Assembly (NCBI GenBank): GCA_043775745.1
Contig: JAYVSD010000068.1
Span: forward strand, 1 to 29,130
DNA from: a bacterium
Lineage (GTDB): Bacteria > Patescibacteriota > Minisyncoccia > Phycocordibacterales > UBA5272
Length of the DNA: 29,130 nt
Direction of reading: 5' to 3'
The notes under the pieces were generated by a model that did no database searches, was not told the DNA's origin, and saw nothing but the letters and a program-made list of their open reading frames with translations. The number at the start of each line of letters is the position of its first letter. Within the stretch, counting starts at the first letter, position 1. Positions 1 through 29,130 of this stretch are shown piece after piece. The position numbers and the translations under genes are program-made.

Positions 1-177
1 CATGTACTTCTTGTCATCTTTTTCAAGAGCAAAGCACACACGGCTGATGCCTTTGTGAGTGCATACACCCTCTTGCTTGACGATCGCGTCCTTGAGATCG
101 ACGTAGGGGTCGAAAGCAAAGACGGCGAAGCTTGCCAGTATCAATACCAGCAACAAAGCAAAGCGAAAGTATTTCAT
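1..177 (-). CDS. Secreted or membrane-anchored hypothetical protein, runs off the window edge (not in the ORF track)
   Basis: Read manually: ATG at 177, MKYFRFALLLVLILASFAVFAFDPYVDLKDAIVKQEGVCTHKGISRVCFALEKDDKKYM, open to position 1. Signal-peptide-like N-terminus and GGAG 5 nt upstream (183-186). Confidence 0.7.
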   Translation of the reverse strand, partial: MKYFRFALLLVLILASFAVFAFDPYVDLKDAIVKQEGVCTHKGISRVCFALEKDDKKYM

Positions 178-179
178 GT

Positions 180-398
180 TTACTCCAGTTTGGTTGGTGG
201 ATACTTCGGTTTCAATTCTTGGGTGGCTTCACAGCTTTTTTGGCATGTGCCACCACCTTGCCATGATCCATAATAGCCTTTCATGGTCTTATTACAAACA
301 AGGCACAAGCCGACCACGCTTTCTTTGTAGTCGTCTTGTACTTGTCTAAAGTCCTGCTTGCCTTGCCCTCTGGTCAACGTCTTTGATTGGCTCTTCAT
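180..398 (-). CDS. Small hypothetical protein with CxxC...CxxxC, possibly zinc-binding
   Basis: 72-aa ORF with CLVC and CQKSC. It abuts the next gene (TAA-AC-ATG). Confidence 0.55.
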   Translation of the reverse strand: MKSQSKTLTRGQGKQDFRQVQDDYKESVVGLCLVCNKTMKGYYGSWQGGGTCQKSCEATQELKPKYPPTKLE

Positions 399-546
399 GT
401 GTCACCCTTTCAAAGGTGTATCTTGGTTTACAATGTACATGATAATCACTTCGCATTCCTTTCAGAATGGTGGTAAAATATCCCTTGCAAGGATCTATGC
501 TTTTAACGCAAGACCCACATACCAGAACTGGCATATTTCCTGACAT
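346..546 (-). CDS. Small hypothetical protein with CxxC...HxHC
   Basis: 66-aa ORF preceded by AGGAG (553-557) 6 nt upstream of the ATG. Confidence 0.6.
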   Translation of the reverse strand: MSGNMPVLVCGSCVKSIDPCKGYFTTILKGMRSDYHVHCKPRYTFERVTHEEPIKDVDQRARQAGL

Positions 547-628
547 GAATTACTCCTGTGAAAGTTATACCTTTATTTATAAGTATATACCTATAACATG
601 TTTTGTCTATGCTAGTTATCCACCTTTA

Positions 629-1828
629 TTAAAGTAAAGTATTCATGACTAATATAGACTTGGGTCCAAAGCTCTTACCATTCAATTCTGAAAGGTCTGC
701 TACCTTATAAGCTACCTGCCATGCTAAAACTGCATTGACTGTTATTTTGCCATAATAACCAGTACATTTTACATTCATAGGGAAATACCCAAGTTGTTGT
801 AGTTTTTGTTGTAGCAAGGCAATTTCAGGGCTTGTAGAGCCATATACTAGAGTACTGGAGAATATATGTTTATGTGGCTCTGATTTTCCATAAGTCCATT
901 TAGTGAATGCGGAGGCACCATAGCAATGTTTATCAAAGAATGCTTTGGTGATCGCTCTCTGTCCTGCTTTTAATGGTAGGTCAGATTTTACTTGCCATGT
1001 ACCATAGCTATCTTCAATGATAATATATTCAACACCTTTGTGGGATATAGTATCGATGGCTGTTACGGCGTGCCTTATCGCTTCGCTGTCAGATAGTCCT
1101 GTGGGCACATCTTGACACCATTCATTGTAACTAGCTTTAAATAAAGCCATACACGCTCCAAAAGTATTTATGGCTTCTGCTACTTTATAAAAACTATAAT
1201 CGTTTAAGACAATACTATTTAAAGGTTTGTCATGCACGGCTAAACTAGTATTATATATTGCATTGTCTACCTCTATATCTGACATATGTTCAGAGGGTAC
1301 ATCTTTTTCTAGGTAAGCACCATATTTAGTAGAGAAGTTTAATGCGTTTGTCATAGACATACCCGTGTTTGGTTTATTTGCTCTTGATTGAAATATTGGC
1401 GTTGCGGAGTACACTGTTAGCACTCCATCATTTTTAAAGTCTGCTACTTCTAACATTTTAGCTGTGGTTTGAGCTACACATGTACCGCTATCATCTTGAA
1501 ATCTTTGAGTATAAGATATTGGCTCTCTTTCTTGGAATGACGCACCACTGGATACTATATCCTCAAACTTGGTAAAATCACTAGTATCTCCTATCTCTGT
1601 TATACCTTTATAACTTTTAATAAAGTTTAATATAGAGCTATTATCTTTAGTGGCTACAGTTCTACCATATATGGCTAGCAATGCACCTGCTAAAGTTATT
1701 ATCATGTTGATAACATCAGTTAACTGTTGACTATTAGTCCAGTTTGCATGACCTGTGGCTTGTAACATACCCATTATTAAAGTAACCACAATACCTATAT
1801 ATGTTTTATTTCCATTTAGATTGTTCAT
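629..1828 (-). CDS. Endolysin: N-terminal holin-like 2-TM segment, papain-like cysteine peptidase, C-terminal peptidoglycan-binding domain
   Basis: QDDSGTCVAQ (catalytic Cys), HAVTAID (His) and IEDSYG (NSWG-like) motifs. PG_binding_1-like tail (L.YGS.SPEIALLQQKL...GYYGKITVNAVLAWQ). Two hydrophobic helices in aa ~9-57. Confidence 0.8.
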   Translation of the reverse strand: MNNLNGNKTYIGIVVTLIMGMLQATGHANWTNSQQLTDVINMIITLAGALLAIYGRTVATKDNSSILNFIKSYKGITEIGDTSDFTKFEDIVSSGASFQEREPISYTQRFQDDSGTCVAQTTAKMLEVADFKNDGVLTVYSATPIFQSRANKPNTGMSMTNALNFSTKYGAYLEKDVPSEHMSDIEVDNAIYNTSLAVHDKPLNSIVLNDYSFYKVAEAINTFGACMALFKASYNEWCQDVPTGLSDSEAIRHAVTAIDTISHKGVEYIIIEDSYGTWQVKSDLPLKAGQRAITKAFFDKHCYGASAFTKWTYGKSEPHKHIFSSTLVYGSTSPEIALLQQKLQQLGYFPMNVKCTGYYGKITVNAVLAWQVAYKVADLSELNGKSFGPKSILVMNTLL

Positions 1829-1838
1829 GTTTTTATTA

Positions 1839-2123
1839 TTACCAAAAATGTCTCATTCCGATTAAAGCCCCCCCTGCCACAGCCATGCCTCCTAACCATT
1901 TAATGAACCTCCCCGCATTTTCTGCGGTACTATAAGCTTCTACTACTGGTTGTAGTGTTTTTCTCCATTCAATAGAGTCTTGTACAAACTTTGCATTTTC
2001 TTTATAAAATAACTCAAATTTCTCATCTATTTTACGGATTTTACCATTGACAGTTGCCTCTATGGTATTTTCCGTAGTCTGCTTAATCGTATTTATTATT
2101 TTTTGTAATTCTTTTTCAGTCAT
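1839..2123 (-). CDS. Coiled-coil protein with C-terminal TM helix (holin- or antiholin-like lysis accessory)
   Basis: 94 aa ending in hydrophobic FIKWLGGMAVAGGALIGM; directly upstream of the endolysin. Confidence 0.55.
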   Translation of the reverse strand: MTEKELQKIINTIKQTTENTIEATVNGKIRKIDEKFELFYKENAKFVQDSIEWRKTLQPVVEAYSTAENAGRFIKWLGGMAVAGGALIGMRHFW

Positions 2124-2342
2124 TTATTTACTAAGTTCTACACATTTATTGATAATTGCAACAACTTTTTCAGAGAGGGTAGGCATTTGAGCTAGCGGTA
2201 CTGACGGCAAAGGTACTTGCTGTAATAGAGATACAAGAAATGTGTATTCTTCTTTAGTAAGGTCTAGGACAGGCATTTGAGACAGAGTCTCTGTTATTGG
2301 TTGTATATCTTCTGTTATTGATTGTATATTTTCTGTTTCCAT
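2124..2342 (-). CDS. Hypothetical protein
   Basis: 72-aa ORF whose stop abuts the start of the next gene. Confidence 0.7.
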   Translation of the reverse strand: METENIQSITEDIQPITETLSQMPVLDLTKEEYTFLVSLLQQVPLPSVPLAQMPTLSEKVVAIINKCVELSK

Positions 2343-2354
2343 AATTTTAATTTA

Positions 2355-2672
2355 TTAGTAGTAAAGCCACCCGAACATTCGCACTGCTGTATAAAAGAGA
2401 TGTCGTGTAAAAACATCGACACCGTCTTCTTTCATTATAACAATAAAAGTATAATCTGCTAATCTTCTATCTACAGTTTTATAAGTATATAAATAATCAT
2501 GCACTATTGCACCCGTTTGATAAGTACCAAAAGGTGGATAAATAGACCATAATATTCTAGGTATACTTGCTAAATCGCTTTGAAAATCTTTTGGTACAGT
2601 TATCCCCTGCACAGTAAAGTCTTCATCGACTACCCACGCCCCATTGTAAAAAGAAATGCAAGGACTTTTCAT
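2355..2672 (-). CDS. DUF1353-family protein
   Basis: VPKDFQSDLASIPR, AIVHDYLY and R..AD..F...M....V...R..FY.AVRMFG match the DUF1353 signature. Confidence 0.85.
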   Translation of the reverse strand: MKSPCISFYNGAWVVDEDFTVQGITVPKDFQSDLASIPRILWSIYPPFGTYQTGAIVHDYLYTYKTVDRRLADYTFIVIMKEDGVDVFTRHLFYTAVRMFGWLYY

Positions 2673-2673
2673 A

Positions 2674-2985
2674 TTATAGTATTTCTGTTTCTATTGTCCT
2701 CACTTCTTGTATTTTTGCATCTATTCTATTTATAGCTTGATTTAAAAGCTGATTGCTTTGTGCTCGTATCCCTGCTTCAGACAAATCAAGAAATTCTTTT
2801 TGTACCACGCAGGTGTCAATAAGATTACAGAATAACCTTGTCACAAAAGTAAACTTATCTTCTGGATTAGGAATTAAAGCACCAGTCCCATCGTCGATCA
2901 TTTGCTGGTAACTTCTTTTAGCACATATCATATCGATGTATCTTTCCTCGATTGTTGTTGTATATTTGAATAGTAGTGTTTTCAT
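2674..2985 (-). CDS. Hypothetical protein
   Basis: 103-aa ORF tightly packed in the operon. Confidence 0.7.
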   Translation of the reverse strand: MKTLLFKYTTTIEERYIDMICAKRSYQQMIDDGTGALIPNPEDKFTFVTRLFCNLIDTCVVQKEFLDLSEAGIRAQSNQLLNQAINRIDAKIQEVRTIETEIL

Positions 2986-2999
2986 AATTATTATTGTTG

Positions 3000-3305
3000 T
3001 TAATTAAGTCTAAACCATTTAGTAGAAGTCGCACTGAATGCCCACCTGCCAAAACCGTTGGCGGCGAGCGTCGTTAGTCCTCCCAGGATAGTACCGCCAT
3101 TTAATGTTAAGGCGGTAATTGCCTGTGATGTTGATACGACAACACTTTGCCCGTCATTTACTGACGGCAAAGTAATTGTTAAAGTGGCAAGTAAACCTGC
3201 TGGCTCGAGGAATACAACAAGTTCTGGTCCATCAAAAGCATTCACTGTGACAGTTGTACCTGTCGTTGGAGTTGCATATTGTATTACTGCTTTATTATAT
3301 GACAT
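3000..3305 (-). CDS. Small beta-rich virion or tail-fibre-associated protein
   Basis: Thr/Ala/Gly-rich; TLTITLPS and KWF segments resemble phage fibre C-terminal domains; immediately follows the fibre gene. Confidence 0.55.
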   Translation of the reverse strand: MSYNKAVIQYATPTTGTTVTVNAFDGPELVVFLEPAGLLATLTITLPSVNDGQSVVVSTSQAITALTLNGGTILGGLTTLAANGFGRWAFSATSTKWFRLN

Positions 3306-3306
3306 A

Positions 3307-6300
3307 TTATGATATTGAGATTATTTGATAATTAGTGCCGTCAGACTGTATCATTATTGCCGTATATTGTGTATTGATTACTTTTGTAGCAGCTCCGTCG
3401 ATAAGACCACTTGCAGGGGTTATGGTTACTGCGTTGGCGGTAGAGTCTATTTTTTTAATAATAAACATTTGTCCTGTCATATTTGTTGCCTGTGGGAAAG
3501 TTACCGCAAACCCTGCCGTTGTTGCGTCACAAATTATTGTATGGTCTGTTCCTGCTACGGCGGTATACGCTCCTGATTTTGCCACAATTGCATACTGTAT
3601 ACCACCACCAAACCTTGATAGTCCTGCTTTCACCCAGTGAGCATAATTATTACCTGTGACTGTTGCTGTTGGTGCTGCTTCAATATAGACAGTAGCTGTG
3701 TTTGCGATAGTAGCAACACCCGCAGTGATTGTTGGTGCTCTTATAATCTGACTTGCAAGAAGTGGGTGGGCTCCTGAGGTTGCTGCGGTTATAGTACTTG
3801 CTCCAATGATAAAAGCTGCATAGTTTGCGTTTGCACCCATAACAGTATTAAAAGTACCCAAAACAATAGTTCTAAGTGTAACAGTACTTGCCCCTTCAAC
3901 CAAAAGCTGTGCCGTACCATAACTATTACCAGCTCCAGTGCCGCCAAGAGCCATAAAATTATCCAAAGGATTGTTTGAAATGCTTGTTCTTACTCCTCCT
4001 AAACAAGTTACAAAACCGCTTGCAACATAAATAGCATGAGGGTTTGTAATAGTAACGTTGGTACCTGCCAGTGGAGTATTAGCTATGTATAAAGTTGCCG
4101 CATTTGTATACGTTACCGAAGTATTTGTTGCCGCAATAGTTGGTTGAGCAAAAGTATGTATTCCTGAGACTGCTACTGTGCCTGAAATAGCAGTGCTGGT
4201 ATCAGTAAATGTAGCAGCATCATATCTTATTCCTACACCGTTAGTTGTCCATGCTGCAAAAGAGTCAGCTGTTCTATTTACATGGAATATAGCAAGGGGG
4301 GCAGTAGCCCCAAGAGAGAAAAATCCTGTATTTGATAAAGACATCTTAACAGAAGATGACAAAGATGCTTTAATAAGTAAATTAGAGCCACTACCAATAG
4401 ATCCCTCAGTAGGGTTAATGTTAAAAGCTGTATACCCAGCTGTGCTACTTTGAGTTATTGTTGGGCTTATAGATAAGGCAGATTGTATTCCAGAAGAAGC
4501 AGAAAACTGTAAAAGTGTAGTGTCAATGAAGTTTCCAGCAACTGAAGAGTTGCCATTAAATGAAAAAAATGGGTTAATGTTTTGTATTTTTATAAAATTT
4601 CCTACTTCTATTGCCCCACCTGCTGAAATACCAACACCTAAAATTATAGGTCTTGCAACCCCTGTACCCCCAAACTCTGTACCAATAACTGATTTATTAG
4701 ATGTCCATCTTTTTACAGCTCTTTCATAGTTAGTAACTTGGTCAATAGTATTAAAGTGATTATACCCTGTTGTTGTTGAACCGAGAGTTAATGTTGTTGT
4801 TGGCACTGCCGTATTAAAACCTAGACGTTTATTTGTTATATCCCAGAAATAGTTAGCATTATCTTGTGCAAGTAGTCCAGTAGCCCCGACAAAGAGGACA
4901 GAGCCTGCTGTACCAGACGCTACTGCAGAACCTACGCCGTATGAGGGTGTTTGCCATGTAGCGGTTGTAGAACTTGTAGCAGTCAAAGCCTGACCATTGG
5001 TAGGGGCTGTAGCTGCTGATACATCTACTGTAGTGGTAGCACTTTTAAGAGCATTTGTAATCCCTGACGTAAGACCCGTTGCGGTACCTGTTACGTTTGT
5101 CATTACTCCTGATGTGGGAGTACCCAGAAGAGGTGTTACTAGAGTTGGTGATGTAGCAAATACTGCAGAACCTGTACCTGTCTCGTCAGTAAGAGCGGCA
5201 GATAACTGAGCTGACGTGAATAAACCAAGTGATGTAGCATTTCCCACTGAAGTAACTGCACCTGTTAAATTAGCATTAGTTGCATCGTTACCATTTAACT
5301 TTTGAATAGCTTGTAAAATAGTATCTGTTGCTGACACAGCCCCAGCCCCCGAAACATAACCAGTTAGGGTAGAGCCAATAGCTCTAGCATTAGTAAAAAA
5401 TAAGTTAGTAACTTCTGTTATTTGAGCCGAAGTATAATCTCCTGTAGTTGCTACGACAGCACCTGCTCTACCAAATACAGAAGATACTCCCGTTACCAAT
5501 GCTGTAATGTTACCGTTTATTTTTTGGAAGGCTTGTAAAATGGAATCAGTCGCAGCAACTACTCCTGCACCAGAAACATAACCTGTGAGAACTTTAGCAA
5601 TGACGGGTGCGTTTGTAAGAGTAGTTGCGTTACCGACTGATGTCACATCGCCTGTTAGATTAGCATTAGTTATCACTGTGGCTGCAAATGAACTTGTCCC
5701 CGAACCAGTTACTCCCCCAGTGAGCGTGATTGTCTGGTCTCCAGTGTTAGTGCCTGAGTTAATACCTGTTATATCAGAGGTAAAAGCTAGAGTACCTGAA
5801 GCATCTTTTAATGTATATGTTCTTGCTGCGGTTATTGCATTTGTGAATAAAGCTGTAAACGTATTAGCTACGTTACGAAGCCCAAAAGTTCCATCTAAGA
5901 ATGTTTTTAATCCTGAGTTAGTTTGGACAGAGGCTAAAACCATATCACCACTACCTGCGGGTGTTGACCATGTTCCATCCCCCCTCCAAAATGTAGCTGA
6001 AGAGGCTGATGTACCAGAGTTAAGGTTGCTTACAGGTAGATTACCTGTAACATCATTATCCAGTCTAACAGTAAGTGTGTTATTAGCTCCATTTATAGTC
6101 TTATTTGTTAATGTATCTGTTGTAGCTTTTCCAATTAAAGTATCAGTTGCGGCAGGTATAGTGACAGTCCCCGTTGCTATGGCACTACCTACTACTTTAG
6201 TAGTGCCTGAGGTAGCTCCTGAAAATAATAATGTGCCTGTTGATGTACCCACTTTACCAAATCTAGTACCTGTGGATGTTATACGCATTCTCTCTCTTGC

Positions 6301-7479
6301 TAATGAATCAAATCCTCCAGTGTAATATACTATTTCATTAGATGAACCTGTGCCGTCTGTTGCTATGATCAAATTACCTACTTTACCAGCTCCTGCTACT
6401 GCTGATCCAAATAGATAAGCGTCATTGGGTCCTGTAATCGCATACGCCGCTTGAGAAAATGCAGAAGATGTTACACCTATATCCATAAAGCCAGTTATAT
6501 CATCAGTGTTATTATCAGGATATGCAATTAAGTCTGCGGAAGAGTTAACACCTGCCAACTTATTCTGCATTGATATTTGAGTAAAATTGTTTACTGAATT
6601 AGTGGCAGTTACAGTAGGATTGGTAAGTGTAGTACCTGTGCCCGCAGGGTTGACAGTTAATATGCCATTAGTTTTATCAAATGTAAGCTTAGATGATGCG
6701 TCAAATGCACCAGCAGTATTGAATTGTACTTGTGTTGTTGAACCTGCGGGTGTACCAGACCCTCCAAGCGTATTGATAACAGTTGCTCCGTTACCATCTT
6801 TAGTAAAAGAAATATTTGTCCCCGGTTTATAAGGTTGTGCCCCGCCATTACCGCCTATTCTTGTTCCTATATTAGCAATATTGGTTATACTAGCTTTTAA
6901 ATCTTTTAAGATTTCATCAAGCCCTTTAATTGCTTTTTTATCAAGTCTCTCATCATCTTCTAAAGTCTCTAATTTATCTCTAACTTGTTCTGGTGATATT
7001 TCCACTCCGTTTAGTCCATTCTTACCATCAAAATAGTCCACACCTTTTTTTGGTTTAGAAAAATTTATAAAATCTTGTATTTCTTTTTGGGTAAAGTAGT
7101 CTTTCCCTTTAACTGGAGTATACGCGTCTTCTCCTTTGTCACCTTTTAAAGGTTTTGGTATAAGCGGTTTAATAAGTGCAGTTAATTCTTCTTGAGAAGG
7201 TTTTTCTCCATCACTCCCCTTATCCCCTTTTATAGTCATAATAGAAACGCCTTCAAGTTTTACTGATATTTCTTTTTCAAGAAAAGCATCTACCATAACC
7301 TTTACTACATTAGCATGACCACTATCCATACTATTAGTTATACTTGTATTATTATCTTCTAGTTTTTTTAAGACTTGGTCTAGTTTATCGTTAGTTTCTA
7401 TAGACTCACCTAGCTGTGCTAATGTTACAGACCCTGCGTCTGTTACTTTTTGTGCTTTTTTACGCAAATCTTCTGTCAT
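3307..7479 (-). CDS. Large tail fibre protein with N-terminal collagen-like domain
   Basis: 1390 aa. GDKGSDG, KGDKGED and [10 protein letters not shown] in the first ~200 aa; then [54 protein letters not shown] and [22 protein letters not shown], which are typical fibre modules; C-terminal AYT...D..IICDAT...VTFP...G.MFIIKKID domain. Confidence 0.85.
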
Positions 7480-7485
7480 AGATAG

Positions 7486-7502
7486 ATTATATATACGGTC
7501 GG
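7486..7502 (-). promoter_or_regulatory. CCGACC/-10 late promoter motif, leaderless, upstream of the fibre gene
   Basis: Minus strand CCGACC-GTATA-TATAAT-CTATCT-ATG(7479). Confidence 0.7.
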
Positions 7503-7539
7503 TATTTTAGTTGTCCACATAATTATACTTTCATAATTT

Positions 7540-7623
7540 ATGAATATAGCATATTATGCTAGTATGATTACATTTTTAATTATATTTGGTCTCTGGCTAT
7601 TCTTTTCTGGATTTGCTAGATAA
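7540..7623 (+). CDS. 27-aa single-TM small protein, antisense to the operon (not in the ORF track)
   Basis: Read manually: MNIAYYASMITFLIIFGLWLFFSGFAR*. Lies in the 157-bp gap between two large genes; TATACT at 7524-7529 upstream. Confidence 0.5.
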   Translation: MNIAYYASMITFLIIFGLWLFFSGFAR

Positions 7624-7636
7624 TATTATTTAGTTA

Positions 7637-9772
7637 CTATTTTTTATTAGCTTTATTCCAGATGTCTGTGAGTTGAGATCGGTTTGGCAATTTCACTCCA
7701 TAGTCTATAACTTGGTCATGTCCAAAAAATCGTTGAAGATATTGCGAACTTTGGTAGTCTTTCATCTTAATCACAGCACCATCATGCCCCATATCTAGTA
7801 CTTTTTGTTTTACATCTTCTATTATTGCCTTTTGTTTAACTGGGTTAGCATCATAAAGTGATGTTCTATTTGTAAGGTTTCTTAATTCTTGGTCTGTTGT
7901 AATGTATAATGGATTTTCTAATTTAACATTGTGTTCTGTGATATTTTTTCCATACCTACTGGCTTGACTTAAATCTGCATAGTATTTCCCCTCACCGAGA
8001 GCATTTCCTGCTTCTGGTCTTGATAATTGTAACCCCCCATTACCTTCTCCACGGTACATTGTTTTTTCAAATGGTATTCTTTGTGCTTTTATAAATTCCT
8101 CTGCACTCTTATATTTTTTAGCTTCATCTATTAAGTTTTTTTTTGATAAATCCTCACTAACTGCACCTAAATTAACTGAACCCTTCATTTTTTTTGTGTT
8201 ACTAACAATATCTTTTACATATCCATTAACATCGTACACACCATTATCTGCATTTAAAATTCCTCCTAGTGTTTTTTCACCAGCTTTACCAATAAATTCA
8301 ATACCCTTACCTGTCCTATAAAGTACTTGCCCTGCTATAGTTGCAATAGGAGTAACTGCTTGAGAATATATTTCTTGTACAAATGACCCCGCCCCACCTT
8401 TTAATTTAGACCCTGTCATCGCTGACTGCCCTAGTTTCTTTAAGTTTACAAGGTTCCCATAATCTATGTATGCTTGCCTAGATCCTTCTCCTAGAGAGTC
8501 ATATATTGTGGATCTTGCCTTGCTTGATAATAATGCTCTAACTTGTTGTAAAGCACCAGATACATCCTCCCCTTTATAAAATTTCTGTGGGACAAATTCT
8601 GCCCACCCTTCTTTTAATTTTTGTAATTTAGGCATAGTAACATTGATTATATCTTTATAATCTGTCTTAACTGCATCTAACGCTTCTAATAGACTTTTTT
8701 GCCTAGTCAATTCTGGTGTGCTTTTTATCAATTCATCTTCTATATTCTTAAAGAAGTCTTTGATATTTAATACACTATTACTTGATTGTAATCTTGGCTC
8801 TATTGCATCTTTCCATAGAGTAGACGCAGCCCTATTGGCTTGCACCCCTATCTGTGCTTTTGTACCAAATAGCCCTGGTAAAGTTTGTCCTGCTTTTGTA
8901 TCTATAGCTGTTTTTGATGTTGTCCTTGGTGTTTTACTGGTATCAGTTAGTATATTTGATATTCTCTCTATAAAAGTATTTATTGCTTGATAATTTTGTA
9001 ACACTTGAGCTTCTCTAGCACTCATCGGTATTGCTAAATCAACTAGCTTCTCACCAGCTTTCTTTACAAGCCTGCCTACTGGAGCTATGACAGGCAGTGC
9101 CGCCCCAATTGCTGTCCCTACACCTGGTGTAGCTTGATTCTCTGCGTTAGTACTTGCGTTATATGCTGTGTCGCCTAAATACCCTGCTGCTGCACCTCCT
9201 GCTACTTTTGAGGCTAGATTAGTTACACCCTCACTTGCTTTCAATGTCTTGGCTATTGTGCCACCCACTTTACCTGCTGTATTTATTAGACTAGTACCTC
9301 CTGTAGCTGGTATTGCTGCGATATTACCACCTATTATTCCTGCTGTGTATAATGCACTATTTTGATCCGCCCCCATAGTGTCTGCTAGTTGTGATTGTAA
9401 AGGCTTTGCCTGTGCTAAATTATCTAGCATTTGCTGTTTACTTATACCAGAGCTTTTAAATATAGCATTATTCTCATCTAGATTTTCTATAGCTTTTCTG
9501 CCTAGATAGTCTATTGCTGATAAAGCTATACCACCCACTCCATTTGCTACTCCTCCTGCTATATCTTTTGCACCTTGTGCTGTGACATCTACCACTGATT
9601 GAACATTGCTTTTTATTTGATTGGTTGGTGTATTCTCTACGTTAGAAAAGGCATCATTAAATAATTTTGACCTGTCTTGTGATCCTTTATCTGTAACCTC
9701 AGTCTCTGGTACAACTAATGACTGTTGATTATAATTGTATTTTTGTTTTATTTGTTCTAATTGATTATTCAT
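7637..9772 (-). CDS. Ejection or internal virion protein with C-terminal ADP-ribosyltransferase-like domain
   Basis: 711 aa. Gly/Ala-rich amphipathic mid-section typical of podoviral DNA-transfer proteins. The last ~165 aa contain MYRG...GEGKYY...A..YG...LENPLY...GHDG..I, resembling the ART-PolyVal type of domain. Confidence 0.6.
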   Translation of the reverse strand: MNNQLEQIKQKYNYNQQSLVVPETEVTDKGSQDRSKLFNDAFSNVENTPTNQIKSNVQSVVDVTAQGAKDIAGGVANGVGGIALSAIDYLGRKAIENLDENNAIFKSSGISKQQMLDNLAQAKPLQSQLADTMGADQNSALYTAGIIGGNIAAIPATGGTSLINTAGKVGGTIAKTLKASEGVTNLASKVAGGAAAGYLGDTAYNASTNAENQATPGVGTAIGAALPVIAPVGRLVKKAGEKLVDLAIPMSAREAQVLQNYQAINTFIERISNILTDTSKTPRTTSKTAIDTKAGQTLPGLFGTKAQIGVQANRAASTLWKDAIEPRLQSSNSVLNIKDFFKNIEDELIKSTPELTRQKSLLEALDAVKTDYKDIINVTMPKLQKLKEGWAEFVPQKFYKGEDVSGALQQVRALLSSKARSTIYDSLGEGSRQAYIDYGNLVNLKKLGQSAMTGSKLKGGAGSFVQEIYSQAVTPIATIAGQVLYRTGKGIEFIGKAGEKTLGGILNADNGVYDVNGYVKDIVSNTKKMKGSVNLGAVSEDLSKKNLIDEAKKYKSAEEFIKAQRIPFEKTMYRGEGNGGLQLSRPEAGNALGEGKYYADLSQASRYGKNITEHNVKLENPLYITTDQELRNLTNRTSLYDANPVKQKAIIEDVKQKVLDMGHDGAVIKMKDYQSSQYLQRFFGHDQVIDYGVKLPNRSQLTDIWNKANKK

Positions 9773-9776
9773 ATAA

Positions 9777-11360
9777 TTATTCTACTCCTAAAGCACTTAA
9801 TATTTCGCTACTTTTAGCACCTGTAGCTACCATTTCTTTTATCATTGCCTGTGCTCTTGGATTAGCTTTTCCATAAGAAATGACTCTATTATCATTTATA
9901 CCTGTATTATCATTTAAAGAATTTATTTTATTAGTTAATTGTTGATATAGTGGTACAAAGCCTGATACGTCTAACTTTGAAGCGGCAGCTACATCTAACC
10001 TAGACTTTACTCCGTTACGTAATGCAGTTAATGTTAAAGCCGTGACTGCATCATTTTGTTTTTGTGGGGATGTTAGATTTGGTAATGTCTGCGTGTATCT
10101 GGCTGTGTCTAAGTCAGTTAGCACTCCTACCTCTCCATATATACCTTTAGCCACTTGAGGGACTAGTGCTGTTATCTGTGCATTTATTGTGCCTGCGTCT
10201 GCGTTCTGCCCTATGCTAGCCATCAATGTTTTTACTTTACCACCGAAAAAGCCTGTTTGGTCCTTTTTTAGGTTTTCTTGTAAAGCTCCTATTTGGTCTA
10301 CTACTGCAAAGGATTTTGATATTGCTGATCTTTCTTCTGCCACTAGTGAAGCTTTGTTTACTGCACTATTTGTCCATGTAGACAAAGAGCTAGCGGTTGT
10401 ACCTAGTGGAGCGTTATTAGCTAGTGGTGTACTGGTAGATTTTATTTCTTGAATAACTTTCCTATACTCTGCATTTATTTTGTTTATTTGAGCGTTATTT
10501 TCTGCTATTTGGCTCTTCTTTAAGACATTTGATAGATAATCACCTGAATACACTCCTAGTATTTGTGCTGCCTCCGTGGGAGTTTTAGCTTTACTTGCTT
10601 TCTGCACAAGTGAGGATGGAGCCCCTTGTGAAGAAGCGTTTACTATCATAGTACTAACTTTTGTCTCGTCATCTTTTTGTTGGTCTATCATCTTTTGCTC
10701 TTGTTGATACTTCATCTGTAAAGCTTGTTTAGCTTTATCTTGAGCTGGTGATAAACTATATTTATCTAACGATGATAACTGTGTCATTTTACTATTCAAA
10801 TCTGCCTCTATTTGGCTATACTTTACTGCTATTTGCTGGTCTGCTAGATTTTTAGCTTTATTATAATTACCTTCTGCAACTGCCGCTTGTTGACCTAGTG
10901 CCAATGACTTGATAGCATTTAATCTTAAAGCCCCTGCCTCTTGTGGAGCTACACCTCTATCTGTAGCTCCTGTGCCTGCAGCATTTTGCTGCACTTGTAA
11001 TGGTATAGCACTAGCTTCATTCCTTAATCCTGTTAATTGAGCATTGATATCTTGTAATTGATTAAAAGATTGGTTTACTCCTGTATTATTATAAGTATTT
11101 AATGTATCCTGTGCTTTACCTCCTAGTTGAGATTGTAGTATTGATATATCATTAGTGCTTTGTTTAGATTGTGCTAGTTTTGCATCTGCCTCTTTTTGAG
11201 CATTCTGTGAGTCTACTAGAGCCTGAGAATACAAAGCATTCTGGTTTATAGCAGTTGTATATGTACTATTAGAGACATTCACTGGTCTGGGTATATTATA
11301 TAGCTGAGCTGATCCTAATTTTGAAGCGTCTACTACTGGAGATACATTACTATTTTGCAT
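9777..11360 (-). CDS. Ejection or internal virion (DNA transfer) protein
   Basis: 527 aa, Q/A/S-rich coiled coil with a C-terminal GEVGVLTDLDTARYTQTLP segment; located between the nozzle and fibre genes. Confidence 0.6.
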   Translation of the reverse strand: MQNSNVSPVVDASKLGSAQLYNIPRPVNVSNSTYTTAINQNALYSQALVDSQNAQKEADAKLAQSKQSTNDISILQSQLGGKAQDTLNTYNNTGVNQSFNQLQDINAQLTGLRNEASAIPLQVQQNAAGTGATDRGVAPQEAGALRLNAIKSLALGQQAAVAEGNYNKAKNLADQQIAVKYSQIEADLNSKMTQLSSLDKYSLSPAQDKAKQALQMKYQQEQKMIDQQKDDETKVSTMIVNASSQGAPSSLVQKASKAKTPTEAAQILGVYSGDYLSNVLKKSQIAENNAQINKINAEYRKVIQEIKSTSTPLANNAPLGTTASSLSTWTNSAVNKASLVAEERSAISKSFAVVDQIGALQENLKKDQTGFFGGKVKTLMASIGQNADAGTINAQITALVPQVAKGIYGEVGVLTDLDTARYTQTLPNLTSPQKQNDAVTALTLTALRNGVKSRLDVAAASKLDVSGFVPLYQQLTNKINSLNDNTGINDNRVISYGKANPRAQAMIKEMVATGAKSSEILSALGVE

Positions 11361-11366
11361 ATATGT

Positions 11367-11383
11367 AGTATATATATGGTCGG
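11367..11383 (-). promoter_or_regulatory. CCGACC/-10 late promoter motif, leaderless
   Basis: CCGACC-ATATA-TATACT-ACATAT-ATG(11360). Confidence 0.7.
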
Positions 11384-11387
11384 TAAT

Positions 11388-11636
11388 CTATGGAGCTATA
11401 ATACCGTAAGCCTTTAAAGCTGTTAGTAGTGTGGCTAGATCTGTGGCTGTTTGTTGTTGTACTGGCTCCTTTGTAAAAAATCCTATAGCTCCTTTTGTTT
11501 GAAAGTTTCTATAAAGTACCATTTTATTCGGGAAATTTTCTTTATTATATAAATTTATAATAACTTGAGTTTGTTGATACAAATCTTCAACTTTTTTACT
11601 TAATTCATATAGTTGCTGTTTTTCTTGTGGTGTCAT
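11388..11636 (-). CDS. Small tail-associated protein (start probably 11636 rather than 11666)
   Basis: N-terminal coiled coil and C-terminal IGFFTKEPVQQQ...LLTALKAYGII. The ATG at 11636 sits 1 nt after the upstream stop. Confidence 0.55.
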   Translation of the reverse strand: MTPQEKQQLYELSKKVEDLYQQTQVIINLYNKENFPNKMVLYRNFQTKGAIGFFTKEPVQQQTATDLATLLTALKAYGIIAP

Positions 11637-11637
11637 A

Positions 11638-13149
11638 TTAGTTTTCTGAAATTGTATCATACTCATATTGTATCTCTTCTATTTCTACATTATTTACAGC
11701 GTCTATTTGGAATGTAAAATATCTACCTACCTTAATGTTGCCACCCGTAGTATCTGAGTATACGTTTATTATGTTTTGACCAGATACATTTGTGTTTACA
11801 GACAAGACCACATCGGTGCTACCGTCGACGCTATACGAAAGTGTTGTAGTATTACCACTTGCATTATAACACTTATATATTACTTTGACTGATTTGACCA
11901 CTTTAAGGTCTGACCTATCTGCTATATTCATACCCATATTTTGAGATGTCCTATACACTGCATTATTATACCTAGCGATTGATGTGGTTACATCAGAGGC
12001 AGTTAGTATAAAAGACCCTCCAGTAGTTCTAAAAGCTATGTAGCAAATATCATTTACAAAACTTATATTTGATACAGAAGATATAGCATTGGCTACCGCA
12101 CCAATTGATCCGTCATATATCATATTCATGGTAGATATTGTATACTGCCCTGTACTATTTTTACCTACGGAGTGCAAAGCTGGATACCCGCCACAACCAA
12201 AATATAATCTATCTCTATATTTGGCTTTAGCTAATGTTGGGTTTGTTACATACGCAGAAGGTACTAATATGGATTTTATACTATCTAAATAGTCCCCCCC
12301 TCTATAAACTTTTATATCTATATATTTGTCTACTATAAAAGAACTATTTTCTGGCACAAAAACTAATACCAATTCGCCATTAAGATTTTCTATACATGTT
12401 ATTGCTCTTGTACCGCAATTTATTGACGCCTGTAATGTTGTTATAGACGTATCTCTCCCCCATAGTAATAACAAAGACTGTTGCCCCGCAAGTAAAGGGT
12501 TCATTGCAATAGCTAGATATCCACCAAAATTTGTTACAGATACTACTTTATACCCTGTCGGTAGTATACCCGTATGGCTTGAAAATGTTGTGGTGGCTAA
12601 ATTATATTTTGCTATAGTAGTACCAATACACATGTACAGTATTTTATCATCGGGGTGTATAAAGGGTCTAGGGTGGTAGGTATATGTAGATGTATCCGTA
12701 AAGCTTCCTACCACAGTTGTAACCCCCGCAGCCGTAAATGATTCAAGTCTGTATGTTGTAGGGGCTGCACCCGTAGCCGTCATTGCATAGGCAACTCCTC
12801 CATATTCAATATATGTACCCCCCGCAATGTTATAAGCACTTAAAGCTTGCTGTGAAGTAAAACTGCCATTTACTGATGTAGAAGCTCTCGTGTAAAAAGC
12901 TAGCCTAGCACTAACTGTAGTATTTTCACCCACGCCTACTAAATAGTCCGTGCCTGCAATTGTAGTTAATCCAACGTCATACATAGGGACACTATTTGTT
13001 GTCTCTTGTATTTGACTATATAATTTAATCAGTTTATCTTTTGATTTAAAAATATCAAAACCATAAGATAATTCACACTCATTTGTTGCTTTTGTAAGTA
13101 TATCTTCTGCATTTCCTCCATCAAATCTATTTATTATTACTTTTGCCAT
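11638..13149 (-). CDS. Tail nozzle or stabilisation protein (P22 gp10 / tail tubular B-like)
   Basis: 503 aa starting VIINRFDGG, with beta-propeller-like repeats (YGGVAY, FGGYLAIA, YRDRLYFG); position after the adaptor. Confidence 0.65.
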   Translation of the reverse strand: MAKVIINRFDGGNAEDILTKATNECELSYGFDIFKSKDKLIKLYSQIQETTNSVPMYDVGLTTIAGTDYLVGVGENTTVSARLAFYTRASTSVNGSFTSQQALSAYNIAGGTYIEYGGVAYAMTATGAAPTTYRLESFTAAGVTTVVGSFTDTSTYTYHPRPFIHPDDKILYMCIGTTIAKYNLATTTFSSHTGILPTGYKVVSVTNFGGYLAIAMNPLLAGQQSLLLLWGRDTSITTLQASINCGTRAITCIENLNGELVLVFVPENSSFIVDKYIDIKVYRGGDYLDSIKSILVPSAYVTNPTLAKAKYRDRLYFGCGGYPALHSVGKNSTGQYTISTMNMIYDGSIGAVANAISSVSNISFVNDICYIAFRTTGGSFILTASDVTTSIARYNNAVYRTSQNMGMNIADRSDLKVVKSVKVIYKCYNASGNTTTLSYSVDGSTDVVLSVNTNVSGQNIINVYSDTTGGNIKVGRYFTFQIDAVNNVEIEEIQYEYDTISEN

Positions 13150-13153
13150 ATAT

Positions 13154-13939
13154 TTAATGTTTAATTTTATTGGTTATATTAATAATAGCATTTTTTGCCC
13201 TATTTGTTATATTTGTAGCTGCTGTTTTTGTTTTTGGTGACCATACTGTCCTCCCCACCGCTATAATATTTACCACTACTCCAGATAAAATATACGCGGC
13301 AGTATCCATTGTCATTATTATTACTGGGGATATTACTACTACTATACCAGTCCAGTTGGTAGAGCTTGCTAACGACCAGTTTTGAGCCTGTGACGAGGGT
13401 GTTACCACTGGTCCACCAGTATCACCTATTGCTAGCACATTTGAGAACCTTGATGTAGTATTTGATCCTGCTATTCCTACACCTAAATTATTGGTAAAGG
13501 CTGAGACTACCCATGAGTTGGCGGATAGTGTAGTCACTGATACTGATAAATTGTTAGCTACAGTTGTTGATCCTGTATTATTTGCTGGTGGTGTTGTCTG
13601 GTTTACACCCGAGTATACTGCCCATATCATATTTGGGGAGCTAGCGGATGCATACGTATCTGCTACGGTTACATTTCCTGTTGCTGGTGCTATTCTGTAC
13701 CACAAAGATTGTGTATTTGCTCTAGTTGTTTGATTGACTGTAGCTATTTTTGTCATAGCCTGACCACCCCATGTGACTGAAGTCGGGTCGGTCGAAAGTC
13801 CTGGGCTATCGTATAAAACAAAAGCAATACCATTTGTAACGCTACTAACAGAGGCTAGACCATTTGCATTAAAGCTATGGGTGGTGTTACTCCCCCCTGA
13901 CGATGACCCTGTGGTCGCTTGTGAAAATGCTATTGCCAT
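13154..13939 (-). CDS. Ser/Thr-rich beta-sandwich virion protein
   Basis: 261 aa, low-charge S/T/A/V-rich sequence within the tail gene block. Confidence 0.55.
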   Translation of the reverse strand: MAIAFSQATTGSSSGGSNTTHSFNANGLASVSSVTNGIAFVLYDSPGLSTDPTSVTWGGQAMTKIATVNQTTRANTQSLWYRIAPATGNVTVADTYASASSPNMIWAVYSGVNQTTPPANNTGSTTVANNLSVSVTTLSANSWVVSAFTNNLGVGIAGSNTTSRFSNVLAIGDTGGPVVTPSSQAQNWSLASSTNWTGIVVVISPVIIMTMDTAAYILSGVVVNIIAVGRTVWSPKTKTAATNITNRAKNAIINITNKIKH

Positions 13940-13940
13940 A

Positions 13941-14348
13941 TTATGTTAATGTTAGTACACCATTGGTGCCGTCAAAATCAAGCAATACTGTGTCTCCAGA
14001 CACTAATGTTATATTACTTGCGTAATCATACCATCCTATAAGCTCTTTGTTTGTTGCTGTATCATTATATAATACGACATATCTAAACGGACCCACGGCT
14101 CCAGTTGCCGTTAGTGTTAGGTCGGATACTATCAATATGTATACTCCAGATGTCTGTATTGATGACGTTGTAGTTAATACTCTAGCTGAACAGTTTGTAT
14201 AGGATATTTCTGTGATATTAGCCAATACTGTATTTGTATTTACTGGAGCTGAATTAGTCAAAGCTATTTTTAAACTATCTGCACCTAAATTATGCACTTT
14301 TTCTGCTAAAGCTTCTGTGAATGAATTAAATTTATTAAATGTTGCCAT
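13941..14348 (-). CDS. Conserved phage virion structural protein
   Basis: MATFNKFNSF.E.LAEKVHNL..D.LKIALTN and GPFRYVVLYNDT...LIGWYDY resemble a widespread ~135-aa phage structural family. Confidence 0.65.
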   Translation of the reverse strand: MATFNKFNSFTEALAEKVHNLGADSLKIALTNSAPVNTNTVLANITEISYTNCSARVLTTTSSIQTSGVYILIVSDLTLTATGAVGPFRYVVLYNDTATNKELIGWYDYASNITLVSGDTVLLDFDGTNGVLTLT

Positions 14349-14352
14349 GTGT

Positions 14353-15090
14353 TTATCTTGAGCTTCTAAAGGCTGGTGTCATCATTTTTACTTCGTCTTT
14401 TGCTCTGGTGCTATAATAACTCTTGATATTTTCTTCCATTGCTAGCATATCTACTTTTAAAGATGCTGTCTGTGGTAATCCTTTTCTTAAACAGAATTGA
14501 TATGCTGGTCTGAACGCTACATATTCATGGAATACATCGGGTATACCTGGCTTTTTAGTCGTATCTGTAGACAAAAAGTAAGATGCTGTCCTATTGATAT
14601 ATATTGTTAATCCGCTAGTGTAGTTGTAGCTAGGTTTTGGGTATAGTATTATATCATTGCCTATCTTATCATAGTATTTTGGTATCCCTGCTGTTTTTAA
14701 ATATTCACTTAATGCTATTCCGCTTACATCATACTGATCAATTGGTATTAACTCTGACGCATACCCTGTAGAGTCTTTACACTCTACCCTGTAAATATCT
14801 AGCACTTGATTTGGTGTACTGCTACCATCTGTAGTAAAGGAATAATCTGCTTGATTAGCTACCACGTTAGCGTCTATTATAGGTGAATTAGTATGATTAG
14901 TATCGTCTACCTGCCACCTACCCTCTGCACTTTGTGCTAGTACAAAATAGTAAGCCAGAGTATTATTGGCGTCTCTTGTTTTTGTTGCTAAAGGATAGCT
15001 AGATGTTGTAGCACTTTGTGTACCTGTTAAGTCCTCTATGAGCTGTATTACACCAGTTCTATTTGTTGTATCGCTAAATTGCATTGACAT
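14353..15090 (-). CDS. Head-tail adaptor protein
   Basis: GIPKYYDKIGNDIILYPKP and PGIPDVFHEYVAF match podoviral adaptor-like motifs; first structural gene after the GT block. Confidence 0.65.
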   Translation of the reverse strand: MSMQFSDTTNRTGVIQLIEDLTGTQSATTSSYPLATKTRDANNTLAYYFVLAQSAEGRWQVDDTNHTNSPIIDANVVANQADYSFTTDGSSTPNQVLDIYRVECKDSTGYASELIPIDQYDVSGIALSEYLKTAGIPKYYDKIGNDIILYPKPSYNYTSGLTIYINRTASYFLSTDTTKKPGIPDVFHEYVAFRPAYQFCLRKGLPQTASLKVDMLAMEENIKSYYSTRAKDEVKMMTPAFRSSR

Positions 15091-15096
15091 GCTTTT

Positions 15097-15112
15097 AGTA
15101 TACTATGGTCGG
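15097..15112 (-). promoter_or_regulatory. CCGACC/-10 late promoter motif, leaderless, overlapping the GT2 stop
   Basis: CCGACC-ATAG-TATACT-AAAAGC-ATG(15090). Confidence 0.7.
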
Positions 15113-15795
15113 TATTTAGTATTATACTTATTCACAATATAATTTTGTAATAGTTGGCTATTTGGGTTAGCTGTCTGTTCACTCATATTATTACCATGTC
15201 TCCTCCACAATAAAGCTATATAATCTCCTACTACTGACTTATACCCTTTACATAGGCATTCTAGCCAAAATAGCCTATCCTCCCATCCTTTACGCATAGT
15301 CTCTGACTCGTCAAATCCTCCTACATCTACCCATGCTTGCTTTGGAAATAAACTGTTAGAATATATAACATTTGTTTTTAACAGGATCTCTACTGTAGCT
15401 ACTCTTGGTCTTGCTGTGTAATTATCTTTACCAAAAGCCATGAGCCCTAGTGTGACTATACTGTTATTATCAATTAACTCTAGGTGCTTTTCTACCGCTT
15501 CTGGTCTTAATATATCATCAGCATCAAATGAAAAACAATACTGTGATGTACTTGCTTTTATACCTGTATTTCTTGCACCTGATAATCCTTTGTTTTTATC
15601 ATGTTTTATATATATTACTTTTGGGTATTTATCACATATAGCCTTTGGATTGTCTGTAGAGCAGTCGTCTACTACTATTACCTCATCTGGGACTCTAGTC
15701 TGTGTGAATACACTCTCTAATGCTTTGTCTAAATAGTGTGCATAGTTGTATACTGGCATTATACAAGCCACTGTCTTATAAGAATAATCCTGCAT
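15103..15795 (-). CDS. Glycosyltransferase family 2
   Basis: IMPVYNYAHYL..ALESV..Q...EVIVVDDCSTD, GLSGARNTGI, FDADD and GWED are canonical GT-A motifs. Confidence 0.92.
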   Translation of the reverse strand: MQDYSYKTVACIMPVYNYAHYLDKALESVFTQTRVPDEVIVVDDCSTDNPKAICDKYPKVIYIKHDKNKGLSGARNTGIKASTSQYCFSFDADDILRPEAVEKHLELIDNNSIVTLGLMAFGKDNYTARPRVATVEILLKTNVIYSNSLFPKQAWVDVGGFDESETMRKGWEDRLFWLECLCKGYKSVVGDYIALLWRRHGNNMSEQTANPNSQLLQNYIVNKYNTKYRP

Positions 15796-16504
15796 ATTTT
15801 TGTTTATTATCTAATAAATATTGTGGTAAGTCACTTTCATCTTTTCTCATGTCTATCTCTCTATTATTCCACACACCCCCATCTTCGTATATTGGGTGTT
15901 GAAAAGCTTTCTGCTTTCTCTTTTTACCACCTATAGCATTGAAGTGCCACCCACCATTGTCTAGTACATCATAGCTTGTCATACTATCTGTTCTTAAATG
16001 ATTGATAACACCACTTTTTATATGTTTATACCTGCAAGCTATAGTACCTGTCCACCCTAACCAATCTTCACTAGTCCTTTGATTAAAATAGTATAGATAA
16101 GGTAATTGTTTTGGCTTATATATTACATCTTCACTATATTGTAGTAATGGGTTCCATATCTCATCTACATCTGATATAAATATTAAGTCATCATCATCAC
16201 AATTTATAAGGGCTTCTCTTACACTTTCTTTCTGTGCCCACTCTCTCACCCAGTAATGCTCTCCGTTGCCTGTATTTGGACTTTTGAGGGCTTCCTTTAC
16301 CATTTCTGGTGTATCGTCCATTATAAAGTATTCGATGTTATAATTGGCATATTTTGACTTATCAAAAGTTAGTTTCTTTTTTACTCCACTAAAGGTCTTT
16401 TCTGCCTCACAGATTATAAACTTATCCACATATGGTGCAAGTATGTTTAATCTCACATCTAATACCTCGCTCTCTCCATTATAATAAAATAGGTCTATTA
16501 TCAT
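15776..16504 (-). CDS. Glycosyltransferase family 17 (MGAT3-like beta-1,4-GlcNAc transferase family)
   Basis: LDVRLNIL..YVDKFIICEAEKTFSG, DDLIFISDVDEI and GWHF are GT17 signatures. Confidence 0.85.
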   Translation of the reverse strand: MIIDLFYYNGESEVLDVRLNILAPYVDKFIICEAEKTFSGVKKKLTFDKSKYANYNIEYFIMDDTPEMVKEALKSPNTGNGEHYWVREWAQKESVREALINCDDDDLIFISDVDEIWNPLLQYSEDVIYKPKQLPYLYYFNQRTSEDWLGWTGTIACRYKHIKSGVINHLRTDSMTSYDVLDNGGWHFNAIGGKKRKQKAFQHPIYEDGGVWNNREIDMRKDESDLPQYLLDNKQKYAGLFL

Positions 16505-17094
16505 AGCGATAGAAATATATTACTATACGACTCTTTAATAATTTTATGTGGTAAATGCTTTTTTAAAAACTCTGCCCTATTTTCTTTTTGACTTAAAAGT
16601 TCATCATAGTGATGGAACTCTATATCTAAATATTTTATTTTCTTAATATTTATTGAGTTTTCAATGATGTTACCCTCTAACCCCTCTATATCTAGCTTAA
16701 GAAAATCTACTATCGGTAATTGTTCAAGTGTAATAGCTGTTACTTCTACCTCTCCTGGTAAAAAGACACTACCGCCCCCTACATTTTGCGGAAGTCTACC
16801 AAAAGTAACTTTATCTTTGCCATATATAAGTGCGTTGTAGTGCAATTCTATATTGTGATCTTGCAAATTTTCTTGTATATAGCCTATATTACTTTGCAAG
16901 GCTTCGATTATATAAGCTTTCTCTAATGTTGTATTTTCAAACATTATTTTTGTAACTTCTCCTGTACACGCACCTGCGTCTATCATTGTTTTAATATTGT
17001 TTTCCTTTAAAGTTTCCAAAACAAATGAGAAATAAGGATTGTTATACTCATTTCTTGTATATTCTTTGTGTTTTTCTAATGTTGAAGTGTCCAT
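16501..17094 (-). CDS. FkbM-family SAM-dependent methyltransferase
   Basis: IDAGACTG, EA...N, DFLKLDIEGLE and IEFH motifs. Confidence 0.85.
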   Translation of the reverse strand: MDTSTLEKHKEYTRNEYNNPYFSFVLETLKENNIKTMIDAGACTGEVTKIMFENTTLEKAYIIEALQSNIGYIQENLQDHNIELHYNALIYGKDKVTFGRLPQNVGGGSVFLPGEVEVTAITLEQLPIVDFLKLDIEGLEGNIIENSINIKKIKYLDIEFHHYDELLSQKENRAEFLKKHLPHKIIKESYSNIFLSL

Positions 17095-17651
17095 ATATGA
17101 TATAAGTTACGTTCTATTAAATAGGCCTCCCCTGGTGTTTCATGCCAGTCACAAGCATCTCTTAATTTGATATAAAATTCCTTTGGATGTTTTAATATAT
17201 TTGCTTTGGGGATTATGTAACATCCACCGGGTGCAAACTTATTATACAGCCTCTTTTCCATATCTAGCATCTTTTTTAGTTTCTCAGTACTATTAATATT
17301 TTTAGTTGGATGTTCTAGTAAGTACCAATAATCATTTAACTCACAATATACACCGTCCTCATACCAGCATATAGGCTCGTACACAGCATGATTTTGTGTT
17401 AGCAAAGGTGTAAATACTTTATTATTCTTTACTTTATCAAACTCTTCTTTGCTTATATGTCTTTCTAGCATGTTTGTTTTACCGAAAAGCATTATTTCTG
17501 GTAAATTCTCATAGTTATCAACAATATAACACATATAATCATATATATTCGATCCCACATTTTTATCTTTCTTATCATAGAATATAGCATTTTTTGTATA
17601 TTCTTCTACCCATTCTCTATTGTGATGATAGTCATTCATTATCCATTGCAT
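17076..17651 (-). CDS. DUF3431-like protein
   Basis: NVG....Y..YIVDNYENLPEIMLF, FAPGGCYII.K..I..HPKEFY..L and AYLIER..YHIW follow the DUF3431 pattern. Confidence 0.75.
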   Translation of the reverse strand: MQWIMNDYHHNREWVEEYTKNAIFYDKKDKNVGSNIYDYMCYIVDNYENLPEIMLFGKTNMLERHISKEEFDKVKNNKVFTPLLTQNHAVYEPICWYEDGVYCELNDYWYLLEHPTKNINSTEKLKKMLDMEKRLYNKFAPGGCYIIPKANILKHPKEFYIKLRDACDWHETPGEAYLIERNLYHIWTLQH

Positions 17652-17655
17652 ATAT

Positions 17656-18441
17656 TTACTTAATTATTTCACCATTATTTTTTAACCAGTCCCACCCCTC
17701 TACATAGTTTTGTGTTAGTAACCAATAGTTTTTATTATACCTACCAAAGCCCCATGGAGCTATTACTCTTTTTACACTTTCATTTAGAAAGGCTGGCAAT
17801 ATAGCGAATGATGAATTTGATAGTATTAAATACTTTGAGTATCTTATAGCTCTCCAATTTATACCCATGTCTTGTATAATCGGATAGTCAGGGAAAAACT
17901 TTGACGCCTCTTCTTTGTCATCTGTATGCACTACAAATTGCATGTCGCTATTAGTTTTTAACATTTCTTTTACTGCCATATCAAAGTAGTTTTTAGGCAA
18001 AAAGAAGTCCGCTACATATTTATACTCTCCTCCTCTAAAGTTTATTACACATACATTTTCTGGCATATCAAGAAAATCTACCTTTAGCCACTTTCGCACC
18101 GCTGCTTTCCTGTGTTTGAAATAGTCTATTCCTTGTAGCCACCCGTGTATAAGTGTATTATCTTCTATATCTTTAAACTTGGGGTCGTAGTCTTGTGTCT
18201 CTTCTTTGTACCAGTGATCTATAGTGTCTGGTAACACTTCTGGATGTTGTCCCTCCACATTTGACTTGCCACCCATTACTATCTCGCCAAAATTTAAAGT
18301 CATAAATGAGTGCCCTTTGAAGTTCTCTGGGTATTGTATCCCAAATTTATATCCTTTATCTGAGGCTAGGCATCTAGTCGCTACATAGTTGGCTAGCTGA
18401 TTGCCTAACCCACTACCAGTGTACATTGTGGTTACTAACAT
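17656..18441 (-). CDS. Glycosyltransferase family 11 (alpha-1,2-fucosyltransferase-like), divergent
   Basis: GLGNQL, GWLQGIDYF, INFRGGEY (in place of HVRRGDY) and ILSNSSF. Confidence 0.8.
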   Translation of the reverse strand: MLVTTMYTGSGLGNQLANYVATRCLASDKGYKFGIQYPENFKGHSFMTLNFGEIVMGGKSNVEGQHPEVLPDTIDHWYKEETQDYDPKFKDIEDNTLIHGWLQGIDYFKHRKAAVRKWLKVDFLDMPENVCVINFRGGEYKYVADFFLPKNYFDMAVKEMLKTNSDMQFVVHTDDKEEASKFFPDYPIIQDMGINWRAIRYSKYLILSNSSFAILPAFLNESVKRVIAPWGFGRYNKNYWLLTQNYVEGWDWLKNNGEIIK

Positions 18442-18941
18442 GGTATTAGAACTGTTAGCCCATTATTATTTGTATATTTATCTTTTACTTTCCATTCCTT
18501 TAACTCCTCTACCGCCTGCCATAATTCTGGGCAAGACGTTGTATCATGTAATACTATATACTTCTTAACTTTACTAGCATGTAATTTTAGCTCTTGTGAT
18601 AACTGATCGTAGGTATGTAAAGTATCTACAAATAACAAGTCTACTTCGTCTATTTCTATATCTAGTGTACTTGCTTGAATAAAGTTAAAGTCAATTGACT
18701 TTTCTTTACATATTGATACTACTTTATCAAAGGACTCTTTGCCACCTTGTGGTGCATACTCTGATGGATGTTTTATATCTATGCAAGTTAACTTTTTAGG
18801 ATTACCTTCTATAAAAGCCCATGTACTCACACAATACCTGACCCCCATCTCTGTTATGCTATCACACTCTTTTGCTAATTCTGCCAGTACTGGTAAATGT
18901 TCATTTATATCGCTTGCCGTGTTACATAGTTGTTTATACAT
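18435..18941 (-). CDS. Class I SAM-dependent methyltransferase (Methyltransf_24-like)
   Basis: DINEHL..L, EMGVR...ST, DLLFVDTLHTY and IVLHDT. Confidence 0.8.
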   Translation of the reverse strand: MYKQLCNTASDINEHLPVLAELAKECDSITEMGVRYCVSTWAFIEGNPKKLTCIDIKHPSEYAPQGGKESFDKVVSICKEKSIDFNFIQASTLDIEIDEVDLLFVDTLHTYDQLSQELKLHASKVKKYIVLHDTTSCPELWQAVEELKEWKVKDKYTNNNGLTVLIPC

Positions 18942-19515
18942 ATTTTTTTCTTAAAAAAGATCCTTCCTTTTCTTTTTCTTCATTAGTTAATAAATTTGTA
19001 GCTTGATGTTCTCCTACTCCTACTGTTATATGGTCTCCTCTCAAGATTATAGGCTCTCCATATTCTCTGTACATCCTATAATAAAAATCACAATCTAATA
19101 GCCATTTTAAGTCTTCATCAAACCTCACCTTTACATCTTTATGTATTGTTAAAGCCGACGGACTACCAATCTTATTATTACCTTGTAATATATCGCCTGT
19201 GTACTTTGGATCGAGATTATCATTACAGCCCACCACAAGCCATTTTTTGCCTTTTGGGAAGGCTTTAGCAATCAATTCTAGTGTGTGCTTATTAGTAAAA
19301 TAATCATCCATGTACATTATCTTGATAATATCGCCATTACATTTGTTTATGGCATTGTTGGTATTCTGTGACGCGTTGCCCTCGCTTGTGATTATTACTT
19401 CAATATCTTTATATGTCTGTTCTTCAATAGAGTTTAAAAGCCTTGCCATAAAGTAATTAGCATTCCTCATCTTTGAATAATAGGGTATAGCTATTGATAT
19501 CATAATTTTATCCAT
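18934..19515 (-). CDS. Glycosyltransferase family 2, short (start possibly 19503)
   Basis: ISIAIPYY, N.NNAI..C.GDIIKIMYMDD, IGSPS and LLDCDFYYRM. Confidence 0.8.
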   Translation of the reverse strand: MDKIMISIAIPYYSKMRNANYFMARLLNSIEEQTYKDIEVIITSEGNASQNTNNAINKCNGDIIKIMYMDDYFTNKHTLELIAKAFPKGKKWLVVGCNDNLDPKYTGDILQGNNKIGSPSALTIHKDVKVRFDEDLKWLLDCDFYYRMYREYGEPIILRGDHITVGVGEHQATNLLTNEEKEKEGSFLRKKYV

Positions 19516-20045
19516 TCTTTAGGGCATACAGTCCTTTCTACTCCGTCTGTGTACCATTGTTTTGGTGCTATTATCAATGTAGCTTTAGATAAATAAGCCC
19601 CCCACCAAGAAAAAGAGCTATTTGCTATTATTATACCCTTGCAACTAGCAATAATATTTAAATCTTGTACCTCATCCTTGCCTTTAGAGAAAGAACACCC
19701 TTTAAATATTTCTTGTTTCTTACACCATTCTATGTCATCAGAAAATACCATAAAGCTAGCACCCAAGAACATGCTCATGGCTTTCTTATAATAGTCTGTT
19801 TTTGATAAGTCCACATAGTAACTATTATTTACATAGTCACCTCTCCTCACATGTATAGCTACTTTGTCTATCTTGCCTATGTGGTCTCCGTACAACATCT
19901 TTATGCTATCTTTGTAACTTTCAAAGTACTTTGGATCTTGCAAATATATATCTGTTATCTCACCTTTTCTCATCTGAGAATAGATATAAGCCATTTGAAA
20001 CATTCTATTCCCTAGCCTGCCAAATAGTTTATCTAGTGAAATCAT
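19500..20045 (-). CDS. Glycosyltransferase family 11 (alpha-1,2-fucosyltransferase-like), compact
   Basis: GRLGNRMF, AIHVRRGDY, FSDDIEWCK and ANSSFSWWGAYL are canonical GT11 motifs. Confidence 0.9.
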   Translation of the reverse strand: MISLDKLFGRLGNRMFQMAYIYSQMRKGEITDIYLQDPKYFESYKDSIKMLYGDHIGKIDKVAIHVRRGDYVNNSYYVDLSKTDYYKKAMSMFLGASFMVFSDDIEWCKKQEIFKGCSFSKGKDEVQDLNIIASCKGIIIANSSFSWWGAYLSKATLIIAPKQWYTDGVERTVCPKEWIKL

Positions 20046-20046
20046 T

Positions 20047-20526
20047 TTATTTTGCTTTTCTAATTTCTTTTACCTTTTCCTCTATCTCATCTCTAACTTC
20101 TACTAAATACTTATTATCTACTATTTTTAATTCTATAGCTTTTTCAAATTCTCCTAGCTCTGGCTTTACCAAGTCATTAACTATTTTATTTATTTTACTT
20201 TCTACCAAATCTATTTTCTGTTGTACTTTCTCTACTTCTTCTATTTTTAGCTTGTAGGCTTCAACTAAAGGTCTCATTTCCTCTTTTAAGGGTATTAGTT
20301 GGCTTTCTAAAGGTCTTATCTGCTCGTAAAACTTCTCTAAGGGGACTTCCTGTTCACTCATCTGGTCTAGTAAAGGCTTCTTCTCATTTTCCATAATAAC
20401 TAGTTTCTCTTGATGGAGCTTTGCCACAGTCTCGTCGTTTATTTCAATAATTCTTGTACCTGTGTAATTTTTTTCGTCTAAATATTCTTTGGGTATTTGC
20501 ATAAAATCTCTATTTGTTTTTGCCAT
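20047..20526 (-). CDS. Acidic coiled-coil protein with Pro-Leu-initiated repeats
   Basis: 159 aa, E/K-rich; PLLDQ/PLEKF/PLESQ/PLKEE/PLVEA series. The start may be the second Met (MQIPKEY). Confidence 0.65.
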   Translation of the reverse strand: MAKTNRDFMQIPKEYLDEKNYTGTRIIEINDETVAKLHQEKLVIMENEKKPLLDQMSEQEVPLEKFYEQIRPLESQLIPLKEEMRPLVEAYKLKIEEVEKVQQKIDLVESKINKIVNDLVKPELGEFEKAIELKIVDNKYLVEVRDEIEEKVKEIRKAK

Positions 20527-21545
20527 TCACTGGCGTAATTTTTAATTGAATAATTTTCTAACACATAATCATGAGCTTTATTGGCTAATCGCCGATATTT
20601 CTCATGATTATTCTTTATTTCCACGACCATATTATACCACTCGTTATTATCTGTAACAAGTGTACAATAGTCTTTATTCTGTTGATAAGGTGATAACCCG
20701 TCTGAAAATGATTGTGCTAATACTGGTATTCGTAATAATGACATCTCTAAAAACTTCAAGTTGCTTTTACATTTATTAAAATAGTGATCTTTCCTAGGTA
20801 TTATTACTAAATCCAGTGCTAGCTTGGATATATTGTACATATAGTCCGTTACATTACACAACGGGTGCCATTCCACATTGTTAAGTGATTGCCAAAAGTC
20901 TAAGTCTTCTTGCATAGAGCTTGCCAAAAGCTTACCATTTGCTAATTTAACACCCATGACCACTATAGTTATATCATTTCTATCGTCTAGTTGTTTAATC
21001 TGTTCTTTAATATGGAAATAATCGTCATTTGTAGTCACTGATCCTATAAACCCTATACGGAACTTACTTGTTATATTAACTTTACATTTAAACTCGTCAT
21101 TTGGGTCTATGGTGTTCTTTAGCACCACTGTATTTTTGTTTATTTTACTGTATTCTTCTTTTAATATTTCTGTAGATGTAGTTATACCATGAGCTATTTT
21201 GCAAAACTCATTTAAGTTATTGTTTAGCTCTTTGGCTATTTCTACCTGTTTATTATTACCTAGTCTATGTAAAGGTATACCAGAATAGGTGTCATCATTA
21301 TCCATGATTATATATTTCCCTTTTGATTTTAATAGTTTTGCTAACTGTAGAGAGTTATTCCCTGTTGGTCTTTGAAAGCATACTATATCTGCCCTCATCG
21401 CTTTTTTTGTTAGCTCTTCTGCATTTTGTGTTGTGCCACTATTGATAAATTCTGATATTACTTGCTGATTAGAATAAACCCCAGGTAAATATCCTCTATA
21501 GTAGTAACAAAAATTATAATCTCCTTGTATATATAATATATTCAT
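20478..21545 (-). CDS. Glycosyltransferase, GT-B fold (GT4-like)
   Basis: CYYYRGYLP, ADIVCFQR, IMDNDD, RIGFIGS and DLVIIP...FNKCKSNLKFLE. Confidence 0.85.
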   Translation of the reverse strand: MNILYIQGDYNFCYYYRGYLPGVYSNQQVISEFINSGTTQNAEELTKKAMRADIVCFQRPTGNNSLQLAKLLKSKGKYIIMDNDDTYSGIPLHRLGNNKQVEIAKELNNNLNEFCKIAHGITTSTEILKEEYSKINKNTVVLKNTIDPNDEFKCKVNITSKFRIGFIGSVTTNDDYFHIKEQIKQLDDRNDITIVVMGVKLANGKLLASSMQEDLDFWQSLNNVEWHPLCNVTDYMYNISKLALDLVIIPRKDHYFNKCKSNLKFLEMSLLRIPVLAQSFSDGLSPYQQNKDYCTLVTDNNEWYNMVVEIKNNHEKYRRLANKAHDYVLENYSIKNYASEWQKQIEILCKYPKNI

Positions 21546-21865
21546 TATTTCTTTTGTAACAACTCTAATATTTGTGCTAGACTGCCTTCCATGCTATTAA
21601 CTTTACTTTCTAACTCTTGTATCTTATTTGGCTGTACTGTCCTTTGCTCTACCGTAGCTATTGGGGCTGATACTTGTGTGGCTTCTGTTGCCGCCGTATT
21701 TTTGTCTTTCTCTTTAGCTATAAGTTCCTGCATTCTCTCTTGATTGACTACTCTACCTCCTGATATTATTACTCCCCCATTCGCTTCGTCTACCATTTCT
21801 CTTATTGTACCATTTAAGTTTCTAACAGTTCTATTCCTATAAAGATTACCTATTGTGATTGACAT
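21545..21865 (-). CDS. Hypothetical protein, first gene of the glycosylation block
   Basis: 106 aa with a C-terminal coiled coil; TAATG overlap with the GT4-like gene. Confidence 0.7.
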   Translation of the reverse strand: MSITIGNLYRNRTVRNLNGTIREMVDEANGGVIISGGRVVNQERMQELIAKEKDKNTAATEATQVSAPIATVEQRTVQPNKIQELESKVNSMEGSLAQILELLQKK

Positions 21866-21871
21866 ATATAC

Positions 21872-21877
21872 ATTATA
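21872..21877 (-). promoter_or_regulatory. -10 box for a leaderless transcript of the GT block (no CCGACC)
   Basis: TATAAT-GTATAT-ATG(21865). Confidence 0.55.
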
Positions 21878-21878
21878 T

Positions 21879-21907
21879 AAACAAAAACACCCCCTGTAAA
21901 GAGGTAT
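21879..21907 (-). terminator. Putative intrinsic terminator after the capsid gene
   Basis: Minus strand ATACCTCTT-TAC-AGGGGGTGT stem (three G-U pairs) followed by TTTTGTTT. Confidence 0.55.
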
Positions 21908-21927
21908 CTTTGTTTTTCTGTGGATAA

Positions 21928-22875
21928 CTATAGTCCTACAGCCAAGCTGTGACTTCTGATTTTAACGGCAGAGTCAACCCTATTCTGTACTACACCAAAA
22001 CATAAGTCTACGGTAACTAGTTCACCTAGATACTCTTGAATGTATGATTGCTGTACACGCACACCTTCGCTACCTACAAAGCCCATATCCGCTTTAACTG
22101 GCATTGACATGCGAGCCCAGTGGATAGAGTCATTGTGTGCTAGCATATTAAGCCTAGCGGAGTTCTCACCTACTGCACCAGCTCCTAGTGGAACAGCTGG
22201 AGACACTATAACGGGGATACTGTACAATGACCTTGTAGGTGCTTTTGTACGAGGTAGCTCTGTCTGTGTATTCTGCCATAGTGTAAGCTTATCTACAGAG
22301 CCAATTTGTCTGTAGAAAGTGTTAGGATGGAATATCCATGCTACATCACCACCGTATACTGGTACACCTGTAGTTTCAAGTATAGAGATCGCGGCTAATA
22401 GTGAGGAGTCTGCTATATTGCTACCAGCAGTACCCAATATTTGATTAGCTACCGTAAAGTTAGTAAACTGTGCTGCAATAGCGTCATCTAGGTCTTGAGC
22501 TACTTCCCAAGCACAAGCTTTTGCAAACTTATCTTGTAAGTAGTAGCTTTTCTTTAGTTGAGCCATTTCTCTATCTTCGATAACAAAACTTGACTCTTTC
22601 CATGTTGATACAGTCAAAGTTACTTTTGTCTGTATAGGATTATTAAGAGTCACCTGTGTGTTATTAGCTTTAACAGTAGTCGCCATAGCCACTATATTAG
22701 GAGTGTATACGTCTGATCCACCATCCACTAACTCCTCACTTCTATCAATAAAGAACTGAGCTAAAGATAGATTGTATCTAAAGTAGTCATTTATTTTCTG
22801 CCCCCACAATAACGGAATATCTGCTGTAAGAGAGCCTCCTACACCACCACCCATTTGATTTGAGCCTAATGCCAT
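21928..22875 (-). CDS. Major capsid protein (HK97 fold; P22-coat/N4-gp56-like)
   Basis: 315 aa after the scaffold gene; IP.LWGQKI, G.DVYTP, AWEVAQDLDDAI and VDLCFGV...R pattern. Confidence 0.85.
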   Translation of the reverse strand: MALGSNQMGGGVGGSLTADIPLLWGQKINDYFRYNLSLAQFFIDRSEELVDGGSDVYTPNIVAMATTVKANNTQVTLNNPIQTKVTLTVSTWKESSFVIEDREMAQLKKSYYLQDKFAKACAWEVAQDLDDAIAAQFTNFTVANQILGTAGSNIADSSLLAAISILETTGVPVYGGDVAWIFHPNTFYRQIGSVDKLTLWQNTQTELPRTKAPTRSLYSIPVIVSPAVPLGAGAVGENSARLNMLAHNDSIHWARMSMPVKADMGFVGSEGVRVQQSYIQEYLGELVTVDLCFGVVQNRVDSAVKIRSHSLAVGL

Positions 22876-22883
22876 ATATTTAT

Positions 22884-23381
22884 TTATTTGTTAATAGATG
22901 CCCTCCAAAGTTCTTTGTGCTCTTCTGCTGAAAGCCCCGCACTTTGCATTGTTTTTTGTGCTTTAACTGTGCTTGAGTTTCTTGAGGCTGGTAGTTTAGA
23001 TTGTTTAGATCTTTCTTCCGCCTCTTTCACCTCTTTCATTGCTTTTAGTATCGGATCATTTTGTATGTCTAGTAATGATTTCCCTCTTAATTTTGCAAGA
23101 GCTTTCATTTCCCCTAACATTACATCATCTATTCCTTGAGCTTTCAATATTTTAGCTTCAATAACTTCGTCGTTTATCTGGTTGTTGTTAATAACTTTTT
23201 CTTCTGGCTTCTTTGACTCTTTATTGGCTTGATAAGCCATAGATTGTCTTTTAAGCTTTGAATACTCTGCTTTTGATAAAGTCACTAAGTCATCATCTTG
23301 ATTTTCAGTGCCATCATCTGTTGTAGTTATTTCTTCCTGTTCAACTACTTCGTCTTGAACATGTTCATTTTCTTTTTCCAT
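22884..23381 (-). CDS. Capsid scaffolding protein
   Basis: 165 aa, acidic N-terminus, coiled coil, C-terminal helix; immediately upstream of the capsid gene. Confidence 0.75.
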   Translation of the reverse strand: MEKENEHVQDEVVEQEEITTTDDGTENQDDDLVTLSKAEYSKLKRQSMAYQANKESKKPEEKVINNNQINDEVIEAKILKAQGIDDVMLGEMKALAKLRGKSLLDIQNDPILKAMKEVKEAEERSKQSKLPASRNSSTVKAQKTMQSAGLSAEEHKELWRASINK

Positions 23382-23471
23382 GAAATGATAATTGGTTAAA
23401 CGTTGTGACGCAACGATACGCTTTTGTTAATCGTTTTTTTGCGGAGATGAACGATAACTCTTGCTTTATAT

Positions 23472-23487
23472 AATATAATATGGTCGG
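23472..23487 (-). promoter_or_regulatory. CCGACC/-10 late promoter motif upstream of scaffold-capsid (about 85-nt leader)
   Basis: CCGACC-ATAT-TATATT, starting right after the TAG at 23488-23490. Confidence 0.6.
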
Positions 23488-23631
23488 CTATTTACTAAAA
23501 TTTGTTTTATTTCTTATCTTTAATGGTCTATGTAATTCTCCGTATTCTTTTATGGCATAAGGGAATATACCTGCATACTCTGCTAGTATCCTTTCTTTCT
23601 CTTGTGGATCTGATAAGTTATTTTGCCTCAT
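23488..23631 (-). CDS. 47-aa hypothetical protein (not in the ORF track)
   Basis: Read manually: MRQNNLSDPQEKERILAEYAGIFPYAIKEYGELHRPLKIRNKTNFSK*. It overlaps the upstream stop and fills the gap. Confidence 0.6.
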   Translation of the reverse strand: MRQNNLSDPQEKERILAEYAGIFPYAIKEYGELHRPLKIRNKTNFSK

Positions 23632-23842
23632 TTATTATATTTACTGGTTTTTTATTTAAACCATAAACACTATCTAATTTATCAAAAGCCCCTTCTATAA
23701 GTTCTTTGGCATCTTTTATGTGCTCTACACTTACACCCTCGTACATCCTATCTAATGCGGTATTATTTATATGCTGTATTATAAAAGCTAGTAAGGCTTC
23801 TTTAGTAGCTACATCGCCATTGAAGTGTTGTAATGGGTTCAT
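23618..23842 (-). CDS. Hypothetical protein (helical)
   Basis: 74 aa, 1 nt after the upstream stop. Confidence 0.7.
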   Translation of the reverse strand: MNPLQHFNGDVATKEALLAFIIQHINNTALDRMYEGVSVEHIKDAKELIEGAFDKLDSVYGLNKKPVNIINEAK

Positions 23843-23843
23843 A

Positions 23844-24080
23844 TTATATTAAGTTTACACAGTCTTGTATACGTAATCCTACCGTACCTGCTTTTACATT
23901 CGCTGCGTCTTGTGTCCTTTGTCCTGTGGTGCCGGCGTATCTATTCCACCCCTCCGTCTCTGTATCTGGGAAAGCTGTTCTGGCGTTTAATACACGTAAA
24001 GCTTCTGCGTTACGTAAGCTTGTTGTGCCTGCTAGTATATTTAACTTGTCTTGTATTCGTAATCCTATAGTTACTGCCAT
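23844..24080 (-). CDS. Small protein made of ~15-aa repeats, possibly a minor head protein
   Basis: Four copies of a (G)T.GLR.QD..N..A-like motif. Confidence 0.65.
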   Translation of the reverse strand: MAVTIGLRIQDKLNILAGTTSLRNAEALRVLNARTAFPDTETEGWNRYAGTTGQRTQDAANVKAGTVGLRIQDCVNLI

Positions 24081-24088
24081 ATGTATAT

Positions 24089-24104
24089 ATTATACTGCGG
24101 TCGG
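24089..24104 (-). promoter_or_regulatory. CCGACC/-10 late promoter motif overlapping the portal stop
   Basis: CCGACC-GCAG-TATAAT-ATATACAT-ATG(24080). Confidence 0.6.
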
Positions 24105-25841
24105 TGCGGTTGTGGCTTGTGCACTCATTGATGTTGGCTCTGCCCCTGTAGATGATAGCTGTATAGATGAGAATGGCACTCCTGACATTTCTATTATCTG
24201 TCCGAATATCTTTTTAAGTATAGGATCTTCTAACGCACCGTATTTGCCTGTCTGTTGATTATATGTGGATATAACTGTCTTAAATATAGAGTCGAGTGAT
24301 TGTAGTATCGCCCCTTTATTCTTTAGCTCTCCTGTGATATTTGCTGTTATCTTTCCCTCTATGTCTAGATAACCTTTAGGTATCTTTAGCTCTCTTTTCT
24401 TCCCATACTTACTAGCTAAAGTCTGTTTTGCCTGTGCCATGAGCATTTCCTGCTCTCCATTCTGGATTATGTCGCCTGCTAGTATTTTATCTACCATATG
24501 ATTATTTGTATGAGTAGTAGCTATATCTTTATCTATCATGTCTAATTCCTCGTCGGAGAAGTCTGATACCATGCTGTGGTCTGATAATATCTTATCTTTT
24601 AGATAAGGCAATACCCAATCATTGAGTATACTATTAAGCCATATACCCCATACCTCCTGTTGATACTGGAATGGTGAGTTAGCTACTTGATTAAGTATTT
24701 GTGTCTGACCTAGTGGTGTGCCTGATGGTGGCTGCTCTCCTGTATTGGCGTCGTATGTTGATGATATGCGATTATACTCATTTGAGAATTGTGTTATCAT
24801 ATTTTCAAATGCTGGTATAGAGGTTGTGGATAGCTGAAATGCGTCTAGTGTCTCATTTTGCTTTAATTCAAAGTGGTGCCCATTGTCTACTCCTACTATG
24901 GCATTCCCTATACCTTTGACATTGCCTTTAGTAAACACTTTACCTGATAGATCCAGTGCATTTTTAAGTTGTATATACTGATCATTTATCCATACTTGTG
25001 ATTGAAAGCCCTCTTCCCATACACCACGTCCTAGACTATTGCCTATCTTTTCCCATGCTAAATATTTGTATTTACTTTCATCCTCCTTTAAATCCTCTTT
25101 ATATAGTAAAAACTTTTTATCTCCTACTACAGCTAGATAAAAACACATTGTTTTATACTTGGTGTCATTTTTGTCATTTTCCTTTAAGTCTGGATCAAAG
25201 CTGTATGGGAATTCGCCTGTTACTTCTTTTATTTCTATTGCTCTGGGTTTATTTTTATTGACTTTACTATGTATCTTTACAGCGTCCTCTATGCTATCAT
25301 ACCCTGTCCATATGTCTACTTTCTCCATTAAGTCTGATATAGACATATAGTGTGTCTCTATGATTGGTGACCCCATTATATCATTAGGACTGAAATCAAC
25401 GTTTACCCAATCTACCACATCTACACATAGCTCGTCATCATCCTCATACTTTTTAACTAACACACCCCCATATTTTGGTCTAGTAAGCCCTATATCATTA
25501 AGAGTCTGAGAAAAGTTAGAGTCTTTTAAATATTTAAATAGCTCATGATTGATAATCATAGCTTCTGTTGCATACTCTAGTGTATCTGGCTCATACTTTA
25601 TGTCTTTTACATCTATATCTGTAGCTGTCTTTGCTACCCTTACTCTTGAGTTACCATGATTGATAAAAGGTTTTTCTCTCCCTAGTGCGTCTTTATCTCC
25701 TGATAGGTATTGATCCATTGAATAAAACTCTACTGTATGTATTATATCTTTAGGGTTTCTTACCAGTCCTGATATTCTTTCTGCTGGCTCATTGTATGAG
25801 TCTATAATATCATCAATATACGTTTTTATTTTATAATCCAT
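24090..25841 (-). CDS. Portal protein
   Basis: 583 aa directly after terL; YGGVLVK, GRGVWE and GEQPPSGTPLGQTQIL segments typical of podoviral portals. Confidence 0.85.
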   Translation of the reverse strand: MDYKIKTYIDDIIDSYNEPAERISGLVRNPKDIIHTVEFYSMDQYLSGDKDALGREKPFINHGNSRVRVAKTATDIDVKDIKYEPDTLEYATEAMIINHELFKYLKDSNFSQTLNDIGLTRPKYGGVLVKKYEDDDELCVDVVDWVNVDFSPNDIMGSPIIETHYMSISDLMEKVDIWTGYDSIEDAVKIHSKVNKNKPRAIEIKEVTGEFPYSFDPDLKENDKNDTKYKTMCFYLAVVGDKKFLLYKEDLKEDESKYKYLAWEKIGNSLGRGVWEEGFQSQVWINDQYIQLKNALDLSGKVFTKGNVKGIGNAIVGVDNGHHFELKQNETLDAFQLSTTSIPAFENMITQFSNEYNRISSTYDANTGEQPPSGTPLGQTQILNQVANSPFQYQQEVWGIWLNSILNDWVLPYLKDKILSDHSMVSDFSDEELDMIDKDIATTHTNNHMVDKILAGDIIQNGEQEMLMAQAKQTLASKYGKKRELKIPKGYLDIEGKITANITGELKNKGAILQSLDSIFKTVISTYNQQTGKYGALEDPILKKIFGQIIEMSGVPFSSIQLSSTGAEPTSMSAQATTAPTAV

Positions 25842-25847
25842 AAAAGT

Positions 25848-25864
25848 ATTATATATATGGTCGG
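25848..25864 (-). promoter_or_regulatory. CCGACC/-10 late promoter motif, leaderless, upstream of the portal
   Basis: CCGACC-ATATA-TATAAT-ACTTTT-ATG(25841). Confidence 0.7.
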
Positions 25865-25866
25865 TG

Positions 25867-27093
25867 TTACCTTGAATAATTGCCTGCTTGATTACTTCTA
25901 GCTTGCCTCCTTAAGTATTTATCAAGGCTAGATGTATCAGTGTCTATATTTAGATCCTCCATGGCATACCTGCTAGCGTCAATGCAATGATCGTTACCTC
26001 CCTCTGGGACCCCTGCTATTATCACTCCGTTTCTGTCTATTTTCCACATATACCTTTTATACTCATCTATTAGATTTATAGAGCTCTTTGTCATTGATAT
26101 CCTTTGTCCTTGTACCATGCTAATACCATGTCTTACAGAGTCAGGACCTTTCTTCGCACCTACTATAGCTACATCATATAAAGCTATCTCGTCTATAGAC
26201 TTTGGCTCGGAGGAGTCTGCTATCACTAACGCCTGCTGTTCTTGCCTCTTAATTATATCTGCTAATTGATTATTAAAAAATCCTTTTTTATAAAACACTT
26301 CATCTAATATAAAGCCCCCGTTATACCTATACACCGCTACTATCGCTGCGGGGTCGTTAGAATAGCCAAAATCTAGCCCATAACGCTCTAGTCTAGCTTC
26401 ATGTGGTATCTCGTCTATGATAGCCCAATCTTTAAATATACGCCTTTCTGCACTCGCTGGTTCGCCTAGCCATTTATGTTTATACAATGCTGGTCTTTTA
26501 TCTTTGTCATCCTCCATCTCTAGCTTTATAACTTCTGGCATCATATTATACTTCAAAGCTATTTCATAGTTTACATTGATTATTAGTGTATTGGGTCTAC
26601 CCTCTATTACTAATCTTTGGTGTACTGGATCATCCTCTAAAAGTCTATTGTATGTGTATATAATCTTTGATCCTTTCTTACGTACTGTTGGTGTTAGTGT
26701 CTCTATGGAGCTTTTACTTATAGACTGAGATTCTTCACACCAAACAATATCAAGCCCCTCTATAGACTTTATACTTTGCTCATTATGTTTTAATCCTTTG
26801 AATAGGAAATCAGATCCGTTTATCTTATTTACTATAGAGTTATTTGTTACTTCAAAATCATTTAATCCATATAACTTTATTAAATCTGCAAGTAGCTGGT
26901 GAGAGCTATCACCTATAGAGTTTTGGAATTCACGGAAGCAACCCACTCTTGTTTTCTTTTGCCTTGCCATTATAAGTAAATACCTTGCTACTGTGTGTGA
27001 CTTTAAACTGAAGCGACCCCCATATATAGCCGCTTCTCTCCAATCCTCATCAAATAGCTTTTTATATTCAATTGGTATCTCTATTGTTTTCAT
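25867..27093 (-). CDS. terL: Terminase large subunit, PBSX family
   Basis: YGGRFSLKSH (Walker A region), FREFQNSIGDS, IKSIEGLDIVWCEE (Walker B), TYN coupling motif, GLDFGYSNDP, ADSSEPKSI and NDHCIDASRYA. Confidence 0.95.
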   Translation of the reverse strand: MKTIEIPIEYKKLFDEDWREAAIYGGRFSLKSHTVARYLLIMARQKKTRVGCFREFQNSIGDSSHQLLADLIKLYGLNDFEVTNNSIVNKINGSDFLFKGLKHNEQSIKSIEGLDIVWCEESQSISKSSIETLTPTVRKKGSKIIYTYNRLLEDDPVHQRLVIEGRPNTLIINVNYEIALKYNMMPEVIKLEMEDDKDKRPALYKHKWLGEPASAERRIFKDWAIIDEIPHEARLERYGLDFGYSNDPAAIVAVYRYNGGFILDEVFYKKGFFNNQLADIIKRQEQQALVIADSSEPKSIDEIALYDVAIVGAKKGPDSVRHGISMVQGQRISMTKSSINLIDEYKRYMWKIDRNGVIIAGVPEGGNDHCIDASRYAMEDLNIDTDTSSLDKYLRRQARSNQAGNYSR

Positions 27094-27379
27094 CTATAAA
27101 TTTAACAAGTACTGGTTGTAAAGTTTCTCCGTTACTTGTGATATCGGTATCTTGTTTAGCTTTACCTTCTGCCATTTGCCATATTATGTCCTTATCCATA
27201 CCCTCTAACCACTCATCTCTTTCTTCATCTGTCATCCTCTCCAAAAACTGTCTCACATAGTCTTTCATGGTCTTTCCTTTAGGTCTACCCATGATATTAC
27301 CAGACTGTCCTTTCTTCCACATATAGGGTCTTATGTAATCTACCTTGCTTTTAGGTTGTATTTCAGTGTCTTCTTGCAT
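27068..27379 (-). CDS. terS: Terminase small subunit (DUF5681-like N-terminus); start corrected from 27418 to 27379
   Basis: WKKGQSGN..GRPKG motif, C-terminal EGKAKQDTDITSNG, overlap with terL, and TATAAT-AAATAT-ATG at 27391-27377. Confidence 0.75.
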   Translation of the reverse strand: MQEDTEIQPKSKVDYIRPYMWKKGQSGNIMGRPKGKTMKDYVRQFLERMTDEERDEWLEGMDKDIIWQMAEGKAKQDTDITSNGETLQPVLVKFIDENNRDTN

Positions 27380-27385
27380 ATATTT

Positions 27386-27391
27386 ATTATA
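27386..27391 (-). promoter_or_regulatory. -10 box for a leaderless terS transcript
   Basis: TATAAT 6 nt upstream of ATG(27379). Confidence 0.5.
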
Positions 27392-27713
27392 CAATAGTAT
27401 TATTATTTTGTAAATCAAATGTCTTCATTGTCCATATGTAATTCACTTCTCCTAGTGGTATACCTAGCTCTTTCGCTACCTCTCCTGTATTATACCCTTG
27501 CTTTTTACGTAATGCTATAACCTGCTTTGCTATTTCTATTTTCCTATATTCTGGCAATATTATTTTTTCATTCTTTGTAGAATATATATTATCCCACACG
27601 GTACTCTTTGCTATATTAAATATGCTTGATATTTGTCGATTACTATACCCTTGGCTTTTTAACAGCCTCATACTTGCTAAATCTTCTTCAAGAATACTTA
27701 ATTTTGTTCTCAT
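27387..27713 (-). CDS. Tandem helix-turn-helix DNA-binding protein
   Basis: Two HTH motifs: GYSNRQISSIFNIAKSTVWDNI and GYNTGEVAKELGIPLGEVNYIW. Confidence 0.75.
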   Translation of the reverse strand: MRTKLSILEEDLASMRLLKSQGYSNRQISSIFNIAKSTVWDNIYSTKNEKIILPEYRKIEIAKQVIALRKKQGYNTGEVAKELGIPLGEVNYIWTMKTFDLQNNNTIV

Positions 27714-27729
27714 TTGCTATATGCAATAT

Positions 27730-27738
27730 ATTATACCA
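27730..27738 (-). promoter_or_regulatory. Extended -10 promoter (TGnTATAAT) for the HTH gene
   Basis: Minus strand TGGTATAAT, 16 nt upstream of ATG(27713). Confidence 0.55.
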
Positions 27739-27769
27739 CTTTACAAAGATAATATATATTATTTACTGC

Positions 27770-28138
27770 TTAAAGTGTGGATAACCTGCTTGCTATTAAG
27801 TTCTCTATCTGCACCTTATGTCTTTCTTCTTCCTTTGCCTTATAATCTGCTAGTCTTTGTTTACGTATTCTCTTAGTGTGTGCACCACCATTTATAAATA
27901 TATGTATTATATCTAAATAACTACTAGATAAACAACTTGTAATATCATTATTAGCTTTTATGTGTGCCCATGCTAGCTCTATTTGGTCTAAATTTGGCTT
28001 GTATAGCTTTCTTTCTTTCTTAGTTATAGTATTCTCTGTTTTTATCTTCCCATTGTCTCTGTAATAGCGAATTTCTGTGCTGGTGGGGTTTCTATCTAAG
28101 TTATTTCTTAGTAGTCTACTGATTTCTTTTATTTTCAT
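27770..28138 (-). CDS. Hypothetical basic protein
   Basis: 122 aa, K/R-rich. Confidence 0.7.
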   Translation of the reverse strand: MKIKEISRLLRNNLDRNPTSTEIRYYRDNGKIKTENTITKKERKLYKPNLDQIELAWAHIKANNDITSCLSSSYLDIIHIFINGGAHTKRIRKQRLADYKAKEEERHKVQIENLIASRLSTL

Positions 28139-28150
28139 GTTATTGTTATT

Positions 28151-28663
28151 TTAACTTCGCATTGTCATTATTAAGATAGTACATTGATCACTTTTAAATA
28201 TTAATGGTTTATTTTCTTTATATGTAATGATAATATCATTAGCAAGTATAGCTTGAAATAATTCTACCGCCTGTATCAAGCTGTCTTTGTTAAAATTTTT
28301 ATCAAAGTATTTTATGGTAGATGTGCCAGCTATATTTTCCATAGCACAAGTAGTAACATAGTTATTTAGCTTCTCGACAGTTGTATTTTCAGTCTCGGTA
28401 GCTTCGCTAATAGGATAAAATATTTGTTTATAATCGGGATAGCTTCCGTCTATCTTTTGCAAAGTATCAAGATTATAGATACCTGTTTCCATCCCAGTTA
28501 TATATGATAATTCTACAAGTTTATGTGAGTCAGTAGCTACGATAACCCCCTTTTCTTTATCAATATATATTCCAGATATTTCAGGTTTGATATCATTACC
28601 ATAAGTAAAAGCTTTTATTCTTTTGATTATATTCTTTTGATTATATTTTTTTATTATTTTCAT
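28151..28663 (-). CDS. Half-size DNA polymerase III beta-clamp-like protein
   Basis: KPEISGIYI...IVATDSHKL (DnaN ATDGHRL motif) and C-terminal FN..SL...P.IF....ILIMTMR (DnaN YLIMPMR-like end); only 170 aa. Confidence 0.65.
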   Translation of the reverse strand: MKIIKKYNQKNIIKRIKAFTYGNDIKPEISGIYIDKEKGVIVATDSHKLVELSYITGMETGIYNLDTLQKIDGSYPDYKQIFYPISEATETENTTVEKLNNYVTTCAMENIAGTSTIKYFDKNFNKDSLIQAVELFQAILANDIIITYKENKPLIFKSDQCTILIMTMRS

Positions 28664-28670
28664 ATTAGTG

Positions 28671-28832
28671 TTATTTTAATCTTTTAACTTTTATGTAAAA
28701 GTCTCCTTCTATAATTTTAAAATCCCATAGATGTTTTACATCACAATCACAACATATGTGTGTTAGATTGTGCATTTTTCTTTTATACCATTTACCATCT
28801 ATTGCTTTATTTATAACTCCTTTATTTCTCAT
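28671..28832 (-). CDS. 53-aa hypothetical protein with CCDC..H motif (not in the ORF track)
   Basis: Read manually: MRNKGVINKAIDGKWYKRKMHNLTHICCDCDVKHLWDFKIIEGDFYIKVKRLK*; fills the intergenic gap. Confidence 0.65.
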   Translation of the reverse strand: MRNKGVINKAIDGKWYKRKMHNLTHICCDCDVKHLWDFKIIEGDFYIKVKRLK

Positions 28833-28854
28833 ATTGTTGTGTCATATATTTATT

Positions 28855-29130
28855 TTATTTATTGTGATTTTTAATGTGTTCGCCCCATGTTGCTGAATGT
28901 TTACCATATTGTAAACCCTTACTAAGATTATCCATAAAATCTCCGAATGGTACAGACATATCACAAAATACACACTCGGATACTTTTACTTTCTTGTCTT
29001 CTTTTAAAAAGTCCTCTACTATTGTGCCAACCTGTGTGTCGTAACTATAATCATTTATCATCTCTCCATGTTTCAAAACTTTACCACACCCTAAATAGTA
29101 TTTATGTGCATATTCTGCAAATTCTTCTAA
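28855..29130 (-). CDS. Hypothetical protein, 5' end outside the window
   Basis: The frame stays open from 29130 (LEEFAEYAHKYYLGCGKVLKHGEMINDY...), so the track's 29076 start is probably internal; CxxC...H..H motifs. Confidence 0.65.
   Translation of the reverse strand, partial: LEEFAEYAHKYYLGCGKVLKHGEMINDYSYDTQVGTIVEDFLKEDKKVKVSECVFCDMSVPFGDFMDNLSKGLQYGKHSATWGEHIKNHNK

Follow-up and report, generated by a model that had tools for sequence, protein, structure and literature searches.

The window analysed here, a stretch of DNA of 29,130 nt, is the entire contig C68 of a 551-kb bin that comprises 107 contigs and is 80% complete. Its minus strand encodes terminase, capsid, and tail proteins. 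The phage is uncultured and its host is assigned by binning alone. The gene described below closes the late operon and follows the tail fibre genes. It is an open reading frame of 399 amino acids plus a stop codon, begins with ATG, and joins a membrane module of two transmembrane (TM) helices, a C1 peptidase, and a peptidoglycan-binding domain in a single protein. Its parts, together with the gene directly upstream, are as follows.

629..1828, minus strand: whole gene; two-TM module, then C1 peptidase, then PG_binding_1
1649..1828, minus strand: N-terminal membrane module, aa 1-60, with the signature G-x-K-T-Y-I-G-I ... Y-G-R; un-annotated family
1751..1801, minus strand: helix 1, aa 10-26; weak hydrophobicity, Gly/Ala/Ser/Thr content 35%
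1715..1750, minus strand: loop, aa 27-38; charge acidic or neutral in family members, predicted location outside the cell membrane
1664..1714, minus strand: helix 2, aa 39-55 (hydropathy and AF2), followed by the invariant Arg56
1613..1660, minus strand: junction or tether, aa 57-72; pLDDT low, start of unfused homologues at about aa 66-72
1514..1612, minus strand: N-terminal extension of the enzyme, aa 73-105; common to unfused homologues
884..1513, minus strand: papain-fold (C1A) catalytic domain, aa 106-315; Cys117 at nt 1478-1480, His253 at nt 1070-1072
632..853, minus strand: PG_binding_1 peptidoglycan-binding domain, aa 326-399 (Pfam and AF2)
1839..2123, minus strand: P0064, 94 aa, candidate second membrane component; coiled coil and Gly/Ala-rich C-terminal TM

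Kyte-Doolittle peaks lie at aa 10-26 (a weak 1.38) and aa 39-55 (1.82), with nothing similar further along the protein, and both helices are moderately hydrophobic with approximately 35% Gly/Ala/Ser/Thr. An AF2 model derived from 56 homologues (mean pLDDT 86) contains helices at aa 5-24 and 33-60, a low-confidence stretch at aa 61-69, a confident globular domain at approximately aa 105-315, and a second confident domain at aa 326-399. A first-pass annotation, made from the sequence alone, had described two N-terminal TM helices that run in frame, with no methionine ahead of the catalytic cysteine, into a papain-like cysteine peptidase and a peptidoglycan-binding domain; each element of that description is borne out here. 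The catalytic cysteine is Cys117, and no in-frame ATG, GTG, TTG, or CTG occurs between codons 51 and 124. Production of a soluble enzyme from an internal start was considered and rejected, as no start codon occurs in that stretch. The window does contain a -10-like TATATT, separated by 7 nt from an ATT at codon 70, that is not kept at locus L003; L003 has ATG at codon 70 and lacks the -10 element, so the two sequences share no conserved signal for an internal start.

The catalytic domain can be assigned to peptidase family C1 by its profile, its papain fold, and its Gln-Cys-His-(Asn/Asp) catalytic residues. Pfam Peptidase_C1 matches aa 109-277 with 20.7 bits, right at the cut-off of 20.7. A profile of the enzyme family hits chains of cathepsin K, cathepsin S, and papain, with E-values down to 5.8e-11 (cathepsin K), and Foldseek aligns the model with cathepsins at a probability of 1.00 and a TM-score of about 0.7. 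Among 56 sequences, Gln111, Cys117, and His253 never vary, and Asp273 is close to invariant (at least 90% conserved). PG_binding_1 (PF01471) matches aa 333-374 with 31.7 bits (cut-off 23, E 1.8e-7), and the PHROG matches of the fusion protein fall on this wall-binding domain only. The C1 enzyme probably cuts the peptide part of peptidoglycan.

The hairpin is absent from approximately 55 homologues of the enzyme, each roughly 335 aa long, which begin at about residue 66-72; in some cases their gene comes immediately after that of a Phage_holin_3_3 protein. The catalytic domain of this phage lysin family, with its 55 or so homologues, has a genuine C1A (cathepsin/papain) fold. GenBank phages contain no homologue of the family, and a literature search found no paper on C1-family endolysins. 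One enzyme homologue of 667 aa (P0005) matches the intein and homing-endonuclease families PF14890, PF14528, PF05203, and PF14623; an intein has apparently been inserted into a phage endolysin. Among GenBank phages, there is no homologue of the whole fusion protein or of the window DNA.

Several features of the surrounding DNA were also recorded. Just downstream of the endolysin gene, positions 346-546 (minus strand) encode a 66-aa Cys-rich (CxxC...C) protein, which has a 64-aa counterpart in L003 (3244-3438) and a 62-aa gene in the same place beside the 71% identical allele of the fusion (P0003). It is skipped by gene callers on longer contigs, in which 1.3 kb after the endolysin are left with no called gene. 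The GC content of window positions 1-500 is 44-47%, compared with about 30-38% in the phage body. The motif (T/C)ACCGACC(A/G)TA(T/G)(A/T)ATA lies 8-10 nt before four ATG starts (7479, 11360, 15090, and 25841), and a Shine-Dalgarno sequence precedes none of 32 genes. Together these patterns would fit leaderless late transcripts.

Integrity of the fusion

The fusion protein is identical on three contigs. An allele with 91% identity (P0002) is present on one Logan contig and in one NCBI metagenome-assembled genome (MAG), and an allele with 71% identity (P0003) is present on two ENA contigs. The N-terminal part is in frame in all three alleles (100, 91, and 71% identity), which come from independent assemblies. 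When species-representative genomes were searched, the sole match was the MAG contig with the 91% allele. Comparison of the window with L003 yields 17 synonymous and 8 non-synonymous differences in aa 1-60, i.e. a dN/dS of 0.096, with values of 0.114 for the junction (aa 61-105) and 0.081 for the remainder of the gene. At the level of codon comparison, these ratios show that the fusion is under purifying selection, junction included.

The frameshift or indel that the first-pass annotation advised looking for at the junction is not there: Logan contigs from two runs reproduce positions 400-2400 without indel or substitution. Its proposal of a natural in-frame fusion therefore holds, given that three diverged alleles keep the frame and the hairpin itself has a dN/dS of 0.096. 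The separate homologues that it suggested searching for were found on both sides of the joint, as unfused enzymes (about 55) and as free modules (at least 278). An assembly or frameshift error joining two genes has a negligible probability and is already refuted; although Logan unitigs break at 1662/1663, precisely the boundary of module and enzyme, the frame is kept in three diverged alleles from independent assemblies, purifying selection spans the junction, and the joint is intact, with no stop, indel, or start codon.

In the Logan assembly graph of both runs, the break at 1662/1663 (codon 56, the invariant Arg) is accompanied by another at 1937, just before the C-terminal TM of P0064. The 276-nt piece between them encodes the membrane segments of the fusion protein and of P0064, and has a lower depth (7.1/7.0) than its flanks (9.4/9.0 and 8.6/8.1). 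A minor co-existing strain may have a different or absent 'membrane cassette' at window positions 1662-1937.

The membrane module and its predicted topology

The module belongs to a large family of its own. A profile of aa 1-72 was searched against 1.8 billion representatives, and retrieved free proteins of 56-85 aa that consist of the module alone, in addition to two M15/VanY peptidases and one Amidase_2 amidase that carry it at the C-terminus. A word-indexed search yielded further C-terminal fusions, namely to Amidase_2 (two more), to GH24 with PG_binding_1 (573 aa), to GH25, and to C1 with Peptidase_M15_3 (three). Free module proteins number at least 278 with lengths of 54-110 aa, and none of the 278 examined has a Pfam family. 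The module signature is L-x-G-x-K-T-Y-I-G-I ... Y-G-R, in which G6, T9, Y10, and R56 are invariant. These searches show that the module is a discrete mobile unit of a large phage family that has been fused to at least six kinds of lysin. The N-terminal orientation seen in the window is rare and known in three alleles. A tblastn search of the module against 50,697 GenBank phage records gave zero matches.

This distribution also disposes of the possibility, set out in the first-pass annotation, that aa 1-60 are a cleavable signal peptide. They are not, because the same module occurs as a free protein of 54-110 aa and at the C-terminus of lysins; the segment moreover has two helices and free homologues of just 56-66 aa. 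Another candidate relative, the 65-aa two-TM protein P0066 encoded downstream of the closest unfused homologue, proved unrelated to the module.

Similarity to known holins is below threshold throughout. Holin_SPP1 (PF04688) matches with 14.7-15.5 bits (E 0.02-0.035) against a gathering score of 27 bits; sub-threshold matches to it occur in 5 of 14 module members (best E 0.016), and sub-threshold matches to the holin family phrog_297 in 6 of the 14. That they recur counts in favour of a holin-like protein. An hhalign comparison of the module with SPP1 gp26 was not significant (E 0.17), nor was there a significant match to any proven holin.

The topology of the module was predicted from charges counted across 14 members in the 10 residues before helix 1, the loop, and the 15 residues after helix 2. 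Positive and negative charges number 23 and 9 in the N-terminal flank, 4 and 24 in the loop, and 31 and 6 in the C-terminal flank. By the positive-inside rule, positively charged flanks are cytoplasmic, so the family charges predict that both termini are inside and the loop outside. Independent support comes from enzymes bearing the module at their C-terminus: they lack a signal peptide, so these enzymes, and hence the ends of the hairpin, must be cytoplasmic. The earlier suggestion that two TM helices would keep the enzyme on the same side as the N-terminus accords with this prediction. The window peptidase is accordingly predicted to stay cytoplasmic on a tether of approximately 16 residues (aa 57-72), given that residues 73-105 belong to the enzyme family itself.

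Genomic setting and the second membrane protein

In related phages, the free module is repeatedly encoded beside lysin genes. It directly follows one at four loci (L006, L009, L012, and L020): an Amidase_2 gene in L006, as in L007; a GH19 endolysin gene (phrog_181, 4.8e-58) in L009, as in L010; the gene of a CHAP protein in L012; and in L020 the gene of a 150-aa protein without a family match, presumed to be a peptidase. Elsewhere the spacing is wider. A Peptidase_M15_3 lysin gene in L019, and VanY/M15_4-like genes just under the Pfam cut-off in L018 and L016, lie one or two small genes upstream of the free module, and in L017 some 2 kb containing other genes separate the module from the sole lysin-like gene (CHAP), which is upstream.

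The cassette of L009 is complete and runs in the order tail-anchored protein, GH19 lysin, module, Rz/Rz1-like genes, and integrase. An overlapped Rz/Rz1-like pair directly follows the free module both there (3178-3511) and in L017 (4248-4569), and consists of a gene for a coiled-coil protein with an N-terminal TM and a lipoprotein gene, with the lipoboxes LIAC and LTSC. Because genes with the Rz/Rz1 layout come after it at these two loci, the module occupies the holin slot there. The spanins also imply Gram-negative hosts for those module-bearing phages; in the window, no spanin candidate was seen. At L009 the cassette contains no other multi-TM holin candidate, and the same is true of L006 and the window, while L014 and L019 also have Phage_holin_4_1. 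The reading of aa 1-60 as holin-like in the first-pass annotation is sustained in part: the place of the module in the cassette, after the endolysin and before the spanins, speaks for it, but the Pfam and PHROG holin matches all fall below threshold.

Locus L013 suggests how the N-terminal form could have arisen. An Amidase_2::module gene there shares 29 nt, read in another frame, with the beginning of a gene for a 344-aa homologue of the enzyme (E 8e-35). Such an arrangement would be a ready precursor of the N-terminal fusion, in that a small indel together with loss of the amidase would yield the architecture of the window.

Module loci generally encode a second membrane protein. In the window this is P0064, whose gene lies directly upstream of the fusion gene and is conserved in L003; it is helical over a long N-terminal part and has its Gly/Ala-rich TM at the C-terminus. 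Small proteins with a coiled coil and a C-terminal TM recur in five lineages (the window with L003, L009, L006, L018, and L020), represented outside the first by P0078 (L009), P0079 (L006), and proteins of 113 aa (L018) and 79 aa (L020). The similarity of P0064 to its analogues in L009 and L006 is marginal (E 0.003 and 1.8). In other lineages the companion is a recognised holin (Phage_holin_3_3 at the P0003 locus, Phage_holin_4_1 in L014 and L019) or, in L016, a 3-TM protein. Overall, a companion is present at 10 of the 11 well-resolved loci, and the available part of L013 contains none. No recognised holin was found in the window or in longer contigs of the same phage. The frequency of a second membrane protein makes it more likely that the module is a tether, or one component of a two-part holin, than that it is a holin in its own right, and the co-occurrence of recognised holins in some module phages means that it may be accessory.

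P0064 shares the build of XhlA, a coiled coil with a C-terminal TM, without matching its profile: neither P0064 nor P0065 matches XhlA (PF10779), P0064 has no alignment to SPP1 gp24.1 and no detectable similarity to gp24.1 or XhlA, and the L020 analogue reaches 14.6 bits (E 0.038) against XhlA. A predicted complex of the module with P0064, run without controls, scored 0.00 and speaks neither for nor against their pairing. As a separate observation, the P0003 locus has a 210-aa Vut_1 gene (queuosine-precursor transporter family) that separates the Phage_holin_3_3 gene from the gene of the fused endolysin and overlaps the latter by 8 nt.

Role in lysis and relation to known systems

According to the theory of phage lysis, a soluble or SAR-exported endolysin acts together with a separate holin. 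SAR endolysins, such as P1 Lyz and R of phage 21, have a single TM domain, are exported by Sec, and adopt an N-in/C-out topology. The window protein resembles them in having a weakly hydrophobic N-terminal membrane segment and in being, as predicted, an enzyme tethered to the membrane before lysis. It differs in that it has two helices in place of a single N-terminal signal-anchor, and in that the family charges put its C-terminus inside and not, like a SAR catalytic domain, outside.

The closest architectural parallel is the two-part holin of SPP1 and PBSX. In those phages, two small membrane proteins are encoded on either side of the endolysin or ahead of it, namely gp24.1/XhlA (about 90 aa, C-terminal TM) and gp26/XhlB (about 82 aa, two TMs). 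Each part is harmless alone, while the two together kill and lyse the cell (PMC6316719). As in SPP1 gp24.1-gp25-gp26 and PBSX XhlA-XhlB-XlyA, one cassette combines an endolysin with a C-terminal-TM protein of about 90 aa and a small two-TM protein. The gp26/XhlB-like layout, with a small two-TM protein beside an endolysin and a C-terminal-TM partner, is found in L006, L009, L018, and L020, and in the last three the order of tail-anchored protein, lysin, and two-TM protein is that of SPP1 (PMC6316719). In contrast to SPP1 and PBSX, the two-TM part of the window is translationally fused to the lysin and the lysin is a C1 peptidase; in addition, sequence similarity is under every threshold and some hosts of module phages are, by their spanins, Gram-negative.

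Covalent links between endolysins and membrane domains have precedents. Lysins of the Enc34 ORF39 type have a C-terminal two-helix TM domain (TMD) and are reported to be limited to Chivirus-like phages (PMC8943055). In M4Lys of Salmonella phage BSPM4, lysis requires the two-helix TMD, and E. coli is lysed by the full-length protein on its own, with no need for Sec or a holin (PMC7143992, PMC8943055). The window protein shares with Enc34 ORF39, M4Lys, and Siskin an endolysin linked to a two-helix membrane domain. However, their TMD is C-terminal and confined to one enzyme family (PHA02564), whereas that of the window is N-terminal, is joined to a C1 domain, and shows no BLAST similarity to any phage record; the module is also promiscuous, occurring at one or the other terminus of at least six lysin types, and exists free. 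Natural fusion of a holin to an endolysin is known from six Clostridium sporogenes genomes, in which a TpeE/BhlA-family holin is involved (WP_163247266.1; PMC9527704). Here too the membrane part is N-terminal and each enzyme molecule has its own. The TpeE holin, however, has one short TM and an amphipathic helix, with a proposed C-terminal 'flip' (PMC9527704), whereas the window protein has two helices with both ends predicted inside, and the families are unrelated. Since natural fusions of membrane parts and endolysins are on record (PMC9527704, PMC8943055, PMC7143992), the statement of the first-pass annotation that holins and endolysins are normally separate genes is too strong if read as always.

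We consider it somewhat more probable than not that the gene encodes a phage endolysin, made of a papain-fold peptidase and a wall-binding domain, that is N-terminally joined to the two-helix component of a two-part holin. Late in infection, the fusion protein would build up in the membrane, with the enzyme held at the cytoplasmic face by its tether of about 16 residues. We infer the subsequent steps as follows. P0064 (1839-2123) would serve as the partner, as gp24.1/XhlA does for gp26/XhlB in SPP1 and PBSX, a parallel that is one of architecture alone; the module would form holes, so that the fusion protein and P0064 together breach the membrane; and the enzyme, positioned at the rim of the lesion, would gain access to the wall and bring about lysis. 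Counting against this reading, helix 1 is weakly hydrophobic. The work on Enc34 and M4Lys, in which endolysins with a two-helix TMD lyse E. coli by themselves, makes such a mechanism feasible. Chimeras of lambda S105 with GFP reportedly remain functional holins.

A rather less probable, though serious, alternative is that the hairpin is a tether or regulator only. It would park the endolysin or act as an antiholin-like timer, and another protein would breach the membrane, whether P0064 or, in relatives, Phage_holin_3_3 or Phage_holin_4_1. The recognised holins of the P0003 locus, L014, and L019, the 3-TM protein of L016, and the second membrane protein at 10 of 11 well-resolved loci all speak for such a role. 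Many C-terminal fusions also keep a methionine just ahead of the module, which hints at two products with different roles. On the other hand, the complete L009 cassette offers no other multi-TM candidate, nor do L006 and the window, to breach the membrane, and M4Lys-type lysins need their TMD and no holin for lysis of E. coli (PMC7143992).

We regard SAR-like export as distinctly unlikely. The hairpin would then be N-out/C-out, or helix 2 would act as a signal-anchor, and the Sec-secreted enzyme would be inactive outside until depolarisation releases it. The moderate hydrophobicity of both helices and their content of approximately 35% Gly/Ala/Ser/Thr are reminiscent of SAR domains, and release of this kind was considered by the authors of the Enc34 study (PMC8943055). 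Nevertheless, the positive-inside rule points the opposite way over 14 members, there are two helices and not one, and the module is also C-terminal on lysins without a signal peptide, for whose export there is no known route.

Least probable of the functional readings, and very much so, is a membrane-anchored peptidase of phage or host with a role in wall remodelling or another process, its place among tail genes being incidental. C1 peptidases are not an established endolysin class, the PHROG matches are confined to the wall-binding domain, and GenBank phages have no homologue. Yet the gene is the last of a late operon, after the tail fibre genes; unfused homologues directly follow a Phage_holin_3_3 gene; the L013 homologue lies beside an amidase lysin; and the protein carries PG_binding_1.

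Four aspects of the system are new. The module defines a large un-annotated family that is absent by BLAST from the 50,697 GenBank phage records. It is promiscuous, combining with at least six classes of lysin and at either end of the protein. The N-terminal two-helix form is new as well. A true C1A papain domain, acting as a lysin, is added to the catalytic domains of endolysins. The TMD-bearing endolysins and the one holin-endolysin fusion known so far were thought to be clade-restricted, with an unsolved mechanism, and a 2018 survey of endolysins from uncultured phages does not mention TMD fusions. The size of the free family (at least 278 members) and the range of fused lysins (at least six classes) show that joining a lysin covalently to a membrane component is a recurrent evolutionary solution.

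The fusion poses a mechanistic question, since a folded 38-kDa domain would have to reach the wall from a tether of about 16 residues; the natural free, N-fused, and C-fused variants provide material for testing how the enzyme exits. It is conceivable, although on balance doubtful, that the hairpin family represents a lysis strategy that is widespread yet unrecognised and has no soluble endolysin at any stage: each hole-forming subunit would carry an enzyme at either terminus (at least six catalytic types), and a small tail-anchored trigger protein would complete the device. If this is true, the module would be a tractable and promiscuous model for how TMD endolysins of the Enc34 and M4Lys types cross the membrane. 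The module could also serve as a portable self-delivery tag for lysins.

Follow-up and report, generated by a model that had tools for sequence, protein, structure and literature searches.

Middle promoters of phage T4 are built on a MotA box at -30, with sigma appropriation by AsiA. The late promoters of phage P1 are activated by Lpa (gp10) together with host SspA, and have a -10 without a -35 and an element near -22 (PMC3152322). In the P1 record, the promoters LPsit, LP23, LP26 and LPpac each consist of a 9-bp '-22 region', 4 nt and a -10, and the lpa gene, which has a sigma70 promoter, immediately precedes pacA. In Gram-positive phages, the Ltr activators (RinA, ArpU, LtrA-C) are small sigma-region-4-like proteins encoded upstream of terS that control morphogenesis and lysis (PMC3152322). 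Each of these systems acts at a single late promoter, which lies upstream of terS, and RinA depends on DNA located over 155 bp upstream.

Gene control in phages of CPR/Patescibacteria is almost wholly unstudied, and the same holds for transcription and translation initiation in these bacteria. Here, we analysed a phage contig of 29,130 nt (the window) from a 551-kb patescibacterial genome bin. A search of RNA and DNA runs listed the window in just two DNA runs, both from sediment metagenomes, and in no RNA run.

The six predicted box promoters and the host promoters

We searched the window for CCGACC-N{4,5}-TATAHT and found exactly six matches, all on the minus (coding) strand. None is expected, and 0 of 100 dinucleotide-preserving shuffles contained a match. 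The six sites and the genes they head are as follows.

25848..25864, minus strand: portal promoter; box 25859-25864, -10 TATAAT 25848-25853, 6 nt, ATG 25841
24089..24104, minus strand: promoter of the 78-aa and 74-aa genes; box 24099-24104, -10 TATAAT 24089-24094, 8 nt, ATG 24080
23472..23487, minus strand: promoter of the scaffold and major capsid operon; box 23482-23487, -10 TATATT 23472-23477
15097..15112, minus strand: promoter of the head-tail adaptor block; box 15107-15112, -10 TATACT 15097-15102, 6 nt, ATG 15090
11367..11383, minus strand: promoter of the 527-aa and 711-aa proteins; box 11378-11383, -10 TATACT 11367-11372, 6 nt, ATG 11360
7486..7502, minus strand: promoter of the 1390-aa protein; box 7497-7502, -10 TATAAT 7486-7491, 6 nt, ATG 7479

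A preliminary description of this DNA had reported six minus-strand copies, and our search recovered them at the same coordinates. The measured distances from -10 to ATG also agree with it (6 nt in four copies, 8 nt in one), as does the overlap of two copies with upstream coding ends: the copy at 24089..24104 overlaps the portal stop codon, and that at 15097..15112 the last codons of the glycosyltransferase 15103-15795. On the coding strand, the sole extra CCGACC hexamers (13786-13791 and 14120-14125) both lack a -10 box, as described. The portal promoter occupies the whole 25-nt gap past the TerL stop. The copy at 24089..24104 is not conserved in relatives and is therefore the least certain of the six predicted promoters. 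The scaffold copy is the only one with a leader, of about 90 nt (23382-23471), between its -10 and ATG 23381. A hairpin in this leader shows CG to AU covariation among relatives (rows L153 and L158 of the alignment, which have wrong coordinates, are disregarded).

The gene identities are partly borne out, with matches for the terminase large subunit, the major head protein and an SU10-type adaptor; the names 'ejection' and 'fibre' proposed earlier remain guesses from position. The 527-aa and 711-aa proteins are presumed to be internal or ejection proteins. The promoter at 7486..7502 heads the 1390-aa protein, five small genes and a lysin gene (629-1828), in which lysin domains were found. Rfam and tRNA scans of the window gave no match.

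The fuller box reads (A/T)AA(T)-CCGACC-A. It is asymmetric, occurs in a single orientation and spans about -23 to -18, with 4-5 nt between it and the -10. The -10 hexamers are of sigma-A type (TATAMT or TATATT). None of the six window sites has TG at -15/-14, nor has any relative with the 5-nt spacing, while about 75% of host promoters do. A -35/-10 promoter scan picked up 0 of the 6 box sites, and it did pick up the promoters of terS and of a 106-aa gene.

To compare these sites with the host, we examined the promoters in the bin. Of the 363 long host ORFs, 56 carry TATAAT at exactly 6 nt from the ATG, and the host distances peak at this value. The host promoter logo has T at -15 (75/91) and G at -14 (68/91), followed by TATAAT, 6 nt and ATG; there is a weak TTG at -35, and the logo is blank at -23 to -18. 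The exact pattern TGnTATAAT-N6-ATG occurs 64 times in the bin and once in the control, and 60-86 times per genome in three other genomes of the genus. A Shine-Dalgarno sequence precedes only 6% of host genes. The host, a patescibacterial MAG, uses leaderless mRNAs widely, and the data indicate that its genus relies largely on such mRNAs, made from extended -10 promoters. The phage sites share with these promoters the -10 consensus, the 6-nt distance to ATG and the missing Shine-Dalgarno sequence; TAnnnT lies 6-8 nt upstream of a start codon that has no Shine-Dalgarno sequence in 5/6 of them. Where host promoters have TG at -15/-14 and a weak -35 TTG, the box promoters have neither element and carry CCGACC instead. 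The earlier suggestion of leaderless late mRNAs, which uses predicted starts, is supported by this geometry, which is that of the host's own promoters, and by the near absence of Shine-Dalgarno sequences.

The box motif is confined to the phage contig, with no further copy in the bin's other 106 contigs. No spacer or identity match was found between the phage contig and these contigs. A portal profile run against one genome per species found no relative, and therefore no prophage copy ties the phage to a named host. The phage-host link is suggested by the promoter style in common, the missing Shine-Dalgarno sequence, composition and binning.

Conservation of the box and the candidate activator P0001

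The relatives of this phage are uncultivated phages from groundwater, sediment and an Antarctic lake, with capsid proteins 69-90% identical. The preliminary description had made its case depend on the motif preceding orthologous genes, and in at least 11 distinct relatives the box indeed stands ahead of the orthologues of portal, scaffold and adaptor. It was found at the TerL/portal junction (L010/L112, L195, L011, L012/L122, L124, L118, L127, L143, L150, L157 and the complete 37-kb relative G001) and before the adaptor (L010, L012, L143, L145/G001, L157), and the scaffold box and leader are kept in about 20 relatives. In these phages CCGACC or TCGACC is constant and the spacer sequence variable. 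The spacing from box to -10 is fixed within a genome and lineage-specific (5, 11 or 14 nt), and the -10 always lies 6-8 nt from the start. At the same junction, the box-less L151, L131 and L144 have host-type TGnTATAAT promoters, and the box-less L025 has canonical TTGCAa-N17-TATACT promoters.

We also identified phage genes headed by host-type promoters, among them P0001.

27387..27713, minus strand: P0001, a 108-aa tandem-HTH protein, candidate activator
27730..27738, minus strand: P0001 promoter, host-type extended -10 TGgTATAAT
27386..27414, minus strand: terS promoter, host-type TTTACA-N17-TATAAT, 6 nt, ATG 27379
27068-27379: terS-like gene (DUF5681)
25867-27093: TerL
21872..21900, minus strand: promoter of the 106-aa gene, host-type TTTACA-N17-TATAAT, 6 nt, ATG 21865

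ATG 27379 is likely the true leaderless start of the small terminase-like gene. The terS-terL pair is driven from the host-type promoter, with no box. The promoter at 21872..21900, located past the capsid terminator (21891-21904), serves the 106-aa gene and a glycosyl/methyl-transferase block. The preliminary description proposed that each structural module is switched on separately. This is favoured by our data with one correction: since host-type promoters stand there, the terminase genes and the glycosylation block lie outside the box regulon. In relatives, TGnTA..AT lies 6-9 nt before the P0001 orthologue or the next gene.

The N-terminal HTH of P0001, which is conserved, resembles HTH_7 and region 4 of sigma70, and its recognition helix follows the conserved pattern T-[TS]-T-[IV]-W-[DE]-N; in some relatives a zinc ribbon takes the place of the second HTH. 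The structure model is of moderate confidence (pLDDT 70), with weak structural matches. Searches of GenBank phages gave no match to P0001 (tblastn) or to 6 kb of sequence (megablast). Homologues of 96-114 aa lie ahead of the terminase genes in every box-bearing locus that covers the region. The gene order (P0001, terS-like, TerL) is the same in relatives. None was found in the box-less outgroups L151 and L153, for which 3 kb upstream of TerL was available. Contigs with a GTGACC variant box stop short of the HTH gene, and no longer ones came up in a further scan. The co-occurrence of HTH and box forms one clade in the capsid tree and therefore amounts to roughly one evolutionary event. We considered P0001 as part of the small terminase and rejected this: the gene is kept where TerS and TerL types are swapped, and one TerS has its own HTH.

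The preliminary description had left a choice between a phage activator and a modified sigma factor. An activator is favoured, as the HTH gene travels with the box, and no RNA polymerase or sigma factor was found among the window proteins scanned. The G001 ORFs that were scanned likewise included no RNA polymerase or sigma factor, nor any other evident regulator. P0001 itself has region-4-like HTHs only, and sigma region 2 was not matched in the phage. Taken together, these sequence comparisons suggest that the P0001 family is the best activator candidate and most likely the box-binding factor.

Proposed mechanism and alternatives

We propose, as a somewhat favoured reading, that the host RNA polymerase reads the six sites as promoters specific to the phage, at each of which the box docks a phage factor, probably P0001. 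The sigma-A-type -10 at the host leaderless distance would direct transcription from or beside the A of the ATG, and the docked factor would compensate for the absent TG and -35. In such a two-step cascade, host-type promoters would first express P0001, terS-terL and the glycosylation block. P0001 would then turn on the portal, scaffold-capsid, adaptor/tail, internal-protein and fibre-to-lysis genes as separate leaderless units. We infer activation rather than repression, and two observations count against it. The box at -23 to -18 occupies the usual position of a repressor, and in the G001 lineage TGn and the box occur together, so that the box is no substitute for TG there. The spacings of 5, 11 and 14 nt, which differ by no whole helical turns, are also awkward for a single fixed activator-polymerase contact. 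A bolder version, which we regard as doubtful but worth stating, is that P0001 acts as a free-standing, sigma-region-4-like '-35 reader'. Its invariant HTH would read CCGACC, which holds the GAC core of TTGACA, dock the polymerase and work at non-canonical distances (5, 11 and 14 nt) from the -10. If true, this would be a one-protein sigma appropriation that evolved in phages of CPR bacteria, with their minimal transcription machinery and mostly leaderless mRNAs.

The same observations bear on an unlikely alternative, in which the box serves as an operator: a phage repressor, either P0001 or some other protein, bound in the promoter spacer would keep the genes off until late, as with the stoperators of mycobacteriophage L5. 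The overlap with the core promoter, the asymmetric box in one orientation in short intergenic gaps, and the G001-lineage promoters, whose TGn extended -10 could work unaided, all fit an operator. However, the sites of the window subclade have neither the TG nor the -35 on which host promoters rely, and TG is present at the same junction in box-less relatives. In the complete relative, no integrase was seen in a survey of the long ORFs, which excluded the short ones at 5.9-8.2 kb, and stoperators are not phased to the -10, while the box spacing is fixed within each genome. It is quite improbable that the host machinery reads the box directly, by a sigma-A/core contact like the 'Z-element', an alternative sigma or a host factor. 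The -10 and start geometry is host-type, and the canonical -35 (TTGACA) likewise has GAC at its core. The bin has a single Sigma70_r2 match, on host contig C19, and the host repertoire is small and poorly known. But 522 kb of host DNA holds no properly spaced copy and just two loose matches (spacer of 13-14 nt) that look like chance, the host logo is blank at the box position, and the spacing differs between phage lineages, which a fixed polymerase contact would not tolerate.

We consider it very unlikely that the element acts in RNA, as a processing, stability or translation signal on a read-through transcript with the -10-like hexamer incidental. Window genes are co-oriented with few terminators, so that read-through RNA would contain the motif, and operon-internal genes with no Shine-Dalgarno sequence need some way to start translation. 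Yet the hexamer fits TAnnnT at the exact host promoter distance from ATG, most internal genes start by overlap or close coupling and have no box motif, and a complementary GGTCGG partner was not found. T7-class promoters have CGAC at -12 to -9 and TATA before +1. This likeness, together with about 8 kb of early genes absent from the window, could point to a promoter of a phage RNA polymerase or sigma, with CCGACC as specificity element and an AT-rich part that melts, which is the least probable reading of all. Against it, RNA polymerase and sigma domains were absent from the window proteins and G001 ORFs scanned, the 8 kb upstream in L010/L112 holds only ORFs of at most 287 aa, and a variable distance from box to -10 with a constant distance from -10 to ATG is sigma-A geometry, unlike a rigid single-subunit promoter.

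The locus offers a concrete and testable pair: a 6-bp box near -20 and an HTH protein of about 100 aa, both conserved across the clade. If confirmed, the pair would provide a compact and orthogonal switch for expression in organisms lacking genetic tools.

Comparison with known phage promoters

As in T4 middle promoters, a host -10 is combined with a phage-specific box in place of the -35, and the 11-14-nt spacing of relatives puts the box at about -32 to -24, near the MotA-box position. The window box lies much closer to the -10, however, the transcripts are predicted to be leaderless, and none of the window proteins scanned has a MotA or AsiA domain. With the Ltr systems the locus shares a small protein with likeness to sigma region 4, the candidate activator, encoded directly upstream of terS. 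It differs in that terS has a host-type promoter here, with six separate box promoters downstream, and P0001 matches no RinA/ArpU model: when 11 family members were scanned against NCBIfam, the only hits were weak, sub-threshold ones to sigma region 4 and HTH models.

The layout had been described as not that of a standard sigma70 promoter. It does have a precedent, since P1 late promoters have their -22 element 4 nt upstream of the -10. The likeness to P1 extends to a -10 without a -35 and a conserved element about 4 nt upstream centred near -22, to several promoters, one per late block, to an activator gene (here the candidate P0001) that immediately precedes the packaging genes and has a sigma70-type promoter, and to the box words themselves (P1 AAGTGACTT, relatives' variant AAGTGACCA). 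The P1 element, however, is a 9-bp inverted repeat, while the box here is asymmetric and in one orientation. P0001 and Lpa are not alike (hhalign probability 0.2%), and PF25716, Lpa's own Pfam match, was not matched among the 30 window proteins scanned in Pfam. Late-gene leaders are at least 29 nt among the P1 cases examined, and some relatives have their boxes 11 or 14 nt from the -10. If confirmed, the locus would be a second, independently evolved example of a P1-type '-22' late promoter. Of the known designs, the nearest is the P1 late promoter that depends on Lpa, and the arrangement reported here is a variant of a known idea.

Six putative CCGACC promoters on a phage contig

The window is contig C68 in full. 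We found all of its genes on the minus strand, and it is the section of a small podovirus-like phage genome that encodes the virion and lysis functions.

25867-27093, minus strand: TerL (domain match)
21928-22875, minus strand: major head protein (domain match)
20047-21545, minus strand: two ORFs between the transferase block and the 106-aa gene (no Pfam match)
15103-20045, minus strand: glycosyl-/methyl-transferase block (Pfam)
14353-15090, minus strand: SU10-type adaptor (domain match)
629-1828, minus strand: papain-like, PG-binding lysin (domain match)

The pattern CCGACC-N{4,5}-TATAHT, in which a CCGACC element (the box) precedes a -10 hexamer, has six matches in the window, all on the minus strand, and none in the rest of the bin (551 kb, 107 contigs, C68 being one of them). 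None of 100 dinucleotide-preserving shuffles contained a match. The preliminary description had reported these copies as CCGACC-N4/5-TATA(A/C/T)T, and all six were recovered at the coordinates it gave.

25848-25864, minus strand: portal gene (ATG 25841), -10 hexamer ending 6 nt before the ATG
24089-24104, minus strand: 78-aa gene (ATG 24080), -10 hexamer ending 8 nt before the ATG
23472-23487, minus strand: scaffold gene (ATG 23381), -10 hexamer 90 nt before the ATG
15097-15112, minus strand: adaptor gene (ATG 15090), -10 hexamer ending 6 nt before the ATG
11367-11383, minus strand: 527-aa gene (ATG 11360), -10 hexamer ending 6 nt before the ATG
7486-7502, minus strand: 1390-aa gene (ATG 7479), -10 hexamer ending 6 nt before the ATG

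The distances given earlier, 6 nt in four cases and 8 nt in one, also hold. Besides these sites, CCGACC occurs on the coding strand of the window only twice, in both cases inside CDSs and without a -10 box, as previously described; the sole plus-strand copy is at 310-315.

Of the units headed by a box, only the scaffold-capsid operon has a leader (~90 nt, 23382-23471, minus strand); this leader is conserved in relatives (L180:756-844, L195:8921-9010, L112:13007-13098, L122:5947-6035). Its hairpin GTTATCGTT...AACGATTAAC shows a compensatory CG to AU change in two relatives, and Rfam returned no match. The leader may act in cis as a regulatory RNA on the genes with the highest expression. At the left end, window 1-628 has a higher G+C content and two small genes with AGGAG-/GGAG-type ribosome sites, and looks foreign to the remainder of the contig.

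Host promoter style and a second promoter class

Apart from C68, the bin represents a Patescibacteria genome that contains a bacterial 16S; the EF-Tu encoded there shares 75-80% identity with those of Kaiser-, Campbell- and Nomurabacteria and Paceibacterota MAGs. In tetranucleotide usage, C68 falls inside the spread seen for the host contigs. A Shine-Dalgarno-like word is present in only 6% of 363 long host ORFs, and in 56 of these ORFs TATAAT stands at a distance of exactly 6 nt from the ATG. A logo built from 91 such host sites reads T-A-T-G-n-TATAAT-N6-ATG, with T at -15 in 75/91, G at -14 in 68/91 and no more than a weak TTG at -35. The exact word TGNTATAATNNNNNNATG (TGnTATAAT, 6 nt before ATG) was found 64 times in the bin (0.55 Mb) versus once for the reversed control, and 60-86 times in three other genomes of the genus (controls 0-2). 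Outside the genus, 15 of 17 related genomes have 3-24 copies and two have none (controls 0-2). Since TGNTATAATNNNNNNATG is enriched, TATAAT sits at 6 nt and Shine-Dalgarno words are rare, the host lineage appears to use extended -10 promoters yielding leaderless mRNAs, and the genus appears to be mostly leaderless. Our literature search found no paper reporting largely leaderless mRNAs for CPR bacteria.

In the -10 and in its distance from the ATG, the box sites agree with the host promoters. TG is missing at -15/-14 in all six, and a promoter scan scored no site of the six as a -35/-10 promoter. Three host-type promoters were found on the same contig.

27730-27738, minus strand: TGgTATAAT before the gene of P0001, a tandem-HTH protein
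Minus strand, before the terS-like gene (ATG 27379): TTTACA-N17-TATAAT-N6-ATG
Minus strand, before the 106-aa gene heading the glycosylation block: TTTACA-N17-TATAAT-N6-ATG

Because the box sites differ from the host style and from these three neighbours, their sequence marks them as a second, phage-specific promoter class.

The listed start of the terS-like ORF (DUF5681; 27068-27418, minus strand) is TTG 27418. Since TATAAT lies 6 nt before ATG 27379 in this ORF, the true start is probably that ATG, giving a shorter, leaderless protein beginning MQEDTE. The transferases between capsid and adaptor (within 15103-21865, minus strand) comprise GT11, GT2, GT17, FkbM-/CmcI-like methyltransferases and DUF3431. 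The predicted leaderless TTTACA-N17-TATAAT promoter of this block is its own and is sited after the capsid terminator; L010, L012 and G001 (a complete relative) have an ORF block that is equivalent by position.

Conservation of the box and its candidate factor

Scans with portal, adaptor, HTH and capsid proteins gave ~100 related contigs. In a well-supported clade of 35 rows in the capsid tree, the box lies between the TerL stop (directly after it) and portal, upstream of scaffold and before adaptor, and the conservation upstream of orthologues on which the preliminary description had staked its reading is thus borne out. The consensus in relatives is (A/T)AA(T)-[C/T]CGACC-A, with GTGACC in place of the box in one lineage (L130, L138, L141/L142). 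The box is constant and the spacer sequence variable, and the box-to-(-10) spacing is fixed within each genome and different between lineages.

Box-to-(-10) spacing by lineage
5 nt (4 nt in three window sites): the window's subclade
11 nt: L118, L127, L126, L198
13-14 nt: G001, L143, L150, L157, L130
11 nt, GTGACC box: L138, L141/142

The -10-to-start distance is 6-8 nt throughout the relatives, including the GTG portal start of G001. At the same sites, box-less outgroups and some members have host-type promoters instead.

Elements in place of the box
TGgTATAAT: L151, L131
TGtTATAAT: L144
TTGCAa-N17-TATACT: L025

This alternation of box and host-type upstream elements argues that these positions are promoters with an exchangeable upstream half.

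In the lineages with 11-14-nt spacers, the scaffold promoters, and not the portal or adaptor ones, contain a perfect TTGACA 3-5 nt upstream of the -10 (L118:5664, L126:384, L198:851, L113:8860, L143:9330, L150:7844, L130:3202), the position occupied by CCGACC in the window's subclade. The G001 portal gene (L113:5625; G001 19258-19295) has an apparent GTG start 7 nt after a TAGCAT -10. If so, initiation here would be leaderless and non-AUG, an unusual case, since AUG is normally required on leaderless mRNAs. In the early region of G001 (L199, 10388-17055), the 3' ends of many small genes repeat a word like CTCCCTAGACA (encoding ...SLDK); the region also contains two YopX genes, a WDGH-domain gene, a pentapeptide-repeat protein and a 656-aa DNA methylase, and no DNA polymerase was found in it.

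27387-27713, minus strand: P0001, 108 aa; HTH_7 and HTH_23 at residues 6-41, Sigma70_r4 at 62-91

The P0001 model (pLDDT 70) has two three-helix HTH domains with a flexible linker between them, and its best structural matches, all weak, are the monomeric bipartite HTH domains of Cbp1, IstA, Tc3 and Pax. The family profile found a member in every box-bearing locus covering the region upstream of TerS/TerL, none in the box-less L151 and L153 (3 kb upstream present), and no further member in the host bin. The N-terminal HTH is kept down to ~20% overall identity, with the recognition helix T-[TS]-T-[IV]-W-[DE]-N, and the C-terminal half takes one of two forms, a second HTH or a CxxC...CxxC zinc ribbon. 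The gene is retained in relatives with differing TerS and TerL types and is therefore not tied to packaging. P0001 matches no named family (RinA, ArpU and Lpa all negative), and no relative was found among GenBank phages.

Among the scanned ORFs of G001 (complete, 37,085 bp), none encodes an RNA polymerase, a sigma factor or a DNA polymerase; C68 itself lacks about 8 kb of the phage genome. In the bin, sigma region 2 has a single match, which falls on a host contig. Of the two factors suggested earlier, a phage activator is therefore favoured over a modified sigma.

Proposed mechanism and known late promoters

We propose that the host holoenzyme would read the -10 of the box promoters, and that the box, bound by a phage factor, would provide upstream the contact made at host promoters by TG and -35. 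This factor is probably P0001. Transcription from the box promoters would start at the ATG. In stage one of the cascade, host-type promoters would express P0001, terS-terL and the glycosylation block. In stage two, the six box promoters would drive portal; the 78/74-aa genes; scaffold-capsid; the adaptor block; the 527/711-aa proteins; and the 1390-aa protein through lysin.

The box could also, less probably, be a repressor site, since its position at -23 to -18 would suit a repressor as well. The activator scheme has weak points of its own: the HTH/box association comes from a single clade in the capsid tree, the box-to-(-10) spacings are not in helical phase, and G001-type promoters retain TGn alongside the box. 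Overall, the observation in the preliminary description is confirmed, and the sequence comparisons support its interpretation of phage-controlled promoters.

The preliminary description had called an element 4-5 nt in front of the -10 a departure from the standard sigma70 layout; the late promoters of P1 have the same geometry. In the annotated P1 genome, LPsit, LP23, LP26 and LPpac have a 9-bp '-22 region' (AAaTGACTa), 4 nt and then the -10; directly in front of pacA is the lpa gene, with a sigma70 promoter. The binding site of P1 Lpa is a conserved sequence with its centre at -22, and Lpa also needs host SspA (PMC3152322). By its predicted layout, the window system works like the P1 late promoters and is outside that family, because of its asymmetric box, its unrelated protein and its predicted leaderless transcripts. 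RinA/ArpU regulators have only gene position and a sigma-region-4 flavour in common with P0001, and T4 MotA promoters resemble the relatives with 11-14-nt spacing. Taken together, the box promoters are a variation on known phage late-gene control in a phage group of CPR bacteria; specific to this system are the placement at -20, a spacing that depends on the lineage, the tandem-HTH candidate and the agreement with a largely leaderless host.

Follow-up and report, generated by a model that had tools for sequence, protein, structure and literature searches.

A conserved capsid-adjacent glycosyltransferase and a hypervariable island of glycan enzymes in podophages: a putative virion-glycosylation locus

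The structural operon of mycobacteriophage Corndog includes genes for an O-methyltransferase, two glycosyltransferases (GTs) and a GlcNAc-transferase (PMC4351075), and glycans are reported on the C-termini of mycobacteriophage capsid and tail-tube proteins (Freeman et al. 2023, as cited in PMC12619734). In chlorovirus PBCV-1 and giant viruses, the capsid protein is decorated in the cytoplasm with methylated glycans containing fucose or rhamnose, and the viruses themselves encode the enzymes involved, namely multiple soluble GTs, sugar methyltransferases and enzymes of GDP-fucose/rhamnose synthesis (PMC9614988, PMC5408694). In pelagimyophages and cyanomyophages, hypervariable blocks of GT and deoxy-sugar genes are situated in the host-recognition region, beside structural genes (PMC7029224).

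The locus described here is found in an uncultured tailed phage, a podophage with a genome of about 36 kb. As in the mycobacteriophage cassettes (Cluster O Corndog gp35-38; Che8, Myrna), the enzymes are soluble, and GT and O-methyltransferase genes are part of a tailed-phage structural operon (PMC4351075). The cassettes differ in that nine enzymes (seven probable GTs and two methyltransferases) are present here, in a capsid-to-adaptor cassette that takes up roughly 19% of the genome, and one universally conserved capsid-adjacent GT is joined to a hypervariable island able to hold nucleotide-sugar genes. Going by the sources cited, glycans have been demonstrated in the mycobacteriophages, whereas here the system is known from its genes and the comparison is at the family level. 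Multiple soluble GTs, sugar methyltransferases and virus-encoded deoxysugar-donor synthesis enzymes (here in relatives) are shared with the chloroviruses and giant viruses, and GTs of the DUF3431 fold and c02-like GTs (below) occur in giant-virus proteomes; those viruses are eukaryotic, with genomes >300 kb and dispersed genes, in contrast to a compact single locus in a 36-kb bacteriophage. The pelagimyophages and cyanomyophages also show hypervariable GT/deoxy-sugar blocks adjoining structural genes of uncultured aquatic phages. However, these are large T4-like myophages, the blocks are placed among tail-fibre genes, differ in their families (rich in GT8) and are read as host O-chain modification (PMC7029224), and their description includes no core GT conserved next to the capsid gene. 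Clusters for sugar hypermodification of phage DNA (Pyle et al.) likewise hold GTs of both the GT-A and the GT-B type with relatives among LPS and teichoic-acid enzymes, sometimes near structural genes, but require 5mYOX/TET or ThyS partners, and TET and ThyA-like genes are absent from five near-complete relatives of the present phage. What is new here is a comparative result: a conserved capsid-adjacent c02 core with a hypervariable island across related genomes.

The cassette consists of 11 open reading frames, all on the minus strand, which tile positions 21865 to 15103 of the window (the whole stretch of DNA analysed, 29,130 nt) as part of a head-to-tail gene string, flanked by the major capsid gene on one side and an SU10-type adaptor gene on the other. 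By ORF coordinates neighbouring genes overlap by up to 49 nt or are separated by at most 4 nt, and the spacers at its edges are 62 nt after the capsid gene and 12 nt before the adaptor gene. The features, in gene order, are:

21928–22875, minus strand: major capsid protein, 315 aa, upstream flank of the cassette (phrog_267, E = 4e-14)
21872–21904, minus strand: terminator-like hairpin (21904–21891, then a T-run) overlapping a promoter-like TTTACA-17-TATAAT (21900–21872) (consensus scan, sequence reading)
21545–21865, minus strand: c01, 106-aa protein without a family, conserved only in the close clade and there directly behind the capsid gene
20478–21545, minus strand: c02, 355-aa GT-B, GT4-type glycosyltransferase, the core enzyme (phrog_7162, E = 7e-32)
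20047–20526, minus strand: c03, 159-aa coiled-coil protein rich in charged residues, conserved partner encoded immediately after c02 (KR 18%, DE 23%)
19500–20045, minus strand: c04, 181-aa "mini" GT11 of the alpha-1,2-fucosyltransferase family (PF01531, 91 bits, above cutoff)
18934–19515, minus strand: c05, 193-aa GT2 (GT-A) glycosyltransferase (PF00535, 25.0 bits vs 23.3)
18435–18941, minus strand: c06, 168-aa SAM methyltransferase, Methyltransf_24, CmcI-like (PF13578, 29 bits vs 26.3)
17656–18441, minus strand: c07, 261-aa divergent GT11-like glycosyltransferase (phrog_2644, E = 7e-13)
17076–17651, minus strand: c08, 191-aa DUF3431 protein with a GT-A-like predicted fold (PF11913, 29.4 bits vs 25)
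16501–17094, minus strand: c09, 197-aa FkbM-family SAM methyltransferase (TIGR01444, 43.4 bits vs 37.7; PF05050, 28 bits)
15776–16504, minus strand: c10, 242-aa GT17-family glycosyltransferase (PF04724, 66.2 bits vs 26)
15103–15795, minus strand: c11, 230-aa soluble GT2 glycosyltransferase (PF00535, 122.9 bits)
15097–15112, minus strand: CCGACC-N4-TATACT, a candidate late-promoter motif proposed earlier, 6 nt upstream of the adaptor ATG (sequence reading)
14353–15090, minus strand: head-tail adaptor of SU10 type, downstream flank of the cassette (PF24175, 30.6 bits vs cutoff 27)

The c02 sequence falls below the Pfam GT4 threshold (14.5 bits vs 25), though its family profile matches solved GT4 enzymes in the PDB with E-values near 1e-10. 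The AF2 model (pLDDT 95) gives Foldseek matches to PglA, MshA, HepE and BshA. Structural neighbours also include TarM, TreT and SenB, as well as the protein-O-GTs SdgB, Gtf3 and GtfC, which were counted toward a virion-protein substrate. No family was found for c03 in Pfam, PHROG and further searches. c01 shows no match in Pfam, PHROG or NCBIfam; its small N-terminal domain bears a GG.II..G.VVNQE motif and is joined through a variable linker to a C-terminal helix, and the protein is undetectable in distant lineages.

The c04 match spans positions 125–295 of the PF01531 profile, and the length of c04 and the motifs GxLGNxMFQ, HVRRGDY and ANSSFSWW are kept in 12 relatives. c07 is homologous to c04 (hhalign 98.8%, E = 6e-17) with a donor motif NFRGGEY in place of HxRRxD; it has no Pfam or PDB match. 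The c05 family profile matches chondroitin synthase at 1e-12 and GalT1 at 1e-11. c06, found in about half of the relatives, also scores narrowly under the PF04989 cutoff (22.5 vs 23.2 bits), while c09 is found in only one relative (L003). The c08 model (AF2 pLDDT 96) gives no significant Foldseek match in the PDB; its top VIA-align matches are all GT-A glycosyltransferases (WbbM, Z = 7.7; STIV A197, Z = 6.9), and from this predicted fold c08 is probably a seventh GT. c11 lacks the TM helices of the GtrB type, with a maximum KD19 hydropathy of 0.99. A hydropathy scan found no TM helix in any cassette protein, and the family assignments for cassette and island include no flippase, polymerase or polyprenyl-phosphate transferase.

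The first-pass annotation had described an 11-gene block between capsid and adaptor, and the ORF tiling, the junctions and the family matches of both flanks confirm it. Its enzyme inventory, six GTs (one GT4-like, two GT11, two GT2, one GT17), a DUF3431 protein, two methyltransferases and two unknowns, agrees with the family and profile matches, to which c08 is a probable addition as a GT; the GT4-like call on c02 is borne out despite the sub-threshold Pfam score. Family searches also bear out that the window holds no nucleotide-sugar synthesis genes. The same gene string was assembled independently in a 35.7-kb ENA contig and a 10.6-kb Logan contig, thus the cassette is not an assembly artefact. 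In a run survey the phage was present in DNA runs only.

Close relatives comprise 27 IMG/VR phages with capsid proteins 59–89% identical, of which 26 loci are informative. In all 26, c02 comes after the capsid gene, separated from it by a small ORF that some lineages lack. Distant loci, where c02 is 35–41% identical, were drawn from at least 472 viral contigs encoding a c02 relative; 57 were analysed, and the order portal, scaffold, capsid, c02 is seen in the 55 of them that include c02, while a c03 HMM matches the ORF directly after c02 in 43 of the 57. The synteny of c02 extends over at least 80 loci, close and distant, and 3793 representatives are related to c02 at E ≤ 1e-3. By this comparison c02 and c03 belong to the ancestral head module of a very large group of phages.

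Between c03 and the adaptor, whose homologues terminate the island in relatives too, 0 to ~12 extra genes are found in relatives. Core-only phages have 1.9 kb between capsid and adaptor, extended ones 6.9–9.7 kb. Islands of relatives carry a true GDP-mannose 4,6-dehydratase (TIGR01472, 420 bits vs cutoff 415), Fcl-like and RmlA/B-like proteins, DegT, extra methyltransferases, DUF5672 and homing endonucleases; the dehydratase and Fcl-like reductases directly adjoin a GT11 gene. In distant lineages GT2 accounts for 16 of 83 island ORFs, accompanied by methyltransferases, GT11, GMD/epimerases, LicD, PIG-L and deacetylases. c04–c11 are one state of this hypervariable island. The earlier interpretation therefore holds in part: its inventory stands, and conservation at the capsid-adaptor junction, whose absence would have spoken against that interpretation, is decisively present in all relatives whose contigs extend far enough, but the block is not a single inserted eleven-gene pathway, being composed of an ancestral core (c02/c03), a gene of the close clade (c01) and a variable island. 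Complete relatives are 36–39 kb and have no integrase, and no prophage copy was found in genomes of 185,579 species, which points to a likely lytic lifestyle.

We lean towards a system that glycosylates a virion protein, in which a conserved GT initiates the glycan and a variable island elaborates it. The locus position, the deep conservation, the variability and glycan-enzyme content of the island, the solubility of the enzymes, the likely lytic lifestyle, the lack of DNA-modification precursor genes and the precedents argue, on balance, for this reading. We infer the virion as the target, and likewise the order of the steps and their chemistry. Late in infection, the phage-encoded system would glycosylate a virion protein in the host cytoplasm. 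c02, as a GT4-type retaining enzyme, would start the glycan by placing a sugar on a structural protein, the leading candidate being the capsid subunit, whose gene c02 follows across a large group of 33–40-kb podophages, usually with c03 next. The mini GT11 (a probable fucosyltransferase), the GT11-like enzyme, the two GT2, the GT17 and the DUF3431 protein would then extend and branch the glycan, and the FkbM and CmcI-like methyltransferases would cap it by O-methylation. Nucleotide sugars would come from the host here; relatives carry their own genes for GDP-fucose and other 6-deoxy- or amino-sugars in the island. That the core GT is kept while the remaining genes are swapped in hundreds of related phages suggests that these phages probably coat their particles with variable glycans. 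The proposal that the glycan is probably fucosylated gains support from the invariant HVRRGDY of c04 and from the donor-synthesis genes beside GT11 in relatives. The structural proteins had also been called very Ser/Thr-rich; this applies to the tail/fibre proteins (20–28% S+T), but the capsid protein is ordinary at 14.9%. Such values are usual for fibres, and Ser/Thr content is a weak argument for a virion acceptor. No capsid feature co-varying with island size was found across lineages, and a short S/T-containing C-terminal tail of the capsid protein is near chance expectation.

Remodelling of a host cell-envelope glycan during infection (LPS/capsule, teichoic acid, S-layer or pilin glycans) is rather unlikely. 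Acting on lipid-linked or protein acceptors of the host at the inner membrane face, the enzymes might block superinfection or keep progeny from adsorbing to debris. O-antigen and capsule loci typically carry the families present here and in relatives (GT4, GT2, GT11, FkbM, LicD, DegT and RmlA/B), the hypervariability of the island resembles host O-antigen islands, and c11 matches "GtrB-like O-antigen conversion" PHROGs (E = 5e-14). The nearest folds to c02, PglA, TarM and MshA, use lipid-linked, teichoic-acid or small-molecule acceptors, and the best matches PglA, MshA and BshA, which act on lipid-linked or small-molecule acceptors, count against a virion substrate. The lack of TM helices, and of GtrA, GtrC, Wzx, Wzy or phosphoglycosyl-transferase families among the matches, argues against an envelope target, though less so for the missing helices, since soluble GT4 and GT2 enzymes also use lipid-linked host intermediates. 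An envelope role is the usual published reading of GT clusters in aquatic phages (PMC7029224). However, with neither integrase nor prophage copies there is no setting for lysogenic seroconversion; the locus is fixed in the head module beside the capsid gene over very deep divergence, unlike morons or host-recognition clusters; and the single GT of core-only phages could hardly rebuild a surface polymer.

It is quite unlikely that c02/c03 have a morphogenetic or other role apart from a glycan coat, with the island genes as exchangeable auxiliary cargo without a common target. c02 might, for example, make a soluble glycoside, modify a host cytoplasmic protein, or be packaged and ejected; its closest folds include the small-molecule GTs BshA, MshA, TreT and SenB, and c03 and c01 show no recognisable function. 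Homing endonucleases populate the islands of relatives, thus the island tolerates insertions. But in independent lineages the island is filled overwhelmingly with glycan-pathway enzymes and not with random cargo, and GT11 genes adjoin their own donor-synthesis genes, which argues for a coherent pathway.

To our knowledge, no DNA glycan needs seven GTs, GT11 and GT17 among them, plus sugar methyltransferases. Glycosylation of the phage DNA (sugar hypermodification of bases) against restriction, an alternative target named in the first-pass annotation, is highly improbable: GT-A and GT-B enzymes of phages can assemble mono- to trisaccharides on 5hmC, in clusters sometimes close to structural genes (10.1101/2023.12.21.572611), but known pathways need a 5mYOX/TET or ThyS-type hydroxymethylase, five near-complete relatives lack TET and ThyA-like genes, a C5-methyltransferase occurs in one relative only (a core-only phage), and no nucleotide-metabolism or polymerase function turned up when the larger ORFs outside the structural genes were scanned in two complete genomes.

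At the cassette edges, the promoter-like site ahead of c01 shows 11/12 consensus matches and ends 6 nt before the c01 ATG. Together with the terminator-like hairpin it makes separate regulation of the block possible, and the cassette may be regulated apart from the capsid gene, which, like its lower GC content (below), weighs against the virion reading. The CCGACC-N4-TATACT motif at the other edge overlaps the c11 stop codon. The GC content of the cassette is ~5 points below that of the neighbouring structural genes.

The cassette of eleven open reading frames (c01 to c11, numbered from the capsid side to the adaptor side) measures 6,763 bp, approximately 19% of a 35.7-kb podophage genome. The window spans the whole of contig C68 (29,130 bp), which belongs to a fragmented metagenome-assembled genome (MAG) of 0.55 Mb, and every gene in the window is carried by the minus strand.

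Genes of the window, in gene order
25867-27093, minus strand, terminase large subunit (PF04466)
between the terminase and capsid genes, minus strand, portal, then scaffold (by gene order)
21928-22875, minus strand, major capsid protein (phrog_267)
21865..15103, minus strand, eleven cassette open reading frames, downstream of the capsid gene
14353-15090, minus strand, SU10-type adaptor (PF24175)
after the adaptor in gene order, minus strand, tail, ejection and fibre genes, then endolysin

Neighbouring cassette open reading frames overlap by up to 49 nt or are separated by no more than 4 nt. The same gene string has been assembled independently twice, as a 35,742-bp ENA contig and as a Logan contig. 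Two sediment metagenomes of a single study contain the phage, with sampling years 2021 and 2023; the runs containing it are DNA only, with no RNA run showing the phage. The 62-nt spacer at the 3′ side of the capsid gene carries a terminator-like hairpin and a TTTACA-17-TATAAT site, and a CCGACC-N4-TATACT motif is situated upstream of the adaptor ATG, all of these being consensus matches only. GC content in the cassette (window positions 15001-22000) is 0.31-0.35, lower than in the capsid gene (0.41) and the tail/fibre genes (0.38-0.42). No tRNAs or Rfam matches are present in the window. The endolysin-like protein (positions 629-1828) displays a papain-type Cys peptidase domain (PF00112, at threshold) together with a PG_binding_1 domain.

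C68 is the longest contig of the very fragmented MAG (0.55 Mb, 80% complete, 16S on contig C56). A genome size of 0.55 Mb is typical of CPR bacteria. The association of phage and MAG consists of binning only (tetranucleotide correlation 0.925), and a blastn-short comparison shows no sequence shared between the window and other MAG contigs. An Atlas search with the RpoC protein of the MAG gave no taxa. The binning link is weak, and a host inferred from it is unreliable. The capsid alignment, run against 185,579 species' genomes, gave no hits, prophage copies included, and megablast against the isolated-phage collection gave no match. The best capsid match among isolated phages is Arthronema virus TR020, with 25% identity and no glycosyltransferase (GT) at that site.

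Relatives of the phage show that the cassette consists of two parts, a core (c02 and c03, with c01 in the close clade only) and an island of variable genes between c03 and the adaptor. A capsid-based scan gave 27 close relatives in IMG/VR, with capsids 59-89% identical. c01 and c02 come after the capsid gene in all 26 close loci that reach past it. The lineage whose capsids are at least 72% identical has c04-c11, with some of these genes gained or lost; a second lineage, with capsids approximately 60-65% identical, has c01, c02 and c03 alone between capsid and adaptor. In core-only loci 1.9-2.0 kb separate the capsid and adaptor genes, versus 6.9-9.7 kb in extended loci.

The core extends well beyond this clade. 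A deep scan with the c02 alignment showed at least 472 viral contigs with a c02 relative, and 57 distant loci analysed from these have c02 sequences 35-41% identical to that of the window. The 55 loci that include c02 maintain the order portal, scaffold, capsid, c02, with a small open reading frame separating the capsid gene from c02 in most, not all, of them. In 43 of the 57, the c03 HMM matches the open reading frame directly 3′ of c02; c01 is undetectable in this set. Of the distant loci, 32 contain c02 as well as the adaptor: in 20 of these the c03-like open reading frame stands alone between the two, and the other 12 have one to four additional open reading frames; further distant loci extend past the 4-kb flank. 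Recent capture of host fragments, not conserved at this site, would have counted against the first-pass annotation. The presence of the core at the same site in close and distant relatives clearly argues otherwise, and makes the finding broader than first stated.

c02 (355 aa) is assigned as a GT-B, GT4-type glycosyltransferase (CAZy GT4, Pfam Glycos_transf_1 clan). The AF2 model shows the two-Rossmann GT-B fold (pLDDT 95, pTM 0.93), and a Foldseek search with it matched PglA, MshA, HepE, GlgM and BshA at E-values of 1e-13 to 1e-9, with a resemblance also to TarM and to the protein-O-GTs SdgB, Gtf3 and GtfC. The single sequence is below the curated Pfam threshold (PF13524, 14.5 bits vs 25) and matches phrog_7162 with an E-value of 7e-32; a profile of the 86-sequence family matches GT4 PDB chains (BshA, PglA, TreT) at 2e-11 to 1e-10. 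Residues K260, S261, K264 and E267, within the segment FNxCKSNxKFLE, are invariant or nearly so across the 86 sequences. This segment, with its conserved Lys residues, maps by eye only onto the EX7E region that supplies the nucleotide-binding Glu, with a Cys occupying the first Glu position. c03 is a highly charged coiled coil of 159 aa, and c01 is a 106 aa protein whose linker is not consistently S/T-rich across relatives. Neither c01 nor c03 shows a family match in Pfam, PHROG or NCBIfam, and an Atlas search with each gave nothing usable.

The enzyme inventory first drawn up for the cassette is correct. c04 (181 aa) is a 'mini' GT11 protein, of the alpha-1,2-fucosyltransferase family (PF01531, 91.2 bits vs a gathering score of 23.9), with the HxRRxD donor-binding motif present as HVRRGDY; 12 homologues all keep H65, R67 and R68. 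It is shorter than full-length GT11 (approximately 290 aa), and profile positions ~20-125 are absent in the window and in all relatives. Since the relatives all consist of 180-200 aa and keep the motifs GxLGNxMFQ, HVRRGDY and ANSSFSWW throughout, c04 is not a fragment. At window positions 19500-20045 little remains of the N-terminal domain that normally forms the acceptor side, and the donor-side motifs are all kept; c04 may need a partner protein or use an unusual acceptor. A frameshifted GT11 consisting of c03 plus c04 was considered and rejected, c03 being a charged coiled coil and the short length of c04 being common to all relatives. c07 (261 aa) shows no Pfam match and carries NFRGGEY in place of HxRRxD, and is homologous to c04 by hhalign (98.8%, E-value = 6e-17). 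The description that fits c07 best is a GT11-like protein within the fucosyltransferase superfamily.

Two GT2 proteins with acidic DxD-type motifs are found, c11 (230 aa; PF00535, 122.9 bits vs a gathering score of 23.3) containing FDADD, and c05 (193 aa; 25.0 bits vs 23.3) containing YMDDY, the profile of the latter matching GT2 structures at 1e-12. c10 (242 aa) is a GT17 protein (PF04724, 66.2 bits vs 26) covering profile positions 75-272 of 348. c08 (191 aa) matches DUF3431 (PF11913, 29.4 bits vs 25) and has a confident AF2 model (pLDDT 96). The top 50 VIA-align matches to this model are almost all GT-A glycosyltransferases or nucleotidyltransferases, e.g. WbbM (Z 7.7) and STIV A197 (Z 6.9), the best Z being borderline, at a level that common arrangements also reach. 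For c08, no PDB match by Foldseek is significant (E-values above 1), no DxD motif is seen in it, and PDB sequence searches with c07 and c08 were empty. Judged by its model, c08 is probably the seventh GT of the cassette. c06 (168 aa) is a CmcI-like Methyltransf_24 protein (PF13578, 29 bits vs 26.3) and c09 (197 aa) an FkbM methyltransferase (TIGR01444, 43.4 bits vs 37.7); the context suggests that both act on a sugar substrate. No cassette protein shows TM-like segments.

Islands of relatives carry enzymes of similar kinds and also genes for sugar-nucleotide synthesis. At locus L017, a bona fide GDP-mannose 4,6-dehydratase gene (GMD; TIGR01472, 420 bits vs a cutoff of 415) adjoins the GT11 gene. 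GDP-fucose-synthase-like SDRs (L009, L011) and dTDP-glucose-dehydratase-like SDRs (L009, L013, L020) are found below cutoff. An RmlA-like nucleotidyltransferase is present in L002, and a DegT/PseC aminotransferase with a DUF5672 protein in L013. Islands of close relatives contain additional Methyltransf_24 genes. The 83 island open reading frames of the distant lineages include 16 with GT2 by Pfam, and other families are several SAM-methyltransferase families, GT11, GT4, GMD/epimerases, DegT, LicD, PIG-L and polysaccharide deacetylases. An analogous block is found at the same site in MW202801.1 (positions 19272-24303), an uncultured podovirus from Manatee Spring, where the capsid gene is followed by a radical-SAM-like gene, a GT, a PhyH dioxygenase, a methyltransferase, a NodB-like deacetylase and a c02-like GT.

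In relatives, homing endonuclease genes occur within the island or in the interval from the capsid gene to c01, and may drive the exchange of island genes.

HNH/NUMOD homing endonuclease genes in loci of relatives
L010:9147-9650
L010:12043-12573
L011:11479-12033
L035:9942-10610

In several distant relatives the capsid gene itself is divided into two parts by an inserted open reading frame (L073:2052-3673 and L079:2107-3765, also L070 and L104). The L073 insert shows a LAGLIDADG-type motif (IAGLIDGEG) and the L079 insert is a Cys-rich HNH-type open reading frame; these inserts look like intron- or intein-borne homing endonucleases.

The GT and methyltransferase genes are found inside a virion structural operon, and the first-pass annotation had put the virion first among the targets of the pathway. 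This interpretation is plausible and unproven; we put glycosylation of the virion at slightly better than an even chance. The main rival is that the soluble GTs modify host lipid-linked glycans; for pelagimyophages, which also have GT clusters close to structural genes, the published interpretation is host O-chain modification (PMC7029224). An acceptor search among the structural proteins singled out none. S+T content is 20-28% in the tail and fibre proteins, which is ordinary for such proteins, and 14.9% in the capsid. When lineages are compared, none of three capsid features (loop insertion, C-terminal extension and S/T content) co-varies with the size of the island. A short, variable, S/T-containing C-terminal tail is present in nearly all capsids of the group. 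It recalls the C-terminal glycosylation reported for mycobacteriophages, as cited in PMC12619734, but the tail here is close to chance expectation. As to donors, the window contains no nucleotide-sugar genes, as first noted, and neither a GMD-like gene nor a GT11 outside C68 was found in the co-binned, 80% complete MAG.

A second alternative is that the cassette glycosylates phage DNA. In the published clusters for phage DNA glycans, enzymes of the 5mYOX/TET or ThyS type are required (10.1101/2023.12.21.572611). Five near-complete relatives of 33-39 kb, two with terminal repeats, show no TET and no ThyA-like gene, and a C5-methyltransferase is present in only one of them; the TET control was positive in no genome, so the TET test on its own is weak. 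The larger non-structural open reading frames scanned in two complete genomes also show no polymerase or nucleotide-metabolism function, and consist of lysis enzymes, ERF, homing endonucleases, a Ros/MucR-type regulator, a metallophosphatase and a Ro60/TROVE protein. The results also speak against lysogenic seroconversion by a Gtr-type module of a temperate phage: an integrase is found in none of the five relatives, prophage copies in none of the 185,579 species' genomes, and the membrane components GtrA, GtrB and GtrC are absent from a cassette whose proteins lack TM segments.

A further-reaching reading is advanced tentatively, as somewhat less likely than not. On this reading, small podophages of a group that is large, found worldwide and entirely uncultured would carry a phage counterpart of an O-antigen locus. 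The universally conserved, capsid-adjacent GT4 protein c02 and its coiled-coil partner c03 would prime a virion protein, and the hypervariable island would write a strain-specific glycan coat on the particle, often fucosylated and methylated. The island would exchange GTs, methyltransferases and nucleotide-sugar genes, possibly helped by its homing endonucleases. Virion glycan diversity would then be a major overlooked axis of phage variation, with effects on adsorption, stability, grazing, or immune/defence evasion.

GT genes in environmental phages are routinely labelled as DNA-protection or host-serotype functions. To our knowledge, experimental proof of virion glycosylation by phage enzymes is limited to a few mycobacteriophages. 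The closest comparator is the Cluster O mycobacteriophage structural operon, which holds a GT and O-methyltransferase set (PMC4351075); mycobacteriophage virion glycosylation has been demonstrated. Capsid glycosylation in chloroviruses (PMC9614988, PMC5408694) is a functional likeness, combining GTs, sugar methyltransferases and GDP-fucose genes. The literature searched does not describe small podophages that combine a core GT next to the capsid gene with a hypervariable island. The cassette is classed with the phage structural-operon glycosylation cassettes. Distinct here are a GT that belongs to the head module as much as the scaffold or adaptor does, in hundreds of metagenomic contigs, an adjoining island of up to approximately 20% of a 36-kb genome, and the sugar-nucleotide supply carried by the island in some lineages. 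Should the particle be the target, this would be the clearest genomic signature so far of glycan coats as an ancient, diversifying, lineage-wide feature. The compact soluble GT set, with the mini GT11, the DUF3431 protein and GT17, could serve for direct assay.

The Ro60/TROVE protein is found in the complete relative G001 (L033:2973-4442), and combines TROVE/Ro60 with vWA (PF05731, E-value = 1e-27). Near it, the L033:7044-7997 open reading frame shows a Ros/MucR-type regulator fused to HNH-associated repeats.
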